Source: Gemmatimonadales bacterium (GTDB lineage: Bacteria > Gemmatimonadota > Gemmatimonadetes > Gemmatimonadales > GWC2-71-9). From it: a stretch of 64,000 nt of DNA. Positions 1 through 64,000 of this stretch are shown piece after piece. The stretch is from positions 1,816-65,815 of the forward strand of contig DATMDQ010000085.1 of the NCBI GenBank assembly GCA_035557715.1, in the 5' to 3' direction. The position numbers and the translations under genes are program-made. Numbering within the stretch: position 1 is the first letter of the stretch; every line of letters begins with the position of its first letter. The notes beneath the pieces are model-generated. The model was not told the origin of the DNA. It saw only the letters and a program-made list of their open reading frames with translations, and made no database searches.

Positions 1-510
1 ATCCTCCACCACCACGCAGCGCCTGGGTGCGAGTTCCAGCTTTTCCCGCGCCCGGTTGTAGCCCTGAGGATTGGGCTTGCAGGCGGCTACGTCTTCCGCC
101 GCGATGATCTCGGAAAAATGGGGCCGCAGTCCAGCCAGCTGGAGCACGAGGTCGATCTCGCTCCTGAGGGCCCCCGAGACGATGGCCAGCTGAAAGCCAT
201 CCAGCGCCGCGTTCTCGATGAAATCGGCAACGCCTGGAACCAGACGCATCGAGCCGCGAATAGATCGCTCATACTCCGCATGTTTGCGGGCGATGGCCTC
301 GCAGAGCGCGGCGTCGTCCTGCGGTCGTCCCATACGCTCGAAGGTGAATCGGAAGCACTCGCGATCGTCGAAGCCGAGGTACTCGCGATAATACGTGTCC
401 CGGTCCAGCGCGTACCCGTATCCAGCCAGCGTGGCGATCAGCGCGTCGCAGTGCTGTGACTCATCGTCTACGATGACGCCATTGAAGTCGAACAGGATGC
501 CGGAGGTCAT
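1..510 (-). CDS. HAD-superfamily hydrolase (phosphoglycolate phosphatase / beta-phosphoglucomutase-like); 3' end runs off the window
   Basis: Absent from the ORF track because the frame is open to position 1. My translation from ATG 510..508 reads MTSGILFDFNGVIVDDESQHCDALIATLAGYGY...SGALRSEI...CKPNPQGY...RRCVVVED. This shows HAD motif I (a DFNG variant of DxDG), the motif III Lys and the motif IV ED. Confidence 0.8.
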   Translation of the reverse strand, partial: MTSGILFDFNGVIVDDESQHCDALIATLAGYGYALDRDTYYREYLGFDDRECFRFTFERMGRPQDDAALCEAIARKHAEYERSIRGSMRLVPGVADFIENAALDGFQLAIVSGALRSEIDLVLQLAGLRPHFSEIIAAEDVAACKPNPQGYNRAREKLELAPRRCVVVED

Positions 511-526
511 GGAGAAGGTATAACGA

Positions 527-610
527 GGTAAGGCGTGAGCGGTAAGCGGTAAGCAGTAAGCGGTAGCGTGGGGGGGGGAAACGGCCCGCTCACCGCTAAC
601 CGTTCACCCC
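527..610. repeat. Tandem-heptamer palindrome (G-arm GGTAAGG CGTGAGC GGTAAGC GGTAAGC AGTAAGC GGTAGCG, G9 run, C-arm CCCGCTCACCGCTAACCGTTCACCCC)
   Basis: Read directly from the sequence. It lies between the glcF stop (596) and the HAD start (510). The C-arm supplies the last glcF codons (GVNG*). Confidence 0.85.
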
Positions 611-1933
611 ATCATAGTACCCCGCCTCATCGTACGACAGATCCAGCAGCTCCACGGGATGGGCCACACCGATGGGCAGGCGGGCGGCCCGAAGGCCGGC
701 TCCGATCTGCATCAGGCAGCCCGGGTTGCCGCTGACGATCAGGTCGGGCCGCGGCCTGGCTTCGGCCACGCTCGCGATCTTGCTGTCGAGCACCGCGCGG
801 GCCATGGCGGGGCGCAGGACGGAGTAGATCCCCGCGCTACCGCAGCAGCGGTCAGAGCCCGGCAGGACCCGAAGGCGCAAACCGGGCACCGCCTCCAGCA
901 TGGCGAGCGGGGCCTGGTGGACGCGCTGGGCATGCTGGAGGTGACAGGGCGCGTCGTACGCCACGTCCAGGCGGATCGGTGCGCCCGGCCTGGGGCCTCG
1001 TTCGGCCAGCAGCTCGGAAACGTCTCGGACCCGGGCCGCCACCATAGCGGCTGCGCTCGACTCCAGCAGGCGGCCGTAGTCCTTGAGCAGGGCTCCGCAA
1101 CCGGCGCTGTTCACCACGATGAAATCCGCTTTCCCTTGCAGGGCGGCGACATTGGCCGCCGCCAGGGCCCGAGCGCCATCCACGTCTCCCGCATGCTCGT
1201 GCAGCGCCCCGCAACAGGCCTGGCCCTTCGCCTCAATGACCCGATATCCGTTTACCCGCAGGGTTCGCTTGGTAGCTTCGTGCACGTGGCTGAAGAGCGC
1301 ATTCATCACGCAGCCGCGGAATAGAATGACGGTCGGTGCGCCGGCGGGACCGGGGGACAGCGGAACAGCAACAGCACCGGGAAGGGACTCATGAGTCGAG
1401 CCCGGCTGCCCCGCCGACCCGCTGTCCCGCTGGCCTCCGTCCTTCCTCTTCTCAGCCTGCTCGGTCATTTCCGACGAGGATGCCAGCATACCCATTCCAA
1501 ACCCGAGCCGCCCCTTCCCGGCCAGGAGGCTGGGCAGTCCGGTGGACCGAAGCGTCCGGGCCAAGGCGAACAACGGTCGCCAGATCTTGCCATACCGAAA
1601 GACACCCAGGACCAGCCGAGCCAAGGAGGAGAGACCCCGAGCGTGGTAGATCTGTTCCCGGGCGGCCTCCAGGCCGCGTCCATACCCCACGCCGGAGGGA
1701 CAGACCGGCTCGCATCCGCGGCAGCCAAGACATCCCTCGAGGTGTTCCAACAACCCCGGATCGTGGGGACTCATCTCCCCTCGCTCCAGGGCTCGCATCA
1801 GCACGATACGGCCTCGCGGGCTGTCGCCCTCGTCCCCAGTGACCAGGTATGTGGGACAAGCAGGAAGGCAGAAGCCGCAGTGCACGCAGGGATCCAGGGC
1901 GGAGTAACCGTTGGCCGCTTCCACCCTACGCAT
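596..1933 (-). CDS. glcF: Glycolate oxidase iron-sulfur subunit
   Basis: ORF 596..1957. It has two ferredoxin-type Cys clusters (CVHCGFCLPACPTY, CLGCRGCEPVCPSG) followed by a Cys-rich CCG-type C-terminal half. Start moved to ATG 1933 (MRRVEAANG), 2 nt after the glcE stop. There is a low-complexity Ser/Gly/Pro linker mid-protein. Confidence 0.9.
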   Translation of the reverse strand: MRRVEAANGYSALDPCVHCGFCLPACPTYLVTGDEGDSPRGRIVLMRALERGEMSPHDPGLLEHLEGCLGCRGCEPVCPSGVGYGRGLEAAREQIYHARGLSSLARLVLGVFRYGKIWRPLFALARTLRSTGLPSLLAGKGRLGFGMGMLASSSEMTEQAEKRKDGGQRDSGSAGQPGSTHESLPGAVAVPLSPGPAGAPTVILFRGCVMNALFSHVHEATKRTLRVNGYRVIEAKGQACCGALHEHAGDVDGARALAAANVAALQGKADFIVVNSAGCGALLKDYGRLLESSAAAMVAARVRDVSELLAERGPRPGAPIRLDVAYDAPCHLQHAQRVHQAPLAMLEAVPGLRLRVLPGSDRCCGSAGIYSVLRPAMARAVLDSKIASVAEARPRPDLIVSGNPGCLMQIGAGLRAARLPIGVAHPVELLDLSYDEAGYYDGVNG

Positions 1934-3143
1934 TATCCACCCCTTCCAATGCCACACTCAGGCATTGCCCGGGGTCGAAAGTGTCGCGGAGCCGGCCGAC
2001 GATCTGGCCAACACCTTCCCGGTAGGCACCGAAGTGCCCGATTGCCCGTCGGACGGCCCAGGGCGCTCGCTCGAGGGTCATGGGGATCTCGCGGGCGGCC
2101 GCGGCCCGGCGCAGCGCGCGGAGTCGCTCGAGCGGCGCATCACCCGTCCAACGGATCATTCCCAGTCCCGCACCGGCCGACACCAATCCCTCGTCGAGGT
2201 CATGGGACAGGAGGTCAATCGCTTCGTCGATGCCGTCGCCCAGCACCCCGAGCCGCAGCGTTATGGGGCCGCCAAGACTGCCACGCGCGGCCACGCTCCA
2301 GAACGCCGCGGTGCGATCGGCCGGGAGCGGCTGCCAGAGCTGCCCGCCGACCGAGCCGAGCCGACGCACATCGGCCTGGACCGCGGCGTCAGTCCCGACG
2401 AAGCGGGCGGCAAGCACCCAATCCGCCTCGGCAGCAAGGGCAGGTGAGATCAGCTCCAGGGCGCTGGGCAACAGGTGGGCCGACATCAGCTCGCGGGCCG
2501 CGGCGGTGAGCGCGTCCCGAGCGCCCCGCGCTACCAGGGTGACATCGGCCCGGGGCAGGGCGCGGAGCCGCAGATGGACGTCAGCAATAATTCCGAACCC
2601 GCCGAAGCCTCCCACCTGGAGCTTAGTGAGATCGTAGCCGGCGACGTTCTTCACCACCCGGCCGCCGGCGTTGACCAGCCTCCCGTCTCCGGTGGCGACG
2701 GTGCAGCCGAGCACGTGGTCTCGCACTGGTCCGTATCCGTGACGGAGAGGACCGGCCGTGGCGGTGGCAATCACCGAGCCGATGCTCCGGTCAGGCCGGC
2801 CCGGCGGGTCGATGGCGAGCCACATGCCATAATCGGCCAGCCGCCGCCGCAGCGCCTCGAGGGACGCGCCTCCCTGCACCGTGGCGACCAGGTCGGCCGG
2901 GCTCACCGACACGATCTGCTCCAGGGCGCGGGTGCGCACTACCAGGTCCGCGGGCGCATCCGGAGCCAGCCACGTCCCCCGACCTTCGACCCGGATCTTC
3001 CAGCTTTCCTCGTGTGCCAGACGGCATACCAGGGAGAGCGCGTCGTTCGAGTCCGGGCTGGCCCGTGCCACCCCGTTGGCATCCCGGTCGACGCCGGCAG
3101 TGCCGAGCAGCGCACGAAGCCGGGCATAGATGGCGTCATTCAT
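1926..3143 (-). CDS. glcE: Glycolate oxidase FAD-binding subunit
   Basis: ORF 1926..3170. FAD-binding PCMH-type domain, positioned between glcD and glcF. Starting at ATG 3143 (MNDAIYARL) gives an ATGA overlap with the glcD stop. Confidence 0.85.
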   Translation of the reverse strand: MNDAIYARLRALLGTAGVDRDANGVARASPDSNDALSLVCRLAHEESWKIRVEGRGTWLAPDAPADLVVRTRALEQIVSVSPADLVATVQGGASLEALRRRLADYGMWLAIDPPGRPDRSIGSVIATATAGPLRHGYGPVRDHVLGCTVATGDGRLVNAGGRVVKNVAGYDLTKLQVGGFGGFGIIADVHLRLRALPRADVTLVARGARDALTAAARELMSAHLLPSALELISPALAAEADWVLAARFVGTDAAVQADVRRLGSVGGQLWQPLPADRTAAFWSVAARGSLGGPITLRLGVLGDGIDEAIDLLSHDLDEGLVSAGAGLGMIRWTGDAPLERLRALRRAAAAREIPMTLERAPWAVRRAIGHFGAYREGVGQIVGRLRDTFDPGQCLSVALEGVDNA

Positions 3144-4561
3144 AGGCGGGCGCTCTTCACCGCGTGCCATTCACGGCAGGCGTGCACCGGATAGACTTTA
3201 CCCGGGTTGGCCCGTTCCTCCGGATCGAATACCCGGCGGACCGCGCGCATGGCGCCGAGGGTCTGCGCATCGAAGATCCAGGGCATGTAATCGAGCTTGT
3301 CCGACCCGACCCCGTGCTCACCGGTAATGCTGCCTCCAGCGGCCACACAGACCGCCATGATTTCGCGGCAGGCCAGCTGGACTCGAAAGGCCACCGCCGG
3401 ATCACGCCGGTCGAAGCTGATGTTCGGGTGGAGATTGCCGTCTCCGGCATGGAAAACGTTGCTGATGGTGAGATCGTGGTGCTGCCGGATCGCCTCTATC
3501 TGGTCCATGATCGCCGGCAGCGCTGAGCGGGGCACCACAGCGTCCTGCACCGCGAGATCCGGTGCGATCCGCCCCATCGCCCCGAACGCCTTCTTGCGCC
3601 CTTGCCAGAGCCGTCCCCGGTCGACCGCGGTTGATGCGCTGCGCACCTCGCGAGCCCCACACTCGAGCAGGATGTCCTTGACGGTGTGTGCTTCGGCGCC
3701 GACGGCATCGGTCTGGCCGTCAAGCTCGACCAGCAGGACCGCAGCCGCATCGGTGGGGTATCCGGCGGCATAGATAGAGGCCTCCACCGCCGCGACACAG
3801 GCCTTGTCCATCATCTCGAGCGCCGCAGGCACGATTCCGGCGGCGATGATCGCCGACACGGCCTCACTGGCGGCCCGAACGGTGGTGAAGTCAGCCAACA
3901 TCGTCCGCACGCTTTCGGGGATTGGCTCCAGCCGGACCGTGATCTCAGTGGCAATCCCGAACATCCCTTCGCTCCCCACGAACAACCCCACGAGGTCGGG
4001 GCCCCAGGCCTCGCCCTGGTCGGAACCGATCCGGAGCACCGAGCCGTCCGGGAGCACTACCTCCAGTGACACGATGTGGTTGGTGGTCACTCCGTATTTC
4101 AGGCAATGAGGTCCGCCCGCGTTTTCGGCCACGTTGCCGCCAACCGTGCAGGCCGCCTGACTCGAAGGATCCGGTACGTACTGGAGCCCGAGCGGGGCGA
4201 CCGCTTCGGAGAGCCGGGCGTTCACGACACCAGGTTGAACCACTGCCCTCCGTTGAATCGGGTCGACGCGGAGGATGCGGTTCATCCGAGTGAGGGTGAT
4301 TAGCACCGCGTCCGACTCGGCGAGCGCGCCCCCTGAGAGCCCGGTGCCGGCACCCCGGGCGACGAACGGCACCTGAACGAGATGCAACAAGCGCACGATC
4401 TCCCGCACCTCGGAGGGGCTCCCCGGCATGACCAGCAGGCCGGGAGTGGATTCGTGGGTGGGGAGGCCGTCCATTGCGTAGGTGGCCAGGTCGGCACGCC
4501 GGTGGCGCACCCACTGGGGTCCAACGATCCGGACCAGCGCGTCGATCAGGGAGGAGTTCAT
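3140..4561 (-). CDS. glcD: Glycolate oxidase subunit GlcD (FAD-linked oxidase)
   Basis: 473 aa with an FAD-binding domain plus the FAD-oxidase C-terminal domain (GSITGEHGVGSDK). ATGA overlap with the upstream gene. Confidence 0.9.
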   Translation of the reverse strand: MNSSLIDALVRIVGPQWVRHRRADLATYAMDGLPTHESTPGLLVMPGSPSEVREIVRLLHLVQVPFVARGAGTGLSGGALAESDAVLITLTRMNRILRVDPIQRRAVVQPGVVNARLSEAVAPLGLQYVPDPSSQAACTVGGNVAENAGGPHCLKYGVTTNHIVSLEVVLPDGSVLRIGSDQGEAWGPDLVGLFVGSEGMFGIATEITVRLEPIPESVRTMLADFTTVRAASEAVSAIIAAGIVPAALEMMDKACVAAVEASIYAAGYPTDAAAVLLVELDGQTDAVGAEAHTVKDILLECGAREVRSASTAVDRGRLWQGRKKAFGAMGRIAPDLAVQDAVVPRSALPAIMDQIEAIRQHHDLTISNVFHAGDGNLHPNISFDRRDPAVAFRVQLACREIMAVCVAAGGSITGEHGVGSDKLDYMPWIFDAQTLGAMRAVRRVFDPEERANPGKVYPVHACREWHAVKSARL

Positions 4562-5226
4562 TGGTCTGCGACGATATCGGGGGCCGCGCCGCCTTTTCCA
4601 TTGGTGTGAGCGCGCTGGTGCACCTTGAGCGCGCTCTCGACCGCACTGGTGAGCACCGGGAGCAGTAACAGCAGCGCCTTAAATCGCCGGCTGGTCGATC
4701 GTTCCGCCAGCAGCCGGTGCTTAACGCCGGGGTCGCACTCAATCGCCCCGGCCACCTGAAAAGAGAGACTCAAGGGGTCCTCGGGCAGCGCCGGCTCTTC
4801 CGGCTCCACATCGTTCAGCTGGCGCAATCCGGAGAAGTAGCGAGCGAAGAGCGCCCGTAAAATACTCGTCTCTTCCGCGGCGGGCTCGGTGTTCGGATCA
4901 TCGTCGAACGTCTGGACCTGGGCCACGAGATAGGGGAGAGACTCCTCGAGGAGCCGGCCCAGCACGAACCGTGAGCCGCCTACCACTACGATGTTTGACC
5001 GGCCATCCGGAAGCTCCTGATTTACCCGTACCTCCGCGACGCAGCCAACCGTTCCCGGCTCGGGGACGTCGCGCGCCGGCGGAACCGGCGTGATTCCAAA
5101 ACGCCGGTCCGCAGCGAGACAGTCCGCCAGCATTCGCTTGTACCGCGGCTCGAAGATGTGCAGCGGAAGCGGCGTACCAGGGAACAGCACCGCTGCGAGT
5201 GGAAAGATGGGAAGGCGGGAGGGCAT
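4558..5226 (-). CDS. LON substrate-binding (N-terminal) domain protein
   Basis: LPIFPLAAVLFPGTPLPLHIFEPRYKRM is the signature of stand-alone Lon N-domain proteins. Start moved to ATG 5226 (aa 19 of ORF 4558..5280), so the upstream repeat is non-coding. Confidence 0.85.
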   Translation of the reverse strand: MPSRLPIFPLAAVLFPGTPLPLHIFEPRYKRMLADCLAADRRFGITPVPPARDVPEPGTVGCVAEVRVNQELPDGRSNIVVVGGSRFVLGRLLEESLPYLVAQVQTFDDDPNTEPAAEETSILRALFARYFSGLRQLNDVEPEEPALPEDPLSLSFQVAGAIECDPGVKHRLLAERSTSRRFKALLLLLPVLTSAVESALKVHQRAHTNGKGGAAPDIVADQ

Positions 5227-5234
5227 TTTGGAAA

Positions 5235-5323
5235 GGTAAGCGGTGGGCGGTGAGAAGTGTGCGGGGAGCCCCGATGCCATCCGGAACTCCCCGCTTACCG
5301 CTTTACTGTTTACCGCTCACGCC
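5235..5323. repeat. Tandem-heptamer palindrome (G-arm GGTAAGC GGTGGGC GGTGAGA AGTGTGC GGGGAG; C-arm CTCCCCGCTTACCGCTTTACTGTTTACCGCTCACGCC)
   Basis: Core stem GCGGGGAG (5261-5268) pairs with CTCCCCGC (5287-5294) around an 18-nt loop. It fills the spacer between the sigma-factor stop (5326) and the Lon-domain gene start (5226). Confidence 0.85.
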
Positions 5324-5325
5324 TC

Positions 5326-6219
5326 TTAGGCCGCTCCCCAGAACCCCCTGAGCGACCGCACGTCCGCGGAATCGCGCAGCTTCTCGAACGCCCGCTCCCG
5401 GATCTGCCGGATGCGCTCCCGGGTGACCCCGAGGAGGGCGCCGATCTTTTCCAGAGTCAGGGCCTCGGATCCTTCCTCCAGACCGTAATAGAGGGAAAGA
5501 ATCTTGCGCTCGCGGGGGGTGAGGTGCCGTTGGAAGATCCGGTCGATAAACTCGCGCTGGAGCCGGACGTCCGTCATCTCCTCGATCTCGATACCGCCGG
5601 TGCCGGCCACTCGCTCGCCGAAGGTGCTGGCCCCCCGGTCCTGCCGCTCCACCGGCGCGTCGAGCGAGACCTCGGTGGAGGTCATCCGATGAGCCGAGCG
5701 GATGTTGTCCACCGTATCGTTGAGCGCGATGGCAATCTCGGCGTCGGTCGGCTCCCGCCCAAGCTCCTGGGCCAGAAAGCTCTTGGCGCGCGACATGCGG
5801 ACCAGCGCGGAATTCTGGTTGAGCGGGATTCGAACGCTGCGAGTCTGCTCTGCCAGGGCCTTCAACACCGCCTGGCGAACCCACCAGACCGCATACGAGA
5901 TGAACTTTACCCCGTGATCGGGATCGAACTTCTTGACCGCCTTAAGGAGACCCTCGTTGCCGATGGCCACCAGCTCGGACAAGTCGAGCCCGTGTCCCTG
6001 GTACTTCTTCACGTACGAGATCACGAACCGCAGGTTGGCGGTGACCAGCCGCTCGGCCGCTACCTCATCGCCTGCCAGCGCACATCTGGCCAGACGTTTC
6101 TCCTCGTCGGGATCGGAGATCATCGGGAGCTTCTGGATATCGAGCAGGTATTGATCGAACGCGCCGGAAGGAGTGGAGCGGGCAAACGGCCGGGCTTTCC
6201 CGGTACGGACGACGGTCAT
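5326..6219 (-). CDS. RNA polymerase sigma factor, sigma-70 family (RpoD-like, short form without region 1.1)
   Basis: Recognisable motifs are NLRFVISYVKKY, FISYAVWWVRQAVLKAL (region 2.3/2.4), RIPLNQ, and the region 4.2 HTH TLEKIGALLGVTRERIRQIRERA. ATG 6219 is preferred over TTG 6225. Confidence 0.9.
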   Translation of the reverse strand: MTVVRTGKARPFARSTPSGAFDQYLLDIQKLPMISDPDEEKRLARCALAGDEVAAERLVTANLRFVISYVKKYQGHGLDLSELVAIGNEGLLKAVKKFDPDHGVKFISYAVWWVRQAVLKALAEQTRSVRIPLNQNSALVRMSRAKSFLAQELGREPTDAEIAIALNDTVDNIRSAHRMTSTEVSLDAPVERQDRGASTFGERVAGTGGIEIEEMTDVRLQREFIDRIFQRHLTPRERKILSLYYGLEEGSEALTLEKIGALLGVTRERIRQIRERAFEKLRDSADVRSLRGFWGAA

Positions 6220-6292
6220 AGACAACCCCGGCAGAGTTGAAATGCGCTGCGATTATGGCTGCGGTGACCAGACTATTCGGAGAGGATGAGCC

Positions 6293-6321
6293 AATATAGG
6301 AATAGCGCGCTGCGCGGTCAA
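6293..6321 (-). promoter_or_regulatory. Sigma-70-type promoter candidate for the sigma-factor gene
   Basis: On the minus strand: TTGACC (6321..6316), a 17-nt spacer, TATATT (6298..6293), with a T7 tract immediately upstream of the -35. It lies about 70 nt upstream of ATG 6219 in a locally AT-richer spacer. Confidence 0.45.
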
Positions 6322-6468
6322 GCAAAAAAATCTTTCCACATCACAAAATGTTACTGGGTAAACGCTTCGTGGTTTTATCCACTTTGTGCAGAACCCCCCG
6401 CCGGCTGCCCCCGCGCCTTGATTTGCTGCAAGAGACTGCAGTTCAACCACATAGATGCCTCCGGATCA

Positions 6469-7557
6469 TCACTCCAAGGCCGCTACCGCCGCCCCGATGG
6501 CCGCGACTTTCACCGGCGTGGTCCAGCCGTTCTCCTGGTGCATTTCCCCCATCTGTCTCGGCAACGCGAAGTGAACTTGTCCGGCCCGATTTTTCTTATC
6601 GACGGCCATGTGACCCAGGAGCGCGCTCCGCTCCATGCGCGGAAGTCGCGCAGGCAGACCGAACCGGCCCAGCAGAATCGCAACCCTCTTCCGGAGTCCG
6701 GGCGATGCGATACCGAGCTGTTCCGCCAGCTCGCACTCGACAATCAGACCCAGGGCAACGGCTTCGCCGTGGGAGAGTTCATAACCGGACGCACGTTCCA
6801 GGGCGTGAGCCACGGTATGGCCGGCGTTGAGGATGGCGCGCTGTCCCGACTCGCGTTCGTCCCTGCTCACCACCTCGGCCTTGATCTCTACACTTCGCCT
6901 GATGAGGCGGGTAAGCGGGTCCAGACCGCGAGAGGAGATCTCGAGGGCGTTGGCCTCCATCCACTCGAAATATTCCCGATCCGCGATGAGGCCGTGCTTC
7001 ACCGCCTCCGCCAGTCCGGCGCGATAGTCCCGATGGGGCAGAGTCGCCAGCGTTTGAGGATCGGCAAGCACTGCTGCAGGGGGGTGAAAGGCCCCAACCA
7101 GATTCTTGCCCTGAGGAGTATCCAGTCCGGTCTTGCCGCCGACCGACGCGTCAACCATGGCCAGCAGGGTGGTCGGCACCTGGAGATACGGCACTCCACG
7201 CATATAGGTGGCAGCTACGAACCCCGCGAGGTCACCAGCGACCCCTCCGCCCAAAGCGATCAGCCCGCTGTCGCGCCCAAACCCGCGCTCCATGAGGGTG
7301 TCGGTGATGCGGGCCCAGGATTCCCGCGTCTTGGATTTCTCTCCGGCGGGGAAGGTGATGGTCTCCCCGGCCCAGGGAGCTGCGCCCATTCGGCCGTTCC
7401 GGTAGAGCTGGTGTACCGAGTCATCCGCGATCATCGCGACACGCCTTCCGGGGAGATGCTCGCTCACCAGCCGGTCCAGCCGGGCGAGTGCACCGGGCTC
7501 GACATAGACGGGGTAGCGTCCCAGCGCGTGGCTCACGACGACCGGTTTGCCGATCAC
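6469..7557 (-). CDS. aroB: 3-dehydroquinate synthase
   Basis: 362 aa with typical AroB blocks (GGGVAGDLAGFVAATYMRGVPYLQVPTTLLAMVDASVGGKTG, HGEAVALG). GTG start in a GTGA overlap with the upstream gene. Confidence 0.92.
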   Translation of the reverse strand: MIGKPVVVSHALGRYPVYVEPGALARLDRLVSEHLPGRRVAMIADDSVHQLYRNGRMGAAPWAGETITFPAGEKSKTRESWARITDTLMERGFGRDSGLIALGGGVAGDLAGFVAATYMRGVPYLQVPTTLLAMVDASVGGKTGLDTPQGKNLVGAFHPPAAVLADPQTLATLPHRDYRAGLAEAVKHGLIADREYFEWMEANALEISSRGLDPLTRLIRRSVEIKAEVVSRDERESGQRAILNAGHTVAHALERASGYELSHGEAVALGLIVECELAEQLGIASPGLRKRVAILLGRFGLPARLPRMERSALLGHMAVDKKNRAGQVHFALPRQMGEMHQENGWTTPVKVAAIGAAVAALE

Positions 7558-8099
7558 CAGGTCACGTCGCTCACGCCGGCCCGATGGTTTGCCAGCCGAG
7601 CGAGAATAAAGAGCAAGTCGGAAAGCCGGTTGAGGTAGACCACGAAGAGCTCAGGCACATCGTTGTCATGCGCCAGGTGCACGACGCTCCTTTCGGCACG
7701 ACGGCAGACCGTTCGGCCCAGGTGTAGCGCGGACGCCTTGGGGGTTCCAGCCGGCAGCACAAAGGCCTTGAGCGGCTGGAGCTCCTGGTCAGCCTCATCC
7801 ATGGCTCGCTCGAACTCGCTGACGCGTTCTGGTGACAGCGTCGCCTTCTCCAGTGCCTTGCGCACCCGCTCAGGATCCGGGGTCGCCAGGTGCCCGCCGA
7901 TGGAAAACAGGTCGCGCTGGATCGACTCGAGCAGCGGGTCAAAGAGCGCCGCTGGCTCGGTGGCGCGGATAAGTCCGATCACAGAATTCAGCTCGTCCAC
8001 ATCTCCGTACGCGGCCACCCGGGGGTGATCCTTGGTTACCCGGCCGCCACCGAACAGCGCCGTTTCACCGGTGTCCCCCGTCCTGGTATAGATCTTCAC
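7554..8099 (-). CDS. ATP:cob(I)alamin adenosyltransferase, PduO type
   Basis: KIYTRTGDTGETALFGGGRV is the family N-terminus. Start set to GTG 8099 (aa 36 of ORF 7554..8204), giving a GTGA overlap with the upstream gene. Confidence 0.88.
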   Translation of the reverse strand: MKIYTRTGDTGETALFGGGRVTKDHPRVAAYGDVDELNSVIGLIRATEPAALFDPLLESIQRDLFSIGGHLATPDPERVRKALEKATLSPERVSEFERAMDEADQELQPLKAFVLPAGTPKASALHLGRTVCRRAERSVVHLAHDNDVPELFVVYLNRLSDLLFILARLANHRAGVSDVTW

Positions 8100-9232
8100 T
8101 GGCAGGGCGCCTCCACTTCGGCCGCGGCGACGACCACGTTGCCGCCCGGCTGGATAATGCCCCAGATCACGCTGCGCTCGGCCACATCGACCTGCTCCAT
8201 CCACAGGTTGTCACGCTGGAATCCAAAGTCGCTGATCGGCTGGAGCCGCCGCCAGAAGATGCTGCGTCGAAGGGCGCCGTAGGGAGCGAGGCGGCCGCGG
8301 CGGAAGGAGAGTAATGTCGGACGAAAGATCGTCTGCTGCCAGGTTCCCGCACTGTCCCACGCCATGACTGTGGCGGCCAACAGCGTGTCGTCCCCCGCGG
8401 TTATCCGCCGTTCCCGGAGTGATACCGCGAAGCGGACTCTCCCCGGCGCCGAACGGAAGGCCATCACGTCCGCGGCATCCACGTCCGACAGGGTGTTGAT
8501 CTCGATCCTCGGGTCAGCCGGGCCCCTCAGCACCAGTGAGGGGAAGCGGCCGCCGAGCACGGAGTCCATGACCCTGCCGGTTCGGGCGATCAGCTCGTCT
8601 GCCAGCCCGGTACTGGGTGGCGCGAGCGGCTCCCGCCGGCGAAATCCTGCGTTCGGTTCGGAGGTCGAGGAGTCGGTCCGCGTCAGTGAGCCCAGCACGG
8701 GACCTTGCAGCGGAGGATCCCGGGTACCGCGATCATGATCCACGATGATCTCGACCTGGGCTCCCCGCCAGCCACAGGAGCTGCCGCGGAGCAGAATGGC
8801 GCGGGGTACGACTCCGGTCTGCCCCAGAGGCGAGGCAGCCATCGCGCGCCCGATCTTTGGCGAGCCGGTTGTCCGACGGCCGCCGGCGGATCCCAGCGTG
8901 ACAACGCCCTCACGCGCCAGCGGCCCCCAGGGCTGGTCCCCCTGAAGGAGGTCTCGCCGGTAGCGGCGCACCAGTGCCGCCACGAGTCCCGTATCGCTCG
9001 AGAGGAGATGCACCGCGCGGTTGGTGCCCTCGCCCACGAAGCTTCCCACCAGGTATCCGGACGAGTCGACCCGCACATCGCTGGCAACGCTCATCGAGTC
9101 GAGCGGAGACGCGGGACGCTCGCGAAACAGCTCACCCAGAAAGCGTCCCGCGCCCCGGCAACCGCCCATGCCCAGGCCGACGCCCAGGATCAGGTGCGCA
9201 ACGACCAGCAACCGGATGCATCTCGGAGGCAT
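8096..9232 (-). CDS. Hypothetical lipoprotein (no recognisable domain)
   Basis: Signal peptide plus lipobox (LILGVGLGMGGC). High-GC third positions. Translationally coupled to the adenosyltransferase gene. ATG 9232 is preferred over TTG 9241. Confidence 0.6.
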   Translation of the reverse strand: MPPRCIRLLVVAHLILGVGLGMGGCRGAGRFLGELFRERPASPLDSMSVASDVRVDSSGYLVGSFVGEGTNRAVHLLSSDTGLVAALVRRYRRDLLQGDQPWGPLAREGVVTLGSAGGRRTTGSPKIGRAMAASPLGQTGVVPRAILLRGSSCGWRGAQVEIIVDHDRGTRDPPLQGPVLGSLTRTDSSTSEPNAGFRRREPLAPPSTGLADELIARTGRVMDSVLGGRFPSLVLRGPADPRIEINTLSDVDAADVMAFRSAPGRVRFAVSLRERRITAGDDTLLAATVMAWDSAGTWQQTIFRPTLLSFRRGRLAPYGALRRSIFWRRLQPISDFGFQRDNLWMEQVDVAERSVIWGIIQPGGNVVVAAAEVEAPCQ

Positions 9233-9272
9233 GGCCGACAATGTGCCGAGTCCCGATGCCGAGCGAAAGGGC

Positions 9273-9330
9273 TTTGGGGGTGAGCGACCAGCGGTTAGCT
9301 ATTAGCTTTTACCCGACAGCAGGCCCCAAA
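9273..9330. repeat. Degenerate heptamer array (GGTGAGC GACCAGC GGTTAGC TATTAGC TTTTACC) enclosed by a TTTGGGG/CCCCAAA stem
   Basis: Read directly from the divergent spacer between the lipoprotein gene and the FNR gene. The 7-nt periodicity of nnnnAGC is visible. It has no full inverted array. Confidence 0.5.
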
Positions 9331-9347
9331 CACCACCAGGAGATGCA

Positions 9348-10376
9348 GTGGCCGAGCAGGAGCTGAAGGACATATCCATCATCGGCGGCGGCCCGACCGG
9401 CCTGTTCGCCGCCTTCTACGCGGGCATGCGCGGGGCATCCGCGCGCATCATCGACGCTCTTCCGGCTCTGGGCGGGCAACTGATGGCGCTCTATCCAGAG
9501 AAATACATCTTCGATGTGGCCGGCTTTCCCAAGGTGCTCGCCAAGGACCTGGTGCGGGACATGGCGACCCAGGCGCTGCAGTTCGGAGCCACCACCCACC
9601 TGGGTGAGATCGTGACCGGACTTCGGCGGGTAGAGGAGAACGGAACCAGTCACTTCGTACTGGAGACTTCGGAATCCGAGTATCCCACCCGGACCATCAT
9701 CATTGCTGCCGGTATCGGCGCGTTCGAGGCTCGAAAACTGGGTATCGCGGGAGAAGATCGTTTCGAGGAGAAGGGTCTCTTTTTCAAGGTGTTGGACCCG
9801 AAACAGTTCCAGGGCCAGCGCGTGCTTCTGGTGGGTGGCGGTGATTCTGCATTCGACTGGGCGGTGAACCTGCAGGGCATCGCGAAGTCCATCACGCTCA
9901 TTCACCGGCGCGACGGGTTCCGGGCCCACCAGGCAACGATCAGCCAGGTACAGGAATTCCAGCGCGCGGGAAAGTGCGACTTGCGCACCTTCTGGGAGGT
10001 GAAGGCGCTCCACGGCAACGGCAAGGTCGAGCGGGTCACCATCTTCAACAGCAAGACGAAGGAGGAAGAGACGCTCGAGATGGACGCCGTCATCCCGCTG
10101 CTCGGGTTCCACTCCGATCTCGGCGCTATCAAGGAATGGGGTCTCGATACGGAGAAGGCTGACATCAAGGTGGATCAGGTGATGGCCACCAACGTGCCCG
10201 GGATCTATGCCGCGGGGGACATCACCCACTATCCCGGCAAGCTCAAGCTGATCGCGACCGGCGCGGGCGAGGCCTGCATCGCCGTGAACAACGCGGTACA
10301 CTGGATCAATCCCAAGACCAAGGTGAACCCGGGGCATTCGTCCAACATGGCGCTCTTCGGGCAGAAAGACGATTGA
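9348..10376 (+). CDS. Ferredoxin-NADP+ reductase, thioredoxin-reductase-like (YumC type)
   Basis: ISIIGGGPTGLFAAFYAGMRG...LGGQL...YPEKYIFDVAGFP, with a second dinucleotide motif VLLVGGGDSAFDWA. GTG start with AGGAG 6 nt upstream. Confidence 0.9.
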   Translation: MAEQELKDISIIGGGPTGLFAAFYAGMRGASARIIDALPALGGQLMALYPEKYIFDVAGFPKVLAKDLVRDMATQALQFGATTHLGEIVTGLRRVEENGTSHFVLETSESEYPTRTIIIAAGIGAFEARKLGIAGEDRFEEKGLFFKVLDPKQFQGQRVLLVGGGDSAFDWAVNLQGIAKSITLIHRRDGFRAHQATISQVQEFQRAGKCDLRTFWEVKALHGNGKVERVTIFNSKTKEEETLEMDAVIPLLGFHSDLGAIKEWGLDTEKADIKVDQVMATNVPGIYAAGDITHYPGKLKLIATGAGEACIAVNNAVHWINPKTKVNPGHSSNMALFGQKDD

Positions 10377-10391
10377 CGGGAAGGACGGGGG

Positions 10392-11654
10392 TCACCCTGA
10401 GGGAGCGGCGCGACCGAGGGGGCCAAGGCGCCGACTCCAGTCGACGCTCAGCGTGAAGAGGAGAAGCATCACCCACACGGACACGCTGTAACCCGCCAGG
10501 TAGTGATGGATGCGGCTGCCGGTCAGATCACGTCCCAGTCCTATTACCACCGTGCCTGCCCACGCCAATCCAAGGGCTAACCGCCCAACTCTCCCGAACC
10601 GACTGAAATCCAGCGCGAAGAAGGCGTAGAAGACGAAAAGCAGCGTGACCAGGTGCGCCCTCCAGGTGATCCCCGACAATAGATGGCCGGTCAGAAAGAC
10701 ACTGGAGATCTCGAGCGCCGTAATCTGCCGGCCCGCCCGCCTCAACTGCACCAGATGCGCCAGGAAGGCCGCGAGTACTGCCAATGCGAGCACCCGATAA
10801 ATCATGGGAGCAGCTGGGGCGAGGGATGGCAAGTAGGCGTATTCGTAGGGCGGCACATCTTCCGCCGCTGCCGGAGTAACGGTCCGGTAGACCAAGGCAG
10901 CAAGATTCTGGTTACGGTAGTTCGTAATCACCCCGCCTGCAGCGAACGCCTGCAGAAAACTTCCGTAGTAGTCCGTCAGGTCCTCCGATCCCTGCGGTAG
11001 CCCTCGTTGAATAGTCGGCAACATCAGGCACAGCACAGCAAACACGAAGATGGCCGTAAGGCTGCGCCGGCTTCCGCGAAGGGCGGCCCAGACAAGAAAG
11101 AAGACTGGGGTGATCTTGATGGCGGTGGCCGCCACGAGCCACCCTCCAGCCGCAAACTCCCGCTTCGAGAGAAGCGCCTGCACGCCGAGGAGGGTGAGGA
11201 CGAACGTCAACAGGTTCACCTGAAGGTGCGCCATGTTGTCCAGCATGAATCCGGCTGAGCAGAGAACTGCCAGGGCCAACGGCCGGGCTCCCGGCGGCCT
11301 CTGCGGCTCCAGCCGTTGCCCGATGTCGCGGGATACCCAGACAGCGATGATGATGAGCCCGGCACTCGCGACGTAGAAAAGCCCCGCCGCCGTTTTCAAC
11401 GGGAAGAGGCCGAGCACCTGGAAGACTTGAGCCGCGAAGGGCGGGTAGTTGAAGTGGCGGGCGCCAGGGAGTGGCTGGTAGAGCGGCAAGCCATGGGCGA
11501 AGTCATATCCCGCCTGCCAGAACACGTGGAAATCGGTACCGACGCCCTGCCTGGAGGCTCGGCGTGCGGCCGAGGCAATGACGACCACCCCAAAGAGGAC
11601 CACGCCAAGGGCTTGGCTCCAATGCCACCGCCCCCGTCTACCGCGACCGCTCAC
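10392..11654 (-). CDS. Polytopic membrane glycosyltransferase (GT87 / DUF2029-like)
   Basis: 420 aa with about 10 hydrophobic segments. The pattern is typical of DUF2029 mannosyltransferase-like proteins. GTG start. Confidence 0.65.
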   Translation of the reverse strand: MSGRGRRGRWHWSQALGVVLFGVVVIASAARRASRQGVGTDFHVFWQAGYDFAHGLPLYQPLPGARHFNYPPFAAQVFQVLGLFPLKTAAGLFYVASAGLIIIAVWVSRDIGQRLEPQRPPGARPLALAVLCSAGFMLDNMAHLQVNLLTFVLTLLGVQALLSKREFAAGGWLVAATAIKITPVFFLVWAALRGSRRSLTAIFVFAVLCLMLPTIQRGLPQGSEDLTDYYGSFLQAFAAGGVITNYRNQNLAALVYRTVTPAAAEDVPPYEYAYLPSLAPAAPMIYRVLALAVLAAFLAHLVQLRRAGRQITALEISSVFLTGHLLSGITWRAHLVTLLFVFYAFFALDFSRFGRVGRLALGLAWAGTVVIGLGRDLTGSRIHHYLAGYSVSVWVMLLLFTLSVDWSRRLGPLGRAAPSG

Positions 11655-11674
11655 GCTTTCCTTCTTCCCTATGG

Positions 11675-11697
11675 GTTTACCGCTCTCACCTCACCCC
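11675..11697. repeat. Solitary C-arm fragment (GTTTACCGCTCTCACCTCACCCC)
   Basis: The reverse complement reads GGTGAGG TGAGAGC GGTAAAC. It overlaps the dacB stop, and no partner G-arm was seen. Confidence 0.5.
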
Positions 11698-13251
11698 TTT
11701 TCCCATCTCCACCACAACACTGTCGATCACTCCCAGAATTGCCCGGCCTGGCTGGACGTGGTGGTTAGCCTGCACCGAGAAGGTGAGAAATCTTCCGCGG
11801 GCCAGCTCGATATATCCCGAGAGGGTGTTCACCCGGGAGATGCTTCCTGTCTTTCCCCGTACTCGTCCAGCGAGGGGCGTCCCCACGAAGCGGGTGCGGA
11901 GCGAGCCGGTAACGCCCGCCTGGGGAAGCCCGGACGCAAAAGTGGCGTAGCGCGGGTGGCCACGGATGAAGCGGAGTATCTGGGTGAACGCTACCGGGCT
12001 CAGCAGATTGGTGCTCGAGAGACCGGAGCCATCGCTCAGGGAGATCTGGGTCGAATCAATTCGGACCGAATCGATCAGAAAGCGCCGCTCCACTTCGAGG
12101 CCTTCCGGCCATGAGCCGCCTCTCCCGAACTGCCGGCCCAGCTGCTTCAGCAACATTTCCGCGAACCAGTTCTGACTGGTGTTGAGGATGGGAAAGATCC
12201 AGTCCCGGAGTGGGCGGGAGGAGACCTCCGCCAACGGCGCGGTTGCCCGCATGCCGGCGTACAGGGTGGAGTCAGTGGTAGACCGGGTAGTGCCTGCAAC
12301 CGAGATGCCTGCATCGGTCAGTGCCTGACGCAGGGCTCGCGCGGCGTACAGATTCGGGTCCGGCAACGCGAATGACTCGATGCGCCTCGGGTTGTCGAGG
12401 GCCACGGTGCCTTCGGCCCAGATTTGAAGCGTGCCGGGATGGCGGAAGAAGCGATCCCCGATGTCCGACTCCCCGCCGGGCGGCACCGTGACCGTGCGGT
12501 TCTCGAAGCTGATGTCGCCCAGGTCCGGACTCATCGAGATAACGGCCGGTGTGCCCGGCGCCGGCCCCGGCTGCCAGGTGAAATCGACGCTGTTATCGTG
12601 GAAGCCGAGTCCCGAGACTGGTGCCGCGTACCACCAGTTGAGATCGAACTGTTCCCAATTCGGGTGGACCAGTGTGGGCTCGAAGTAGCTGCCGTCGCCC
12701 ACCACATCTCCAGCGATCAGCTGTACCCCCAGGCTTCGGAGCGAATCGGCCAGCTGGCGCAGCCGGGCGAACGGATCGGTGTCGCACACGCCGGCCAGGG
12801 TGGAGTCGGTGGCGTAGCAGCGTTGATCCATGGTAGGATCGCCTCGGCCGTAGAGCAGCAGATCCCCCACGAGGACGCCGCCTACGATCGGCCCGCCGTA
12901 GACGCTGGTCTTCACGCGCCAGTCGGGGGGGAGAAGCGCCGAGGCCACGGCGCTGACGACCAGCTTGGTGTTGCTGGCGGGAATGAAGAGACGATCGGCG
13001 TTCCGGCCATAAACCAGCCGCCCATTCTGGTCCACCATTGCCACGCCCCAGAGCTGCCGGTTGAACGGTGGACGATCCAGTCGAGCGTCGAGGCGCTTGG
13101 ACAGGGACTGTGCGGGAAGGACGGGAATGACGGGAAGGACGGGAAGGATCAAGAGAGTAAGCAGGGGGCGCAAGATTCCTGGGATCAACCAAGAGCGGGT
13201 AATCCTCACCCTCCCGACCTTCCCGCCTTTCCCGTCCTTGCCCTCAATCAT
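11686..13251 (-). CDS. dacB: D-alanyl-D-alanine carboxypeptidase/endopeptidase (PBP4, peptidase S13)
   Basis: Active-site SxxK (IPASNTKL) and an overall PBP4-like sequence. The start is uncertain: ATG 13251, or TTG 13188, which gives a cleaner signal peptide (IPGILRPLLTLLILPVLPVIPVLPA/QS). The N-terminus is encoded by a 9-mer repeat. Confidence 0.85.
   Translation of the reverse strand: MIEGKDGKGGKVGRVRITRSWLIPGILRPLLTLLILPVLPVIPVLPAQSLSKRLDARLDRPPFNRQLWGVAMVDQNGRLVYGRNADRLFIPASNTKLVVSAVASALLPPDWRVKTSVYGGPIVGGVLVGDLLLYGRGDPTMDQRCYATDSTLAGVCDTDPFARLRQLADSLRSLGVQLIAGDVVGDGSYFEPTLVHPNWEQFDLNWWYAAPVSGLGFHDNSVDFTWQPGPAPGTPAVISMSPDLGDISFENRTVTVPPGGESDIGDRFFRHPGTLQIWAEGTVALDNPRRIESFALPDPNLYAARALRQALTDAGISVAGTTRSTTDSTLYAGMRATAPLAEVSSRPLRDWIFPILNTSQNWFAEMLLKQLGRQFGRGGSWPEGLEVERRFLIDSVRIDSTQISLSDGSGLSSTNLLSPVAFTQILRFIRGHPRYATFASGLPQAGVTGSLRTRFVGTPLAGRVRGKTGSISRVNTLSGYIELARGRFLTFSVQANHHVQPGRAILGVIDSVVVEMGKGVR
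13114..13243. repeat. Tandem 9-mer palindrome (GGGAAGGAC GGGAATGAC GGGAAGGAC GGGAAGGAT, 54-nt spacer, inverted array CCTCACCCTCCCGACCTTCCCGCCTTTCCCGTCCTTGCCC)
   Basis: Read directly from the sequence. It lies at the dppB-stop / dacB-start junction and overlaps the dacB 5' coding region. Confidence 0.9.
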
Positions 13252-14164
13252 ACGCCACCCTCGGATCCACCCGAGCATAGAGCAAGTCGGTCAGCAGGTT
13301 CACCATCACGAAGACCAGGCTGAGGAAGAGGATGCTTCCCTGTACTGCCGGGAGGTCACGCTTGTCGATTGCCGTGAGGACATATCGGCCCACTCCAGGC
13401 CAGGAAAAGATGGTCTCGGTCAGGATGGAGCCGGTCAGATAACTGCCGAAGTCCAGCCCCAGCACGGTAACGACGGGGAGGAGGGCATTGCGAAACCCGT
13501 GCGAAAGCACCACGCGGCCTTCGTTCAATCCCTTGGCACGCGCCGTGCGAATGAAGTCGCTCTGGAGCACTTCCTGCATGGCTGCCCGCGTCATCCGCGA
13601 CAAGAACGCGACCGATCTCATGCCCAGCGTGATGGCGGGAAGAATCAGGTATATGAGGCCGGCCGATCCCGACGGCGGCAGCCAGCGCAAATGCACGGCG
13701 AAGATCAGGATCAGGATCAGACCAACCCAATAGACTGGGAACGAGACTCCCAGATAGGCGGCGAAGGTCGCAAATCGGTCGGCCCAGCTGCCCGGCCGCC
13801 AGGCGCCAAAGATTCCGACGGCGATGCCGACGACCGCCGCAAAGAGCATGGCCGCGCCGGCCAGCCGCAGCGTCGCCGGAAACCGCTCGAGCAGGTCCTG
13901 CAGGATCGGTCGCCGGGTGATGTAACTGGTGCCGAGATCGCCCTGGAGAACGCCACCGATGTAGTGCCCGAACTGCTGGTAGAGTGGATCGTCCAGCCGC
14001 AGCTCGGCCCGGAGTCGGGCGAGAGTCTCGGCGTCTGCTCGCTCTCCGACCATCGCTTGCACCGGATCGCCGGGGGCGACATAGAGCAGCAGAAAGGTGA
14101 CCAGCAGCACGCCAAACAGCGTGGGGACCAGCAGCGCGAGCCGATACAGTATGAACCGCCTCAC
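13244..14164 (-). CDS. Peptide/nickel ABC transporter permease (DppB/OppB-like)
   Basis: RRFILYRLALLVPTLFGVLLVTFLLL N-terminus and a BPD-type permease body. Start set to GTG 14164, giving a GTGA overlap with the binding-protein gene. Confidence 0.88.
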   Translation of the reverse strand: MRRFILYRLALLVPTLFGVLLVTFLLLYVAPGDPVQAMVGERADAETLARLRAELRLDDPLYQQFGHYIGGVLQGDLGTSYITRRPILQDLLERFPATLRLAGAAMLFAAVVGIAVGIFGAWRPGSWADRFATFAAYLGVSFPVYWVGLILILIFAVHLRWLPPSGSAGLIYLILPAITLGMRSVAFLSRMTRAAMQEVLQSDFIRTARAKGLNEGRVVLSHGFRNALLPVVTVLGLDFGSYLTGSILTETIFSWPGVGRYVLTAIDKRDLPAVQGSILFLSLVFVMVNLLTDLLYARVDPRVAYD

Positions 14165-15693
14165 CGGGTACGCTTTGCCTCCATCCATCGCTGCCCGGTG
14201 AAGACCAGCGGAATCCGCCAGCCCTTTACATCGGGCTGACTGGCCCAGACGTCGACCGGAAACCAGAGAAAGATCCACGGCGCCAGGTCGAACACCCGGG
14301 CGTCGATCTCGCGCGATAGCCGTGCTTTCTCGGCCTCATCGGTCGTGGCGCGCGCGCGGAGGATCATCGAGTCCACCGCGGCGTCGGCGAGAAAAGCATA
14401 GTTGCCGCCCGGACCTTTGTTGCGGGAGTGGAAGAGCGGGAAGTTAAAGTTCTCGGGGTCGGGGTAGTCGGCCCACCAGTCGGTCAGGAAGAGGTCGGCT
14501 TCACCGTTGCGCACCGCCGCGCGAGCGCTCGACGCATCCCGCTCCACGATCTCCGCCCGGATGCCGACCTCGGTCAGGTTCTGCTGAATGGACTGTGCCA
14601 GCCTGGCCAGCTCGGCGCGTTGCGTCCGCCACAGCTTGATCGAGAAGCCGTTGGGGTATCCGGCCTCGCTCAGTAGCTGCCTGGCCCTGGCGGGATCATA
14701 GCCGTATGGCACACGGGTGGAGTCGTAACCCACAATACCCGGTGGCAGGGAACCAGCGGCGAGTACCCCGCGATCGGCCATGACGGTTCCAAGCAGAGTC
14801 CGAACGTCCACCGCGTGATTGAGGGCCCGGCGGACGCGCACGTCCTTGAGGGGTCCCCGGCTGGTGTTGATAGCCACGTAGAGGTCGCGCAACGCCGGCC
14901 GGCGCTGGAGCTCGTCGGCATGGGTCTGCTCCCAGCGCCGGGTCTCGCCCACCGGTACCTCGACTACGCTCAGCTGGCCGGCCTCGTACTCGGCTGCTTG
15001 AGTCAGAGGCTCGGGAATGATTCGGATTCGGAGGGTGTCGGATTTCGGAGCCCCGCCCCAGTAGCTCTCGTTCCTGGCCAGCACGATAGCGTCGTCGTGC
15101 GACCAGGAGACGAACTTCCACGGTCCGCTTCCGGTGGGACCCTGGTCGAAGTTAGGCGGGGTGGGCGTGGGAACGATGGCGGCTACCGGCATCGCCAGCA
15201 GCTTGGGAAAGACGTTGAGTGGCTCCTCCAGGGTCAGGACCAGGGTGGAATCGTCGCGTACGCCGATCCCCGGTACCTCCTTGGCCGATCCGGCGGCGTA
15301 GGCTCGGGCGCCCTGAATCGGGTACAGGGGCCAGCTCCGCCCGCCGGTGCTCCCCGGCGCCAGAGCGCGCAGAAAGGAAGCGTGCACGTCTGCCGCCTTG
15401 ATCGGGCGACCGTCATGAAATGAGGCGTTCGGGCGCAGGCGGAAAGTGTAGACCCGCCCGGCGACATCCGTCTCCCAGCTGCGGGCGAGTCCGGGCTTCA
15501 GGTGGGCGTCGGCATCAAACTGTGTCAGATTGTCGAACAGCTGCGAAACGACCTCACCGGTCGGCACGTCGGTGGACAATGCCGGGTCCAGGGATCGAGG
15601 GTCGTAGGTGAAATAGTAGTTGAGGGTTTGGTCGCTGCCCCGCTCGCCACAGGCGGCGATGACGAACGCAGTCGCGATGAGAAATTGGCGCAT
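14161..15693 (-). CDS. ABC transporter substrate-binding lipoprotein, family 5 (peptide/nickel)
   Basis: Lipoprotein signal MRQFLIATAFVIAACG and a family-5 SBP-like sequence throughout. ATG 15693 is preferred over TTG 15702. Confidence 0.88.
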   Translation of the reverse strand: MRQFLIATAFVIAACGERGSDQTLNYYFTYDPRSLDPALSTDVPTGEVVSQLFDNLTQFDADAHLKPGLARSWETDVAGRVYTFRLRPNASFHDGRPIKAADVHASFLRALAPGSTGGRSWPLYPIQGARAYAAGSAKEVPGIGVRDDSTLVLTLEEPLNVFPKLLAMPVAAIVPTPTPPNFDQGPTGSGPWKFVSWSHDDAIVLARNESYWGGAPKSDTLRIRIIPEPLTQAAEYEAGQLSVVEVPVGETRRWEQTHADELQRRPALRDLYVAINTSRGPLKDVRVRRALNHAVDVRTLLGTVMADRGVLAAGSLPPGIVGYDSTRVPYGYDPARARQLLSEAGYPNGFSIKLWRTQRAELARLAQSIQQNLTEVGIRAEIVERDASSARAAVRNGEADLFLTDWWADYPDPENFNFPLFHSRNKGPGGNYAFLADAAVDSMILRARATTDEAEKARLSREIDARVFDLAPWIFLWFPVDVWASQPDVKGWRIPLVFTGQRWMEAKRTR

Positions 15694-15704
15694 GTTTGTC
15701 AATC

Positions 15705-15796
15705 GGACAGCGGGGCAGGGGGGCAGGGGGCAGGAAAAAGCTCACCGAGCACGCTGAACCGGAGCGACTGCCCGCGGTCCCGCGGTCCCGCTGCCC
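15705..15796. repeat. G-run palindrome (GGACAGCGGGGCAGGGGGGCAGGGGGCAGG ... GACTGCCCGCGGTCCCGCGGTCCCGCTGCCC)
   Basis: Outer pairing is ACAGCGGG with CCCGCTG, and inner pairing is GGGCAG with CTGCCC. It lies in the divergent spacer, 12 nt from the SBP start codon. Confidence 0.8.
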
Positions 15797-15987
15797 AACT
15801 GACGTTGACACCACGACGTAAGGTGGTCAAACTACCGGGCTTACGGCGCGCCGTCAATCGGCTCTCGGTTCCCCGGTGGGCGTAAGACCCTCCTTCTGGA
15901 GTGTGGCATTTTACCTCACCCACCGCGACCCCATCCGTCCCCTGCGACCAACGGAAGTTTGCTCCTGGCCGACGCATCCTGCTGCCA

Positions 15988-18096
15988 ATGAGCCGCGTGG
16001 TCCAGCTGGCCTGGCTCGTCGCGGCTCTGGTCTCGGCCGTTCCCCTCTCCGCCCAGGAGCGCCAGCTCGTCGTGCGCCAGCTCGAGTTCAGAGGGAACAA
16101 GGCGATCTCGGACGAGGTGCTCGCCAGCGCCATTGCCACCACCAACTCCAGCACGTTCGCGCGCAGCGTCCTGCTTCGCTGGCTCGGGCTCGGCGCCAAA
16201 CGGTACTTCGACGAGCAGGAGTTTCGTAGAGACGTAGTACGGCTCGGGGTCCTCTACAAACGGAGCGGGTACTACGAGGCCGTAATCGATACGCTGGTCC
16301 GCCGCACACCGGAGGACGTCTACATTACGTTCAATATCAAGGAAGGTGAGCCGATCGTGGTTACCACGCTCACCATCACTGGATTGGATTCACTGCGGGA
16401 TCGGGGGCGCCGGGCGGCGCTACAGGATCTGCCGCTGCGGCAAGGCGACCCGTTCAACCGGTACAATATGCAGGCCAGCGCAGATAGTATCACCCAGCGG
16501 CTCCGGGACCATGGCTACCCCTCATCCGCCGTCTTCACTGGGTTCGAAGTCGATAAGCCGGCGCGAAGAGCCGCAGTTACGCTCGAGGTCGCGCCGGGCA
16601 GAAGAGCGGTGATCGGACGAATCAAGGTGGTGGGTGCCGTCCGGGTGGATTCCTCCCTCGTTCGGAAGCTGTTGGTGGCGCGGCCAGGTAGGCGATACTC
16701 GCAGGAAGAGCTGTTTCAGAGCCAGCGCAACCTCTATGAATCCGACCTGTTCCGCTTTGCCGCGGTGAACATCGACTCGACCGCGTTCCAGCCGGGGGCC
16801 GAGTCGGTGCCCCTCCTGGTGCAGGTGAACGAGGGCAAGCGGCGCCGGATCCGGGGCGGTCTCGGCTATGCCACCACTGACTGCTTCCGCGGGTCACTGG
16901 GCTGGACCTCGCGGGATTTTCTGGGCGGCGGCCGCCTTCTCGATCTCACCAGCCGGGTCTCGAAGGTCGGGGTGGGAGCACCGCTCGACTGGGGACTGGC
17001 CGATAACATCTGCAGCGCGTCACGGGACGACTCGGTCGGGTCGGTCAAGCTGAACTACTACCTAGGTGCTTCCGTGCGCCGGCCGGCGTTCCTCGATCCC
17101 AACAACGCGGTCACCTTTTCGGTTTTCAGCGAGCGGCGCTCGGAGTACAAGGTCTACCTGAGGCAGGAGACCGGTACCAGTATCGCCTTTACCCGCACGA
17201 CGCCGAGGCGGCGCAACCCGCTTTCGCTCACTTACACGCTGTCCTACGGGCGAACCGAGGCCACCGCCCTGAGCTTCTGCTCGTTCTTCAACGCCTGTAC
17301 CGCCGATGTCATCGAACCGCTGAGCGAGAATCGGGTCCTGGCGACTCTCACTGCCGCGGGAACCTTCCCCCGGGTAAACAGCCAGATCGATCCTACCCGG
17401 GGGAGGATCGGTACGCTGGAGCTTACCTACAGCTCCAAGTACATCGGCTCTTCCTCATTGCAACAGTTCACCCGGTTCGTAGGGTCAATGGCCTGGTACC
17501 GTCTACTCTCCCGAAATGTGGTACTGAGCTGGCGGGTCAAGGGCGGGCTGATCGTGTCACCCGACGTAGAGATAGGATCGGAGACCGGTGCCTTCATTCC
17601 ACCAGAGCAGCGATTCTATGCCGGTGGTCCGAATGACGTGCGCGGGTTCGAGCGGAACGAGCTCGGCCCGGTGGTTTACGTGATACCCCAGAGCGCGGTA
17701 ACCAATCCGGACTCCATCGACGCCGATTCAGTCCGGGTCGCGGCTACTGGTGGCGACGGCTTAGCGGTTGGCAACGTCGAGCTCCGGGTGCCTTCGCCTT
17801 TCCTGGGCTCCCGTTTGCGGCTGGCTGCTTTTGTGGATGCTGGAGGAGTCTGGCAGCGGGGCGGGAACGCACGCACGGCTGTAATCCGGGTGACACCGGG
17901 TATTGGACTTCGAGTAGCGACTCCGCTGGGACCAGCCCGGCTGGACGTGGCCTACAACCCCTACAAGCTGCAGGCCGGCACGCTGTATGAGTTCGATGCC
18001 GTTGGCAACCTCACCCCAGTTGTGGGACAGGGTTCCTACATCCAGCCCCGGAAAGGGAAGTTCACCTTTCACATCGCCGTGGGGCAGCCGTTCTGA
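15988..18096 (+). CDS. tamA: Omp85-family outer membrane protein (TamA/BamA-like)
   Basis: Signal peptide MSRVVQLAWLVAALVSAVPLSAQ (start moved to ATG 15988). POTRA-like N-terminal repeats. C-terminal surface-antigen barrel ending HIAVGQPF. Immediately followed by a tamB-like gene. Confidence 0.75.
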   Translation: MSRVVQLAWLVAALVSAVPLSAQERQLVVRQLEFRGNKAISDEVLASAIATTNSSTFARSVLLRWLGLGAKRYFDEQEFRRDVVRLGVLYKRSGYYEAVIDTLVRRTPEDVYITFNIKEGEPIVVTTLTITGLDSLRDRGRRAALQDLPLRQGDPFNRYNMQASADSITQRLRDHGYPSSAVFTGFEVDKPARRAAVTLEVAPGRRAVIGRIKVVGAVRVDSSLVRKLLVARPGRRYSQEELFQSQRNLYESDLFRFAAVNIDSTAFQPGAESVPLLVQVNEGKRRRIRGGLGYATTDCFRGSLGWTSRDFLGGGRLLDLTSRVSKVGVGAPLDWGLADNICSASRDDSVGSVKLNYYLGASVRRPAFLDPNNAVTFSVFSERRSEYKVYLRQETGTSIAFTRTTPRRRNPLSLTYTLSYGRTEATALSFCSFFNACTADVIEPLSENRVLATLTAAGTFPRVNSQIDPTRGRIGTLELTYSSKYIGSSSLQQFTRFVGSMAWYRLLSRNVVLSWRVKGGLIVSPDVEIGSETGAFIPPEQRFYAGGPNDVRGFERNELGPVVYVIPQSAVTNPDSIDADSVRVAATGGDGLAVGNVELRVPSPFLGSRLRLAAFVDAGGVWQRGGNARTAVIRVTPGIGLRVATPLGPARLDVAYNPYKLQAGTLYEFDAVGNLTPVVGQGSYIQPRKGKFTFHIAVGQPF

Positions 18097-21000
18097 TGCG
18101 CCGCCAGCGTGCGCTGCGACGTCAGCTTGCGCGGTTCCTGTTCGTCTTCCTGATCGGGAGCGCCGCGATGATTCTGGGGGTGATTACCTCCATGACCCTC
18201 ACACCTCCCGGGCGAGACCTGCTGGCACGCACCGTCTCCAGGTTCCTCGACCGTATCGTCACCGGACAGGTGAGGGTAGGGTCCATCTCGGGCTCATTCC
18301 TGTACGACCTGACCCTCGAAAACCTGGTGGTGCGCGACACGAGCGGAGAGCTGCTGGTGGACCTGCCCCGGGTGCGGGTGGCCTACCGGCTGCCGAACTT
18401 CATTGCCGGCCAGGTGGTGTTAAGCGCGATACAAATGGATAGTCCCACCATCCAGCTGATCAAGCACCGTAACGGGCGGATGAATTACGAAGAGGTGCTC
18501 GGCATCGGGAAGGGATCCAAAGGCGGAAGGTCGCCCCTGGTCGAGTTCCACAACGTCAAGATGACGGACGGGTTGCTCCGGATCGCGTTGCCGTGGAATC
18601 CGCCCCGCACTGCCCGGACGGAGAGCAGCGTGGACTCGGCCCTCCGGGCGGAGCGAGCCAAACCGGGCCGCATCGTGGAGGAGACTCCCGAGGGACTTCG
18701 ACGGGTGATCGTTCTGGCCGATCTGGCTACTCGCGTGTCCCGCTTGCGCATCGCCACCCCCGATCGGCTCCCATTTACGATCGATCTCGACTCGCTCGCC
18801 ACCCGGGTGAACGACCCTGGAGTGACGCTCACGCACGCGGTCGGCCGGGTACGGATCCGAGGGGACAGTGCGGTGTTCAGCCTCTCTCGAGGAGCGTTGC
18901 CGGATACCAGATTCTCCGGCGGCGGAGCCGTCACCTGGCCCCGGGACACCATTCTCTTCGATTTCCAGGTCATCTCGCCCCACGTAAATATGGAGGACCT
19001 GCGCTGGGTCTCGCCCGACTTCCCTTCGATGACGGGCCGTGGCGTCCTCACCGCCCGGTCGGAGACCGGCGTGCGGACGGTCTACGACATCCGCGACCTC
19101 CACCTCGCTGGGCCAGAGGGTCAGGTCGACGGCGACCTGGTAATGATCACCGATCGTCGGCGCGGGCTCGGGGTCCGTGACATGAACGTGAGGCTCGGGG
19201 AGCTGGATCTCGATGCTGCGCGCCGCTATCTGGACAGCCTTCCCTTCTACGGAACCGTCACCGGCAAGCTGGCGGGATCGGGATTTCTGAACGCGCTCGA
19301 CCTCAGCCTCGAGTGGGCGTTTCGAGACGCGGCGGTGCCGGGGAATCCATTGACGACGATTGCCGGCGAGGGTGGTATCGGGACCTCACGCGATAGCGGC
19401 CTCACCTTCACCGAGTTTGGCGTCAAACAATCGGATATCGACCTTGCCACCGTTCGCCGGATTGCTCCGGCGGTGATCCTCGAGGGGCGCCTCACGGCGG
19501 TGGGCACGTTGAATGGCCCGCTCCGGAACGTGAGGTTCAACGGAACCGCCCAGCACCAGGACCAGGACCGCCCACCCAGTCAGCTCGAGGGCACGGTACA
19601 CCTCGACAGCAGATACCGGGTGCTCGGACTCGATACCGATGTCATGCTGGATCCGCTCTCCTTCGACGGGATTCGGCGTGCCTTCCCCTCACTCGGGGCA
19701 CGGGGCGAGCTGCGAGGTCCATTCCAGAGCCGGGGCACACTAGCCCGACTGGCGGTGGATGCTTCTCTCACCGGGCAGCTCGGTTCGATAGAAGCACACG
19801 GCTTCGCGACGCTGCAGCCTCCCAAATGGGGTGCCGAGGATCTGCTGCTGCGGTTCACCCGGCTGGATCTGGCTGCGCTCACCGGCCGCGACCTTCCTAC
19901 CCGGTTGAACGGCGAGATCCTGGTCACCGGCGTCATCGACACCTTAAGGGCTCCAGAGGGCGAGGTGCGGGTAGCCCTGTCGAGCAGTCGGCTCCGGGAG
20001 CTTACCCTGGACAGTGTCTTCGCGGTGGCCGGTTTGCACGACAGCATGATCCGGGTGGATACCGCCTACGCCGTCTGGAAGGGGGCCCGGGTAGGCGGAT
20101 CAGGTACCCTGGGCTGGGGGGGGCTCCATACTGGGCGCATGGCCTTCACCCTCGCGGCCGACAGCCTGATTGCATTCGACTCACTGCTTCTCGCGACGAC
20201 GGGGCAGACCCGGGATCTCGGGCCCGACAGTCGCCCGCTCGGGGGAACCGCCCATGCGAGCGTTCAGCTCGCTGGGAATCTCGATACGCTGGAGGCCAGC
20301 GCCGATTTTCTGGCCGAGAACCTCGAGTGGCAGAACATGCTTTCTCCCAGGATCACCGGAGCGTTCAGTTGGATTGGTGGTCAGCGTCCCCAACTCACGG
20401 CGTCGATCGGCTCAGACTCCCTGAGCGCAGGTCGATGGGTCTTCCACCGGATTGGGGCCCAGGCCCGGGGCTGGGCCGACTCGCTCGAGTGGAATGCTGG
20501 CACCGGCGTCGGCTCGAGCATGGCGGTGAACGGTGCGGGGCGCTGGTGGCGACATGAGCAAACCCAGGTGGCCATGTTCGACAGTCTTTCCTTCGTGTTG
20601 CCCGCGCATCGGTACCGCTCAGAAGAGACCTTCGCGGTAACCCTCAGTGATTCGGCGCCCGCGGTCAGCCCCGTCACTCTGCGCGCCGAGGACGGCTCGG
20701 GGCTGATTCAGCTGGCCGGCCGGGTACCGGGGACGTCGGAAGGCTCTCTCCTGATTCGCGTGCTTGGCCTCGATCTGCACGATGCCTACGGTCTCCTTCA
20801 GCGTGACACTCTGGGAGTGGGTGGGGCTCTCGGTATCGATGCTCGCGTAGGCGGCACGGCCGAGCGGCCGACGCTGCGAGGCACGATGACGCTGGATGGA
20901 GGGAAGTTTGGCGATTTCAACGCACCCTTCCTTCAGGGTGTGATAGACTATGCCGACCGTCGGCTGGAGACCGATCTCCTTCTCTGGCGGGCGGGCAAGA

Positions 21001-22505
21001 ACGTCCTCGATGTCGGTGCCACGCTCCCGCTGGACCTGGCACTGCGCGGAGCAAAGCAGCGCCAGGTGGAAGGCTCCCTGTCGGTCCACGCCCGCGGCGA
21101 CAGCGTCGATCTGGGGATTCTCGAGGCCTTTACCCCTGCCATACGGCAGGTCACCGGCCAGTTTTCGACCGACGTCAATGTCACCGGCACCTGGGCGGCG
21201 CCCCGGCTTTCGGGAGCCCTGGAGTTCCGCGAAGGCGCCATGTCGCTGCCAGGCCTGGGTGTCCGCTACGAGCGAATGAATGGTCGCGCCCGGTTCCAGG
21301 GCGACTCGGTGGTGCTGGACAACGTGACCTTGAGGGGTGGCGACGGGTCGCTGGCCATAACCGGGTCGGTTCGCCTGGAGGACCTCGCCCGTCCGGTGCT
21401 CAACCTCGGGTTCCGGGCTAACGACTTCAGGGCGATAGACGTGAGCAGATTCCTCACCCTGGACGCCACCGGCGCCTTGCAGCTGGAAGGCCCGCTCTTC
21501 CATGCCAATCTCTCCGGGGGCCTCACAGCGAACAGCGGAGTGCTCTATTTCGCCGACCTGGTGACCAAGCGGATCATCGATCTCGAGGACCCCACCATCG
21601 CGGATCTGGTCGACACCACCCTCATTCGGCGGGAGAACCTCGGCGGCAAGTTCCAGAACCGGTTCCTTGATTCGCTCACTATTAACAACCTCGGCATGGA
21701 GATGGGCAACGACGTCTGGCTCCGGTCGAGCGAGGCCAACATTCAGCTGAGCGGACAGGTTCAGCTCAGCAAGACCCGCCAGGCCTACACTCCATCGGGT
21801 ACGCTGGAAGCGGCACGCGGCAGTTACACCCTGAAGGTCGGTCCGGTGACCCGCGACTTTACGGTAGACCGGGGGACGGTGCGCTACTTCGGAGACCTGA
21901 ACGCCGCGCTCGACATCCGCGCCACCCACGACGTCCGGGCCGTACGGGGCGAGGAGATCCCGGTGATCGCGGTCATCACCGGAACGCTGTACGCCCCCAA
22001 GATCACTCTCGAGAGCACGTTCAATCCGCCGATCTCGGAGACCGATCTGGTGTCCTACATGGTGACGGGCTATCCGGCCAACGAGGCGACACGCCTGGGC
22101 CGGGGCAGTGCGCTGGCAACCGGACTGTCCTATTTCTCCAGCGCTCTTTCGAGCGAGCTCGAGCGGGCGCTGATCCAGGATATCGGCGTTCCGCTGGACC
22201 TCATCGAAATCCGGCCCGGTGTAACGAGCATGGGTGGAGCCAACGCGCTCACCCAGGTCGCCGCCGGCTGGCAACTCGGCAGCAAGACCTTCATCACGTT
22301 GAATGCGGGCTTCTGTCCCGAGAACCTGAGCTCGTTCAGCTACAGCAACCTCGGCGCGAGTCTCGAGTTCAGGTTCAGCCGGGAGTGGAGCCTTCAGGCC
22401 AGCGTGGAGCCGACCCTCCAGACCTGCCGGCAGGATTTCGGCGTCATCTACAGCACTAACCCGTATCAGATCGGCTCAGACATCCGCTGGGAACGGGAGT
22501 TCTAG
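18096..22505 (+). CDS. tamB: Translocation and assembly module protein TamB (DUF490 family)
   Basis: 1469 aa with an N-terminal membrane anchor, a long beta-rich body and a C-terminal DUF490-like region. 1-nt overlap (TGATG) with the Omp85 gene. Confidence 0.8.
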   Translation: MRRQRALRRQLARFLFVFLIGSAAMILGVITSMTLTPPGRDLLARTVSRFLDRIVTGQVRVGSISGSFLYDLTLENLVVRDTSGELLVDLPRVRVAYRLPNFIAGQVVLSAIQMDSPTIQLIKHRNGRMNYEEVLGIGKGSKGGRSPLVEFHNVKMTDGLLRIALPWNPPRTARTESSVDSALRAERAKPGRIVEETPEGLRRVIVLADLATRVSRLRIATPDRLPFTIDLDSLATRVNDPGVTLTHAVGRVRIRGDSAVFSLSRGALPDTRFSGGGAVTWPRDTILFDFQVISPHVNMEDLRWVSPDFPSMTGRGVLTARSETGVRTVYDIRDLHLAGPEGQVDGDLVMITDRRRGLGVRDMNVRLGELDLDAARRYLDSLPFYGTVTGKLAGSGFLNALDLSLEWAFRDAAVPGNPLTTIAGEGGIGTSRDSGLTFTEFGVKQSDIDLATVRRIAPAVILEGRLTAVGTLNGPLRNVRFNGTAQHQDQDRPPSQLEGTVHLDSRYRVLGLDTDVMLDPLSFDGIRRAFPSLGARGELRGPFQSRGTLARLAVDASLTGQLGSIEAHGFATLQPPKWGAEDLLLRFTRLDLAALTGRDLPTRLNGEILVTGVIDTLRAPEGEVRVALSSSRLRELTLDSVFAVAGLHDSMIRVDTAYAVWKGARVGGSGTLGWGGLHTGRMAFTLAADSLIAFDSLLLATTGQTRDLGPDSRPLGGTAHASVQLAGNLDTLEASADFLAENLEWQNMLSPRITGAFSWIGGQRPQLTASIGSDSLSAGRWVFHRIGAQARGWADSLEWNAGTGVGSSMAVNGAGRWWRHEQTQVAMFDSLSFVLPAHRYRSEETFAVTLSDSAPAVSPVTLRAEDGSGLIQLAGRVPGTSEGSLLIRVLGLDLHDAYGLLQRDTLGVGGALGIDARVGGTAERPTLRGTMTLDGGKFGDFNAPFLQGVIDYADRRLETDLLLWRAGKNVLDVGATLPLDLALRGAKQRQVEGSLSVHARGDSVDLGILEAFTPAIRQVTGQFSTDVNVTGTWAAPRLSGALEFREGAMSLPGLGVRYERMNGRARFQGDSVVLDNVTLRGGDGSLAITGSVRLEDLARPVLNLGFRANDFRAIDVSRFLTLDATGALQLEGPLFHANLSGGLTANSGVLYFADLVTKRIIDLEDPTIADLVDTTLIRRENLGGKFQNRFLDSLTINNLGMEMGNDVWLRSSEANIQLSGQVQLSKTRQAYTPSGTLEAARGSYTLKVGPVTRDFTVDRGTVRYFGDLNAALDIRATHDVRAVRGEEIPVIAVITGTLYAPKITLESTFNPPISETDLVSYMVTGYPANEATRLGRGSALATGLSYFSSALSSELERALIQDIGVPLDLIEIRPGVTSMGGANALTQVAAGWQLGSKTFITLNAGFCPENLSSFSYSNLGASLEFRFSREWSLQASVEPTLQTCRQDFGVIYSTNPYQIGSDIRWEREF

Positions 22506-22507
22506 GC

Positions 22508-23413
22508 GTGACGCGGGCGTTGATCATTATCAATCCGGCGGCCGCGCGCACCGACCCGCTGGCGGTCAACGCCGTCATGAGCACGCTCAAGGCCGCCGGC
22601 TGGAGCGCCGAGGTCCTGGCCACCGGTGGGCCGGGGGATGCACGAGTCCTGGCGGAATACGGTGTGGCCGAGGGAGTGGACGTGGTCGCGGTTTTCGGCG
22701 GAGATGGAACCACAATGCAGGCCGCCGCCGCCCTCGTGGGCACGGAGGTGGCGCTCGGAGTCATTCCCGGCGGAACCGGCAATCTGCTGGCCGGGAACCT
22801 GCGGATCCCCGCCTCGCCGGCGCGCGCCGCCCGGGCGTTGGTGAGCGCGCGACCGAAGCGCTTCGATCTGGGACGGATGGAGCGGCCCGGCGGAGCTCAG
22901 TATTTCGCAGTAGCCTGCGGAGCGGGCTACGACGCCCGGGTCATGGCCGGCACGCTTGCTGTGCACAAGCGACGCTGGGGAATGGCGGCCTACGTCGCCA
23001 CCACCCTGCGGCTCATCCAGGATATCCGAAGCACCATCCATGCGATCACCATAGACGGGGTGGAATACCAGGCCGACGCCGCCATGGTCCTGGTGGCCAA
23101 CTGCGGCGAAGTCATCCCTCCATTCATCAGGCTCGGGCCCGGCATTACCCCGGATGACGGTCTGCTGGATGTGGTGGTGGTCCGGGCGAACAGCTTTTCT
23201 CAGAGCGTTCTGGCCGTCTGGGAGCTGCTCAGGGTCACCCCCGGTAGCCTAGGGGAGACCGGCTATGTGGGCCATGCCCGTGGGCGGGAGGTTCGGGTGG
23301 AGACCGATCCGGTCCAGCCGGTTCAGCTCGATGGTGAGCCCGGGGGGCATACGCCTTTTACCGCGAGCGTGGTTCCGGGAGCCATCCAGGTGATGGTCCC
23401 AGCCGGCAGTTGA
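22508..23413 (+). CDS. Diacylglycerol/lipid kinase family protein (YegS/BmrU-like)
   Basis: ALIIINPAA...VAVFGGDGTTMQAA...IPGGTGNLLA motifs. GTG start 2 nt after the tamB stop. Confidence 0.88.
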   Translation: MTRALIIINPAAARTDPLAVNAVMSTLKAAGWSAEVLATGGPGDARVLAEYGVAEGVDVVAVFGGDGTTMQAAAALVGTEVALGVIPGGTGNLLAGNLRIPASPARAARALVSARPKRFDLGRMERPGGAQYFAVACGAGYDARVMAGTLAVHKRRWGMAAYVATTLRLIQDIRSTIHAITIDGVEYQADAAMVLVANCGEVIPPFIRLGPGITPDDGLLDVVVVRANSFSQSVLAVWELLRVTPGSLGETGYVGHARGREVRVETDPVQPVQLDGEPGGHTPFTASVVPGAIQVMVPAGS

Positions 23414-23524
23414 GCCATGGTGCAATAGCGCCGAGTGACTAATTTCTGGTGGGTCCCTGCCACGCCTATGTACTAAGGCAAGCCAGGGGGCTACGCCTAG
23501 TTCCTATCGATCCAAGGTATATCA

Positions 23525-24871
23525 ATGGCTGCCTCCGTCCTGCTCATCGATGACGATGTCGACGTTTTGCGCAGCATAGGCAACTACTTCGAACGGTTCG
23601 GCTACGAGGTCACCCGCGAGCTCAGCGGCGAGGCCGGGCTGGCCACGTTTGACCGCATTCGGCCCGAAGTCGTCATCCTGGATCTGGCGCTGCCCGGCAT
23701 GGATGGCATGGAGGTCCTGGAACACCTGCGCCAGCGCGATGCCTCCGTCGTCCTTCTGACCGGCCAGGCCGACGTGGCAACCGCGGTGCGGGCCATGCAG
23801 TTAGGTGCCGAGAATTTCCTGACCAAGCCGGTGGACATGGAGCACCTTGCCGCCGCTACCGCGAGGGTCGCGGACAAGGCGAAGCTGCGCCGGATCAATG
23901 AGGCGCTGCTGATTCAGAGCGCCCCGGGCTACGGGCTCGAATCGTTAGGCACCTCGTCGGGCATGCAGGATTTCGCGCACCAGGTTGGGCTGCTGGCCCA
24001 GAGCGAGCGCACCACGGTCCTGCTGAACGGAGAGAGCGGCACAGGCAAGGGGTGGGTCGCCCGGATGATTCACGACCTGAGTCCCCGCACCAAGGCGCCG
24101 TTCGTGGAAGTGAACTGCGGCGGACTCAACGCCACGTTCCTCGACTCCGAGCTCTTCGGGCACGAGAAAGGCGCATTCACTGACGCCAAGGACCGGAAGC
24201 AGGGATTGTTCGAGATAGCGGACCATGGGACCATCTTTCTGGACGAGATCGGTGATCTGGCGCCGGAGCTGCAGCCCAAGCTGCTGAAGGTGCTGGAGAC
24301 GAAGACCTTCCGCCGCCTCGGCGGCACCCGCGAGATCACGGTGGATGTGCGACTGGTAGCTGCCACCAACAAGAACCTGCAGGCGGAAGTGGAGAGCGGC
24401 CGTTTTCGGGAGGACCTGTATTATCGCCTGAGCGTCATGCCACTCACCATGCCCGCGCTGCGCGACCGTTCGCGAGAGGATCGGTTGGCGCTGATCACGC
24501 GTCTGATGGGCGATCTTCGCTCCGAGCTGCCCGATGGGCCGGCCGCACTCTCGGGCGAGGTGCTCGAACGCCTGCTGTCCTACCCCTGGCCCGGCAACGT
24601 GCGCGAGATGCGCAATGTGCTGGAGCGCGCGCTGATCCTCGGGCGGGGCCAGCCCGCCGTGAGCGTCGAGCACCTACCCGGTGAGTTCCGCGCGCGAGCC
24701 GGAGTCGGCGATCGACGTCACACTCCGCTGAGCCTGGAGGACCTGGAGCGGCAGCATATCGAGCGCACCTTGAAGCACCATACCGGTAATCGTACCCGCG
24801 CCGCCATTGAGCTCGGGATCTCCAGGGCCACGCTGATCAACAAGATCAAGCGTTACACTATCGTCGCATGA
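23525..24871 (+). CDS. Sigma-54-dependent response regulator (NtrC family)
   Basis: Receiver domain (VVILDLALPGMDG). AAA+ module with Walker A GESGTGKG and the GAFTDA sigma-54 contact loop. C-terminal Fis-type HTH (AAIELGISRATLINKIKR). No histidine kinase is adjacent. Confidence 0.92.
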   Translation: MAASVLLIDDDVDVLRSIGNYFERFGYEVTRELSGEAGLATFDRIRPEVVILDLALPGMDGMEVLEHLRQRDASVVLLTGQADVATAVRAMQLGAENFLTKPVDMEHLAAATARVADKAKLRRINEALLIQSAPGYGLESLGTSSGMQDFAHQVGLLAQSERTTVLLNGESGTGKGWVARMIHDLSPRTKAPFVEVNCGGLNATFLDSELFGHEKGAFTDAKDRKQGLFEIADHGTIFLDEIGDLAPELQPKLLKVLETKTFRRLGGTREITVDVRLVAATNKNLQAEVESGRFREDLYYRLSVMPLTMPALRDRSREDRLALITRLMGDLRSELPDGPAALSGEVLERLLSYPWPGNVREMRNVLERALILGRGQPAVSVEHLPGEFRARAGVGDRRHTPLSLEDLERQHIERTLKHHTGNRTRAAIELGISRATLINKIKRYTIVA

Positions 24872-25044
24872 AGCCACAAGAGCACGACGCTATGGAGTGC
24901 CGCGCCTGTGGAAAGGAAGAGCGTGCGTCCGAAGGGTATCCCTGCTCCAACTGCGGCACCTTCATCTGCCTGATCTGCACCTTCCGCGGGGTCACTCTCT
25001 GTAAGGAGTGCGCGTCAAAGGCCGTACCCGAGAAGGGCGCTTGA
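24868..25044 (+). CDS. Small 4xCxxC zinc-ribbon protein (58 aa), not in the ORF track
   Basis: My translation is MKPQEHDAMECRACGKEERASEGYPCSNCGTFICLICTFRGVTLCKECASKAVPEKGA. ATGA overlap with the ntrC-like stop. High GC3. Four CxxC pairs. Ends 13 nt before the next gene. Confidence 0.6.
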   Translation: MKPQEHDAMECRACGKEERASEGYPCSNCGTFICLICTFRGVTLCKECASKAVPEKGA

Positions 25045-25057
25045 GTCTGGATCGGTC

Positions 25058-25843
25058 ATGCCCGCTGCCATAGCCCGCTCCGCCATCGTACCCGTCATGG
25101 CCGAGCCCCGAGTGCGCTCGGAGCAGGTCACCCAGCTCGTGCTCGGCGAGACCGCCACCATCGTGGAGCGCGCCGGTGACTGGCGGAGGGTCTGCACCCG
25201 TTTTGACGGCTACGACGGGTGGGTCAACGCGGGCTACCTGAGCGAGGTCGAGGATCAGCTGGCGGAGGACTGGCGCTCGCACGCGTCGGCGTGGAGCGAA
25301 GGCGCCACGGTGCGCATCGGGGGATCGCAGCTGCCGTTGCCATTGCGGGCTCGGGTGATACTGGAGGAAGGTGCCGTGGTGCTGCCCGACGGCCGGCGCG
25401 GACGCATCACTGACGGTAGCGTCCGGGAAATGAGAGACGTCACAGTTGCGGCGAGGGCCAAGGCCCCGGAGCTCTGGGCGTTCGAGCATTTCATCGGTAG
25501 TCCCTATCAGTGGGGCGGTGTGACACCCTGGGGTGTCGACTGCTCCGGGCTGGTCCAGACGACGTTCGCGGCCCGCGGGGTGACCCTCCCGCGGGATTCG
25601 GCTCAGCAGGCCGTGCTTGGCGCCGCCGTCTCGCCCGACTCCGTCCAGCCGGGCGATCTCCTGTTTTTCAGCGGAGAGACCGGCAGCGGAATCACTCATG
25701 TCGCCTTCGCCGGCGATGCCGATAGCTTGATCCATTCGACGTTGGCGTGCGGCGGGACCTTGGCGGAGCCGTGGCTCCCGGGCACTCGCGCCGCTATCCT
25801 GAGGCCGCGGCTGGTCGCGGTGCGCCGGCTGGAGCAGAGGTGA
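25058..25843 (+). CDS. NlpC/P60 (C40) peptidoglycan peptidase with N-terminal SH3-like domains
   Basis: GSPYQWGGVTPWGVDCSGLVQTTF carries the catalytic Cys. A downstream GITHVAF supplies the His. The N-terminal half resembles SH3b. Confidence 0.88.
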   Translation: MPAAIARSAIVPVMAEPRVRSEQVTQLVLGETATIVERAGDWRRVCTRFDGYDGWVNAGYLSEVEDQLAEDWRSHASAWSEGATVRIGGSQLPLPLRARVILEEGAVVLPDGRRGRITDGSVREMRDVTVAARAKAPELWAFEHFIGSPYQWGGVTPWGVDCSGLVQTTFAARGVTLPRDSAQQAVLGAAVSPDSVQPGDLLFFSGETGSGITHVAFAGDADSLIHSTLACGGTLAEPWLPGTRAAILRPRLVAVRRLEQR

Positions 25844-26559
25844 TGGCGACCCGGCGCAGGCTCGTCCTTTTCGACATCGATGGAACCATCCTGTTGACGG
25901 CCGGTGCTGGCCGCCGGGCGATCATGGCGGCAATCGCCGAGGAAGTGGGCGACGTCGCGGTGATGCGGGAGGTGCGCTTCGACGGCAAGACCGATCCCCA
26001 GATAGTGACCGAGCTGCTCGAGGCCGCCGGCCATCCGGGCCCACACCGATCGGAGCGGGTTCAGGCGCTCTGCTCCCGCTATGTCGATCTCCTTCAGCAC
26101 GAGCTCCGCCAGCCCACCAGCAGAACAACCGTCATGCCCGGCGTCTTCCCACTGCTCGATCGTCTGGAGCGGGAGGAAGGAGTAGTGCTCGGTCTGCTGA
26201 CCGGGAACATGGTCCAGGGAGCCGCGCTGAAGCTGCGGGCAGGCGGGCTCGACCCGGCGCGCTTCCGGGTGGGCGCCTATGGTTCCGACTCCGGCCACCG
26301 GCCCGACCTGCCTGCGATTGCCGCCCGCCGAGCTGAGCCCTACTTCGGCCAGGTTCCTACCGGGCCGGAGGTTGTCATTATCGGCGACACGCCGGCCGAC
26401 GTCGCCTGCGGTGCAGACATCGATGCACGCGCCGTTGCGGTCGCCACTGGCGCCTACTCAGTAGCCGACCTCATGGCCTGCGGACCTCACGCTGCGTTTG
26501 AGGATCTCCGCGACACCGACCGGGTCCTCGAGGCCATTCTTGCCTCCCACCAAGGCTGA
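25843..26559 (+). CDS. HAD-superfamily phosphatase (phosphoglycolate phosphatase-like)
   Basis: RLVLFDIDGTILLT (DxDGT), LTGN, and GDTPADV motifs. Start at ATG 25843 (aa 33 of ORF 25747..26559), with a 1-nt overlap on the upstream stop. Confidence 0.85.
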   Translation: MATRRRLVLFDIDGTILLTAGAGRRAIMAAIAEEVGDVAVMREVRFDGKTDPQIVTELLEAAGHPGPHRSERVQALCSRYVDLLQHELRQPTSRTTVMPGVFPLLDRLEREEGVVLGLLTGNMVQGAALKLRAGGLDPARFRVGAYGSDSGHRPDLPAIAARRAEPYFGQVPTGPEVVIIGDTPADVACGADIDARAVAVATGAYSVADLMACGPHAAFEDLRDTDRVLEAILASHQG

Positions 26560-26566
26560 CATCTGG

Positions 26567-27295
26567 TTGGTTCCGGAGCTCGGCCCCGCGCTCGGCCGGT
26601 TGGTGGATCCGCCGCTGACCCGCGGTGACCGCGGTTCGCTCGATCTCGTTCTCGATGACATTCGTCTCGACCTGGTCACCGGAATCTTCGAGCTTGCCGG
26701 TGCCGCGCGCTCCTTCGCGGCGTCGGGCGACCGGCAGGGCGCCATTGCCTCGCTGTCCCGCTTCGCCTGGCTCGATCTGTGGGAGCGCGCCGTCGCCGCC
26801 GCAGCCGAGCGCCTCGCTGAGGCGGCAAACGCGAAGCTGAACGAGGCCGCCACCGAATCGAGGCTTCCCGCCCGACAGCTCGAAGCCTTCAGGATCAAGA
26901 CCGAGGATGTCCGTGCGATCGCTTCGCGCCTGGGCAGTGGTGGGGCGGGATTCGTGAGCGCGCTGGACGCGCTGGAGCAAACGCTCCCGGGCGCGTCCGC
27001 GGCAGGTACCCGCGGGTGGGCCGGACAGGAGGAGTGGCAGCGTGCCCTGGCCGCCGCGGCTCGACGGCTGGAGGCGGCCTGGCTGGCGCTAGCTACCGGA
27101 GCGCGGGCGGAGCAGGACCGGTGGAAGGCCGAGATCGATCGGGCAAAGGCATGGCGCCGGCCAACCCGGCTTTTGTGGCTGATCACCGTGGCAGTGCTAG
27201 CCGCGGCTACGTATCTGGGATTGGTGCTTGGCGGGTACCTGCCGGTGCCGTCCGGGCTTCGCCCGCTGGCGGAACTCTGGTGGTATCGTCTGTGA
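26567..27295 (+). CDS. Hypothetical helical protein with a C-terminal transmembrane segment
   Basis: ORF 26498..27295. Ala/Leu/Arg-rich helical sequence ending in a TM segment (LLWLITVAVLAAATYLGLVLGGYL). GTGA overlap with acpS. The start is uncertain (TTG 26567, TTG 26600 or GTG 26603). The long antisense ORF was judged spurious. Confidence 0.55.
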   Translation: MVPELGPALGRLVDPPLTRGDRGSLDLVLDDIRLDLVTGIFELAGAARSFAASGDRQGAIASLSRFAWLDLWERAVAAAAERLAEAANAKLNEAATESRLPARQLEAFRIKTEDVRAIASRLGSGGAGFVSALDALEQTLPGASAAGTRGWAGQEEWQRALAAAARRLEAAWLALATGARAEQDRWKAEIDRAKAWRRPTRLLWLITVAVLAAATYLGLVLGGYLPVPSGLRPLAELWWYRL

Positions 27296-27678
27296 CCGTG
27301 ATCGGCGTCGGCATAGACCTGATTGACCTGGAGCGGGTGAGAACGCTGCTGACCCGGAAGGGGGAGCAGGCGATGACCCGCTTTTTCTCGGACGGGGAGC
27401 GACAGTATCTGGCCACCCGCCCGGATCCAACGGGGCATGCCGCAGCCCGCATTGCGGCAAAGGAGGCAGTTTATAAAGCGATGCAGTCACTCCGCGGGGC
27501 CCGGGCAATCGGCTGGCGCGAGATTGAGGTCTCCCGTGACGTCGAGGGCAAGCCCGCCATAGCGCTGCACGGACTCGCCGCACGCCTTTCTGATGAAAGT
27601 GGCGGGCTGCGTATTCAGGTATCTCTCACCCACTCCGCCACCTCGGCCGGCGCGATCGCGATCGTGGAAGCGCCTTAG
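27292..27678 (+). CDS. acpS: Holo-[acyl-carrier-protein] synthase
   Basis: VIGVGIDLIDLERV...AAKEAVYKA...GKPAI...SLTHS are typical AcpS blocks. GTG 27292 (aa 93 of ORF 27016..27678). Confidence 0.9.
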   Translation: MTVIGVGIDLIDLERVRTLLTRKGEQAMTRFFSDGERQYLATRPDPTGHAAARIAAKEAVYKAMQSLRGARAIGWREIEVSRDVEGKPAIALHGLAARLSDESGGLRIQVSLTHSATSAGAIAIVEAP

Positions 27679-27748
27679 AAGCCACCCTCTTTCAATTCCG
27701 ACTAGAAGACTCTACTTTCCGCTGGTCGAAATTCAAAACTGGGTGAAA

Positions 27749-29683
27749 ATGGTTCTCATCGGTGGAGTCGCCCTCTTGATCGGGGCCAGCCTCCTCAGTA
27801 CCCCCCAACAGACGACTTCGCCGACCGATCCCGCGCCACTGGTGCGCCGGCTTGCGGCCACGGCCCTACTGGCGGCCCAGGAGTATCGGATTGGGATCGT
27901 GGATGGCCGTGTGGTATCGCAGGCGGAAATCGACGAAGCCCGGCTGTTTCTCCGGGAGTCCCGTCGCTCGGCCGAAGCTCTCCCCGCGGAGCTCAGTCGA
28001 GGTACCGTGGCCGAGATCGATTCCGTCATCAAGCTGGTGGCTCGCCTCGCTGCTCCCGATTCGATCGACACGCGGGTTCGTCGGCTGACCACCACGCTTT
28101 CCAGCCGGGCGGGTATTAGCCTGGATGAGCTGCCCGCGCAGACGCCTTCGCTTGCGCGCGGGGCCGAGGTTTACCAGGCCAACTGCGCCGGCTGTCACGG
28201 CGCATTGGGCCGGGGAGACGGACCGGCCGCGCGCGGTCTGGATCCCAAGCCGACCAATCTGTCCCTCGGCGGCGAATTGCTGGACCAGTCGCCGCTCGAT
28301 TATTACCGCCGGATCACTATCGGTGTCGTGGGCACGGCGATGCCGTCATTCGAGCAACAGCTGCCGGCCCAAGACCGGTGGGCCGCAGCCTTGTACGCCA
28401 CCCTCCTTCGCCTTCCCAGCCCATCGGGTGAGGTTCCGCCCGCGCTCCATTCGTTTCCGGTCACGGGGAAGATGTCGGATGCCGAGCTGCTCGGCGCGCT
28501 CCCGACGAAGGACACTTCAGCCGCTGCCCTGGCGCGAGTGGCCGCGATCCGAAGTGCCCAGCCAGATGCCACCGCGAACGCCACCGCCCAGGCGTTTGAC
28601 CAGGTCCGAAGGCAGCTCGAGTCAACCTACGTGCTCGCGCGGAAGGGCGACTCATCCGCCAATACCAGCGCGTTCGACGCTTACATGACATTCGAGCAGG
28701 TGGAGCGGGGGGTGCGCGCCAAGGACCCCCAGTTGGCTGCGGAGTTAGAGGGGCACTTTGCCGAGCTGCGGGGGCACGTGGCTGGAGGTGCCGCCGCCCC
28801 GAAGCTCAACTCCGTTCAGCAGCAGCTGGCGCTTGGACTCGAGCAGGCCGAGAGATTGTTGGGCGATTCCCTGTCGCCGGCCAATCTGTTCTTCCAGTCG
28901 TTCGTGATCATGCTACGGGAGGGACTCGAGGCGATCTTGATCGTGGGGGCACTCATGACGTTTCTGGTCAAGATGGGCGCTTCGCACCGGAAACGGGACA
29001 TCAACCTGGGCGTGGCTACAGCTGTGGGGGCCAGTCTGGTCACTGCGTTTGCGATCGAGACCGTGTTTCATCTCACGCCGGCCCGGCAGGAGGTGCTCGA
29101 AGGCGCAACGATGGTCGTGGCCGCGGTAGTTCTGTTCTACGTGAGTTACTGGCTGCTCTCGAAAATGGAAGTGGTCAAGTGGAACCATTTCGTGAAGAGC
29201 AAGGTGAACGATGCGCTCACCAGCGGGTCTTCGCTGGCGCTGGCGTCAGCGGCATTTCTGGCGGTTTACCGCGAAGGGTTCGAGACCGTCCTGTTTTACA
29301 AGGCGCTGTTTCTGACGGGAGGTCCGGGTGGCAGCAGCATGCCCATCGTAGCCGGTATCCTGTTGGGCACCGCGGTTCTGGTGGTGGTCTACGTTGCCAT
29401 CAGCCGGTTCGGGGTAAGGCTGCCACTGAGGCCGTTCTTCGGGGTGACCAGTGCGTTCCTGTACTACATGGCGTTCGTGTTCGCCGGCAAAGCGGTGGCC
29501 GAGCTTCAGGGTGGGGATGTTCTGCCGACCACCATAGTGGACTGGGCGCCCCGAATGCCGGCGCTTGGAATCTATCCCACCGTGGAGTCATTACTCGCCC
29601 AGGGGGTGCTTGTCATCCTGCTGCTGGTCGCGTTGGTCTGGACGTTTCTGCTACAACCGCGCAGACAGATGGCCCTCACGTGA
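27749..29683 (+). CDS. Fusion protein: periplasmic cytochrome c domain + FTR1-family high-affinity iron permease
   Basis: CAGCHG heme-binding motif with a distal GTAMPSF. The C-terminal polytopic domain has two RExxE motifs (REGLEAILIV, REGFETVLFY). Start moved to ATG 27749 (MVLIGGVALLIG). Confidence 0.85.
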   Translation: MVLIGGVALLIGASLLSTPQQTTSPTDPAPLVRRLAATALLAAQEYRIGIVDGRVVSQAEIDEARLFLRESRRSAEALPAELSRGTVAEIDSVIKLVARLAAPDSIDTRVRRLTTTLSSRAGISLDELPAQTPSLARGAEVYQANCAGCHGALGRGDGPAARGLDPKPTNLSLGGELLDQSPLDYYRRITIGVVGTAMPSFEQQLPAQDRWAAALYATLLRLPSPSGEVPPALHSFPVTGKMSDAELLGALPTKDTSAAALARVAAIRSAQPDATANATAQAFDQVRRQLESTYVLARKGDSSANTSAFDAYMTFEQVERGVRAKDPQLAAELEGHFAELRGHVAGGAAAPKLNSVQQQLALGLEQAERLLGDSLSPANLFFQSFVIMLREGLEAILIVGALMTFLVKMGASHRKRDINLGVATAVGASLVTAFAIETVFHLTPARQEVLEGATMVVAAVVLFYVSYWLLSKMEVVKWNHFVKSKVNDALTSGSSLALASAAFLAVYREGFETVLFYKALFLTGGPGGSSMPIVAGILLGTAVLVVVYVAISRFGVRLPLRPFFGVTSAFLYYMAFVFAGKAVAELQGGDVLPTTIVDWAPRMPALGIYPTVESLLAQGVLVILLLVALVWTFLLQPRRQMALT

Positions 29684-30162
29684 CCTTCACGACAGCAGAC
29701 CTGTGCGACGCATTCGGGCCGGTTGCGCGAGTGGCCGCGCCGATCTTCCGGAACTATGGTGGCCTGATCCGATTTGCCGGCCCGATAGAAACGGTGCAGG
29801 TCTCAGAGGACAATGCGCTGGTGGCCCAGGTCCTCGAGACGGCGGGGCAGGGCCGCGTACTTGTGGTGGATGGGGGTGGCTCTGTTCGCTGCGCATTGGT
29901 GGGAGGGCGGCTGGCTGCGCTGGCGCACACCAATGGGTGGGCCGGGCTGGTGATCAATGGCTGTGTGCGCGATTCAGTCGAAATCCGTGCGATCCCGCTG
30001 GGGGTGCGCGCCATCAACAGCTCGCCGAAGCGTGGCGGGAAGGCCGGCTCCGGGCGGCGAGGTGGAACCGTGACCTTTGCCGGTGTCACGTTTTGGCCGG
30101 GGCACTTCCTGTATGCCGATGAAGACGGCGTAGTGCTGGCCGATCGCAGCCTGACTGCATAA
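29680..30162 (+). CDS. rraA: RraA-family protein (ribonuclease E regulator / HMG-CHA aldolase family)
   Basis: TTADLCDAF...VLVVDGGGSVRCALVGGRLA...GLVINGCVRD are family blocks. GTG 29680 sits in a GTGA overlap with the permease stop. Confidence 0.85.
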   Translation: MTFTTADLCDAFGPVARVAAPIFRNYGGLIRFAGPIETVQVSEDNALVAQVLETAGQGRVLVVDGGGSVRCALVGGRLAALAHTNGWAGLVINGCVRDSVEIRAIPLGVRAINSSPKRGGKAGSGRRGGTVTFAGVTFWPGHFLYADEDGVVLADRSLTA

Positions 30163-30164
30163 AG

Positions 30165-30197
30165 GCAAACGGCCCGTCGATTTGACGGGCCGTTTGC
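30165..30197 (+). terminator. Perfect 14-bp GC-rich hairpin 2 nt after the rraA stop
   Basis: GCAAACGGCCCGTC, loop gattt, GACGGGCCGTTTGC. There is no clear U-tract (followed by aataga). Confidence 0.55.
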
Positions 30198-30451
30198 AAT
30201 AGAGGTGGTAGATCGCCCCCTGAGTTTACGGAGACGGACCGAAGTGCCCGCTCCACCCTTCTTCGACCTACCACTTTTCCCATGAAGTCGCCTGACTTCC
30301 TACCTTCTCTAGAGGCAAGGGGGATGCCAAGGTTAGCAGTGCCGTAAGTCGTTGTCGCGTAAAGGAAAGCCGCTCAGGGCTCAAGTGCCTTAGAGGTGCA
30401 AAAATTGTACAGTCCGAGAGCAATTCCCCTAAGTCATTAAAGGTCAGCTAG

Positions 30452-31315
30452 TTACGAAGCTGTCGAAATCCTGGTCACTGGCCGTTTCTTCCCAGTCGTT
30501 AGATAGGCTCCCGGCGCCGGGCTCTGGCCGCGCCGCCAGGCGATTATTAGAGCGAGCCCGATACATACGATGATCGCGCTAGTCAGCTGGGCCAACGTAA
30601 AGGGCCCGAGGAATCGGTCGTCCTTGGCGCGCAGGATCTCCACCAGAAAGCGCTCGATGCCGGCAAAGACGAGATAGACGCCAAACAGCCAGCCAACCGG
30701 ACGGCCGCTCTTTCTGAGGCGCCAGAGCAGGGCAAAGGCCACCAGCATCGCCGCGACCTCGTAGAGCTGGGTCGGATGCACCGCGAGCACGGTAGCCGGG
30801 TCGACGCCTTCGGGGACCGGGACTCCGAAGAGGTTCTTGAGGTTTCCAGCAGTTGAAGGAGGCAGACCCTCGGGGAATTTGACCCCCCAGGGAAGATCGG
30901 TTGGCCGGCCATAGTCGTCGTTGACCAGGAAGCAGCCGACCCGCCCCAAGGCATATGCCGCCGCGAGTGCTGGCGCGCCCAGCTGCATGGTCCAGCGCTG
31001 CGGTACCCCCAGGCGCCAGCTGTTGAGTATCACCGCCAGCGCCCCCCCGATGAAGCCGCCGTACCAGACCAGCCCGCCTCTCGAGAGGAGCGCGCCGGGA
31101 TCACCGGTCAGCGCCACGTACCACAGCTTGGCTCCGATGATGCCGCCGATGACCGCAGCGGCGACCATATCGGCGGCGTAGTCGTCCTTCAGGCTCGCCT
31201 CCCGGAGCTGGCGCGCGATCAACCAGCCTCCCATGAGGAAGGCCACCATCAGCATGATGCCGTAGCCCGTGATCTCGAGTGGTCCGAGGTGAATGATGAA
31301 CGGGTGAACCGTCAT
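30452..31315 (-). CDS. lgt: Prolipoprotein diacylglyceryl transferase
   Basis: ITGYGIMLMVAFLMG...GGLVWYGGFIGG...GRVGCFL are typical Lgt blocks. Start at ATG 31315 (aa 75 of ORF 30452..31537), with an ATGA overlap on the tsaD stop. Confidence 0.9.
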   Translation of the reverse strand: MTVHPFIIHLGPLEITGYGIMLMVAFLMGGWLIARQLREASLKDDYAADMVAAAVIGGIIGAKLWYVALTGDPGALLSRGGLVWYGGFIGGALAVILNSWRLGVPQRWTMQLGAPALAAAYALGRVGCFLVNDDYGRPTDLPWGVKFPEGLPPSTAGNLKNLFGVPVPEGVDPATVLAVHPTQLYEVAAMLVAFALLWRLRKSGRPVGWLFGVYLVFAGIERFLVEILRAKDDRFLGPFTLAQLTSAIIVCIGLALIIAWRRGQSPAPGAYLTTGKKRPVTRISTAS

Positions 31316-32394
31316 GACTTGGATCCCATTGAGTGAAAGGCGGACATCAGACCGGGAAGCGGGAGGTCGTCGCGTGGCTGGAGGTCCCAGCCGCTCCGTT
31401 CGCCGCGGGCAAGGCGCCACGCCCCCGCGGCCGCGATCATGGCCGCGTTGTCGGTGTTGAGCCGCGGGGAAGCTACGCTCACCCGGGCTTGTCCTGCCAG
31501 CCGGTCTTTCAGCGCCGTCACCAGCGCCCGGTTGCAAGCCACCCCCCCGCCTACCACAGCCAGAGTGTAGCCGGTGGAGCCGACCGCGTGCGCAGTCTTG
31601 GCGACCAGCACGTCGATGGCTGCGTCCTGAAAGGCTCGAGCCAGATCGGCCCGGTCGGGGCCTGGGTGGTCGGGATCCGCGAGGTTCTGGCCGGGGCGAA
31701 TCGACCGCAGGACCGCGGTCTTGAGGCCGCTGAAGGAGAACGCGTAGCGGTTGGGGCCGTCCCGCTCCAACTCCTGGAGCATGGGCCGCGGCAACCGAAA
31801 GCGATCGGGTTGCCCGTCGCGAGCGAGACGTTCCAGCGGTGCGCCGCCCGGGTAGCCGAGCCCGAGGAGGGTAGCCACTTTGTCGAAGGCTTCGCCTGCG
31901 GCGTCGTCCAGCGTTTGCCCCATCAGGCGGTATTCACCCCAGGCGGGAACATCCAGCAGCATGGTGTGGCCGCCGCTCACCAGCAACCCGACAAACGGCG
32001 GCTCGACGGTCGGGTCCTCGAGGGTGGGGGCAAAGAGATGACCCTCGAGATGGTTGACCCCGATGAGTGGACGATCGGCGCTGAATGCCAGGGTCTTCCC
32101 ATACATCACCCCGACGAGCAGGGCGCCGACCAGGCCGGGCCCGGCGGTCACCGCCACTCCATCCAGCTGAGGCAATCCTATTCCCGCGTCCGCCAGAGCA
32201 CGCTCGACCACCGATCCAATGGCATGAACGTGCGCCCGGCTGGCCAGTTCAGGAACGACCCCGCCGAAGATCCGATGCACGTCCTGCGAGAGGATAGTCA
32301 GCGAGGCGAGCGCGGACCGGCCATTTTCCGCTTGGACCACCGCGGCAGAGGTCTCGTCGCAAGAAGTCTCGATCCCGAGGATCCACTCAGCCAC
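31312..32394 (-). CDS. tsaD: tRNA N6-adenosine threonylcarbamoyltransferase
   Basis: ILGIETSCDETSAAV plus Kae1/Gcp blocks throughout. GTG start. Confidence 0.92.
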   Translation of the reverse strand: MAEWILGIETSCDETSAAVVQAENGRSALASLTILSQDVHRIFGGVVPELASRAHVHAIGSVVERALADAGIGLPQLDGVAVTAGPGLVGALLVGVMYGKTLAFSADRPLIGVNHLEGHLFAPTLEDPTVEPPFVGLLVSGGHTMLLDVPAWGEYRLMGQTLDDAAGEAFDKVATLLGLGYPGGAPLERLARDGQPDRFRLPRPMLQELERDGPNRYAFSFSGLKTAVLRSIRPGQNLADPDHPGPDRADLARAFQDAAIDVLVAKTAHAVGSTGYTLAVVGGGVACNRALVTALKDRLAGQARVSVASPRLNTDNAAMIAAAGAWRLARGERSGWDLQPRDDLPLPGLMSAFHSMGSKS

Positions 32395-32926
32395 CGGTCT
32401 CGTCCAGCAATGCCTCGATCAACCTGCGGTTCACCGGTGAGTTCCAGGCATGCTCACCTATGAGGCGCTTCACGATGATCCCGCGCCGATTGATCAGGAA
32501 GCTCTCGGGCACGCCGGTGGTCTGATAGATCTGCTGCACGTTCCCGCTGCGATCCTGAAGGAGATCGAAGCTGAGGCCGAGGTCGCGGGCAAAGCCGCGG
32601 ACGTCCTCCGGACTCCCCTCATCGATGCTCACTGCGGCAATCTTGAATCCGCGGGGCGCGAGGGACTGATAGACGCTATCCATCCCGGGCATCTCCACCC
32701 GGCAGGGGAGACACCAGGTCGCCCAGATATTGACCAGGGTCACGGCCCCCTCGTAGTGCTCCCGGAACGAGACCGAGTCTCCGGTGGCCATATCGATAGC
32801 ACGAAAATCCGGTGCCCGCGCCCCGACTCCGACCAGTTTGATGTCGGGTCCAAACCAGGTTAAGACGGTGGCACCGGCGGCGAGCCCTGCTACCACGACG
32901 CCTACAAAGATCCATTGCTTCGACAT
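32387..32926 (-). CDS. Thiol:disulfide oxidoreductase, TlpA/ResA (redoxin) family
   Basis: N-terminal membrane anchor and the WATWCLPC thioredoxin-fold active site. Confidence 0.88.
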   Translation of the reverse strand: MSKQWIFVGVVVAGLAAGATVLTWFGPDIKLVGVGARAPDFRAIDMATGDSVSFREHYEGAVTLVNIWATWCLPCRVEMPGMDSVYQSLAPRGFKIAAVSIDEGSPEDVRGFARDLGLSFDLLQDRSGNVQQIYQTTGVPESFLINRRGIIVKRLIGEHAWNSPVNRRLIEALLDETGG

Positions 32927-32933
32927 TGCCTCG

Positions 32934-33599
32934 CTACACTTTCACGGCACATTGCCGCTTGAGCTCACGCACGGCCTGGCCGGGATCGGCCGCCCCAAAG
33001 ACCGCGGTCCCGGCGACGAAGGTGTCTGCCCCCGCGCTCCACGCCTCGGCAATCGTGGCCGAGGTGATTCCGCCATCCACCTCCAGCGCGGCCTTCGAAT
33101 TATGCCGGTCGAGCAGCGCTCGGGTCCGGCGGATCTTGTCGCTGGATTGGGGGATGTAGGACTGCCCCCCGTAGCCGGGATTCACCGACATCACCAATAC
33201 CAGCTCGACATCGCTGATCACTTCCTCCAGCAGGGACACCGGGGTAGACGGATTCAAGGCCAGGCCGGCCACCATGCCCAGCTGCCGGGCTGTCGCCAGG
33301 TGCCGCTGCACGTGCACCGTGGCCTCCGGGTGGAACGTGAACACGCTGGCGCCCGCGTCGGCGAACTCACCGAGATAGCGCTCGGGATGCTCCACCATCA
33401 GGTGGACGTCGATGGGCATGGTGGTCAGCCGGGTCAGCGCGCGGACCAGCGGGGCGCCGAAAGTCAAACTGGGCACGAAGTGCCCGTCCATCACGTCGAC
33501 ATGCAGCCAGTCGGCGCCGCCCTCGGCGGCTCGCTCGATCTGCTCCGGCAGCCGACCCAGATCGGCGCTGAGGATGCTGGGGGCGATCCGAACAGTCAT
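32934..33599 (-). CDS. rpe: Ribulose-phosphate 3-epimerase
   Basis: IAPSILSAD...HVDVMDGHFVP...VMSVNPGYGGQ blocks. Confidence 0.93.
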   Translation of the reverse strand: MTVRIAPSILSADLGRLPEQIERAAEGGADWLHVDVMDGHFVPSLTFGAPLVRALTRLTTMPIDVHLMVEHPERYLGEFADAGASVFTFHPEATVHVQRHLATARQLGMVAGLALNPSTPVSLLEEVISDVELVLVMSVNPGYGGQSYIPQSSDKIRRTRALLDRHNSKAALEVDGGITSATIAEAWSAGADTFVAGTAVFGAADPGQAVRELKRQCAVKV

Positions 33600-34168
33600 G
33601 GTGCCGGCTCCGGTCCGCGGCTGATGACTATCGCGACTGGGGCGCCGCGAGGACGGCCCACGCCGGCTGCCGGCCGGGTTGCCAGCACGATACCGCGCTC
33701 CTCACCCCCTGCCACGGTGTCCACGACTCCGACGCGCACGCCGGCTGCGGTAAAGATCCTCGTAGCCAGGGGCAGATTGATCCCGATCACGTCCGGCACC
33801 GCGACCAGCGAGGGCCCGGCGCTGACGACGAGCTGAACCACGCTGTTGGGCGGCAGCACGGTGCCGGGGGGAGGGTCCTGCCAGATGACCGTGCCGCGGG
33901 AAAACGTGTCGCTCTGGCGCTCCCCGTCCAGCCGCGGCCGGAATCCGATCTCGTTCAGCTTGCTGCGTGCCTGGGTCTCGGTCAGCCCGAGAACCCGCGG
34001 AAGCGAATGGTCCTTGGTGAAGACCGACCCGGGTGAGAGCCAGAGAACCGAGATCCCGTAGCCGACGATGAACGTCAGGACGATGAGACCGACGTCGCGC
34101 AGAAACCCACGCCACGGCCCCGACTGCAGGAGCGGACCTCCCGATGTAAAGTGGCGTCGAGTTCTCAT
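33596..34168 (-). CDS. Membrane-anchored PASTA-domain protein (two PASTA repeats, no kinase or transpeptidase domain)
   Basis: One TM segment (VGLIVLTFIVGYGISVLWL), then two PASTA-like units of about 65 aa (LPRVLGLTETQARSKLNEIGF..., VPDVIGINLPLATRIFTAAGV...). 4-nt overlaps on both sides. Confidence 0.8.
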   Translation of the reverse strand: MRTRRHFTSGGPLLQSGPWRGFLRDVGLIVLTFIVGYGISVLWLSPGSVFTKDHSLPRVLGLTETQARSKLNEIGFRPRLDGERQSDTFSRGTVIWQDPPPGTVLPPNSVVQLVVSAGPSLVAVPDVIGINLPLATRIFTAAGVRVGVVDTVAGGEERGIVLATRPAAGVGRPRGAPVAIVISRGPEPAP

Positions 34169-35421
34169 GAGCTCCGGCGGAGCCGGGCCCCAAAGGCGCC
34201 GTCCATGCCGTGCTGATGCGGCAAGACCATCAAGTCTCCCTCCGGCGAGAGCAGTTCAGGCGGAACGGCTGTGGCCGGCTCCCGGCTGAATTCGCGGTGG
34301 CCGGCCAGGAAGCGTTGAACCTGGGCACGATTCTCCTCGGGCTCCAGCGAGCAGGTCGAATAAACTAGCAACCCCTTCGGTCCCACCAGTGCCGCGGTTC
34401 GGTCGAGCAGCTCGGACTGAACCCGCGCCAGCGATTCCAGGGCCTCCGGCGTCACCCGCCAGCGGGCGTCGGGATGGCGAGCGAACGTACCGGTCCCGAG
34501 GCATGGTGCATCGAGCAGGACAACCTCCGCCTGTCGGAGCGGGGGCCGCCTGGCGTCGGCGACGATCACCTGCTCCCCTCCGCTTCCTGCACGGCGGACG
34601 TTCTCGGCCAGCCGCCTGGCCCGGGCACGGCTCAATTCTCCCGCAACGACGGTCTTGGCCCGGCGCCCAAACGCGATGGTCTTGCCGCCGGGAGCCGCGC
34701 ACGCGTCGTAGACCAGGGCTCCCGGCGGGAGGTCGGCAAAGCGTCCGAGGAGCGCCTGGGCCGGATCCTGCACGATGAAGTCGCCCTCGCCAAATCCGGG
34801 AAGGTCGGAGGGCCGAGTCAGGGCCGTGACCAATCCAGCGCGATAAGGGGCGGGCTCAACTTCAATACCCGCCGCCCGCAAACGCTCCGCCAGAGACTCG
34901 GAATCCCGTCGGGCCGGTTGCAGCACCAGCCGCGGACGGGTGTTGTTCCAGCAGAGCAGTCGCTCGGCCGCATCGAGCCCGAAGAAATCCACCCAGCGTC
35001 GCACCAGCCAAACCGGGTGGGAATGCTCCGCGGCCAATCGCTCGGCATCGTCACCAGCCAGCGTGGGAGCACGCGTCTCAGTGCCGGCCAGGCGCCGCAA
35101 CACAGCGTTCACAAAGGCAGCCGACCTGGCTCCGCCGTTTCCCTTCGCCAGCTCGACGCTGGTGTCGACTGCCGCATGGCTCGGCACCCGATCGAGGCTG
35201 GTGAGCTGGTAGGCGCCCAGTCTTAGAATGTCCTGGAGCTCTGGAGCGACGCTCGACCAGCCGTGGCGCACCAGTGGTGCCAGGTGGGAGTCCAGGACGC
35301 TCCGTTGCCGCAGGACCCCGGCAGCAAGTTCGTGGGCAAGACGCCGGTCAGGCTCTGCCAGGCTGGCGACTGAGCTGTCCAGAGCAACATCGAATGCCTT
35401 TCCGCTCCGCACCTGCTCCAA
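34165..35421 (-). CDS. rsmB: 16S rRNA (cytosine967-C5)-methyltransferase
   Basis: NusB-like N-terminal domain plus a SAM-dependent m5C methyltransferase domain (DACAAPGGKT, LLVYSTCSLEPEEN). Confidence 0.9.
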   Translation of the reverse strand: MEQVRSGKAFDVALDSSVASLAEPDRRLAHELAAGVLRQRSVLDSHLAPLVRHGWSSVAPELQDILRLGAYQLTSLDRVPSHAAVDTSVELAKGNGGARSAAFVNAVLRRLAGTETRAPTLAGDDAERLAAEHSHPVWLVRRWVDFFGLDAAERLLCWNNTRPRLVLQPARRDSESLAERLRAAGIEVEPAPYRAGLVTALTRPSDLPGFGEGDFIVQDPAQALLGRFADLPPGALVYDACAAPGGKTIAFGRRAKTVVAGELSRARARRLAENVRRAGSGGEQVIVADARRPPLRQAEVVLLDAPCLGTGTFARHPDARWRVTPEALESLARVQSELLDRTAALVGPKGLLVYSTCSLEPEENRAQVQRFLAGHREFSREPATAVPPELLSPEGDLMVLPHQHGMDGAFGARLRRSS

Positions 35422-35501
35422 TATGCTCAGAGCCGCTTTTCTGGAGTCTAGACCCGCAGACTTGGGCGTAAGCTCTGTGTCCCGCTGGTAGTGAATGAGT
35501 G

Positions 35502-36302
35502 CTACTCCAGCATTCCAGCGCTGGGCGTGGACGGCATGGCCACTTCACGCCGAGGCATGCGGCCCGCCAGGAACGCCTGCCGCCCGGCTTCTACCGCGAG
35601 GCGCATGGCGGTGGCCATGGCGACCGGATTCCGGGCCTCAGCCAGCGCTGTGTTCATGAGAATCCCATCCACACCCTGCTCCATGGTGAGACACGCATCC
35701 GACGCAGTGCCGACCCCGGCATCGACGATCACCGGCACCGAGAGGCGCCGTTTGATTGTGCGAATCCCGTAGGGGTTGAGCAATCCGAGGCCGCTCCCGA
35801 TGGGCGAGGCCAGGGGCATCACCGCCGCACACCCCGCGTCCTCCAGTTTAAGCGCGGTAATCAGATCGTCGTTGGTGTAGGCCAGCACTTTGAAGCCCTC
35901 GGCCGCGAGCTCGCGCGCCGCTGTCAGCAGACCGTCGGTGTCCGGGAGCAGCGTCTCGCGGTCACCGATGACCTCGAGCTTGACGAACTCGTTGAAGCCG
36001 GCCTCGCGGGCGAGCCGCGCATATCGCACTGCTTCGTCCGCGGTGTAACAGCCGGCTGTGTTCGCCAGGAGGAAGTACTGGTCAGGGCTCAGGTGATAAA
36101 GAATCCCCTGGTCCTTGGTCCGGTCGAGATCTACCCGCCGCACCGCCACGGTGACGATCTCGGCCCCGGAAGCCTCGATAGCGCGCACCATGTCGCCGTT
36201 GTCGCGGTACTTCCCGGTCCCCACCATGAGGCGGGAGCGGAAGGCTCGGCCGCCGATGGTTAGTGGGGAGTCCGTAGCGGGCTCTGCGTGGACGGTAGTC
36301 AT
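35502..36302 (-). CDS. thiG: Thiazole synthase
   Basis: LTIGGRAFRSRLMVGTGKY...VMPLASPIGSG blocks. Start at ATG 36302 (aa 12 of ORF 35502..36335). Confidence 0.92.
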   Translation of the reverse strand: MTTVHAEPATDSPLTIGGRAFRSRLMVGTGKYRDNGDMVRAIEASGAEIVTVAVRRVDLDRTKDQGILYHLSPDQYFLLANTAGCYTADEAVRYARLAREAGFNEFVKLEVIGDRETLLPDTDGLLTAARELAAEGFKVLAYTNDDLITALKLEDAGCAAVMPLASPIGSGLGLLNPYGIRTIKRRLSVPVIVDAGVGTASDACLTMEQGVDGILMNTALAEARNPVAMATAMRLAVEAGRQAFLAGRMPRREVAMPSTPSAGMLE

Positions 36303-36310
36303 GCTGGAAA

Positions 36311-36349
36311 GATAAGCGTAAGCGGTGAGCGGCAAGCGCTCACGCTTCG
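36311..36349. repeat. Short heptamer hairpin (GATAAGC GTAAGC GGTGAGC GGCAAGC / GCTCACGCTTCG)
   Basis: Stem GTGAGCG/CGCTCAC with loop GCAAG, extended by AAGC/GCTT. It lies between the thiS stop and the thiG start, 8 nt from the thiG ATG. Confidence 0.8.
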
Positions 36350-36357
36350 ACAGGCGG

Positions 36358-36567
36358 TCATCCTCCCCCTACGAAGTGTACCAACTCGACCGCGTCGCCC
36401 TCGGCAAGGGGGGTGTCGCCCAGCTGAGGTCGGCGCACAATCTTTCGATTCAGCTCCACCACCACCGTCCTGGGATCAAGCCCAAGGTGGCGCAGCAGGT
36501 CGGCCGCGGTGGCGGGCCCCGGAACCAGCCGTGGCTCGCCGTTTACCATGATCTCGATCTCGCTCAC
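36358..36567 (-). CDS. thiS: Sulfur carrier protein ThiS
   Basis: About 69 aa with a ubiquitin-like fold signature and a C-terminal GG (HFVGGG). GTG 36567 sits in a GTGA overlap with the thiE stop. Confidence 0.85.
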   Translation of the reverse strand: MSEIEIMVNGEPRLVPGPATAADLLRHLGLDPRTVVVELNRKIVRRPQLGDTPLAEGDAVELVHFVGGG

Positions 36568-37187
36568 CTGTCCTCCACCCATGGCGCCAGCATGGAAAGC
36601 GTGGCGGCGGCGGGGTCATCCGCCTGCCAGAGGGCCCGGATGGCGGCCACTCCGTAGGCGCCAGCTGCCTTCAGCTCCGGAACCCGGTCCGGGGTGATGC
36701 CGCCAATACCGATAACGGGCCGGCCGAGCGTCGCCACCTCGCCCAGCACGCTGGTGCCTATCGGGGACCGCCCGGGATGGGTGGGCGTTTGGTAGATGCT
36801 GCCGAGCACCAGGAAATCGGCGCCTTCCTGCACCGCGGTCCTCGCCTCATCGAGGTTGTGAACCGAGCGCCCGATCCAGCCATGGGGCAGAAGTCGCCGG
36901 GCGTCGGCAGGTGATATGTCATCCGCTCCCAATTGGACGCCATGCGCTCCCGTGGCCGCGGCGATATCGGGCCGCCCGCTCACGAAAACCGCCGCTTCGG
37001 GCGGGCGGGCAAGCGCGAGCATCCTCAGTGTGCAGGCTGTCAGGCGATCGCCGGGCCCGTCGCGGTCTCGGGCATACAACGCCACGGCGACCCCTGCGGC
37101 CGCAATCGCCGCCGCCCGGATACCGAAGTCGGCCGCTGACATGATCGCCTGATCGGTGAAAGCGTGGACCCGGGGCAGCGGTCTCAT
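36564..37187 (-). CDS. thiE: Thiamine-phosphate synthase
   Basis: 207 aa. TMP-TENI family blocks (GVQLGADD, LVLGSIYQTPTHPG, IGIGGI). Confidence 0.9.
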   Translation of the reverse strand: MRPLPRVHAFTDQAIMSAADFGIRAAAIAAAGVAVALYARDRDGPGDRLTACTLRMLALARPPEAAVFVSGRPDIAAATGAHGVQLGADDISPADARRLLPHGWIGRSVHNLDEARTAVQEGADFLVLGSIYQTPTHPGRSPIGTSVLGEVATLGRPVIGIGGITPDRVPELKAAGAYGVAAIRALWQADDPAAATLSMLAPWVEDR

Positions 37188-38110
37188 ATGAGCCGCTGGC
37201 CCGCTGTCACCCCTCGACCCCGCAACCAGGCCTCTACCGGTATCCGGGTCTTGCCGGCCGGCTGGACCTCGGACACGGCAACCGCGCCGCTGCCCGCGGC
37301 GATCACCAGACGCCCGGCAGTATCGAGAACGGTTCCCAGCGCTCCCGAGCCCGCCGCCACCTGGGCACCGAAGAGCTTTAGTGTATTCCCATCGAGTTCG
37401 GTCCAGGCACCCGGTGCCGGGTCGAAGGCACGGATCTGCCGCACCAACGCGGCCGAATCCCTTTGCCAGTCGATGTGAGCCTGCTCGCGGTCGAGCTTGG
37501 GAGCGTAAGTGGCGTGGGTGTGGTCCTGCGGCGCGGGGCGGGCGGCCCCGCCGGAGCGAAGAGAAATCGCCTCGACCAGGGCGGCCGCGCCAATCTCGGC
37601 CAGCCGACCGGCCAGCTGGCCCGCGGTCTCCTCGGGGCCGATCGCTGTCACCACCTGATGCAGCACCGGTCCGCTGTCGAGGCCCTCCTCCATCTGCATG
37701 ATGCTGATACCGGTCTCCCGATCGCCAGCGAGGATGGCGTGCTGAATCGGCGCCGCGCCGCGATGGCGGGGAAGCAGAGAGGCGTGGACGTTGATCATGC
37801 CGCGGGGCGGAACCGACAAGACGTCGGGCCGGAGAATGTGCCCGTATGCCACCACGACGCCGAGGTCGGGCTCGAGGCGCCGGAGGCTGGCGGCGAAGAC
37901 ATCGCCCACCGGCCGCACTGGCTGGAGAACCGGGATCCCCGCGGCCAGGGCGGCGACTTTGACGGGAGGAGGAATCAGCTCGGAGCGGGACCGGCCCTGC
38001 GGCTTATCCGGCTGGGTGACCACACCGGCCACGGTGAAGCGGTCGTGCAGCAGCGACTGCAACGACGCTACGGCGAAGACCGGTGTTCCGAAAAAGACGA
38101 TCCTCATCAC
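37184..38110 (-). CDS. fmt: Methionyl-tRNA formyltransferase
   Basis: MRIVFFGTP...NVHASLLPRHRGAAPIQ blocks. 4-nt overlaps with def and thiE. Confidence 0.93.
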   Translation of the reverse strand: MMRIVFFGTPVFAVASLQSLLHDRFTVAGVVTQPDKPQGRSRSELIPPPVKVAALAAGIPVLQPVRPVGDVFAASLRRLEPDLGVVVAYGHILRPDVLSVPPRGMINVHASLLPRHRGAAPIQHAILAGDRETGISIMQMEEGLDSGPVLHQVVTAIGPEETAGQLAGRLAEIGAAALVEAISLRSGGAARPAPQDHTHATYAPKLDREQAHIDWQRDSAALVRQIRAFDPAPGAWTELDGNTLKLFGAQVAAGSGALGTVLDTAGRLVIAAGSGAVAVSEVQPAGKTRIPVEAWLRGRGVTAGQRLI

Positions 38111-38643
38111 TCGGACCCGGCAGACGCCGCCTGGACCTCCTTGGTGTAGCCGGTGTCATCCTTGTGCTCGCGACGCCAGCGCGAGAGCAGCATGCCACGC
38201 TTGAGCAGGCTCAGATGGTCGAGGAAAATGATGCCGTCGAGATGGTCTATCTCGTGCTGGATCGCACGGGCCTTGAGCCCCGTCGCCTCTTTCTTGTAGC
38301 GGGCCCCTTCCTGATCCAGCGCCTCGATGACCACTCGTTCCGGCCGGGTCACATCTCCGTAGATGTCCGGAATCGAGAGGCACCCCTCTTCGGCGGTAGC
38401 GCGGCCTTCGGTCTCGACAATGATCGGGTCGATCATGACGAATCGGTCTCCGTCCGCGTCCACCACCGCTACCCGGCGCGCAACGCCGACCTGGTTGGCG
38501 GCAAGCCCGACTCCCTTGGCGGCGTCCATGGTCTCAAACAGGTCGGCAATCAGCCGGCGGACCTCGTCATCAATGGTCTTCACCTCGGCGCTATGCTGCC
38601 GGAGTACCGGCGAGCCCAGCAGGTGGAGCGAGCGCAGACTCAT
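38107..38643 (-). CDS. def: Peptide deformylase
   Basis: GVGLAANQ, EGCLS and QHEIDHL metal-binding motifs are all present. Confidence 0.95.
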   Translation of the reverse strand: MSLRSLHLLGSPVLRQHSAEVKTIDDEVRRLIADLFETMDAAKGVGLAANQVGVARRVAVVDADGDRFVMIDPIIVETEGRATAEEGCLSIPDIYGDVTRPERVVIEALDQEGARYKKEATGLKARAIQHEIDHLDGIIFLDHLSLLKRGMLLSRWRREHKDDTGYTKEVQAASAGSE

Positions 38644-38996
38644 GCCGGCGTTGTACCCGACGGGGTCGAGTTACCCACCCGGATGATCCGCGAGCGCTCA
38701 ACCACCACGCTGGCGGTCCCGCTCTCCACTGTGACCCGCACCTCCTTGGCGCCCTCGTTCTCGACTTCCTTGATGTCCTTGACCCGGCCGATGATCCCTC
38801 CGCCGGTCATCACCTCATCTCCCTTCTTGAGCTTGGCCAGCAGCGCCGCGTGCCGCTTCCGGGCTTGTCCCGAAGGACGCAGGATGAGGAAATAGAAGAC
38901 CAGGCCGATGGCGGCCATCTGGAGGACCAGGACCGAAAGCCCCCCGGTGCTGCTGCTCTGTCCCTGGATCAAAACTGCCAGAAATGACGGGTTCAC
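38640..38996 (-). CDS. yajC: Preprotein translocase subunit YajC
   Basis: One TM segment, then KLKKGDEVMTGGGIIGRV, the typical YajC core. Positioned after tgt, as in many bacteria. Confidence 0.88.
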   Translation of the reverse strand: MNPSFLAVLIQGQSSSTGGLSVLVLQMAAIGLVFYFLILRPSGQARKRHAALLAKLKKGDEVMTGGGIIGRVKDIKEVENEGAKEVRVTVESGTASVVVERSRIIRVGNSTPSGTTPA

Positions 38997-39002
38997 GGTG
39001 CC

Positions 39003-40698
<1,696 letters not shown>

Positions 40699-40708
40699 CG
40701 TCTCCAGG

Positions 40709-41842
40709 TCACAGGATCACCATGGCGTCGCCATAGGAGTAGAACCGGTAGCGTTGGGCCACGGCATAGCGATACGCGGCCAGGGTGAGCTCGTGACCGG
40801 CGAAGGCACTCACCAGCATCAGCAACGTCGACCGGGGAAGGTGAAAGTTGGTCACCAGCCGGTCCACCACTTGAAAGTTGTATCCCGGTGTGATCATCAG
40901 GCTGGTCTCGGATCGCCCCGCGGCGATGGTACCGCCTTCCCGGGCGGCGCTTTCGAGGGCCCGCGCTACCGTCGTGCCGACCGCCCATACCCGGCCTCCG
41001 TCCTCCCGAACCCGCTCTACCAGGGCGGCCAGGCGAGGAGGGATCTCATATGCCTCGGGATGCATCGCATGCCGGGACGGATCCTCGACCTCCACCGGCT
41101 TGAAGGTGCCGGGGCCAATCTCCAGATCGAGCCCCGCCACAACTACGCCGGCCGCGGAGAGGCTGTCCAGCAAGCCGGTAGTGAAGTGAAGGCCCGCCGT
41201 TGGAGCAGCCACGCTCCCCTCCACTCGGGCGTAGACCGTCTGGTAGCGGGACTCGTCGAGCTCGGTGGGAGACCGGTTGATGTAAGGCGGAAGCGGCAGC
41301 TGGCCATACTGCTTGATAGCATCCTCCGCGGTTATCCCGAGAAAGCGTACCAGCCGGTTGCCATCGGGCAGGACCTCCACGGTCTCGATCCAGGCGTCGG
41401 GGGCGAGCTCGATCCGCTTGCCGGGTTGGAGTGCCGTCCCGGGCTTACCCATGGCGATCCAGGTGTCCGCGGCTCCCGGGTGAATCAGGAGAACTTCGGC
41501 TGCCGCACCGGAGGATCGCTTGCCGAGCAGTCGGGCGTGGCGGACCTTGGTGGTGTTCAGAACCAGGAGATCGCCCGGAGGGATGAGCGAAGGCAGCTCG
41601 GTGAAGAGCGAGTCCACTAACGCGGATGCCCCGACCGGGGTCCGCTCCCCCAGCAGGCTCACCCGGCGTGGCAGCACGCCCACCCTGGGGGCGTGTCGCC
41701 GGTCGTTCGGCCCCACTCGCCGGTCGTTCCGCAGCAGGACCAGGAGTCTGCTTCCGGTCCGATCGGTCAACGGCTCCTGGGCGATGAGTTCGGACGGAAG
41801 CTCGTATTCGAAGTCGGTCGTGCGGAGCAGGTCAGGCGTCAA
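40709..41842 (-). CDS. queA: S-adenosylmethionine:tRNA ribosyltransferase-isomerase
   Basis: [18 protein letters not shown]-terminus and [15 protein letters not shown] near the C-terminus. No ATG is nearby. TTG 41842 is proposed (aa 53 of ORF 40709..41998), overlapping the ruvB 3' end by 11 nt. The start is uncertain. Confidence 0.88.
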
Positions 41843-42857
41843 AGATCGTTGCCTGCCCGGGCGGGGGTGTAAGGCCAAAACGTCGGTAGGCGAGCGCTGT
41901 GGCGCAGCGCCCACGCTGGGTCCGCTCCAGAAACCCTTGCTGGATGAGGTACGGCTCGTAGACGTCCTGGAGCGTGCCGGCATCCTCACCGACGGCAACC
42001 GCTACGGTGCCGAGTCCGACCGGACCGCCACCGAACTTCTCGATGATGGTGGTGAGGATCCGGGCATCCATATCGTCCAGACCAAACTCGTCCACGTTGA
42101 GCCTGCCGAGCGCCGCATCGGCGACTGCTCCGGAGATTCGACCATCCGCCTTGACCTCGGCGTAGTCGCGGACCCGGCGCAGCAGCCGGTTGGCAACCCG
42201 TGGGGTTCCCCGGCTGCGTCGCGCAATTTCCGCGGTCCCTTCCACCTCGACCGGCACGCCGAGTATGCCGGCTGAGCGGGTCACGATGCGCTGGAGATCG
42301 TCCGCCGGGTAGAAGCCCAGCCGCTCGACGATGCCGAAGCGCGCCCGCATCGGCGGTGTCAGGAGGCCGAACCGGGTGGTCGCCCCGATGAGGGTGAACT
42401 TCTCCAGCGTCATCGGGATGGTCTGGGCATTGGGCCCATCCCCGATCCGCACGTCAATGCGGAAGTCCTCCATGGCGGAGTAGAGGAACTCCTCCAGCGC
42501 CGGCTTCATCCGGTGGATCTCATCGATGAACAGCATGTCGCCCGCCTTGAGCGACGTGAGCAGGCCGACGAGATCACCCGGCTTCTCCAGGACGGGGCCC
42601 GAGGTGGTGCGAAGCTGAACCCCCATCTCCCGAGCCATGAGCATCGCGAGTGTGGTCTTTCCTAAACCCGGCGGGCCGAAGAACAAGGTGTGGTCGAGCG
42701 TTTCCCGCCTGGCCCTCGCGGCATCGATGGCAATCTGCAGGGAAGCTTTGACCTGGCTCTGGCCGACGAACTCGTCCAGCCGGGAAGGCCTGAGCGCCGC
42801 ATCGGCGCTGGTCTCCTCGGGGAGGGCTTCGGGGGTCGTTACCTGGAGTCGGGTCAT
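41832..42857 (-). CDS. ruvB: Holliday junction branch migration helicase RuvB
   Basis: [12 protein letters not shown]...[11 protein letters not shown]...FIDEIHR blocks. Confidence 0.95.
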
Positions 42858-42864
42858 GCTAGAA

Positions 42865-43002
42865 GGTAAGGGAAGGACGGGAAGGACGGGAAGGACGGAA
42901 GGGGCGGGGAAAAAATACCGATGTCATCCTGAGCGGAGCGAAGGATCTAGCCGGCGAGTGCGTTCCTTCCCATCCTTCCCCTCCTTCCCCATCCTTCCCG
43001 TC
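42865..43002. repeat. Tandem 9-mer palindrome with a distinct central core (GGTAAG GGGAAGGAC x3 GGAAGGGGCGGGG ... GTCATCCTGAGCGGAGCGAAGGATC ... TTCCTTCCCATCCTTCCCCTCCTTCCCCATCCTTCCCGTC)
   Basis: Read directly from the sequence. It fills the 143-nt spacer between the small zinc-ribbon ORF and the ruvB start, with the G-arm beginning 7 nt from the ruvB ATG. The unit is the same as at 13114-13149. Confidence 0.9.
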
Positions 43003-43177
43003 ATTTCTCGAGCCGGGCCTTCCACCGCACCGGGCGCGCATCCGGTTCCACGATGTGGCGAGCATGGCAGGTGACGCATCGGTCATTCGTCTGCCGGGTG
43101 CTGAGAGCTACCAGCTTGCGGTTGGTGGCGCCGCAGCGGATGCAGTTCCATTCGGCCGTGGTGGCGGCAGTGCTCAT
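43001..43177 (-). CDS. Small zinc-ribbon protein (58 aa) between ruvA and ruvB, not in the ORF track
   Basis: My translation is MSTAATTAEWNCIRCGATNRKLVALSTRQTNDRCVTCHARHIVEPDARPVRWKARLEK (CxxC-x19-CxxC). ATGA overlap with the ruvA stop. GGAGG lies 9 nt upstream. High GC3. Confidence 0.55.
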   Translation of the reverse strand: MSTAATTAEWNCIRCGATNRKLVALSTRQTNDRCVTCHARHIVEPDARPVRWKARLEK

Positions 43178-43779
43178 CGTTCCGTCCCTCCGCGTGTGGC
43201 GGCCAGCTGTTGAAGGGCGCGCCGGATGAGCTGTGGCGTCTCGGCGGGAGTGCCCTCCGCGAGGGCAGCTCGGACAGCATCGTCGGCCGCTGCCACGCCA
43301 TAGCCGAGGCCCATGAGTGCCTGCACCGCTTCTTCCGTTCCGGCGACCCGCGTGCCCGCCGGATCGACTACCACATCGCTGAATCGGTCCTGCAGCTCCA
43401 GCACCAATCGCTCCGCCTTCTTGCGCCCGATGCCACTCACCGAGCTCAAGGCGGCGAGGTCGCGCGCCAGGATGCTGCGGACGGTGCGCTCCGGGCCGAG
43501 CGAGGACAGGAGGGAAAGGGCGAGCTTAGGGCCAAAACCACTGGCCCCGAGAAGGCGCTGAAAGACCTGGCGTTCGATTGCGCTGTCGAAACCGTACAGG
43601 GACCAGCCGTCCTCCTTCACCACCAGCTCGGTGAAGAGGCTGACCCGGGCTCCTCGCTGCGGGAGACGCACGGCTACTCCGACCGGTACGGTCACCAAGT
43701 AGCCTACTCCTCCATCCGTCTGCACGACGAGGGTCTCGCCATGGCGCTCGGCGATGACACCCGTGACGGAGGCTATCAT
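43174..43779 (-). CDS. ruvA: Holliday junction DNA-binding protein RuvA
   Basis: MIASVTGVI...GVGYLV..., HhH motifs (SGIGRKKAERL) and the C-terminal domain III. Confidence 0.93.
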   Translation of the reverse strand: MIASVTGVIAERHGETLVVQTDGGVGYLVTVPVGVAVRLPQRGARVSLFTELVVKEDGWSLYGFDSAIERQVFQRLLGASGFGPKLALSLLSSLGPERTVRSILARDLAALSSVSGIGRKKAERLVLELQDRFSDVVVDPAGTRVAGTEEAVQALMGLGYGVAAADDAVRAALAEGTPAETPQLIRRALQQLAATRGGTER

Positions 43780-44288
43780 CCCCTGCCCGCGATCTGACGG
43801 GCCAGGGCAATCCGGTTCAACGCGATCAGCAGGTGGGTAAGCGCGACCGCCACGCCATCAGCGGCATCGTCCGGGCTGGGCGGCGCCTTGAGCCGCAGCA
43901 GCTGGGCCACCATGTATCCCACCTGAGGCTTCAACGCCGCGCCCCGGCCGACGATGGTTTTCTTGATCAGAGCGGGGGAGTACTCGGCAATCTCGACGCC
44001 GGCCATCTCGGCAGCCAACAGGATCACTCCGCGGGCATGGCTCAGCACCACGGCGGTGCGCACGTTCTTGCCGTAGAACACGCTCTCCACGGCGATCGCC
44101 TCCGGCGCGTGCCGGGCTATGAGCGCGGCAACTCCGTCGTGCAGGACCCGGAGCCGGGCCGGGAGTGGTTCGCGGGCCCTCGTCGTGATCGTCCCACACT
44201 CGACCAACCGAGATTGCCGGGCCGGCCCGCTCTCCACGACCCCGTAGCCCATCACGGCCGTTCCGGGATCGATGCCGAGCACTCTCAA
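43776..44288 (-). CDS. ruvC: Crossover junction endodeoxyribonuclease RuvC
   Basis: MRVLGIDPGTAVMGYGVVE, with the catalytic acidic residues in context. Confidence 0.93.
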   Translation of the reverse strand: MRVLGIDPGTAVMGYGVVESGPARQSRLVECGTITTRAREPLPARLRVLHDGVAALIARHAPEAIAVESVFYGKNVRTAVVLSHARGVILLAAEMAGVEIAEYSPALIKKTIVGRGAALKPQVGYMVAQLLRLKAPPSPDDAADGVAVALTHLLIALNRIALARQIAGRG

Positions 44289-44298
44289 CGGTCCAGCC

Positions 44299-45048
44299 TC
44301 AGGCTTCCGCCTCGGCCAGCTGAGATGCGTCGATGTCGAAGTTGGAAGAAACCTTGGATACGTCTTCGAGCTCCTCCAGTACCTCCATCAGCCGGAGGAT
44401 GCGCTCGGCGTCGGCGCCTTCGACCCGCACGGTATTGCGCGGCACCATGGTGAGCTCGGCCGATTCGACCTGAAAGCCCCGGCTTCGGAGCGCGTCCTGC
44501 ACCGCGTGGAATGTCGAGGGCGTCGTGGTCACAAGGTACTGGTCACCTTCACGGGAGAAGTCTTCGGCGCCGCTGTCGAGGGTGGCCTCGAGCGTGCTGT
44601 CCTCGTCATGCCGCGCCGCGCCCAGATAGATCTGCCCTTTGCGGTCGAACATCCAGGCGACCGAGTTGGTCGCGCCGAGGTTCCCACCGTTCCGGCTGAA
44701 GGCGTGGCGAATCTCCGCCACGGTGCGATTCGGGTTGTCGGTCGTGGCCTCGATGAAGATGGCTGCTCCGCCGGGACCGTAGCCCTCGTAGGTCAGCTCT
44801 TCGTAGACGCTCCCTTCGAGCTCGCCGGTACCTTTCTTGATGCCCCGGTCGATATTCTCGCCCGGCATGTTGACCGCCTTGGCCGCATCGATTGCCGTAC
44901 GCAATCGCGGATTACCGGCAGGGTCACCCCCGCCCGCGCGGGCTGCCACGGTTATTTCCCGAATCACTTTGGTCCAGGACGATGCACGCTTGGCGTCGGT
45001 AATGGCCTTTTTTCGCTTGATCTGCTTCCATTTGCTATGGCCGGCCAT
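44299..45048 (-). CDS. yebC: YebC/PmpR-family transcriptional regulator
   Basis: MAGHSKWKQIKRKKAITDAKR N-terminus. Upstream of ruvC, as in many bacteria. Confidence 0.93.
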   Translation of the reverse strand: MAGHSKWKQIKRKKAITDAKRASSWTKVIREITVAARAGGGDPAGNPRLRTAIDAAKAVNMPGENIDRGIKKGTGELEGSVYEELTYEGYGPGGAAIFIEATTDNPNRTVAEIRHAFSRNGGNLGATNSVAWMFDRKGQIYLGAARHDEDSTLEATLDSGAEDFSREGDQYLVTTTPSTFHAVQDALRSRGFQVESAELTMVPRNTVRVEGADAERILRLMEVLEELEDVSKVSSNFDIDASQLAEAEA

Positions 45049-45168
45049 GGCCGAGCTCCTTCATCAACGTGAGGTTTGTAAGGTGATGCGGGATTCCGTG
45101 CGGTCTACGGAAACATAAGGGCCGCACCCGCTTGCGGCAACGCACCGGGCCCACTAAGCTCACCGTCT

Positions 45169-45633
45169 ATGTCATACCGAATACGTCTTTTATGCCTGGC
45201 CCTCGCTCTGTTGGTCGGGTGCCGTTCGGAAGCCCCGGCGCCCCCCAAGAGCCCCGACGCATTCGCCGTGTTTCCACAGCTCCCTCTGCCACCCGACGCC
45301 AAGATGGTGTCACGCGCGGGAAGCGCGGACGCGCTGCAGCTCACCATGTTCACCCCCGGTAAGGCCGACGCGGTCACGGACTATTATCGGAACCAGTTGA
45401 GCACTGGAAAGTGGCGGCTGGTGGGAGACGTAAAGAAATCGGATGGGTCTGTGGCGCTCTATGCCGAGCGGGACGGCCGTCCGATCTGGGTGCGAATCTG
45501 GCCTACCAGCGACAGCGCAGGCACGATGGTCGAGCTGGCTGGCGCCGTGGTTGGGAAGGGGACCGGGAAAACAATGGGGACGGACTCGGCCGCTCCATCT
45601 GGAGCAAGGACCGCTCCCAAGCCGAGCAAGTAG
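45169..45633 (+). CDS. Hypothetical lipoprotein
   Basis: Signal peptide plus lipobox (LLCLALALLVGC). 154 aa with no recognisable domain. Confidence 0.6.
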   Translation: MSYRIRLLCLALALLVGCRSEAPAPPKSPDAFAVFPQLPLPPDAKMVSRAGSADALQLTMFTPGKADAVTDYYRNQLSTGKWRLVGDVKKSDGSVALYAERDGRPIWVRIWPTSDSAGTMVELAGAVVGKGTGKTMGTDSAAPSGARTAPKPSK

Positions 45634-45636
45634 GCG

Positions 45637-46512
45637 TCAATCCGCGTCCAGCATGTCGACAAACCGTAACCAGCGGGGATAAAAATACAGGTCCACGAAT
45701 CCCGTGGGCCCGTTGCGGTTCTTGGCCAGAATCAGCTCGGTAGCGCCCTCGACTCCCTGCGCCGGGCGGTACATCTCCTCCCGATAAATGGTCAAAATCA
45801 CATCCGCACTCTGTTTGATGGCGCCCAGCGACCCGAGATCGTCGAGCGTTGGTCTAGGATCGGGACGGTTGGCCCGGAGGTAGGGCAGCTGTGCGATCAC
45901 CAGCACGGCCAGATCTCGCGCTAACGCGAGTGCCTTGAGTGCGCGCACGGCCAGAGCCACTCTTTCTTCCAAACGAGCCGCGGAGCGCGGAGGAGTGGTG
46001 AGCTGGAGCGAGTCGACGATCAGTAGCCGGCGCGGCGGAACGATGTCGAGCGCGTCGCTCACTTCCGCGAAGTCGGCGCCGAGGAGCGGTTTCACCAGCA
46101 GGGGGACGCCACGCAGGCGGACTGCCGCCGCGCCGACGGCGGCTCGGGCCGCATCATCGAGACGACCCTGGCGGAGATCGTCGACCGCCACCCGCGACTC
46201 CAGGGCGAGCGCCCGTTCCATGACCCGCTCCGGGCCCATTTCCCCAGAGAAGTACAGCGTGGGCGTGCCGGCGCTCGCGGCCCGGATTGCGATGCCCAGG
46301 GCCAAGGCCGACTTCCCGCTCCCAACGTCGCCGGCCAGAACCACCAGGTCCCGACGTCGCAGTCCGCCAGCCAACAGACGATCGAGGGAAGCGAACCCGG
46401 TCGGGACCGTGTCACCGTCCGGTGTACCGCCTAGGCGGTCGTCGATCTTCCCCACCAGTTTCTCAAGGATGGAAACAGGAGCTCGGTCGGTCTTCTTGGA
46501 GAGACGCGGCAT
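45637..46512 (-). CDS. DnaB-like helicase C-terminal (RecA-fold) domain protein lacking the N-terminal domain
   Basis: Starts at the position of the DnaB linker helix (VSILEKLVGKIDDRLGG...TGFASLDRLL). Has Walker A GDVGSGKS, Walker B LLIVDSLQL, and the DnaB-type C-terminal block ELILAKNRNGPTGFVDLYF. Only 291 aa. Confidence 0.8.
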   Translation of the reverse strand: MPRLSKKTDRAPVSILEKLVGKIDDRLGGTPDGDTVPTGFASLDRLLAGGLRRRDLVVLAGDVGSGKSALALGIAIRAASAGTPTLYFSGEMGPERVMERALALESRVAVDDLRQGRLDDAARAAVGAAAVRLRGVPLLVKPLLGADFAEVSDALDIVPPRRLLIVDSLQLTTPPRSAARLEERVALAVRALKALALARDLAVLVIAQLPYLRANRPDPRPTLDDLGSLGAIKQSADVILTIYREEMYRPAQGVEGATELILAKNRNGPTGFVDLYFYPRWLRFVDMLDAD

Positions 46513-46520
46513 GGCAAAGT

Positions 46521-46614
46521 ATAAGCGGGGAAGCGGGGAAGCAGGGAAGCGGGGAAGGGGAAGCGGTGACCGTTTCTACTTTCCTTCCCCCCGCCTCCCC
46601 GCTTCCCCGCTTAT
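46521..46614. repeat. Tandem 8-mer palindrome (AAGCGGGG units) with a perfect 19-bp outer stem
   Basis: ATAAGCGGGGAAGCGGGGA (46521-46539) pairs with TCCCCGCTTCCCCGCTTAT (46596-46614). The G-arm begins 8 nt from the dnaB-like ATG. The C-arm encodes the last residues of the upstream ORF. Confidence 0.92.
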
Positions 46615-46983
46615 TGCCTTACGTGCCTGCCTGGCCGCCTGCGCTACTGCCTCTCCTGCTTCCGCACCGCCGGTCTCCCGAGCGGGCGCTACCAGCTGGC
46701 TCAGCACCTGGGCGGCGGTCTCCGGTCTTATTTCGCGCAGCTGGCTCACGGCGGCACCGAGCGCGCGCCTCAACGGCGGCGGCATGGTGAGGCTGGACAG
46801 GCGCCGCTCCAGGGCCTGCACCCGGCGGCGCTGTGCCCGCTCGGGCGGTGGCGGATCGAGTAGCAGATCCTGAGCGACCCGCACCGTCAGCCAGAGGGCA
46901 AAGATCCCCCCACGTTTGGGCCCCCTCCCCACCTGGGGCAACAGCGCCAGCAGCGCGCTCTCCGCCGGATCCCAGCCGTTCAC
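46576..46983 (-). CDS. Hypothetical helical protein (135 aa)
   Basis: GTG start in a GTGA overlap with the GT9 gene stop. High GC3. The C-terminal tail ISGEAGRRGEGK is encoded by the repeat C-arm. No recognisable domain. Confidence 0.5.
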   Translation of the reverse strand: MNGWDPAESALLALLPQVGRGPKRGGIFALWLTVRVAQDLLLDPPPPERAQRRRVQALERRLSSLTMPPPLRRALGAAVSQLREIRPETAAQVLSQLVAPARETGGAEAGEAVAQAARQARKAISGEAGRRGEGK

Positions 46984-48002
46984 CGCAGTTTCCGTCCGAG
47001 CGCCTCATTGACGACGGCGGGCTCGATATCGACCAGGCAGCGGTGGTGCCCCAGCGGGCACCGCGGGCCCCCCTGCGAGGTACAAGGCCGGCAGGGGAGA
47101 GGCAGCTCCAGCACGGTGGCCTCTCGGGTGTAGGGGAAGAAACCAAAGGCCTCGACCGTGGGGCCGAACAGCGCCACCACCGGCGTCCCTACTGCTGTCG
47201 CCATGTGCATCACCCCGGTGTCGCCGGAGACGAGCGCACGCGCCCGCTTGAGCAGGGCGCCAGTGGCCTGTAGACCAAAGGTTCCCGCGGCGTTTGCAAC
47301 CCTGGCCCCAGCGTTATCCGACAGCGCGGCCGCCAGGGCCGCATCGCCGGGTCCGCCCACGATGACGACGGAGAGGCCGTCCATGACCGCATTGCTGATC
47401 AGCCTGCGCCAGTGCTCCAGCGGCCAGCGCTTGGTGGCGTGCGCCGCCCCTGGGGCGATAGCCACGATGTTGAGCTCGGATTGGAAGCCTACCGAAATCA
47501 GCCAATCCCCAACCTGCTCGGTGGCCTCGGCCCCCAGGAAGAACTCCGGCGGCCTACCGTCGGGCGCCACGCCGAGATCGCTTACGGCGGAGAAATAGCG
47601 CTCGGGTACCGGCCGCCGGTCGCGATATCGGTTTCGCTTCCCATGAATCAGCAGGGCCCTAGCCCAGCGGTGCTTGGGATAGCCGCGCCAATGACCCGGC
47701 ACCAGCGCTCGAAGTGCCCGGCTCCGGAGGTTGTCGTGGAGGTCGAGCAGGTGGGTGTATTCGTCACCCCTGAGCTCGGCGGCCAGCCGGAGCAGCGAGC
47801 CGCCCGGCGCTAAGCCGATCACCCGGCTCACGTTGGGGTTGTGACTGATAAGCGGGACGAACTCCCGTTTGGTAAGCAGCGTGACTCGTGCGCCCGGATG
47901 GGTGCGGCGGATCGCCCGCAGGAGCGGGGTGGTGAGCAGGATATCGCCAATTGAGCTGAAGCGAACCGCAAGAATGTTCGGGGAGGTGGAAGCGTGGGGC
48001 AC
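46980..48002 (-). CDS. Glycosyltransferase family 9 (LPS heptosyltransferase-like)
   Basis: ILAVRFSSIGDILLTTPLLRAIRRTHPGARVTLLT N-terminus and C-terminal GDTGVMHMA are GT9 hallmarks. GTG start. Confidence 0.85.
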   Translation of the reverse strand: MPHASTSPNILAVRFSSIGDILLTTPLLRAIRRTHPGARVTLLTKREFVPLISHNPNVSRVIGLAPGGSLLRLAAELRGDEYTHLLDLHDNLRSRALRALVPGHWRGYPKHRWARALLIHGKRNRYRDRRPVPERYFSAVSDLGVAPDGRPPEFFLGAEATEQVGDWLISVGFQSELNIVAIAPGAAHATKRWPLEHWRRLISNAVMDGLSVVIVGGPGDAALAAALSDNAGARVANAAGTFGLQATGALLKRARALVSGDTGVMHMATAVGTPVVALFGPTVEAFGFFPYTREATVLELPLPCRPCTSQGGPRCPLGHHRCLVDIEPAVVNEALGRKLR

Positions 48003-48016
48003 GGGGTGAAACTACA

Positions 48017-48062
48017 GCGGTAAGCAGTAGGCGGTAAGCTGCTTACCGCTCACCGCTCACGC
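48017..48062. repeat. Compact heptamer palindrome (GGTAAGC AGTAGGC GGTAAGC t GCTTACC GCTCACC GCTCACG)
   Basis: Read directly from the sequence. It lies in the divergent spacer, about 15 nt from the GT9 start and about 17 nt from the response-regulator start. Confidence 0.88.
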
Positions 48063-48078
48063 GGGTTAGGTTTCGTGC

Positions 48079-49644
48079 ATGCCCCGTCCAAAGAGCATTC
48101 TGTGGGTGGATGATGAGGTCGAGAGCCTCACGTCTCACATCCTGTTCCTCCAAGAGCAGGGGTTCGCCGTGGAAACTACGACTCACGGAGACGACGCCCT
48201 GGTGCTTCTCCAGCGCCAGCCGTATGGGGTCGTCCTGCTCGACGAGCAGATGCCCGGCCGGCGCGGATTGGAAATTTTCCAGGCCATTCGAGCCATTGAC
48301 CACTCGATGCCGGTGGTCATGGTGACCAAGAGCGAAGAGCCTGAGACGCTGAAAGATGCAATCGGGGTCGAGATCTCCGATTATCTCACCAAGCCGGTGA
48401 ATCCGCGTCAGATCCTCTCGGTCGTCACCCGGCTGCTGGAGGGCGACCGGATCCGACAGCAGCGGCTCTCGAGAGACTTCGCCACCCGCTTCAGGGAGCT
48501 CGAGGCGCGTCGCGGGGCTCCGCTGGCCTGGCGGGAGTGGGTCGAGGTGGTCGTCGAGCTGGCAGAATGGGAGGTCCGGCTGGGCCAGGCCGACGAGCCC
48601 GGCCTGCAAGACGCGCTGCGCACTCTGCAGGACAGTATGCGCCAGGATTTCGCCCGCTACCTGCAGCGAAACTATGCCAGGTGGCTGCACGAGGGCGACG
48701 CTGACCGGCCTCCACTGTCGGTGGATATCGGCGCCGAATTCCTTCGCCCGGTACTCGACATGCACGGGCGGGCGATGCTGGTCGTGGTGGACTGTCTGCG
48801 GCTGGATCAGTGGGCCATGATCCGGCCCCTGATCAGTGCCCGATTCGACATCGAGACCGCGCACTATTTCTCGATCCTTCCCACCGCCACGCCCTTCGCC
48901 CGAAACGCCATTTTCAGCGGCCTCTTTCCCGCCGAGATCAAGAGCCGCTACCCCAAGTGGTGGCACGACAACGAAGATGCCAGCCTCAACGCCCACGAGG
49001 CCGAGCTGCTCACCGAGCACCTGCGCGAGCTCACCGGCCGCCCGGTCCCGGTCCATTACGAGAAAGTGTTCACCGCATCGGACGGCGACGGGCTGCTCAA
49101 GCGGTTGCCGGCGCATCTCGCCCAGGATGGCGTAACCGCGCTGGTTTTCAACTTCATCGACCAGCTCACCCACGGCCGCACCGAGAACTCGACCCTCTTC
49201 GAGGTCGCCCGGGACACCTCCGCCCTTCGGAATCTCACCCGCACATGGTTCGAGCGTTCTCCTCTCTGGGACGCGCTGCGGGAGGCCGAGCGCCGGGGGG
49301 TGCCGGTACTTCTCACCACGGACCATGGCTCGATTCACTGCCACACTCCGGCTACGGTGTTCGCCAAGCGAGATACCACCTCCAACCTGCGCTACAAGTT
49401 CGGCGACGATCTTCGTGCCCAGGATCCGGACTCGGCTCTGGTGGTGGATGATCTGGCCAGCTTCGGGCTCCCCACCAGGACCCCGGGAACCCGGCTCTTG
49501 CTCGCCACCGGAGATCGCTTCTTCGTCTACCCCACCAAGCTCCGGGAATACCAGGCTCGCTACCGAGGGGCATTCCTCCATGGAGGCGTGTCGCCCGAGG
49601 AGGTACTCCTGCCCATCGCGCTGCTCACCCCGCGGCACGGCTGA
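48079..49644 (+). CDS. PorX-type response regulator: CheY-like receiver + PglZ (alkaline-phosphatase-fold) domain
   Basis: ILWVDDEVESLTSHILFLQEQGF...LLDEQMPGRRGLE...VMVTKSEEPETLKDAIGVEISDYLTKPVNPRQI matches my memory of the PorX receiver and linker. The C-terminal PglZ-like region includes TTDHGSIH. Confidence 0.8.
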   Translation: MPRPKSILWVDDEVESLTSHILFLQEQGFAVETTTHGDDALVLLQRQPYGVVLLDEQMPGRRGLEIFQAIRAIDHSMPVVMVTKSEEPETLKDAIGVEISDYLTKPVNPRQILSVVTRLLEGDRIRQQRLSRDFATRFRELEARRGAPLAWREWVEVVVELAEWEVRLGQADEPGLQDALRTLQDSMRQDFARYLQRNYARWLHEGDADRPPLSVDIGAEFLRPVLDMHGRAMLVVVDCLRLDQWAMIRPLISARFDIETAHYFSILPTATPFARNAIFSGLFPAEIKSRYPKWWHDNEDASLNAHEAELLTEHLRELTGRPVPVHYEKVFTASDGDGLLKRLPAHLAQDGVTALVFNFIDQLTHGRTENSTLFEVARDTSALRNLTRTWFERSPLWDALREAERRGVPVLLTTDHGSIHCHTPATVFAKRDTTSNLRYKFGDDLRAQDPDSALVVDDLASFGLPTRTPGTRLLLATGDRFFVYPTKLREYQARYRGAFLHGGVSPEEVLLPIALLTPRHG

Positions 49645-49646
49645 CG

Positions 49647-51479
49647 GTGCGCGCCGAGCTCCGGCTCCTGCGGCTGGTCACCCCTTACCGGGCCCTGCTC
49701 GGGTTCGGACTCGTGACCACCATGCTGGCCTCCCTGCTCGATGGCTTTACCCTGGTGATGCTGGTCCCGCTGCTGAAGCACCTGTTCGGAACCGCCGGAA
49801 GCCTGCGGGCCGGGTCCACCCAGCTGGAGGCCCTGATCGACCGGCTGGTCGAACCGCTCATAGCTGGTCTCTCACCGGGTCAGGCGGCCGGCCGCCTGGT
49901 GGTGCTTCTGGTCATTGGCCTCGTGCTAAAAAACGTCATGAGCTATGCATCCACTCAGCTCTCGGTGCGCACCCAGGAGGGGCTGGTGCGCGACCTTCGC
50001 ACCCGGCTGTTCGGCCACCTACTCACGCTGGACCTCGGCTTCTTCCAGCGCACCCGGGCCGGTCAGCTGATCTCGGGGATAATCACCGAGGTGGACCAGA
50101 CCAAGACGGTCATCTCGGCCTCGCTGCTCTCGTTCTTCCAGAATCTCGTCGTGGTAGCCGTGACGCTGTTCATCCTGAGCCAGATCTCGCTCCGGCTGAC
50201 CCTGCTCACGCTGGCGTTCGTTCCCTTTTTGCTGCTGGGACTTCAGTCGCTCCTGCGGCGGCTGCGGGGCCACGCGCGCGCCCGGGCGCACGAGCGGGGA
50301 GAGATCACGGCAACCGTGAGCGAGCGACTCGGCGCCATCCGGCTGATCCGGTCCTACGGGGAGGAGGCCCGAGAGACGTCCCATTTCGGGGCTCAGGCGG
50401 ATCGCTATCGAAAGCGGGTGATTCGCACCCAGCGATTTTCCTCGCTCACCAGTCCGGTCACCGAGGTGTTCTCCGGGTTTCTCGTAATCCTGATCATCTG
50501 GGCCGGCACCAAACCCGGGCTGGTCGGCCTAACAGCGCCGCTTGCACCCGAGACCATCATCGTATTCCTCCTGGCCGCGCTGAAGCTCACCTCGCCACTC
50601 AAGACCATCGCCTCGTTTCCCGCCACCATGGCGGTGACCCTGGCGAGCGCCGAGCGGGTCTTCGATTTCCTCGATGAGCCGTCCACCGAGGTGGACCGCC
50701 CTGGGGATGAGATCGCCAAATTCGACCGTGATATTGCCTTCGACCGGGTCTCCTTCCGGTATGGAGACGGCGATCTGGTCCTGCGGGACGTCTCTTTCAA
50801 GCTGGGAAAGGGTCGGATCGTCGCCCTGGTCGGCCCTTCCGGAGCAGGGAAGACCACGATTGCTGATCTGGTTCCGCGTTTCCACGATCCCACCATCGGA
50901 CAGATTCTGATGGACGGGGTGCCCCTTACCCGCATCGGCCGGCGTTCACTGCGGGCGTTGATGGGCGTCGTGAGTCAGGACACCGTCCTGCTGAACGACA
51001 CGGTCCGAGGCAACATCGCCTACGGCTCGCCGGGGGCTACGCCGGAGATGGTCGAGGCCGCCGCTCAGGCGGCCAACGCTGCCGGGTTCGTCGCCGAGCT
51101 TCCTCAGGGCTACGACACCATGCTGGGCGAGCGGGGGACCCGGCTCTCGGGTGGACAGCGACAGCGGATCGCTATCGCCCGTGCGCTACTGCGCGATCCA
51201 CCGATTCTGATTCTGGACGAGGCCACCAGCGCGCTCGACACCGAATCCGAACGGCTGGTGCAGCAGGCCATCGAGCGGCTCATGCGGGAGCGCACGGTGC
51301 TGGTGATTGCCCACCGTCTGGCGACGGTGCGCGATGCTGACGAGATCGTGGTCCTGGATGGGGGACGTGTAGTGCAGCGCGGCAGCCACGAGGAGCTGCT
51401 TCGTGCCGGGGGACTCTATCGCCGGCTATACGATCTTCAGTTCCGCGGCGAAGAACCGGCGGTCACGGCGGAGCTGTAG
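49647..51479 (+). CDS. ABC exporter, fused permease-ATPase (MsbA-like lipid A/lipid flippase)
   Basis: Six-TM domain, then an NBD with Walker A GPSGAGKTT, signature LSGGQRQR and Walker B ILILDEATS. GTG start 2 nt after the regulator stop. Confidence 0.88.
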   Translation: MRAELRLLRLVTPYRALLGFGLVTTMLASLLDGFTLVMLVPLLKHLFGTAGSLRAGSTQLEALIDRLVEPLIAGLSPGQAAGRLVVLLVIGLVLKNVMSYASTQLSVRTQEGLVRDLRTRLFGHLLTLDLGFFQRTRAGQLISGIITEVDQTKTVISASLLSFFQNLVVVAVTLFILSQISLRLTLLTLAFVPFLLLGLQSLLRRLRGHARARAHERGEITATVSERLGAIRLIRSYGEEARETSHFGAQADRYRKRVIRTQRFSSLTSPVTEVFSGFLVILIIWAGTKPGLVGLTAPLAPETIIVFLLAALKLTSPLKTIASFPATMAVTLASAERVFDFLDEPSTEVDRPGDEIAKFDRDIAFDRVSFRYGDGDLVLRDVSFKLGKGRIVALVGPSGAGKTTIADLVPRFHDPTIGQILMDGVPLTRIGRRSLRALMGVVSQDTVLLNDTVRGNIAYGSPGATPEMVEAAAQAANAAGFVAELPQGYDTMLGERGTRLSGGQRQRIAIARALLRDPPILILDEATSALDTESERLVQQAIERLMRERTVLVIAHRLATVRDADEIVVLDGGRVVQRGSHEELLRAGGLYRRLYDLQFRGEEPAVTAEL

Positions 51480-52401
51480 CCAGTCGGCCCTCAGGAAGCC
51501 CATTCGCTGCCAGATAATGGCGATACATGCGGACGTACTCCTCCGCCATGGCCGTGTGGCTGAACCAGCGCTCGGCGCGGCGGCGGCAGGCATGCGGATC
51601 GCAACGCGCGATCGACGGTCGGAGCGCGACCAGCTCATCGAGGGAGTCTGCCAGGGCGCCGACCTCACTCGAGACCACCTCCGGCAGCGCTCCTCGCCGG
51701 GTACCGAGCACCGGCGTTCCGCTCATCATCGCCTCCACCAGGGTCAGGCCGAAAGGCTCATCCCACAGGGCGGGCATCCACAGGCAACTGGCGCCTGCCA
51801 GCAGCGCCGCCTTCCTCTCGCCGTCCACGCTGCCGACGAACCGAACCCGCCGGCTCAGGCTGGGCCGCCATCCGCCGGCTACGACGATGGGTCTCCCGCT
51901 GCGCTTGGCTCCCTGGATCGCCCAGCGGTACCCTTTGACGGTACGAAGCCGGCCGAGGAAGAGATCAAAGTCGGCTTTGTCTGGACGAAAGATGAATTCC
52001 GAAGGGTCCACGCCGTTATACACAAAAGCGGTGCCGCCGTGCCGGCGCGCGTGATCGGCGCTGACGAAGATGGTGTTCGGGAGCGGTCCTCGTCCAGGAC
52101 CGTAATTGCCGTGGAGCGTGAATACGTGTGGGTGATCTGGAGTCGCGTGGAGGGGGCCGTGAGCATGGAGAATCTCGACGGAAGCAGGCAGCAAGGGGGT
52201 GAGATCGAAGCCGGTCCGGGCGATCTCGCGCGGGTCCAGCGGGACCATCTCGGCCCCGGGCACGCGGGACCCGGTCGGAGCGAGCACGGTTACCCGATGA
52301 CCCAGTTCAACCAGTCCTCCTGCCAGCCAGACCACTACGCGTTGAGTGCCGCCGTAGCCCTCCACCGGCAGGTGACTATGGGTGTAGAGGGCGATGTGCA
52401 T
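51463..52401 (-). CDS. Glycosyltransferase family 4 (GT-B, GT1-type)
   Basis: YGGTQRVVVWLAGGLVELGHRV N-terminal block and C-terminal EPFGLTLVEAMMSGTPVL. Its 3' end overlaps the msbA-like 3' end by 17 nt. Confidence 0.85.
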   Translation of the reverse strand: MHIALYTHSHLPVEGYGGTQRVVVWLAGGLVELGHRVTVLAPTGSRVPGAEMVPLDPREIARTGFDLTPLLPASVEILHAHGPLHATPDHPHVFTLHGNYGPGRGPLPNTIFVSADHARRHGGTAFVYNGVDPSEFIFRPDKADFDLFLGRLRTVKGYRWAIQGAKRSGRPIVVAGGWRPSLSRRVRFVGSVDGERKAALLAGASCLWMPALWDEPFGLTLVEAMMSGTPVLGTRRGALPEVVSSEVGALADSLDELVALRPSIARCDPHACRRRAERWFSHTAMAEEYVRMYRHYLAANGLPEGRLATAPP

Positions 52402-52454
52402 TGCGGCACAATGTACCGGCCGACGGCGGCTCTGGCCAACAGGACGTCAACCGG

Positions 52455-53552
52455 ATGACTGCATCCGTCATGCAGGTGCTCCACCAGGGCGGCGGAGCCG
52501 GCTCGGTGACGTCGACGCTGCATCTCAGTCTGGGTCTGGCACGCGGAGGGCTGCAGGTACGCTTCGTATGCCCCCCCGGTTCCGAAGTCGAGGCTCTTGC
52601 CCGAGCCGGAGGTCTCGAGGTGCATCCACTCGCCCTTGAGCCGCACCGGCGGCGAGACAATGCGGCCAAGCTCGTCACCCTGCTCGACCGGTATCCAGTG
52701 GATCTGATCAACTCCCAGAGCGCCCGAGATCGTGAGGCGCTCACCTGGCTGGCCCTCACCGGGCGGCTGCCGGTACCGCTCGTCGTTACCCGCCGACAGA
52801 TGCCGCGCACCTTCTTCCTCGAAAATTGGCTGATGAGTCGGGTGGCCGCCCAGGTAGTCGCAGTGAGCCGAGCCGTGGGGGACGCATTGATCCGGCGGGG
52901 CACGCCGAAGCAGAAGCTGACCGTGATTCCCAACGGAGTCGTCACCGCGCGGATCGATGTGCCGGTGAGCGACGCGTCCATAGAGGAATGGAAAGCACGG
53001 ATCGGCTGGGAGCCGGGACGGCGTACCATCGGCATTGTCGCCCGACCCAAGGATCAGGAGGTGGTGCTGCGCGCGCTCCCCGACGTCCGCACGCCGGTTC
53101 ACCTGGTCCTGGCCGGCGTCGAGCCGCAAAGCCGGCTGGGCCAGCTCGCAAGGCGTGTTGTGGCTCCCCACAAGGTGGTCTGCCTTGCATTCACTCCGAA
53201 AGTGCGCCCGCTATATGATCTGCTGGATCTCGTCATGCTTCCCTCAGAATCCGAGGGGCTGTCTCAGGCGTTGCTGGAGGCCATGGCGCTGGGCAAACCG
53301 GTGATCGCGTCGGCCTCAACCGGCAATCTGGATCTGGTGACGGATGGAGTAGACGGCCGGCTCGTGTCTCCGAAAACGCCCAGGGCCTGGGCTGCCGCCA
53401 TCGACGAGCTGCTCACCGATGCCGGGCTTGCCGGACGTCTCGGTACCGCGGCCCGTCGGACCGCCCGCGAGACTTTCGGGCTTGGGCGCACCGTAGCCCG
53501 GACGACCGAGCTGTACCAGTCCCTGCTCCAGAGTCGGCCAAGGCGGTTTTGA
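52455..53552 (+). CDS. Glycosyltransferase family 4
   Basis: GGGAGSVTSTLHLSLGLARGG N-terminal block and SESEGLSQALLEAMALGKPVI near the C-terminus. Start moved to ATG 52455. Confidence 0.85.
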   Translation: MTASVMQVLHQGGGAGSVTSTLHLSLGLARGGLQVRFVCPPGSEVEALARAGGLEVHPLALEPHRRRDNAAKLVTLLDRYPVDLINSQSARDREALTWLALTGRLPVPLVVTRRQMPRTFFLENWLMSRVAAQVVAVSRAVGDALIRRGTPKQKLTVIPNGVVTARIDVPVSDASIEEWKARIGWEPGRRTIGIVARPKDQEVVLRALPDVRTPVHLVLAGVEPQSRLGQLARRVVAPHKVVCLAFTPKVRPLYDLLDLVMLPSESEGLSQALLEAMALGKPVIASASTGNLDLVTDGVDGRLVSPKTPRAWAAAIDELLTDAGLAGRLGTAARRTARETFGLGRTVARTTELYQSLLQSRPRRF

Positions 53553-53555
53553 CAC

Positions 53556-54482
53556 TTGCTCCAGTCCCGGAGATCAGGGCAAATTCTCCCATCCTCGAAT
53601 CCGCGCTCCCGGAGTAATCCCGTGGTCCAGGTGTCGGGCTTCACCATCGTCCGTAACGCCGTCAAGCTCGATTTCCCTCTCGAAGCCAGTATCCGTTCGA
53701 TCCTCCCGATCTGCGATGAAGTCGTGGTCAACGTAGGCCGGTCGGATGACAACACCCTCGAGGTGGTGCGTTCGATCGGCGACCCGAAGATTCGGATCCT
53801 CGAGACCGAATGGGACATGACGAGACGGAACTGGGTATTCGGGGACGAAACTCTGAAGGCGATGCGGGCCTGCCGGTTTCCCTGGGGGGTCTACATCCAG
53901 GCCGATGAGGTCCTGCATGAGGATGGCGCGCGTGAGCTGTACGACGCCATTCAGCGGAACGATGCCGATCCTCGGGTCGAGGGCCTCCTGGTCCGGTACC
54001 TCCACTTCTACGGGGGCCTGGACACGATCGCCACCCATCGCCGCTGGTATCGTCGGGAGGTCCGGGTGGTCAGACTGGACCCGGCACTCGATATCCGACC
54101 GTACCAGGGAGCGCAAGGTTTCCGGGTTGGGCCAGAGCTCAGGAAGATCCGTAGTCGCCTCACGGGTGCAGTGATGTACCACTACGGTTGGGGGCGTCCC
54201 GCCAGGGCCATCCACGCCAAGCGAGAGGTCACCCGCGGATTCTTCCCCGACAAGCAGCCCGAAGGCACCCCGCTCCTGCCTTGGATACCGCTCCTCCGCC
54301 CCTTTCACGGTGCCCACCCGGCGGTGGCACAGGAGTGGGTGGAGCAGCGACGGAACGATCCCGAGCGTCGCGTCGCTCCACGCCGCCTTCGGCTGCTGCA
54401 CCTTCGGTTCTACCTCTCGCATGTAATCGAACGCCTCACCGGAGTGCGCGTCTTCGAGTTCCGCAATTACAAGCGGGTTTGA
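53556..54482 (+). CDS. Glycosyltransferase-like protein (GT2-related, uncharacterised subfamily)
   Basis: GFTIVRNAVKLDFPLEASIRSILPICDEVVVNVGRSDDNTLEVV resembles an uncharacterised sugar-transferase family seen in polysaccharide loci. The start is uncertain (possibly a GTG near VQVSGFT). Confidence 0.55.
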   Translation: MLQSRRSGQILPSSNPRSRSNPVVQVSGFTIVRNAVKLDFPLEASIRSILPICDEVVVNVGRSDDNTLEVVRSIGDPKIRILETEWDMTRRNWVFGDETLKAMRACRFPWGVYIQADEVLHEDGARELYDAIQRNDADPRVEGLLVRYLHFYGGLDTIATHRRWYRREVRVVRLDPALDIRPYQGAQGFRVGPELRKIRSRLTGAVMYHYGWGRPARAIHAKREVTRGFFPDKQPEGTPLLPWIPLLRPFHGAHPAVAQEWVEQRRNDPERRVAPRRLRLLHLRFYLSHVIERLTGVRVFEFRNYKRV

Positions 54483-54489
54483 GGTCTGG

Positions 54490-55443
54490 TTAAAGTGGGT
54501 AGGCTTGCCGCCTGAGCAGCAGCTCCAGCCGATGCGCGTAGGTGTGAGCGGCGTGGACATGAGCCAGACCTGCGGCGGCAATACTGGCCCTTCCGGAGTG
54601 GTCAGCCAGATAGTGCCGAACCAGATCGACCGCCTCCGCATTTGAGTCATACCAGACGCAATGCTCACCGCCTTGGGCCAGACGGCTAACCTCGGGCACC
54701 TGGGGACCGAGGTAGAAGCCGCCGCATCCCAGGACTTTCCAGAGCCGATTCGAGGTGCACGCCCGGGCGCTCCACTGCTGTTCGGTGGCATTTGCTCCCA
54801 GTGAGATCGAGGCGCCGCGCACGATCTGGGAGAAGCGACGTCCGCGAACCGCTCCGCCCACCACTGGAAGGCTCGTGCCGCCGTCCCAGCCAGGCCCGCG
54901 GATGTGAAGGTTGCAGGTCTCTGCGACTGCCCGGAGCAGCTCGTGCCGGTAGCGATACTGACCCGATCCGATGAAGGATGCATCACACCGGTAGCGACCT
55001 GGGACGTAGCTCGCGGGTACGTCGAAAGTGGGGTCACAGCCCTGCGGGAGAAACTTGACTGAAGGGAGCCCCGCGCCGGTATAGAGCTCGATCTGAGACG
55101 GGCAGGTGACGAACACGGATTCGGCGGCCCGGCCGAGTCGAAGGATGCGCTCGGCGGGTCGGTCGACCAGGTCAAAGAACCAGAGGACCGACTCGCGCCC
55201 ACGGGTTACGGCCGCCAGGGTCTGGTCATCGAGCGGGGCCGCGTAACGGGTGAGCAGGATCGTGTCGGGTGCGAACCGATCGATGCGCCACCGGATAAAT
55301 CTCCCGGCAAACCTTCGGAGTAGCCGGGAAGTACCGGGCACGTCGATTAGAAGACAGCGGTGCCCCAGGCTCCGCGCGCCTCGGGCGATGGCCGCCTCGG
55401 TCCGGTGGGCTCCCCCTGCGCCGAAGATCACAATCCGTTTCAT
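54490..55443 (-). CDS. CgeB-family / DUF3880-type glycosyltransferase-like protein
   Basis: MKRIVIFGAGG...TSNRLWKVLGCGGFYL...VWYDSNAEAVDLVRHYL is the pattern typical of this family. Confidence 0.6.
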   Translation of the reverse strand: MKRIVIFGAGGAHRTEAAIARGARSLGHRCLLIDVPGTSRLLRRFAGRFIRWRIDRFAPDTILLTRYAAPLDDQTLAAVTRGRESVLWFFDLVDRPAERILRLGRAAESVFVTCPSQIELYTGAGLPSVKFLPQGCDPTFDVPASYVPGRYRCDASFIGSGQYRYRHELLRAVAETCNLHIRGPGWDGGTSLPVVGGAVRGRRFSQIVRGASISLGANATEQQWSARACTSNRLWKVLGCGGFYLGPQVPEVSRLAQGGEHCVWYDSNAEAVDLVRHYLADHSGRASIAAAGLAHVHAAHTYAHRLELLLRRQAYPL

Positions 55444-55538
55444 CCGGCTTCTCATGGTCGTGAGGCGAGAATAACTTGTCGCGCACCAGTATCATCACCG
55501 CCGATGTGCCGGGCAAGCATTGACCCTGCGGAGGACAC

Positions 55539-56303
55539 ATGCCGGTACCCGTGTCTATCGTGATCCCGACCCGGAACGAGGAGGCACAGATCGCCGAGTG
55601 CGTTCGGGACCTGGCGTGGGCGGATGAGGTGCTGGTGGCCGACGGCGGCTCTGGTGACACGACCGTGGCCCTTGCCCGTGAGGTCGGCGCGATCGTGCTG
55701 GAGAACGCCGGTGCCACGATCGCGGCGCAGAGGAACGCAGCCATCGAGCGCGCCCGCAACAGTTGGGTCTTCGCGCTGGACGCGGACGAGCGTTTTACCG
55801 AGGCGCTGCGGAACGAGGTGGCGCTCACAGTCGCTGCCCCGCGGCACGACGCCTATCGGGTCCGCCGGCGCAACTTCTACCTCGGTCGGGAGCTGACCAG
55901 GGGCCACTGGGGACACGACTGGGTGACGAGACTCTTTCCTCGCGAGCGGCGTTTTGTGAATCGCCGGGTCCACGAGCATCTCGAGCCATTACCCGATGTT
56001 GGCTGGCTGAGCGCTCCGTTGCTCCATATTCCCTATCGCGACCTCCAGCACCAGCTGGACAAGATGAACCGGTTCGCCCTCTGGGGTGCGGAGGAGCTCT
56101 ACGAGCAAGGACGGCGGGCGAGTGCCTGGGGCCTTCTCACCCGTCCGATTGGTCGCTTTCTCAAGGCGTATCTGCTCCAGGGGGGCATCGCCGACGGACG
56201 ACCGGGCCTGGTGAGCTCGATGCTTGGGGGCTACACCGCCTTTCTCAAACAGGCGCATCTCTGGGCACTCGAGGCGGCGCGGGGGACACAGCCGCGAACC
56301 TGA
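55539..56303 (+). CDS. Glycosyltransferase family 2 (LPS-core type)
   Basis: VSIVIPTRNEEAQIAECV...VADGGSGDTT...ALDADE (DxD) motifs. Confidence 0.85.
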   Translation: MPVPVSIVIPTRNEEAQIAECVRDLAWADEVLVADGGSGDTTVALAREVGAIVLENAGATIAAQRNAAIERARNSWVFALDADERFTEALRNEVALTVAAPRHDAYRVRRRNFYLGRELTRGHWGHDWVTRLFPRERRFVNRRVHEHLEPLPDVGWLSAPLLHIPYRDLQHQLDKMNRFALWGAEELYEQGRRASAWGLLTRPIGRFLKAYLLQGGIADGRPGLVSSMLGGYTAFLKQAHLWALEAARGTQPRT

Positions 56304-56321
56304 CCCTAGGTTCATGGTCAC

Positions 56322-57524
56322 ATGCAGATGCCGGTTCAACTTCTCCTCACCTACGACTTTCCTCCCATCGGCGGGGGCATCGCCCGCATGATGGGCGAGC
56401 TGGCCAAGCGCTATCCGCCAGGGACTCTGCTCGTGTCGACCGGACAGCACCCGGGCAGTGCTGAGGTCGATGGCGTCCTGCCCAACAGGGTCGATCGCCT
56501 GGACGTGCCCAGTCGCCGGCTGCGCACGGTGCAGGGATTGCTGCGCTGGTCTCATCGGGCGGTCACCCTGGCGGGCTCCGTCCAGCCGGAGTTTGTCTGG
56601 TGCGGCAATCTCAAGCCGGCCGGATATCCTGCCCGCTGGATCCGGAGGCGGCTTGGAGTCCCTTACGGAATTGTGCTGTACGGGACCGATCTCCTCCTGC
56701 TGCGGCATCGTATCCGCCACTCCGCCCTGAAACGCGCCGGGGCGCGTACCTTGATCGGTTCGGCCTCGGTCCTGGTGGCCATCAGTCGCTGGACCCGGGA
56801 CGAGGCCTTATCGTTGCTGGAAGAGCTGGGATTGAACGGCAAGGATATCGCTGTGCGGCTGCTCCCGCTGGGGACCGATCCCGAGCGTTTTCGGCCCGGA
56901 GTTGATTCATCGGCGGTTCGGGCTCGGTACGATCTGGCGGAGGGCCGCTGGTTGCTGACCGTCGCACGCCTGGCGGCGCACAAGGGCATCGACACGGTAT
57001 TACAGGTGCTTGCCGCCCTACGTATGGAGTATCCCGACCTGCGCTACCTTGTAGTCGGACGGGGCGACCGGCTGAGCGACCTCGAGGGTCTGGCGCGGAA
57101 TCTCGGCGTGACCGACCGGGTCCGGTTTCTGACCGACGTTCCCGATGCCGATTTGCCAGCACTCTATAACACCGCCGAGATTTACATGGGGCTCTCCCGG
57201 CCGGCGGGCCTCATGGTGGAAGGTTTCGGCATTTCGCTCAGTGAAGCCTCGGCTTCGGGGATCCCCGTCATTGGCGGGTCGGGAGGTGGTATCCCGGATG
57301 CGGTCCGTGATGGGGAGACGGGATTCCTGGTACAAGCCGCAGGGGCCGAGGCTGCGACGGCCGCGGTGCGGAGGCTGCTGGGCGACCGCGAGCTGGCTCG
57401 CCGGTTGGGCGCCGAAGGCCGCCGGGCTGTCGAGACCTACTACAATTGGGAGCGAGTGACCAGCGAGCTTGCCGGCATCGGTCATGAGTTGGGAGAATCT
57501 GCCCGTCAGGAGGTGGCGCGGTGA
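56322..57524 (+). CDS. Glycosyltransferase family 4
   Basis: TYDFPPIGGGIARMMGELAK and EGFGISLSEASASGIPVIG blocks. Confidence 0.85.
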   Translation: MQMPVQLLLTYDFPPIGGGIARMMGELAKRYPPGTLLVSTGQHPGSAEVDGVLPNRVDRLDVPSRRLRTVQGLLRWSHRAVTLAGSVQPEFVWCGNLKPAGYPARWIRRRLGVPYGIVLYGTDLLLLRHRIRHSALKRAGARTLIGSASVLVAISRWTRDEALSLLEELGLNGKDIAVRLLPLGTDPERFRPGVDSSAVRARYDLAEGRWLLTVARLAAHKGIDTVLQVLAALRMEYPDLRYLVVGRGDRLSDLEGLARNLGVTDRVRFLTDVPDADLPALYNTAEIYMGLSRPAGLMVEGFGISLSEASASGIPVIGGSGGGIPDAVRDGETGFLVQAAGAEAATAAVRRLLGDRELARRLGAEGRRAVETYYNWERVTSELAGIGHELGESARQEVAR

Positions 57525-58174
57525 ACATCGAAATAGCTCCCCAGCCGTCGACCGGATCGGACTACGACCAGCGGTACCGGGAGTGGCTCGATCACCAGGG
57601 CCCGCGCGGGCTCGACCTGGACTGGCGCATGCGACACCTGCTCTGGCGCCAACGAGTACTGCTGCGGCGATTTCCCCCCGAGCGGAAACGGGTTCTCGAT
57701 TTCGGGTGCATGGACGGCATCTTCACCTTGCGACTCCAGCAACTCGGAGCGGAAGCGGTGGGCTACGACATCTCCACCGCGGCTATCAGCCAGGCCGAGA
57801 AATTCCGTGGTGCGGCGCCGCATCCCGCCTTCACGACCGTTCCGCCGGGCCCCGGCCAGTTCGATATGGTCTACTGCAACGAAGTGATCGAGCACATCCG
57901 GGACGATGCGGCGTTCGTAGGGCAGCTGGTTGAATTCCTTGCTCCTGGCGGCGTCCTGGTAGGGACTACTCCGGTGGGAAAACACTTCGGGGATCCGGAC
58001 CGCAAGCACCAGTACGACCGTAACACCCTGGCGCGCGCACTCTCGAGTTGGGGCCGCATCCGAATCCGCCGATATTACCGTACACCGCTTCGCAACCTGC
58101 TGCCGTTTCGACAGGAGGGTGCCGCCGTGTTCATCTTTGAGGTCAGGCCGCAGAGTCTTCGGGACGCACGCTGA
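57521..58174 (+). CDS. Class I SAM-dependent methyltransferase
   Basis: VLDFGCMDGIFT (motif I) and MVYCNEVIEHI. 4-nt overlap with the upstream GT4 gene. Confidence 0.85.
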   Translation: MNIEIAPQPSTGSDYDQRYREWLDHQGPRGLDLDWRMRHLLWRQRVLLRRFPPERKRVLDFGCMDGIFTLRLQQLGAEAVGYDISTAAISQAEKFRGAAPHPAFTTVPPGPGQFDMVYCNEVIEHIRDDAAFVGQLVEFLAPGGVLVGTTPVGKHFGDPDRKHQYDRNTLARALSSWGRIRIRRYYRTPLRNLLPFRQEGAAVFIFEVRPQSLRDAR

Positions 58175-59258
58175 TTGCGTAGGTGGGGCAATTGAGTACG
58201 TAGGCGCCATCGATGGGGGACCAGCTCTGGACGGGGGTCATCACCTCTGCCTTGCCCCGGGCGTCCAACCGAAATACCTGAGGGGCCTGGATCACGCATG
58301 ACCCGCAACCCACGCAGCGAGCCTCGTCCACCAGCACGCGGAGCCTGCGAACCGGGTGCATGCCCTCGCTGATGCCGCCGAGCCGGGTACCGAGCTGGTC
58401 CAGGGTGTTGGCGGTGGCACGGTAGCCCGACTCGATCAGCTCCTCAGTCTTGTCGAATGCGAACATCGAGATGTGCTCCACCCGGGGCTGCACCAGCACC
58501 AGAGGCGGGCCCTTCCAGTCTCGCAGCTGAGATTCGATCTGGGTCTGCATCACGATCTCGAGACCCCGGATGTAGGTGGCCGCAAAGCCCTGAGTCTCCA
58601 CCTCCGAGCGGAGGACGCTGGTGGCGGCAACGTTGATCGCGAGGATCGGACCCTGGCCCAGCGAAGCGGCCATGCGCACTGGTAAATTCTCGACCACGGC
58701 CCCATCGACGTACGCCCGACCGTTGATCTCCCGCGGCGGGAAAATTCCCGGCAGGGCGCAGGAGGCGGCCACCGCGTCGGCCACCCGGGCTGTGCGGAGA
58801 CCGGGGAGCCCCCACATGACCTGCATGCCGGAGTGTAGATCGACGGTGTTGATCAGGAGTCGGCGCTGGAGATCGCCAAAAGTGACGTCTCCAACCAGGC
58901 TGGCGATAAGGGCTTCGAGCGGTTCGCGACGGTAGAGGGCGGGGGCGAGAAGGCGGCGAAATGCCACGTCCGCACGGGCAACCTGGAAGACGTCCCGGCG
59001 GCGAACCAGGCGGGCTCGAGCCTCCATCTTCTGGGCGGGCACCCCGGCGGCCCAGGCCGCGGCAATAAGGGATCCGATGCTGGAGCCCACAACCAGGTTC
59101 GGCACCAGGCCTCGCTCTTCCAGGGCCCGCAGCACGCCGATGTGGGCCAGCCCTTTCAAGCCGCCGCCACTCAGGACCAGGGTAAAGGGGCTATCCGGTA
59201 TCACATGATCGCCCTGCCAAAGGTTGCATTCGGATCCGCCGCCGATCCAAAAATGCAA
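58143..59258 (-). CDS. Patatin-like phospholipase fused to a C-terminal single-cluster ferredoxin domain
   Basis: LVLSGGGLKGLAHIG (oxyanion) and GSSIGS (GxSxG). C-terminal VDEARCVGCGSCVIQAPQVF...NCPTYAI (CxxCxxC...CP). The start is uncertain (TTG 59258 or GTG 59204). Confidence 0.8.
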   Translation of the reverse strand: MHFWIGGGSECNLWQGDHVIPDSPFTLVLSGGGLKGLAHIGVLRALEERGLVPNLVVGSSIGSLIAAAWAAGVPAQKMEARARLVRRRDVFQVARADVAFRRLLAPALYRREPLEALIASLVGDVTFGDLQRRLLINTVDLHSGMQVMWGLPGLRTARVADAVAASCALPGIFPPREINGRAYVDGAVVENLPVRMAASLGQGPILAINVAATSVLRSEVETQGFAATYIRGLEIVMQTQIESQLRDWKGPPLVLVQPRVEHISMFAFDKTEELIESGYRATANTLDQLGTRLGGISEGMHPVRRLRVLVDEARCVGCGSCVIQAPQVFRLDARGKAEVMTPVQSWSPIDGAYVLNCPTYAISVRPEDSAA

Positions 59259-59276
59259 GAATCGTGCGCTCGGCGC

Positions 59277-59314
59277 GGTGAGAGCCGACGCCAGAAGGAT
59301 GTGCCCGGCTCACC
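59277..59314. repeat. Single-unit hairpin (GGTGAGAGCCG ... CGGCTCACC)
   Basis: Read directly from the divergent spacer between the patatin gene and dppC-like gene. It is a minimal version of the heptamer palindromes. Confidence 0.55.
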
Positions 59315-59347
59315 CTCGGAACGGGTAACCCAGGACACGGGAGCAGG

Positions 59348-60193
59348 ATGCCACAGAGTGTGCTAGGGGAGCGGCTGCGGCGGGATCGATTCTTTCAGCT
59401 GGGGCTCTGCTTCGTCTCGGTAGTGGTGATTGCCGCGGTGTTCGCCCCCTGGCTAGCGCCCCACAACCCTATCACGGGCGACCTCAGGAACGCCTACCTG
59501 GTCGAGCCGGGGTCGCGATTCCTCCTGGGGACCGATACCCAGGGGCGCGACGTCCTCAGCCGGGTGCTCTACGGGGCCCGCCTGTCCCTTTCCGTCGGCA
59601 TCATTTCCCAGTCGGTGTCGGTGACCCTCGGCGTGCTGCTTGGCCTGTTGGCCGGCTACTACGGCCGTTGGGTCGATGCCCTGGTGATGCGTCTGGCCGA
59701 CATCACCCTCGCGTTCCCCACCCTTCTCCTGCTCATCGCGGTAGCCGCGGCGGTCAAGCCCTCGCTGCCTGTAGTCTTCGTCGTCATCGGGGTCGTTGGC
59801 TGGGCCGGCATGGCCCGACTGGTTCGAAGCCAGGTTCTGGTCCTCCGCCACTCCGAGTTCGTCCTGGCCGCCCGTGCGCTGGGGGCTCGTGACCGCCGGA
59901 TCCTGCTGCGGCATCTCCTCCCCAATGTGCGCACCCAGGTCATCATTGCGGCTACCCTGGGCATAGCGGGCGCTATCATGGCCGAAGCCGCGCTCTCCTT
60001 CGTGGGACTGGGGGCGCAGCCGCCCACCCCAAGTTGGGGGGCCATGGTGGCCGATGGCCGGGACCTGCTGCGCGTCGCCCCCTGGATCTCGTTCGCTCCC
60101 GGCCTCGCCATCGGTGCGGCGGTGCTCGGCTTCAACCTGGTGGGCGACGCGCTTCGTGAGGCGTACGATCCCAAGCTACGAAGTGAGAGGTGA
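59348..60193 (+). CDS. Peptide/nickel ABC transporter permease (DppC/OppC-like)
   Basis: N-terminal OppC-type segment and a BPD permease body (LGAQPPTPSWGAMV). It is isolated from the dppB-like and SBP genes about 44 kb away. Confidence 0.88.
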   Translation: MPQSVLGERLRRDRFFQLGLCFVSVVVIAAVFAPWLAPHNPITGDLRNAYLVEPGSRFLLGTDTQGRDVLSRVLYGARLSLSVGIISQSVSVTLGVLLGLLAGYYGRWVDALVMRLADITLAFPTLLLLIAVAAAVKPSLPVVFVVIGVVGWAGMARLVRSQVLVLRHSEFVLAARALGARDRRILLRHLLPNVRTQVIIAATLGIAGAIMAEAALSFVGLGAQPPTPSWGAMVADGRDLLRVAPWISFAPGLAIGAAVLGFNLVGDALREAYDPKLRSER

Positions 60194-60279
60194 GAGGTGA
60201 GAAGCGAGAAGGGAAATCCAGGGGAGGGGGTTGCGGTGAAGGGGAGTTCCCTCTCACCGCTTACTTCTCACCTCTCACC
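60182..60279. repeat. Tandem-heptamer palindrome (AGTGAGA GGTGAGA GGTGAGA AGCGAGA ... CCCTCTCACCGCTTACTTCTCACCTCTCACC) with a perfect 16-bp outer stem
   Basis: GGTGAGAGGTGAGAAG (60189-60204) pairs with CTTCTCACCTCTCACC (60264-60279). It spans the dppC-like stop (60191-60193) and both candidate GTG starts of the next gene. Confidence 0.92.
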
Positions 60280-61420
60280 GGCCCAGGACCTCGCCTCTCT
60301 TCGCGCCCAGGAATTCCCCTGGACCGCCGATACCATCTACCTGAACAACGCCAGCGTCGGTCCGCTGCCGGAGCGCACCCGGAAGGTGCTGGACGAGTTC
60401 AACCGGAAGCGTTCCGCCCCCTTTCAACTTCCCGATCGTGAGCTCTTCGCCACCATGGCCGAGTCGCGCCGGCTGGCAGCGGAGCTGATCGGGGCGGTCC
60501 CCGAGGAGATCGCCCTTACCATCAACACCGGATTCGGATTGAGCATGGCGGCCCGATCTCTGCCGCTCCGCCCGGGTGACATCGTGCTGGCGAGCGACAA
60601 GGAGTTTCCGGCCAACATCTACCCCTGGATGCTGCTCAAGGACGGCGGCATTACGCTCGAGCTCGCGCCGACCACGAACGAAGGATGGCCGGACGAAGCC
60701 CATCTGCTGGACCGGCTCGGCGACCCTCGGGTCAAGGTGCTCGCGGTGTCGCTGGTGCAGTTCAGTAACGGGTACACGGTCGACCTGGCCCGGCTCTCGG
60801 CCGCAACGCGAGCCTCAGGGACCTATCTGGTGGTGGATGCCATCCAGGGTGTGGGGCAGCTACCGGTGGATGTGAGGACAACACCGGTGGACATCCTGGC
60901 CTGTGGCGCGCAGAAGTGGCTGCTCTCGCCCTGGGGCTCAGGCTTCGTGTATGTCCGCCGGGAGCTGGTGCGCGAGCTGACTCCGTCGGTTACCGGATGG
61001 ATGGCGTTCGAAGGCACCGAGGACTTCACCCGGCTTACCGAGTACCGCGACACCCTGCGGGGAGACGCCCGGCGATTCGAGCTGATCACGCTTCCGTATC
61101 AGGACTTTGCCGGGATGAACGCCTCGCTGGGCCTCTTGCTCTCCGTGGGCATTCCGCGCATCGCCGAGCACCTTCAGGCCTTACATGCTCCGGTGCTGGC
61201 CTGGGCGGCGCGACGGGGGGTGCGCGTGGTGTCACCGGGGGGTAAGCGGGGCTCGGGAATTCTCTGCGTGCGGCCGCCTGATGTGGGCGACGCGTTTCGG
61301 CGGCTGAAGGGGGCACGGATCATTGCCAGCATGCGGGAAGGCGCTATCCGGCTCAGTCCCCATCTCTACAATACCGTGGAGGAGATGGAGCGGGTGGTCG
61401 ACATATTGGGGGAGTCATGA
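60197..61420 (+). CDS. Class V aminotransferase (cysteine desulfurase / selenocysteine lyase-like)
   Basis: IYLNNASVGPLP...DAIQGVGQLPVDV...CGAQKWLLSPWG blocks. The start is either GTG 60197 or GTG 60236 (GGAGG lies 8 nt upstream of the latter). Both lie inside the repeat. Confidence 0.85.
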   Translation: MRSEKGNPGEGVAVKGSSLSPLTSHLSPAQDLASLRAQEFPWTADTIYLNNASVGPLPERTRKVLDEFNRKRSAPFQLPDRELFATMAESRRLAAELIGAVPEEIALTINTGFGLSMAARSLPLRPGDIVLASDKEFPANIYPWMLLKDGGITLELAPTTNEGWPDEAHLLDRLGDPRVKVLAVSLVQFSNGYTVDLARLSAATRASGTYLVVDAIQGVGQLPVDVRTTPVDILACGAQKWLLSPWGSGFVYVRRELVRELTPSVTGWMAFEGTEDFTRLTEYRDTLRGDARRFELITLPYQDFAGMNASLGLLLSVGIPRIAEHLQALHAPVLAWAARRGVRVVSPGGKRGSGILCVRPPDVGDAFRRLKGARIIASMREGAIRLSPHLYNTVEEMERVVDILGES

Positions 61421-62955
61421 CCGCGTTTACCGAGATGCTGGCTTCGGGCTACGGTACCAGCGAGCCGTCGTTGGTCCTGGGCGCAGCACTGGAGGGACCT
61501 CAGGTCCACCAGGAGCCGAAGATTCGCCTTCCGCTGGCGATGGCCAATCGCCACGGACTGGTAGCAGGTGCCACCGGCACGGGGAAAACCAGGACCCTGC
61601 AGCTGCTCACCGAACAGCTCTCGGCTCAGGGGGTACCGGTATTTCTGGCCGATATGAAGGGCGATCTCTCGGGCCTGGCAGTCCCGGGCGAGGCCTCGCC
61701 CCGGGTGAGCGGACGCTCGAGCGAGATTGGCTGGGCCTGGAAGCCGCAAGGCGTGCCGGTCGAGTTTGTCAGCCTTACTGGTGCGCTGGGCGTGCAACTG
61801 CGTGCAACCGTGAGCTCCTTCGGACCGTTGCTGCTGGGCAAGGTACTGTCATTGAACGAAACCCAGACCAGCATCCTGACCATGGTATTCAAGTACGCGG
61901 ACGACAATCGGCTTCCACTGCTCGATTTTCACGATCTGAGGGCGGTGCTTCAATTCCTCGGGTCGGAAGATGGCAAGGCCGCACTGGCCCAGTACGGCGG
62001 CATGTCCAGCGCGTCGGTGGGCGTCCTGTTGCGGAAAATGGTGGAGCTCGAATCCCAGGGGGCCGAGCGATTCTTCGGCGAGCCCGAGTTCGACGTGAAG
62101 GACATGCTCCAGATAACCCCCGATGGACGTGGCGTGGTCACCTCCCTGGAGCTGCCCGACGTCGCGGACCGGCCAAAGCTTTTCTCGACCTTCATGATGT
62201 GGCTGCTGGCTGAGCTGTACCACAACCTGCCAGAGGCGGGAGACCTGCCGAAGCCGAAGCTGGTCTTCTTCTTTGACGAGGCTCACCTGCTGTTCGACGA
62301 TGCACCGAAGGCGTTTCTCGACCAGATCGAGCAAGTGGTTCGACTGATCCGCTCGAAAGGCGTCGGGGTGTTCTTCGTGACGCAGACTCCCAAGGACGTT
62401 CCCGAGGGTGTGCTCGCACAGCTGGGAAATCGGATCCAGCACGCATTGCGCGCGCATACTCCGGACGATGACAAGGCGCTCAAGGCCACGGTGCGGACCT
62501 TTCCCAAGACAACTTTCTATGATCTGGGCGAGACCCTCACGTCGCTCGGGATCGGCGAGGCGGTGGTCACCGTGCTCAACAGCCGGGGGACGCCGACGCC
62601 GGTCGTCGCAACCCGGCTCATACCCCCTGCGTCGCGCATGGCCCCGCTGACGCCGGAGGAGTTTCAGGCCGATATCAGCCAGTCGGGCCTGTTGGCGGAG
62701 TACGGCAAGCCGCTGGACCGCGAGAGCGCGCGCGAGATCCTGGCCGCAAGAATGGAACGCACCACACCTCCGGCCGCCCAGCCAGCACCGGAGCGCTCGG
62801 CATCGCCACCGGACAAAACCATGGGGGAGATGGCCCGGGACGCTGTATCCTCGCCGACGGGGAGAACGGTTGTGAGAGAGGTCATGCGCGGTCTGTTCGG
62901 GTTGCTCGGTGCCAAGCCTCCACGCAGCAGCAGCACCCGGCGGAGACGCTGGTAG
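61417..62955 (+). CDS. HerA-like ATPase, DUF853 family (YjgR-like)
   Basis: NRHGLVAGATGTGKTRTLQLLTEQLS (Walker A), VFFFDEAHLLF (Walker B), and a C-terminal basic tail. 4-nt overlap with the upstream gene. Confidence 0.85.
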   Translation: MTAFTEMLASGYGTSEPSLVLGAALEGPQVHQEPKIRLPLAMANRHGLVAGATGTGKTRTLQLLTEQLSAQGVPVFLADMKGDLSGLAVPGEASPRVSGRSSEIGWAWKPQGVPVEFVSLTGALGVQLRATVSSFGPLLLGKVLSLNETQTSILTMVFKYADDNRLPLLDFHDLRAVLQFLGSEDGKAALAQYGGMSSASVGVLLRKMVELESQGAERFFGEPEFDVKDMLQITPDGRGVVTSLELPDVADRPKLFSTFMMWLLAELYHNLPEAGDLPKPKLVFFFDEAHLLFDDAPKAFLDQIEQVVRLIRSKGVGVFFVTQTPKDVPEGVLAQLGNRIQHALRAHTPDDDKALKATVRTFPKTTFYDLGETLTSLGIGEAVVTVLNSRGTPTPVVATRLIPPASRMAPLTPEEFQADISQSGLLAEYGKPLDRESAREILAARMERTTPPAAQPAPERSASPPDKTMGEMARDAVSSPTGRTVVREVMRGLFGLLGAKPPRSSSTRRRRW

Positions 62956-62957
62956 GG

Positions 62958-64000
62958 TCAGCTTTCGAGGACCAGGCGGACATAGTTCTTCTTTCCCTTC
63001 CGCAGGATGACGAAGCGGGCGTCCGGCGGGCCCTGAAGCTCGTCCTCGCTTAGCATGCGATCGACGGTCTCGATAGGCTCGTCGTTGATGTAGAAGCCTT
63101 TGCCCTGAATCCCGCGGCGCGCATCGGCCTTCGAACTCGCCAGACCACTCGCCAATAACAGCTCCACAAGCGATAGATCCCGCAGCCCAGCGCGAGACAC
63201 CGTCACGGTAGGCGCGTGACCGGTGAGCACAAGCTCTCCTGTTCCTGGCGTCACCGTGACACCACGCCCTTCAAAGAGTGCGCGGCTCGTCTCCATCGCC
63301 TGCTCCGCCTCGGAGGCACCGTGAACCCGAGTCGTCATGTCCGCCGCCAGGAGCCGCTGCGCGGTCCGCTTTCCAGGATCCCTCGTGTGGGTCGCCATGG
63401 TTTCGGCGATCTCGTCCAGTGACAGAAAGGTGAACAGCTTGAGGTAGCGCTCGACATCGCGATCATCGGTGTTGATCCAGAACTGGTAGAACTGGTACGG
63501 ACTGGTCTTGGCCGGGTCGAGCCAGATGTTGCCGACCTCGCTCTTCCCGAACTTTGCGCCCGACGCGTTGGTAATCAGAGGAAAGACGAGTCCGTGAAGC
63601 TGCTGCCCTTCGCGCTTGCGGACCAGCTCGATCCCTGCCGTGATGTTGCCCCACTGATCGCCGCCGCCGACTTGCAGCTCGCAGCCCTCGGTTCGAAAGA
63701 GATGCCAGAAATCGTAGGCCTGAATGGCCATGTAGCTGAATTCGGTGTAACTGATGCCACTCTCCAGCCTGCTGCGCACGCTGTCCTTCTGAAGCATGAA
63801 TCCCAGCGTGAGGTGGCGGCCAGCTTCGCGGAGAAAGTCCATGAGCGGCAGATCGCGCAGCCAGTCCGCATTGTTACGAAGCCGGGCGCTATTGCTGCCG
63901 CTGCCGTCGAAGCTCAGGAATCGGGCGAGCTGAGCCTGGATCGCCTGGGCATTGCGATCGATGTGTTCGAGGGGAAGGATCGGCCGCTCCGAGCGCTTGC
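62958..64000 (-). CDS. tyrS: Tyrosyl-tRNA synthetase (5' end beyond the window)
   Basis: KFGKS (KMSKS-type) motif and a C-terminal S4 domain. The frame stays open upstream of the listed Met (63842) to the window end (…KRSERPILPLEHIDRNAQAIQAQL…). Confidence 0.9.
   Translation of the reverse strand, partial: KRSERPILPLEHIDRNAQAIQAQLARFLSFDGSGSNSARLRNNADWLRDLPLMDFLREAGRHLTLGFMLQKDSVRSRLESGISYTEFSYMAIQAYDFWHLFRTEGCELQVGGGDQWGNITAGIELVRKREGQQLHGLVFPLITNASGAKFGKSEVGNIWLDPAKTSPYQFYQFWINTDDRDVERYLKLFTFLSLDEIAETMATHTRDPGKRTAQRLLAADMTTRVHGASEAEQAMETSRALFEGRGVTVTPGTGELVLTGHAPTVTVSRAGLRDLSLVELLLASGLASSKADARRGIQGKGFYINDEPIETVDRMLSEDELQGPPDARFVILRKGKKNYVRLVLES

What the first reader, a model, noticed from the sequence alone, without database searches (positions are those of the whole stretch)
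527..60279. Recurrent G-arm/C-arm tandem-oligomer palindromes placed just upstream of start codons, with locus-specific but arm-matched units
The same architecture recurs at 9 junctions: 527-610, 5235-5323, 13114-13243, 15705-15796, 36311-36349, 42865-43002, 46521-46614, 48017-48062 and 60182-60279. Weaker or partial forms occur at 59277-59314, 9273-9330, 11675-11697 and 10377-10391.

Each element has 3-6 head-to-tail copies of a 7-9 nt G/purine-rich unit, a 1-60 nt spacer, then 3-5 copies of the reverse complement. The unit differs between loci: GGTAAGC/GGTGAGC, GGTGAGA, AAGCGGGG, GGGAAGGAC or GGGGCAG. Both arms of any one locus use the same variant. What is conserved is therefore the architecture and arm complementarity rather than a sequence, which is not what a simple REP or MITE copy family looks like.

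The G-rich array is always 5' of the C-rich array, never the reverse. All full elements sit at co-directional or divergent junctions. The near edge lies 7-17 nt from a start codon for the HAD, Lon-domain, SBP, thiG, ruvB, dnaB-like, GT9 and porX-like genes. None of the seven convergent junctions carries a full element, so these do not behave like terminators.

In the mRNA of the downstream gene, the C-rich arm occupies the place where a Shine-Dalgarno sequence would be. Several G-arm units (GAGGTGA, AAGGA) resemble SD sequences.
Basis: partly seen in the sequence, partly recalled or inferred. Interest (0 to 1): 0.75.

Follow-up and report, generated by a model that had tools for sequence, protein, structure and literature searches.

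The report
Inverted short-repeat hairpins at gene boundaries
These are real hairpin-forming DNA elements, each built from about four copies of a 7-9 base G-rich unit followed by the mirror-image C-rich copies, that crowd gene boundaries in Gemmatimonadales soil bacteria.

Summary
The architecture is real. Eight period ≥7 arrays occur in the window against none in 30 shuffles, and all nine elements fold as long hairpins. The window is a Gemmatimonadales genome.

In 160 related loci the rule that the G-arm lies 5' of the C-arm holds 184:7. Units differ between species at the same junction, while the two arms stay matched. Units are shared more within a genome than within a junction.

- Start codons carry a TAnnTT box at -12, the signature of leaderless mRNAs. 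The C-arm is therefore promoter-upstream DNA, not a Shine-Dalgarno site.
- Full elements do occur at convergent junctions in relatives.
- Element 13114-13243 lies inside a coding sequence. Together with orthologous elements in at least 22 of 59 relatives, it is translated as part of a peptidase signal peptide.

There are no shared loops and no target-site duplications, so these are not MITEs.

The best reading is inverted simple-sequence repeats that evolve in place by slippage plus template switching and are tolerated only at gene boundaries. The closest published analogue is the set of G-rich heptamer repeats of Xanthomonas and Nostoc, whose function is unresolved. The cause of the polarity remains unexplained.

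The parts
527..610 (.). Element E1. G-arm about 527-565 (GGTAAGC units), C-arm about 585-610. Lies between the stop of the minus-strand gene 596-1957 (stop inside the C-arm) and the HAD gene start (ATG, reverse complement, 508-510). Near-match -10 box TATACC at 517-522.
   Evidence: -40 kcal/mol, z -3.7
5235..5323 (.). Element E2. G-arm 5235-5255, C-arm 5291-5323. Lies between the stop of gene 5326-6252(-) and the Lon-domain gene start at 5224-5226. The -10 box TACCTT (minus strand) at 5233-5238 is fused to the outermost unit.
   Evidence: -46.6 kcal/mol, z -4.0
13113..13243 (-). Element E3 (GGGAAGGAC units). Lies inside the S13 peptidase ORF (ATG 13276-13278, overlapping the upstream permease stop). 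It is translated as the signal peptide MIEGKDGKGGKVGRVRITRSWLIPGILRPLLTLLILPVLPVIPVLPA|QS.
   Evidence: (-76.4 kcal/mol, z -7.4)
15705..15796 (.). Element E4. G-arm (GGGGCAG)n 15708-15734; C-arm (CCCGCGGT)n 15771-15796, so the arm units are only partly matched. Divergent junction between the SBP_bac_5 gene (ATG, reverse complement, about 15691-15693) and the Omp85/BamA-like gene (GTG 15901).
   Evidence: -56.6 kcal/mol, z -4.2
36311..36349 (.). Element E5, short and weak. Lies upstream of thiG (start 36300-36302), with -10 box TATCTT (minus strand) at 36309-36314. The stop of gene 36358-36615(-) is 9 nt beyond the other arm.
   Evidence: -16.4 kcal/mol, z -2.7
42862..43002 (.). Element E6 (GGGAAGGAC units), with a REP-like 25-mer at 42923-42947 in its loop. 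Lies between the stop of a 58-aa zinc-ribbon gene (about 43001-43003) and the ruvB start at 42855-42857. The -10 box TACCTT (minus strand) is at 42864-42869.
   Evidence: (-73.5 kcal/mol, z -5.3)
46521..46614 (.). Element E7 (AAGCGGGG units). Lies upstream of the DnaB_C-like gene (start 46510-46512), with -10 box TATACT (minus strand) at 46518-46523. The upstream gene's C-terminal tail and stop lie in the purine arm and loop (gene call 46576-46983).
   Evidence: (-66.9 kcal/mol, z -7.5)
48017..48062 (.). Element E8 (GGTAAGC units, 1-nt loop). Lies between two back-to-back leaderless promoters: the GT9 gene (GTG, reverse complement, 48000-48002; box TAGTTT at 48009-48014) and the PorX-like gene (ATG 48079; box TAGGTT at 48067-48072).
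   Evidence: -28.5 kcal/mol, z -4.5
60180..60279 (+). Element E9 (GGTGAGA units). The upstream gene's TGA (60191-60193) lies inside the G-arm. The downstream class-V aminotransferase has no canonical start after the C-arm; the in-frame GTGs are at 60197 and 60236.
   Evidence: -53.4 kcal/mol, z -4.2
11675..11697 (.). One-armed array (GTTTACC/GCTCTCACC on the + strand, so a purine arm on the minus strand directly after the S13 peptidase stop).
10377..10391 (.). 1.5 units of GGGAAGGAC that fill the 15-nt gap between convergent stop codons.
59277..59314 (.). Single-unit hairpin GGTGAGAGCCG...CGGCTCACC at a divergent junction.

Best explanation
The elements are inverted simple-sequence repeats. 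A tandem array of about four 7-9 nt purine/G-rich units is followed by a variable loop and then by the reverse-complement array. They arise, grow, shrink and change unit in place at gene boundaries of Gemmatimonadales genomes.

Shown:
- They are not transposed copies.
- The unit turns over quickly between species while the two arms stay complementary.
- Whole elements come and go between close relatives, leaving nested remnants.
- They fill the tiny gaps between a stop codon and the next gene's signals.
- They overlap C-terminal codons.
- At one junction they sit inside a signal-peptide coding region with the frame kept open.

Inferred mechanism:
- Replication slippage changes copy number and homogenises units within an arm.
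- Intramolecular template switching in quasipalindromes copies changes from one arm to the other.
- Fold-back synthesis can create the second arm.
- Central deletion removes the interior.
- Purifying selection in a compact genome leaves survivors only where extra sequence is harmless.

Where an element abuts a start codon, it lies upstream of the -10 box of a leaderless promoter. It is then spacer or -35-region DNA, not a 5' UTR. As RNA, the intergenic copies will form strong 3' hairpins. These probably stabilise or weakly end upstream transcripts as a side effect, but a dedicated function is not required by the data.

The near-universal 5' position of the G-arm is real and is not explained by this model alone. 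Two candidates are preferential fold-back of G-rich nascent 3' ends, and selection against exposing a C-rich (Rho-loading) RNA arm first.
For: Not mobile copies: loops of the window elements are unrelated and no direct repeats flank them.

Turnover with matched arms: at the PorX, ruvB and one convergent junction, an element's G-arm matches its own C-arm at Jaccard 0.47-0.52. It matches arms of other species at the same junction at only 0.05-0.11 (sequences). One transitional case, L005, has GGTAAGC in one arm and GTTCACT in the other.

Gain and loss:
- L002 has the two promoters abutting with no element, while L003, L004 and the window have different elements at exactly that point.
- L006 keeps only GACGGGtCCCGTC, the outermost pairs of the window's 138-nt element. 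L016 and L073 keep only a C-arm.

Tolerated inside ORFs: at least 22 of 59 S13-peptidase orthologues carry arrays between the conserved ATG and the cleavage site. The frame stays open and the N-terminus is extended from about 42-50 to as much as 114 residues.

Elements occur at all junction types: convergent 12/179, co-directional 28/634, divergent 4/157, plus the anchor junction.

No strand-specific G.U tolerance: in co-directional junctions, 17 mismatches are wobble-compatible on the sense strand and 24 on the antisense strand.

Leaderless promoter signature.

The template-switch mechanism is established for quasipalindromes in E. coli (PMC7202029).
Against: - A 184:7 polarity bias is hard to obtain from slippage and template switching alone. 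It hints at a polar generating process or a strong functional constraint.
- Units are shared among different junctions of one genome (Jaccard 0.130 against 0.034, 0 of 2000 permutations). Purely local evolution does not predict this. It suggests spread between loci or a genome-specific trans factor.
- Elements persist at the same junctions across many species despite unit turnover. That could reflect selection for presence.
- At ruvB, presence of the element goes together with an independent -10 box. This is compatible with a transcription-unit boundary role.
- There are no expression data.
Confidence: 0.5

Rival explanations
1. Bidirectional transcription barriers that need no U-tract. RNA polymerase entering from either side transcribes the G-rich arm first and then the pyrimidine-rich arm. 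A long hairpin zips up against a weak r(pyrimidine):d(purine) hybrid. This ends or insulates transcription units whose downstream genes are leaderless.
For: - The hairpins are strong.
- Arms start within a few nt of stop codons or overlap them, and elements occur at convergent and co-directional junctions.
- Canonical hairpin plus T-run terminators are not enriched: 7 found against 8.3 in shuffles.
- At ruvB, the element goes with an independent -10 box, whereas species without it show stop/start coupling.
- The polarity is the same from both directions, as a bidirectional device would need.
Against: - Elements inside the S13 signal-peptide coding region must be transcribed and translated through in dozens of species.
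- E9 sits between an upstream stop and a gene with no promoter or start of its own.
- The best-sampled junction, GT9/PorX, is divergent, and nothing should read into it.
- There is no excess of sense-strand G.U mismatches.
- There is no U-tract.
Confidence: 0.2
2. DNA-level promoter-upstream elements. The C-rich non-template array and its G-rich partner form G-quadruplex, i-motif or cruciform structures, or supply -35-like hexamers in every register. Either would tune leaderless promoters.
For: - The outermost C-arm unit is fused to the -10 box. Units resemble the box region more than permuted pairs do (5.43 against 5.04 matches out of 10, p about 0.005).
- 36 of 220 leaderless promoters have an array across -45..-5.
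- The promoter non-template strand is generally C-rich.
- G4 and i-motif formation was shown in vitro for the analogous Xanthomonas and Nostoc repeats (PMC4692102).
Against: - Elements also lie between convergent stops and inside ORFs.
- Only 8 of 73 G-arms have four or more GGG runs.
- Unit sequences are too diverse to be one -35 motif.
- Outside the anchor junction, divergent junctions are the least occupied: 4/157.
Confidence: 0.1
3. The element is part of the downstream gene's 5' UTR, and its C-arm and G-arm occlude or mimic a Shine-Dalgarno site to control translation.
For: Some G-arm units (GAGGTGA) are SD-like. In E9, a GTG that lies 6 nt after such a unit is the only in-frame start.
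Against: - A -10 box at -12 from the start codon leaves no 5' UTR at six starts of five window elements, with a near-match at a seventh start (coordinates in the parts list).
- There is no SD between the element and the start.
- Elements also occur at convergent junctions and inside ORFs.
Confidence: 0.03
4. Mobile non-autonomous elements (MITE-like, or REP-like moved by a RAYT/IS200-type transposase), or arrays added at broken DNA ends and then joined head to head.
For: - Units are shared among loci of one genome.
- Presence and absence are precise between close species.
- A head-to-head join of two G-rich 3' extensions would give exactly the observed polarity and arbitrary 'filler' loops.
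Against: - No TSDs, no shared loops and no conserved termini.
- Several unit families coexist within one genome.
- Nested remnants and gradual unit drift by single transitions fit local evolution.
- No candidate enzyme was examined.
Confidence: 0.1

Closest known systems
G-rich heptamer repeats of Xanthomonas (GGGAATC) and Nostoc (GGGGA(C/T)T), Rehm et al. 2015, PMC4692102
   Same: - Intergenic tandem 7-mers with about four copies preferred.
- Same polarity rule: the G-rich strand is on the sense strand just after stops and on the antisense strand just before starts.
- 70-75 repeat sites per genome are paired 'in convergent orientation', that is, G-arm then C-arm.
- Extensive length and sequence variation between related species at the same junction.
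- Some overlap stop codons.
- Function unresolved.
   Different: - Here there is no single consensus unit. There are many 7-, 8- and 9-mer units, genome-specific, with several families per genome.
- The inverted form dominates.
- Most units lack GGG runs, so G4 potential is a minority property.
- Different phylum, and a leaderless-promoter context.
- Copies are translated within a signal peptide.
REP/BIME-type repetitive extragenic palindromes (e.g. GTAG/CGTC-tagged REPs, PMC3733652)
   Same: - Short imperfect palindromes packed into intergenic gaps near stop codons.
- Sometimes they supply the stop codon.
- They have hairpin potential in RNA and DNA.
   Different: - REPs are conserved-sequence families with a tetranucleotide tag and an associated transposase.
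- The arms of these elements are tandem arrays of variable units.
- No conserved tag or conserved loop was found.
Rickettsia palindromic elements (RPE), which invade coding and non-coding regions (PMC1166351)
   Same: Palindromic repeats are tolerated in frame inside protein-coding genes, as with the S13 peptidase signal peptide here.
   Different: RPEs are 100-150 bp conserved mobile families. Here the inserted sequence is a locally evolving simple-sequence palindrome, confined to the dispensable ends of proteins.
Upstream heptamer direct repeats (TAACTGA in Beggiatoaceae, cyanobacteria and Bacteroidetes; PMC4679880)
   Same: - Tandem heptamers lie immediately upstream of start codons of genes without an SD.
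- Indels occur in 7-nt steps between strains.
   Different: - Those are one fixed unit and mostly direct, not inverted.
- They are proposed to be RNA-level binding sites in a 5' UTR.
- Here the arrays lie upstream of the -10 box.
Intrinsic (factor-independent) terminators
   Same: A stable GC-rich hairpin lies directly after stop codons, with symmetrical (bidirectional) potential.
   Different: - There is no U-tract.
- The G-rich arm is 5', whereas classic E. coli terminators usually have the G-rich arm next to the U-tract (my own recollection, not tested here).
- Elements are present in divergent junctions and inside ORFs.

Membership tests
G-rich heptamer SSRs (Xanthomonas/Nostoc type, PMC4692102) | Tandem G-rich units of about 7 nt, about 4 copies, enriched in non-coding DNA | tested here: met
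   Periods are 7 (42 elements), 8 (28) and 9 (3). Median is 4.0 copies per arm. G-arm composition is G 48%, A 29%. No such arrays appear in shuffles.
G-rich heptamer SSRs (Xanthomonas/Nostoc type, PMC4692102) | The 5' end of the G-rich strand abuts the neighbouring ORF (sense strand after a stop, antisense strand before a start), with frequent inverted pairs in convergent orientation | tested here: met
   Partner side is 108:1 and 76:6. Unpaired arrays inspected by eye appear to follow the same gene-relative polarity; this was not counted.
G-rich heptamer SSRs (Xanthomonas/Nostoc type, PMC4692102) | Consensus unit GGGNATC with four G-tracts able to form a G-quadruplex | tested here: not met
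   Units are diverse: GGTAAGC, GGTGAGA, AAGCGGGG, GGGAAGGAC, GGCGGTAG, GGACGGAC and others. Only 8 of 73 G-arms have four or more GGG runs.
REP / BIME | High-copy family with conserved sequence and a terminal GTAG/CGTC tag | tested here: not met
   Unit and loop sequences differ between loci. No conserved terminal tetranucleotide was seen.
REP / BIME | Association with a RAYT (Y1) transposase in the genome | not testable with these tools
   Only 64 kb of this genome, plus fragments of 20 kb or less from relatives, were available.
MITE | Near-identical copies with terminal inverted repeats, flanked by target-site duplications | tested here: not met
   No direct repeats longer than 5 nt flank any of the nine elements. 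Loop similarity is at or near the shuffle level. Empty and filled orthologous sites show no duplication.
Intrinsic terminator | GC-rich hairpin followed by a U-tract | tested here: not met
   Hairpins are present but no T-run follows them. The hairpin+T-run scan is at shuffle level and reports no full element; its one overlapping hit is a stem in the loop of E7.
Intrinsic terminator | Located at ends of transcription units and never inside an essential transcript | tested here: not met
   Elements lie inside the S13 peptidase ORF in at least 22 of 59 orthologues and in a divergent promoter gap.
5'-UTR translational control hairpin (SD occlusion) | The element is transcribed as part of the downstream gene's leader and overlaps its ribosome-binding site | tested here: not met
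   TAnn[TC]T lies at -12 from the start codon (136 against 3-17 away from the peak), with a -35-like TTG 17 nt upstream. This implies a transcription start at the start codon. Direct 5'-end mapping was not possible.
Known RNA families (Rfam 15) | A match at gathering threshold | tested here: not met
   0 matches in the 64-kb window.

The most novel reading that the evidence does not exclude
A lineage-wide class of self-renewing simple-sequence palindromes with genome-specific unit 'dialects'. In this reading a polar process makes them, such as fold-back or end-extension synthesis from G-rich 3' ends, possibly with a dedicated factor. That would explain both the 184:7 polarity and the sharing of units between loci of one genome. 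The elements would then be recruited repeatedly as functional sequence: charged and hydrophobic halves of signal peptides, C-terminal tails, all-frame stop/restart modules such as (GGTGAGA)n, and spacer or -35 DNA for leaderless promoters.
Probability: 0.15. Interest if true: 0.8.

Novelty: new variant of a known kind. Interest (0 to 1): 0.55.

Why it matters
- These elements appear to be a large, unannotated component of Gemmatimonadales genomes, an abundant soil phylum. The window has about one per 7 kb, which would imply hundreds per genome.
- They affect gene calling. Start codons, C-terminal tails and signal peptides run through them.
- They show unusually clear concerted evolution of the two arms of a hairpin while the sequence itself is replaced.
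- They extend the unexplained polarity rule seen for G-rich heptamer repeats in Xanthomonas and Nostoc to a third phylum and to arbitrary units. The rule is therefore about strand composition and gene boundaries, not about one motif.
- In-frame recruitment of a simple-sequence palindrome as a signal peptide is a neat case of non-coding repeat DNA becoming coding sequence.
- The accompanying evidence that these bacteria use leaderless mRNAs widely is useful for annotation and for promoter engineering.

Tried and rejected
- Rfam scan and tRNA scan: nothing found.
- SD-occlusion model: rejected because the -10 box lies at -12.
- MITE or REP copy family: rejected.
- Strand-specific RNA selection, tested as G.U against A.C mismatches relative to transcription direction in co-directional junctions: no asymmetry, 17 against 24 with small numbers.
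- General G-skew after stop codons as a background cause of the polarity: absent in junctions without arrays.
- Canonical terminators and canonical TTGACA/TATAAT promoters: not enriched.
- Open reading frame through E9 in four species as evidence of translation: judged not significant on its own, because C-arms lack stop codons in every frame.
- Unit derived from the -10 box: only a modest locus-specific similarity.
- Stop-codon supply as the cause of polarity: about half of the units contain no T, and the exceptional GCTATCN family has the stop-bearing arm on the 3' side.
- Literature searches for Gemmatimonadetes/Gemmatimonas with leaderless, palindromic repeats or terminators: nothing specific found.

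Full report

Yes. Reading the nine stated intervals shows, in each, a run of 7-9 nt G/purine-rich units, a spacer and a run of the reverse-complement units.
- TRF reports both arms as arrays.
- The repeat finder reports the arms as 80-92% complementary over 20-34 nt.
- A simple detector (period 5-11, at least 2.6 copies, at least 78% self-match) finds 10 arrays in the window. Eight have period >=7 and six have a reverse-complement partner within 170 nt. Thirty dinucleotide-preserving shuffles gave means of 0.27, 0 and 0.
- All nine fold into long hairpins, with MFE from -16 to -76 kcal/mol and z from -2.7 to -7.5. Element 36311-36349 is the weakest.
- There is no Rfam family and no tRNA in the window.

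**2. Where does the window come from, and is the pattern general?**

A window protein is identical to one on an ENA soil metagenome contig. Eighty GTDB species representatives that carry the PorX-like gene at 82-98% identity are almost all labelled Gemmatimonadales, Gemmatimonadaceae or Gemmatimonadota.

In the window plus these loci (1.42 Mb) I found 209 arrays and 75 paired elements.
- G-rich arrays have their partner on the 3' side 58:1. C-rich arrays have it on the 5' side 50:0.
- An independent set of 80 JGI metagenome loci, anchored on a different window gene, gives 37:3 and 39:3.
- The few exceptions are almost all one unit family, GCTATCN/NGATAGC.

Typical elements have period 7 (42 cases), 8 (28) or 9 (3). 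They have about 4.0 copies per arm and a median loop of 46 nt (range 7-132).

**3. What is next to them?**

Genes were called with a codon model trained on the window. The PorX-like gene carries Response_reg and PglZ domains.

The key point is the start-codon context.
- Across 1205 genes, TAnn[TC]T peaks at -12 from candidate starts, with 136 occurrences against 3-17 at positions away from the peak.
- Inside genes the motif (as TAnnTT) is about 0.0002 per position.
- Aligned on this box, promoters without arrays show a weak TTG exactly 17 nt upstream and a C-rich non-template strand.

This is a sigma-70-type promoter whose transcription start coincides with the start codon, so the mRNAs are leaderless. 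No SD is present. Canonical TTGACA/TATAAT promoters and hairpin+T-run terminators are at shuffle level.

In the window the box is fused to the outermost C-arm unit at six starts:
- the Lon-domain gene: TACCTT, 5233-5238
- thiG: TATCTT, 36309-36314
- ruvB: TACCTT, 42864-42869
- the DnaB-like gene: TATACT, 46518-46523
- GT9: TAGTTT, 48009-48014
- PorX-like: TAGGTT, 48067-48072

[quoted passage not shown] It is not a place in the mRNA where an SD would be.

**4. Junction types**

In the window, most elements lie between a stop and the next co-directional start. Two lie in divergent gaps. Window convergent genes overlap or are at most 15 nt apart, so the absence of elements there says little.

In relatives, full elements do sit between convergent stop codons, for example L026 14451-14555, L033 14413-14623, L042 14491-14561, L065 11036-11172 and L081 6637-6736.

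Occupancy outside the anchor junction is:

| Junction type | Occupied / total |
|---|---|
| convergent | 12/179 |
| co-directional | 28/634 |
| divergent | 4/157 |
| anchored GT9/PorX divergent gap (strict criteria) | 16/64 |

. By eye the anchored gap is occupied in roughly half of the species.

Arms usually start within a few nt of the stop codon or contain it. Around stops with arrays, the G-skew already begins about 30 nt inside the gene.

**5. How do they evolve?**

At the same orthologous junction the unit differs between species. The PorX junction, for example, carries GGTAAGC, GGTGAAC, GGTAAGA/GGTGAGC, GGCGGAGAG, GGACGGAC, GGAGAAA, GGGGAAA, GCGTGAA or GTGAAAA. Each element's arms nevertheless match.
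- The 5-mer Jaccard similarity of a G-arm to its own C-arm is 0.47-0.52. Against arms of other species at the same junction it is 0.05-0.11. The first figure is inflated by the way elements were defined; the second is not.
- Neighbouring unit types differ by single transitions. One species is caught with discordant arms: L005 has GGTAAGC against GTTCACT.
- Units are more alike between different junctions of one genome (Jaccard 0.130) than between genomes at one junction (0.049). Background is 0.034, and 0 of 2000 label permutations reach the observed value. 'Locus-specific' is therefore better described as 'genome-specific dialects with several families per genome'.

Whole elements appear and vanish between very close relatives.
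- L002 (98% PorX identity) has the two -10 boxes separated by 5 nt and no element. L003, L004 and the window have different elements at exactly that point.
- At ruvB, species without an element have stop/start coupling (TGAacATG). Species with one mostly have an independent -10 box.
- L016 and L073 retain only a C-arm.
- L006 retains GACGGGtCCCGTC, the outermost pairs of the window's 138-nt element.
- At the DnaB-like gene, the element sits between a stop codon and a pre-existing TATACT box. In element-free relatives these almost abut, as in TAGcTTATACT.

Loops of the window elements are unrelated, and there are no flanking direct repeats. These are not MITE or REP copies.

**6. Elements inside coding sequence**

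The S13 peptidase (11686.., minus strand) would lack a signal peptide if it began at the first start downstream of element 13114-13243.

In 59 of the 70 metagenome orthologues examined, the gene begins at an ATG that overlaps the upstream permease stop (gcgtATGAyTrA; window ATG 13276-13278). The mature protein starts after A|Q(S/K)L.
- Plain orthologues have an ordinary signal peptide, for example L096 MIRRILAVLSAVSVVSAPAVA|QKD.
- In at least 22 of 59, arrays lie between the ATG and the cleavage site with the frame open. They extend this N-terminal segment from about 42-50 to as much as 114 residues.
- The purine arm encodes a charged segment and the pyrimidine arm a hydrophobic one. Examples are the window (MIEGKDGKGGKVGRV...LLILPVLPVIPVLPA|QS), L088 ((DGK)n...(LPV)n) and L114 ((ERA)n...LSALSAVSALSA).

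These copies must be transcribed and translated through.

A second window element, 60182-60279, contains the upstream gene's TGA. It is followed by an aminotransferase whose ancestral ATG (ATGA overlap in L050 and L051) is gone. The only in-frame starts are GTGs in the G-arm or loop, and the same is true in L004, L008 and L058. I leave this case open.

**7. Mechanism**

The SD-occlusion idea is not tenable (section 3).

An efficient-terminator role conflicts with section 6 and with the divergent PorX gap. A test for sense-strand G.U tolerance in co-directional junctions also found nothing (17 against 24).

A promoter-element role conflicts with the convergent and intragenic copies, although units do resemble the adjacent box slightly more than chance (5.43 against 5.04 of 10, p about 0.005).

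The reading that fits everything shown has four parts:
- Inverted simple-sequence repeats evolve in place.
- Slippage drives changes within arms.
- Quasipalindrome template switching acts between arms; this is an established mutational mechanism (PMC7202029).
- Central deletions occur, and selection filters the results so that they survive only at gene boundaries of a compact genome.

Two things are not explained by this alone: the strong polarity, and the sharing of units between loci of one genome. I regard these as the real open questions. Candidate explanations are fold-back priming by G-rich 3' ends, avoidance of an exposed C-rich Rho-loading arm, or an unknown polar process or factor. 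None could be tested here.

**8. Comparison with what is known**

The closest description is Rehm et al. 2015 (PMC4692102), on GGGAATC in Xanthomonas and GGGGA(C/T)T in Nostoc. Their features are:
- intergenic location, with about four units preferred;
- the G-strand on the sense side after stops and on the antisense side before starts;
- 70-75 repeat sites per genome found as convergent (inverted) pairs;
- strong length and sequence variation between related species;
- function unresolved.

The present elements share the architecture and the polarity rule. They differ in having no fixed unit, in mostly lacking G-quadruplex potential, in occurring in another phylum, and in being used as coding sequence.

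REP/BIME elements, MITEs, intrinsic terminators and Rickettsia palindromic elements each share some behaviour. Each fails at least one defining feature (see the membership table).

I found no paper describing these elements, or leaderless initiation, in Gemmatimonadota.

**9. Verdict**

This is a real, abundant and under-described repeat class. It is a new variant of a known but unexplained kind. Interest is moderate to good, because the polarity rule now spans three phyla and arbitrary units, and because of the in-frame recruitment into signal peptides.

Caveats:
- Gene calls are my own crude calls.
- Many loci are orthologous, so counts are not independent events.
- The strict detector misses degenerate elements (it finds 4 of the 9 in the window).
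- There are no expression data.

Noticed in passing
window-wide and loci L002-L081; e.g. window 5233-5238, 36309-36314, 42864-42869, 48009-48014, 48067-48072: TAnn[TC]T lies exactly at -12 from start codons (136 against 3-17 away from the peak, over 1205 genes). A weak TTG lies 17 nt upstream, and there is no SD. This suggests that leaderless mRNAs are common in these Gemmatimonadales. I found no publication saying so.
   Followed up: partly
window 42923-42947; also L021 6748/6805, L027 6118/6174, L018 2676/2717, L037 2759/2800, L041 2962/3003 and others: A separate 25-nt REP-like motif, GTCATCCTGAGCGnAGCGAAGGATC, has 27 hits (up to 5 substitutions). It often occurs as inverted pairs 40-57 nt apart. 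Eleven of the 27 are nested in loops of the repeat palindromes. In some S13 orthologues it is even translated (VILSAAKDL).
   Followed up: partly
window 60191-60310; L004 about 21028-21160; L008; L058: The class-V aminotransferase downstream of element 60182-60279 has lost the ancestral ATG (ATGA overlap in L050 and L051). No canonical start follows the C-arm. (GGTGAGA)n offers GTG starts and TGA stops in all three frames, plus SD-like GAGGTGA.
   Followed up: partly
window 10374-10394, 45633-45637, 51463-51479, 54482-54490, 58143-58174, 62955-62958: Convergent gene pairs in the window overlap or are separated by at most 15 nt. This leaves no room for any terminator structure.
   Followed up: no
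L153 7393-7515 and 10430-10537; L150 15992-16026; L026 728-786 and 1912-1999: One unit family (GCTATCN ... NGATAGC) shows the opposite arm order. It accounts for nearly all exceptions to the G-arm-first rule.
   Followed up: no
window 43001-43177 and orthologues: A conserved 58-aa zinc-ribbon-like gene (CxxC...CxxC, ending RPVRW) lies directly upstream of ruvB. In some species it is translationally coupled to ruvB. In others it is separated from ruvB by a repeat element plus a new -10 box.
   Followed up: no
L051 (JBLMWC010000041.1): The record is titled 'Bacillota bacterium' but carries a PorX-like locus 88% identical to this Gemmatimonadales window. This is probably a binning or labelling error.
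   Followed up: no
L021-L040 ruvB-upstream regions, e.g. L038: A further unit family, CACGAAG(G)/CCTTCGTG, forms the same purine-arm then pyrimidine-arm palindromes upstream of ruvB in another subclade.
   Followed up: no
window 46576-46983 (minus): The 135-aa gene upstream of the DnaB-like gene appears to end inside element E7. Its last residues (…ISGEAGRRGEGK) are encoded by the purine arm, and its stop codon lies in the loop.
   Followed up: no

Follow-up and report, generated by a model that had tools for sequence, protein, structure and literature searches.

In a soil Gemmatimonadales genome, the gene of a cell-wall enzyme, dacB (PBP4), carries a hairpin repeat at its start. The locus raises the question of whether this repeat is merely adjacent to the gene or has become part of the protein, and where translation then begins. 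The window, that is the whole stretch of DNA analysed, comprises 64,000 nucleotides and carries dacB on its minus strand. A preliminary description had noted a palindrome of 9-nt units, one arm of which would encode the hydrophobic core of the PBP4 signal peptide, and had suggested that the repeat was accommodated in coding sequence. We consider it likely that a repeat copy was built into dacB with its pyrimidine arm translated into the signal peptide and, jointly with this, that such hairpins form a very abundant, locus-variable repeat class of this Gemmatimonadales genus.

Architecture of the dacB 5′ end

The array and its inverted partner (at about 13209-13243) are both present as described (Table 1). 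An inverted-repeat search delimits arms of 34 nt each (13114-13147 and 13209-13242), 85% complementary and separated by a loop of 61 nt, and TRF assigns period 9 to both arrays, with 4.0 and 3.4 copies. On the sense strand, the overlap of the permease stop with an ATG is followed by the purine arm, the loop, the pyrimidine arm (ILPVLPVIPVLP) and AQS.

The codons 13149-13114(-) in the dacB frame read I L P V L P V I P V L P, in agreement with the LPVLPVIPVLP previously assigned to the first array. The second array is also readable, as had been proposed: given ATG 13251 as the start, the purine arm reads G-K-D-G-K-G-G-K-V-G-R-V. Strings of the AAGGA and GGAGG type in this arm are Shine-Dalgarno-like with respect to the general bacterial consensus, the 16S 3′ end being absent from the MAG. 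GTG 13209 is found at the 3′ edge of the arm while TTG 13188, TTG 13173 and TTG 13152 are candidate starts inside the loop. Both start models of the preliminary description, 13251 and 13188, thus stand as candidates, but the list was incomplete since GTG 13209 and TTG 13173 are also possible.

Table 1. Features of the dacB 5′ end and of a second hairpin of the same type, with positions in the window
Feature	Positions	Strand	Description
Array of 9-nt units	13114-13149	+	GGGAAGGAC GGGAATGAC GGGAAGGAC GGGAAGGAT
Mature PBP4/DacB-type D-Ala-D-Ala carboxypeptidase (Peptidase_S13)	11686-13104	-	Pfam E = 9.8e-81; PDB 1w5d, 2ex2, 1w79
A-Q-S, predicted signal-peptidase site	13105-13113	-	immediately 3′ of the pyrimidine arm
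Pyrimidine-rich arm	13114-13149	- (dacB sense)	4 x CTTCCCGTC-type units; G-rich on the plus strand
Hairpin loop	13150-13208	-	in frame R-I-T-R-S-W-L-I-P-G-I-L-R-P-L-L-T-L-L
Purine-rich arm	13209-13243	- (dacB sense)	GGGCAAGGACGGGAAAGGCGGGAAGGTCGGGAGG, then GTG
ATGATTGA junction	13244-13251	-	permease stop TGA 13246-13244 overlaps the putative ancestral dacB ATG 13251-13249
Upstream gene, DppB/OppB-type ABC transporter permease	13244-14278	-	Pfam BPD_transp_1, BPD_transp_1_N; stop abuts the purine arm
Second GGGAAGGAC-type hairpin	42862-42999		untranslated; array 42870-42905, inverted partner 42963-42999

Signal peptide and start of translation

The Pfam Peptidase_S13 match begins at ORF residue 59, and in alignments with the crystal structures of PBP4a and the R39 DD-peptidase the mature chains start to match at residues 58-59. 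Match and mature PDB chains therefore begin directly after the arm-coded LPVLPVIPVLP-AQS. The first in-frame start codons past the arm lie at least 68 nt downstream, within conserved mature sequence. Because all usable start codons sit upstream of the arm, these alignments support the view that PBP4 has a single signal peptide and that the pyrimidine arm (13149-13114) is translated within it. Alternatively, dacB could start past the arm, its product could stay in the cell, or the gene could be a pseudogene with a frame open by chance. The openness of the frame across the arms is itself uninformative, since by their unit sequence neither arm has a stop in any frame. However, a downstream start would remove the conserved LDARLDRPPFNRQ N-terminus together with all hydrophobic sequence, and across 17 congeners the ORF is preserved intact, with 66-92% identity. 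Moreover, S13 DD-peptidases act in the periplasm. We regard this group of explanations as extremely improbable.

The uncharged segment of the signal peptide comprises 21 residues, of which the arm provides 11, in the distal half; with the arm removed, 10 residues would be left. The proline-free hydrophobic LLTLLIL is encoded by the loop. The proposal that the arm forms the core of the only plausible signal peptide therefore stands insofar as no alternative signal exists next to the mature domain that directly follows the arm, but the arm supplies only the second half of the segment. All start models give a net positive n-region (+1 to +5), the best 10-residue Kyte-Doolittle hydropathy (KD) within the uncharged segment is 2.94, and the AQS site places A at -3 and S at -1. 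The charge, the h-region (about 7-15 residues or more) and the small residues at -3/-1 of a Sec (type I) signal are thus all recognized, as judged by heuristics. Five prolines in the 21-residue h/c-segment are atypical for such a signal. Export of PBP4 is predicted to be dependent now on array-coded residues.

A hand count of substitutions in the arm gave 1 disruptive change in about 14, compared with about 3.4 expected; the events are too few for significance.

The congeners, in which this genome is labelled G000, present the locus in several states. An orthologous hairpin in the same GKD/LPV frame is found in G002, G017 and G008, and the purine-arm copies differ by whole 9-nt units (about 4 in G000, 6 in G002). 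The distal half of the loop (ILRxLLxLL) is conserved in G002 and G017, and the G000 loop can be aligned with that of G008 (GCTTACT..CTGAT), which indicates one old insertion. G011 retains an eroded hairpin copy which is still readable as a signal peptide. In G006 the hairpin is gone and only a 5-unit pyrimidine array is left, which supplies the entire hydrophobic region (MIRRVLAVLSALSVVSVPAVA/QK). Lastly, no array is present in G016 or in the order-level outgroups, whose signal peptides are ordinary. A-Q-S/G/K is kept in all orthologues. The orthologue alignment recommended earlier thus has homology beginning after the arm, with signal peptides that are repeat-encoded in some congeners and ordinary in G016, and the accommodation of the repeat in coding sequence is borne out both by this boundary and by the frame shared among G002, G017 and G008. 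The G002 arm contains an Asp codon (GAC) paired with a GTC variant in the other arm, which implies that pairing between arms is able to override protein optimality. A PLHA/Q ending common to the dacB of G009 and the PD40 gene of G000 was dismissed as coincidence: the DNA match is confined to the arms and the ending is coded differently.

The CGTATGA motif is conserved in 13 congeners. In 12 of these 13 loci the overlapping ATG leads in frame and with no stop into the mature protein, despite inserts of different kinds which vary from 63 to 207 nt. For the other frames, 15 of 26 cases are open, corresponding to a null expectation of about 0.2 per lineage; of the independent lineages, four to five pass and one does not (p < 0.01). 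In the G015 orthologue (L004) the arm includes a unit of 7 nt, which places the ATG out of frame, and a convincing signal peptide is missing. This unit may be an assembly error (the MAG is 63% complete) or a true counter-example. In G008 the stretch that separates the overlapping ATG from the mature protein contains no ATG, GTG or TTG, so the whole hairpin must be read there. We infer from these frames that initiation most likely still occurs at the stop-overlapping ATG 13251, by termination-reinitiation coupling; this start is favoured only, and GTG 13209, TTG 13188 and TTG 13173 are possible alternative or additional starts.

We propose that a hairpin copy landed at the junction between the ABC permease and dacB, where the ancestral ATG would have overlapped the permease stop. 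Since this junction has no intergenic space, the element lies within the 5′ end of dacB. With a unit of 9 nt, changes in copy number would keep the reading frame, and the sense pyrimidine arm, read as CTT-CCC-GTC (Leu-Pro-Val), would be in the sole hydrophobic frame of the three. The polarity from purine to pyrimidine arm would yield polar and basic residues followed by hydrophobic ones, matching the order from n-region to h-region in a Sec signal. The arm and the loop-encoded LLTLLIL would together build the uncharged segment ending at A-Q-S, and, if ATG 13251 is used, the purine arm would also be translated, as a Gly/Lys-rich extension of the n-region. The hairpin itself is a candidate selfish or neutral repeat, the complementarity of its arms possibly being kept by exchange between them.

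A competing model, to which we give somewhat below even chances, places the start of dacB in or at the edge of the loop (GTG 13209, TTG 13188 or TTG 13173) and regards the purine arm as an untranslated leader with Shine-Dalgarno-like strings. The hairpin would then pair the ribosome-binding site with h-region codons and could tune translation. M28 lipoprotein and PD40 genes have this same architecture: the ATG is located in the loop, and the frame through the purine arm is interrupted by stops. At dacB, a GTG or ATG marks the boundary between purine arm and loop in each of G000, G002 and G017, 4-8 nt past AAGGA/AAGG, and further starts lie 0-5 codons ahead of the conserved I-L-R. Between G000 and G002 the proximal half of the loop diverges fast, in contrast to the conserved distal half, and the signal peptides given by these starts have ordinary lengths (23-35 residues). 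However, the G008 loop offers no start codon, and the open frame from the overlapping ATG in nearly all congeners would be unexpected if the upstream region were untranslated. The spacing is also unfavourable: GAGGA and TTG 13188 are 15 nt apart while GGAGG directly abuts GTG 13209.

An abundant hairpin class and other arms predicted to be translated

Inverted-array elements number 249 in the genome, of which 120 are built from 7-mer, 87 from 8-mer and 35 from 9-mer units, and the left arm has more G than C in 245 of them compared with the opposite in 1. The dacB locus conforms to the definition of the class, namely a G-rich array of 7-9-nt units, a loop and a complementary array, with the G-arm 5′ on either strand. 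Unit sequences vary by locus, with dozens of different units of 7, 8 and 9 nt, some of which, such as GGCTATG and GTCTAGG, have no G-runs. The 9-mer of dacB gives 79 two-unit matches genome-wide, at about 30 GGGAAGGAC loci. Within the window, the two-unit 18-mer has 10 matches with up to 3 mismatches whereas 0.10 are expected, and 0 of 100 shuffles reached 10. Both recurrences reported previously are seen, one from 42870 onward (the array continues to 42905) and the other a 1.5-unit fragment at 10376-10392. At the 42862-42999 hairpin, the downstream minus-strand gene begins 4 nt past the arm, and the loop holds a copy of a second dispersed repeat (GTCATCCTGAGCGGAGCGAAGGATC). The loops of different copies are unrelated; only 19 of 201 share anything, and what they share is a nested second repeat.

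The preliminary description held that the period at dacB is 9 nt and that purely intergenic loci use 7- or 8-nt units instead. As a rule this fails, but as a tendency it persists: the proportion is 29% (10/35) for 9-mers and 11% (23/207) for 7/8-mers (odds ratio 3.2, p = 0.013). The 9-mer loci are mostly intergenic, as at 42862-42999, and some 7/8-mer arms lie in the c-regions of signal peptides. C-arm frames with KD > 1.5 number 15 of 105 for 9-mers, 4 of 240 for 7-mers and 5 of 240 for 8-mers.

At least six other exported proteins of G000 are predicted to use 9-mer pyrimidine arms in the hydrophobic frame in their signal. The arm would serve as h-region in a PD40 protein, an M28 lipoprotein, a Big_5 lipoprotein, a SPOR protein and a CarboxypepD_reg protein, and would encode the n-region of a Peripla_BP_2 protein. 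Four species share the pattern of the M28 lipoprotein, with a start ATG inside the loop, and its outgroups have classical lipoprotein signals. This loop start, together with the in-frame stops in the purine arm of the M28 gene, indicates that translation of the whole element is not a general rule. A linker of dnaE also carries an in-frame arm, continuous with a conserved native LPDIP motif which resembles the unit. The arms at one locus can be built from different units in different species, and a single arm of the G006 M28 gene combines two unit types. The M28 gene of G011 has, like the dacB of G006, a solo pyrimidine array in its signal peptide, the partner arm being absent.

Such solo arrays and the continuity of the dnaE arm with LPDIP would also be consistent with an origin of (Leu-Pro-Val)n at the protein level, by selection or slippage within a signal peptide, the inverted copy being coincidental or secondary. 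We consider this very unlikely. The 9-mer loci are mostly untranslated and nearly always form an inverted pair with the G-arm first, and 207 of the class's 249 elements are made of 7- or 8-nt units, which are unable to encode a tripeptide repeat. The switches of unit type between species, and the mixture in the M28 arm of G006, also argue against it.

Another explanation is that the hairpin acts first of all as an RNA or DNA structure (a terminator, a stabiliser of the dpp mRNA 3′ end, a G-quadruplex/hairpin switch or a translational attenuator) whose overlap with coding sequence is incidental. The folded RNA 13100-13260(-) is indeed very stable (-80.4 kcal/mol, z = -4.5), with the arms paired with each other, and arm complementarity is kept within species, including the compensatory GTC/GAC pair of G002. 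The purine arm of the sense strand contains five GGG tracts with 1-7-nt spacers and is G4-capable by sequence; counted over the purine arm of each strand, four to five such tracts are seen, with spacers of 6-7 nt. Repeats of Xanthomonas and Nostoc occupy a similar geometry, <50 bp after stops or before ORFs (PMC4692102). Against this, a terminator and promoter scan of the locus returned no U-tract, no promoter and one weak 6-bp stem lacking a real T-run, on which grounds the terminator reading was discarded. An Rfam search of the locus gave nothing above threshold, the candidates being far sub-threshold generic long-hairpin (miRNA precursor) matches. The class is unbiased with respect to junction type (tandem/convergent/divergent 138/50/38 for the elements and 1376/383/370 for all junctions, p = 0.31), which argues against a direction-dependent role, and many of its units have no G-runs. 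Furthermore, G016 and the outgroups do without the element, and G011 and G006 have lost the hairpin yet kept the coding arm. A primarily structural role is therefore judged improbable.

Implications and relation to known repeats

The incorporation of a repeat copy into dacB would have several consequences. The locus displays stages within one genus: no array (G016 and the outgroups), a full hairpin (G000, G002, G017, G008), an eroded one (G011) and a solo arm (G006). These stages would trace how a probably selfish non-coding repeat becomes an indispensable part of a protein. The unit length would gain a mechanistic reason, as 9 nt keeps the frame and yields a homogeneous hydrophobic tripeptide, and the polarity of the arms fits the order of n- and h-regions. 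In practice, wrong starts are to be expected at such loci from gene callers and signal-peptide predictors, and assemblies break or slip in the arrays: of the 249 elements, 23 are found at contig edges, and a 7-nt unit occurs in one orthologue.

A broader, tentative idea is that 9-mer hairpins are ready-made, orientation-independent cassettes of ribosome-binding site and signal peptide which have recurrently replaced, extended or created export signals in Gemmatimonadales. By virtue of the genetic code and the polarity on both strands, a hairpin reads polar/basic and then hydrophobic/small either way. Export signals would be lengthened or shortened three residues at a time, and loci would swap unit types with one another. 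If this is true, the hairpins would drive the evolution of the secretome and would not be tolerated junk.

Several known systems resemble this class in part, and the nearest are the Rickettsia RPEs, the opa leader repeats of Neisseria and the heptamer arrays of Xanthomonas and Nostoc. REP/REPIN-RAYT elements and MITEs are likewise short, abundant hairpin repeats with fixed arm polarity. The genome has two Y1_Tnp (PF01797) genes, and within 1.5 kb of either there is no array hairpin. No arm consensus or GTAG-type motif is found across loci. A MITE reading was set aside: inverted arms are present, but the loops are unrelated with no shared interior, no target-site duplication or flanking direct repeat is found at dacB, and the search for a partner was that for PF01797.

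The tandem G-rich 7-nt repeats of Xanthomonas (GGGAATC) and Nostoc (GGGGA(C/T)T) described by Rehm et al. 2015 (PMC4692102) share with the present class the tandem G-rich 7-nt units and the inverted stem-loop pairs. In Xanthomonas, 70-75 convergent inverted pairs per genome are capable of forming stem-loops (PMC4692102). Those repeats have one unit per genome and are reported to be under-represented in coding regions and between divergent genes (PMC4692102). In contrast, here there are dozens of 7-9-nt units, divergent junctions are not depleted and 9-mer arms are predicted to be recurrently translated; G4 capacity is also not general, as many units have no G3.

The Rickettsia RPEs (Ogata et al. 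2000 Science, 2002 Genome Res; PMC10969869) are elements of 100-150 bp in which both the internal sequence and the encoded peptide are conserved. Like them, the present hairpins are dispersed palindromes, both intergenic and in frame in working genes (dacB, six exported proteins and the dnaE linker). Unlike RPEs, they conserve neither element nor peptide across copies: only the arm architecture is common, units are locus-specific, loops are unrelated, the arms consist of tandem arrays, and signal peptides are the preferred coding niche.

A parallel to the translated arm itself is provided by the CTCTT coding repeats of Neisseria opa, which are translated as part of the hydrophobic leader and vary in copy number between strains (PMC3960869). 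In both cases a pyrimidine-rich tandem repeat is translated as a hydrophobic part of the signal or leader. However, the 5-nt opa unit shifts the frame and thereby turns the gene on or off (phase variation), whereas the 9-nt unit, a multiple of 3 in which orthologues vary by whole units, changes the signal by +/-3 residues only. The opa repeat also has no inverted partner and is not genome-wide, while both apply here. The dacB hairpin would thus tie the oligomer arrays of Xanthomonas and Nostoc to the in-frame palindromes of Rickettsia and the leader repeats of Neisseria.

Arms of nine-nucleotide units at the 5′ end of dacB

The preliminary description placed a 9-mer palindrome at 13114-13243, with recurrences elsewhere in the window, and both points are borne out. 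At the dacB locus, an inverted-repeat search gives arms of 34 nt, 85% complementary and 61 nt apart, and TRF assigns period 9 to both arrays. A two-unit probe allowing up to three mismatches finds 10 matches in the window, where chance would give 0.10; they lie in the dacB locus and a second palindrome, and a 1.5-unit fragment lies elsewhere. In the predicted RNA fold of the 161-nt dacB region the arms are paired (-80.4 kcal/mol, z = -4.5).

Coordinates of the features in the window; arms and codons are named in the dacB sense strand
Feature	Position	Strand	Detail
SBP_bac_5 solute-binding protein		minus	first of three genes in series
BPD_transp_1 permease	13244-14278	minus	second in series; stop TGA at 13246-13244
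Peptidase_S13/PBP4 (DacB-type) enzyme	11686-13278	minus	third in series; 530-codon open frame
Purine arm	~13209-13243	minus	reverse-complement array of 13114-13149; GGC AAG GAC GGG AAA GGC GGG AAG GTC GGG AGG GTG
Loop		minus	AGG ATT ACC CGC TCT TGG TTG ATC CCA GGA ATC TTG CGC CCC CTG CTT ACT CTC TTG
Pyrimidine arm	13149-13114	minus	ATC CTT CCC GTC CTT CCC GTC ATT CCC GTC CTT CCC; plus-strand units GGGAAGGAC, GGGAATGAC, GGGAAGGAC, GGGAAGGAT
In-frame ATG	13278	minus	upstream of arm end, within permease gene
Other in-frame starts	ATG 13251, GTG 13209, TTG 13188, TTG 13173, TTG 13152	minus	upstream of arm end
Second 9-mer palindrome	42862-42999
Fragment of GGGAAGGAC array	10376-10392		1.5 units
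Second dispersed repeat	42905-42962
Same-class hairpin	527-610		purine arm first; GGTAAGC
Same-class hairpin	15705-15796		purine arm first; GGGGCAG/CCCGCGGT
Same-class hairpin	46523-46612		purine arm first; AAGCGGGG
Same-class hairpin	60180-60279		purine arm first; GAAGTGA/GAGAGGT

The permease stop overlaps ATG 13251 (sense ...GTG GCG TATG ATT GAG) and is followed by the purine arm, the loop, the pyrimidine arm and the codons GCA CAG TCC (A-Q-S). The Pfam Peptidase_S13 match has profile position 1 at residue 59 of the open frame, and the alignments of the mature crystal chains of Bacillus subtilis PBP4a (1w5d, residue 6) and of the R39 enzyme from Actinomadura (residue 5) open at residues 58-59. 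Mature PBP4 thus begins directly after the arm. The next in-frame starts lie at least 68 nt past it, within conserved mature sequence. The arm therefore belongs to the only plausible signal peptide, as had been proposed, and on the sequence it would be translated under every viable start model.

Its share of this peptide is smaller than first described. The uncharged segment before the predicted A-Q-S site, PLLTLLILPVLPVIPVLPAQS, comprises 21 residues (best-10 Kyte-Doolittle hydropathy 2.94). Eleven come from the arm; without it ten are left, seven of them hydrophobic. The proline-free core LLTLLIL is encoded by the loop, so that the arm forms the distal half of the h/c-region and not the whole hydrophobic core. 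Five prolines in such a segment are unusual for a signal peptide; the LPV/FPV design nonetheless persists in four species, and a further protein encoded in the source genome G000 (C97:3690) shares it.

Orthologous loci and the choice of start codon

dacB was found in 17 congener genomes and a tree was built. The same 9-mer hairpin occupies this place and frame in G002 (92% identity), G017 (88%) and G008 (77%), and its copy number varies by whole 9-nt units among these and G000. The N-terminal peptides (slash, putative cleavage site) are 53 residues ending /QS in G002, MIDGKDGKGGKDGMTGDRWSVSILRTLLCLLILPVVPVLPVLPA/QS in G017 and MISGKDGKHGKVRNDGKEKVRKAFPGWLTAALIASLPGFPVLPVLPVFPVLAVSA/QK in G008. 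The loops of G000 and G008, the basal branch of an eight-member clade, are alignable, which points to a single, old insertion. The copy in G011 is eroded, yet its translation remains that of a normal signal peptide. In G006 a five-unit pyrimidine array (GTCCTCTCC type) stands alone; it follows directly on ATG ATT AGG CGG and is read as MIRRVLAVLSALSVVSVPAVA/QK, which makes the array the entire h-region. Repeat-encoded signals, which the preliminary description proposed to check for in orthologues, are thus present in G002, G017, G008 and G006 but not in G016, whose dacB has no array and a classical signal from the overlapping ATG (MISGAAALLPRLLAAVLSLLAIFPAHLTA/QG), nor in the order-level outgroups, where dacB signals are classical.

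Other inserts occupy the same junction: G015 and G009 have a GAGAGGACG hairpin with 9-nt units, G012 has one with 8-nt units, and G001, G018, G005 and G014 have G-rich arrays and/or the palindrome of the second type. Such repeats have thus settled at this junction repeatedly, and the genus of G000 provides an unusually complete series of states at one locus. In G015 (L004, G015:C24) one pyrimidine-arm unit has 7 nt (CTCCGTC) instead of 9, the conserved ATG is out of frame and none of the frames gives a convincing PBP4 signal peptide; the signal may really have been lost, or the assembly of this 63%-complete MAG may have slipped.

Within each species the dacB arms are 85-97% complementary, though they differ between species. 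The pyrimidine arm of G002 contains an odd Asp codon, GAC (LPDLP), whose pairing partner in the purine arm is an odd GTC. This compensatory pair shows that pairing or homogenisation operates even where the protein would fare better otherwise. Close relatives can differ in unit type at a single locus, and conversion from other copies is the best explanation for such switches.

The position of the start codon was addressed through the inserts. In 12 of 13 loci, whose inserts span 63-207 nt, the stop-overlapping ATG shares the frame of the mature protein and no stop codon intervenes. With the trivially closed first 9 nt left aside, 15 of 26 readings in the other two frames are open as well, giving a random success of about 0.2; four to five independent insert lineages succeed and one fails (p < 0.01). 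Furthermore, G008 has no ATG, GTG or TTG between this ATG and the mature protein, so the whole hairpin must be read there. These results favour ATG 13251 as the start; initiation would proceed through termination-reinitiation coupling, and the hairpin would be translated in full. On the other side, G000, G002 and G017 each have AAGGA-like strings followed by a GTG or ATG where the purine arm meets the loop, and more starts just before the conserved I-L-R; a replicate case, an M28 lipoprotein gene, clearly starts within its loop. We consider ATG 13251 to have an even chance of being the dacB start, while a start in the loop or at its edge (GTG 13209, TTG 13188 or TTG 13173) is a substantial possibility short of even; the remainder falls to the use of both. 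Translation of the pyrimidine arm is independent of this choice.

Nine-nucleotide units in other genes and the genome-wide class

At least six further exported proteins of G000 have a 9-mer pyrimidine arm in the signal peptide. In five of the six, the arm is in the hydrophobic frame and forms the h-region; in the sixth, a Peripla_BP_2 lipoprotein, it encodes the basic n-region. The predicted signal peptides are MVGLRRRLARCLSVLSVFSVLSVLPLHA/Q (PD40 protein), MRLLTNLARLSVLSAVSALSVLSA/C (M28 lipoprotein), (V)RFFSVFSVFSVLSA/C (Big_5 lipoprotein), ...AVFSVLSVLSAFSVLSAFPAAA/Q (SPOR protein) and ...IVLLLPVFPVLPVFPASALSA/Q (CarboxypepD_reg protein). The M28 case recurs in G006, G002 and G008 with differing LPV/LSV unit mixtures and the ATG in the loop; its outgroups have ordinary lipoprotein signals. 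One pyrimidine arm of G006 M28 (L022, G006:C598) contains CTTCCCGTC (LPV) followed by CTCTCCGTC (LSV), giving MRRTFAALPVVPVLSVLSVLSFSA/C, which suggests that unit families interconvert or exchange between loci.

The census of G000, a 3.2-Mb soil Gemmatimonadales MAG, combined TRF arrays with an inverted-match search and yielded 249 elements (120 with 7-nt, 87 with 8-nt and 35 with 9-nt units). Arms in ORF N-termini were scored by proxy: the ORF had to be long, GC3-rich and uninterrupted across the arm, with a start upstream and none within 60 nt downstream. By this measure 9-mers (10/35) are three times as likely as 7/8-mers (23/207; p = 0.013) to have an arm in such an N-terminus. Strongly hydrophobic arm frames are nearly restricted to 9-mers, with 15/105 versus 4/240 for 7-mers and 5/240 for 8-mers. 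The tendency has a clear cause, since arrays with a period of 9 nt preserve the reading frame and yield a homogeneous tripeptide. The proposed division into coding 9-nt and intergenic 7/8-nt units therefore survives as a tendency but not as a rule: the 9-mer palindrome at 42862-42999 is untranslated, and signal-peptide c-regions contain a few arms of heptamers.

A short 9-mer hairpin (GGGAAAGACGGGAAGGA ... TCCTTCCCGCCCTTCCCGAC) is also found in frame within the variable linker of dnaE, outside the window (C129:21163-21248; L040, L041), reading ...GNGGQDGKDGKDDTQGFLPALPDLPDIPAWTEAE... Apart from G000, its closest relative G002 alone has this hairpin; linkers of other congeners are mostly ~3-15 residues shorter, and G009 has a different 18-nt repeat instead. 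The pyrimidine arm is continuous with a conserved, unit-like native LPDIP motif (CTTCCCGACATTCCC), which may have seeded the repeat.

Some 30 loci carry the GGGAAGGAC array, in most cases paired with an inverted copy. The class has dozens of distinct units, matching between the two arms of one locus. Of the elements informative on arm order, 246 in all, 245 have the G-rich arm on the left (5′) and one shows the reverse; from either strand the order is thus always purine arm, loop, pyrimidine arm, and the C-arm-first arrangement is essentially absent. Loops (median 49 nt) are unrelated between copies, save 19-20 with a nested second repeat. The shares of tandem, convergent and divergent junctions among those with elements match the shares among junctions generally (p = 0.31). 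At the dacB locus no Rfam family matched, and a promoter and terminator scan gave no promoter and no real terminator. Neither of two Y1-transposase genes is flanked by array hairpins. The class is probably a generic junction-colonising repeat, selfish or neutral, without direction-dependent function.

The second dispersed repeat (GTCATCCTGAGCGAAGCGAAGGATC type; GTCAYCCTGAGCGNAGCGAAGGRKC, often an inverted pair) has 665 motif matches in the genome, two within one of the Y1_Tnp genes (C121:85438-85782). Several congeners read it in frame as part of the dacB 5′ region (L010, L012, L013, L017; e.g. ...VTLNEVKGP...FAALRVT...). At 10376-10425, the last codons of a GT87 glycosyltransferase (…LGPLGRAAPSG, stop) are encoded by DNA that resembles it (TCACCCTGAGGGAGCGGCGCGACCGAGGGGG), and the stop is directly followed by the GGGAAGGAC fragment.

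Relation to known repeats

The original interpretation is supported with corrections and the finding is real. A literature search found no paper on these Gemmatimonadales elements or on signal peptides built from them. G-rich heptamers of Xanthomonas and Nostoc, reported to be under-represented in coding sequence, share the array architecture, inverted pairs and placement beside stops and starts (PMC4692102). The closest analogue of a dispersed in-frame palindrome is the Rickettsia RPE, which lies in frame within working genes (PMC10969869). Unlike RPEs, which are defined by a conserved element sequence and peptide, the Gemmatimonadales hairpins have unrelated loops and conserve neither. The closest analogue of a pyrimidine repeat translated as a signal-peptide hydrophobic core is Neisseria opa, where CTCTT leader repeats cause phase variation (PMC3960869); unlike this 5-nt unit, the 9-nt unit of dacB escapes phase variation. 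The dacB element combines these two known kinds, the in-frame palindromic repeat and the signal-peptide coding repeat.
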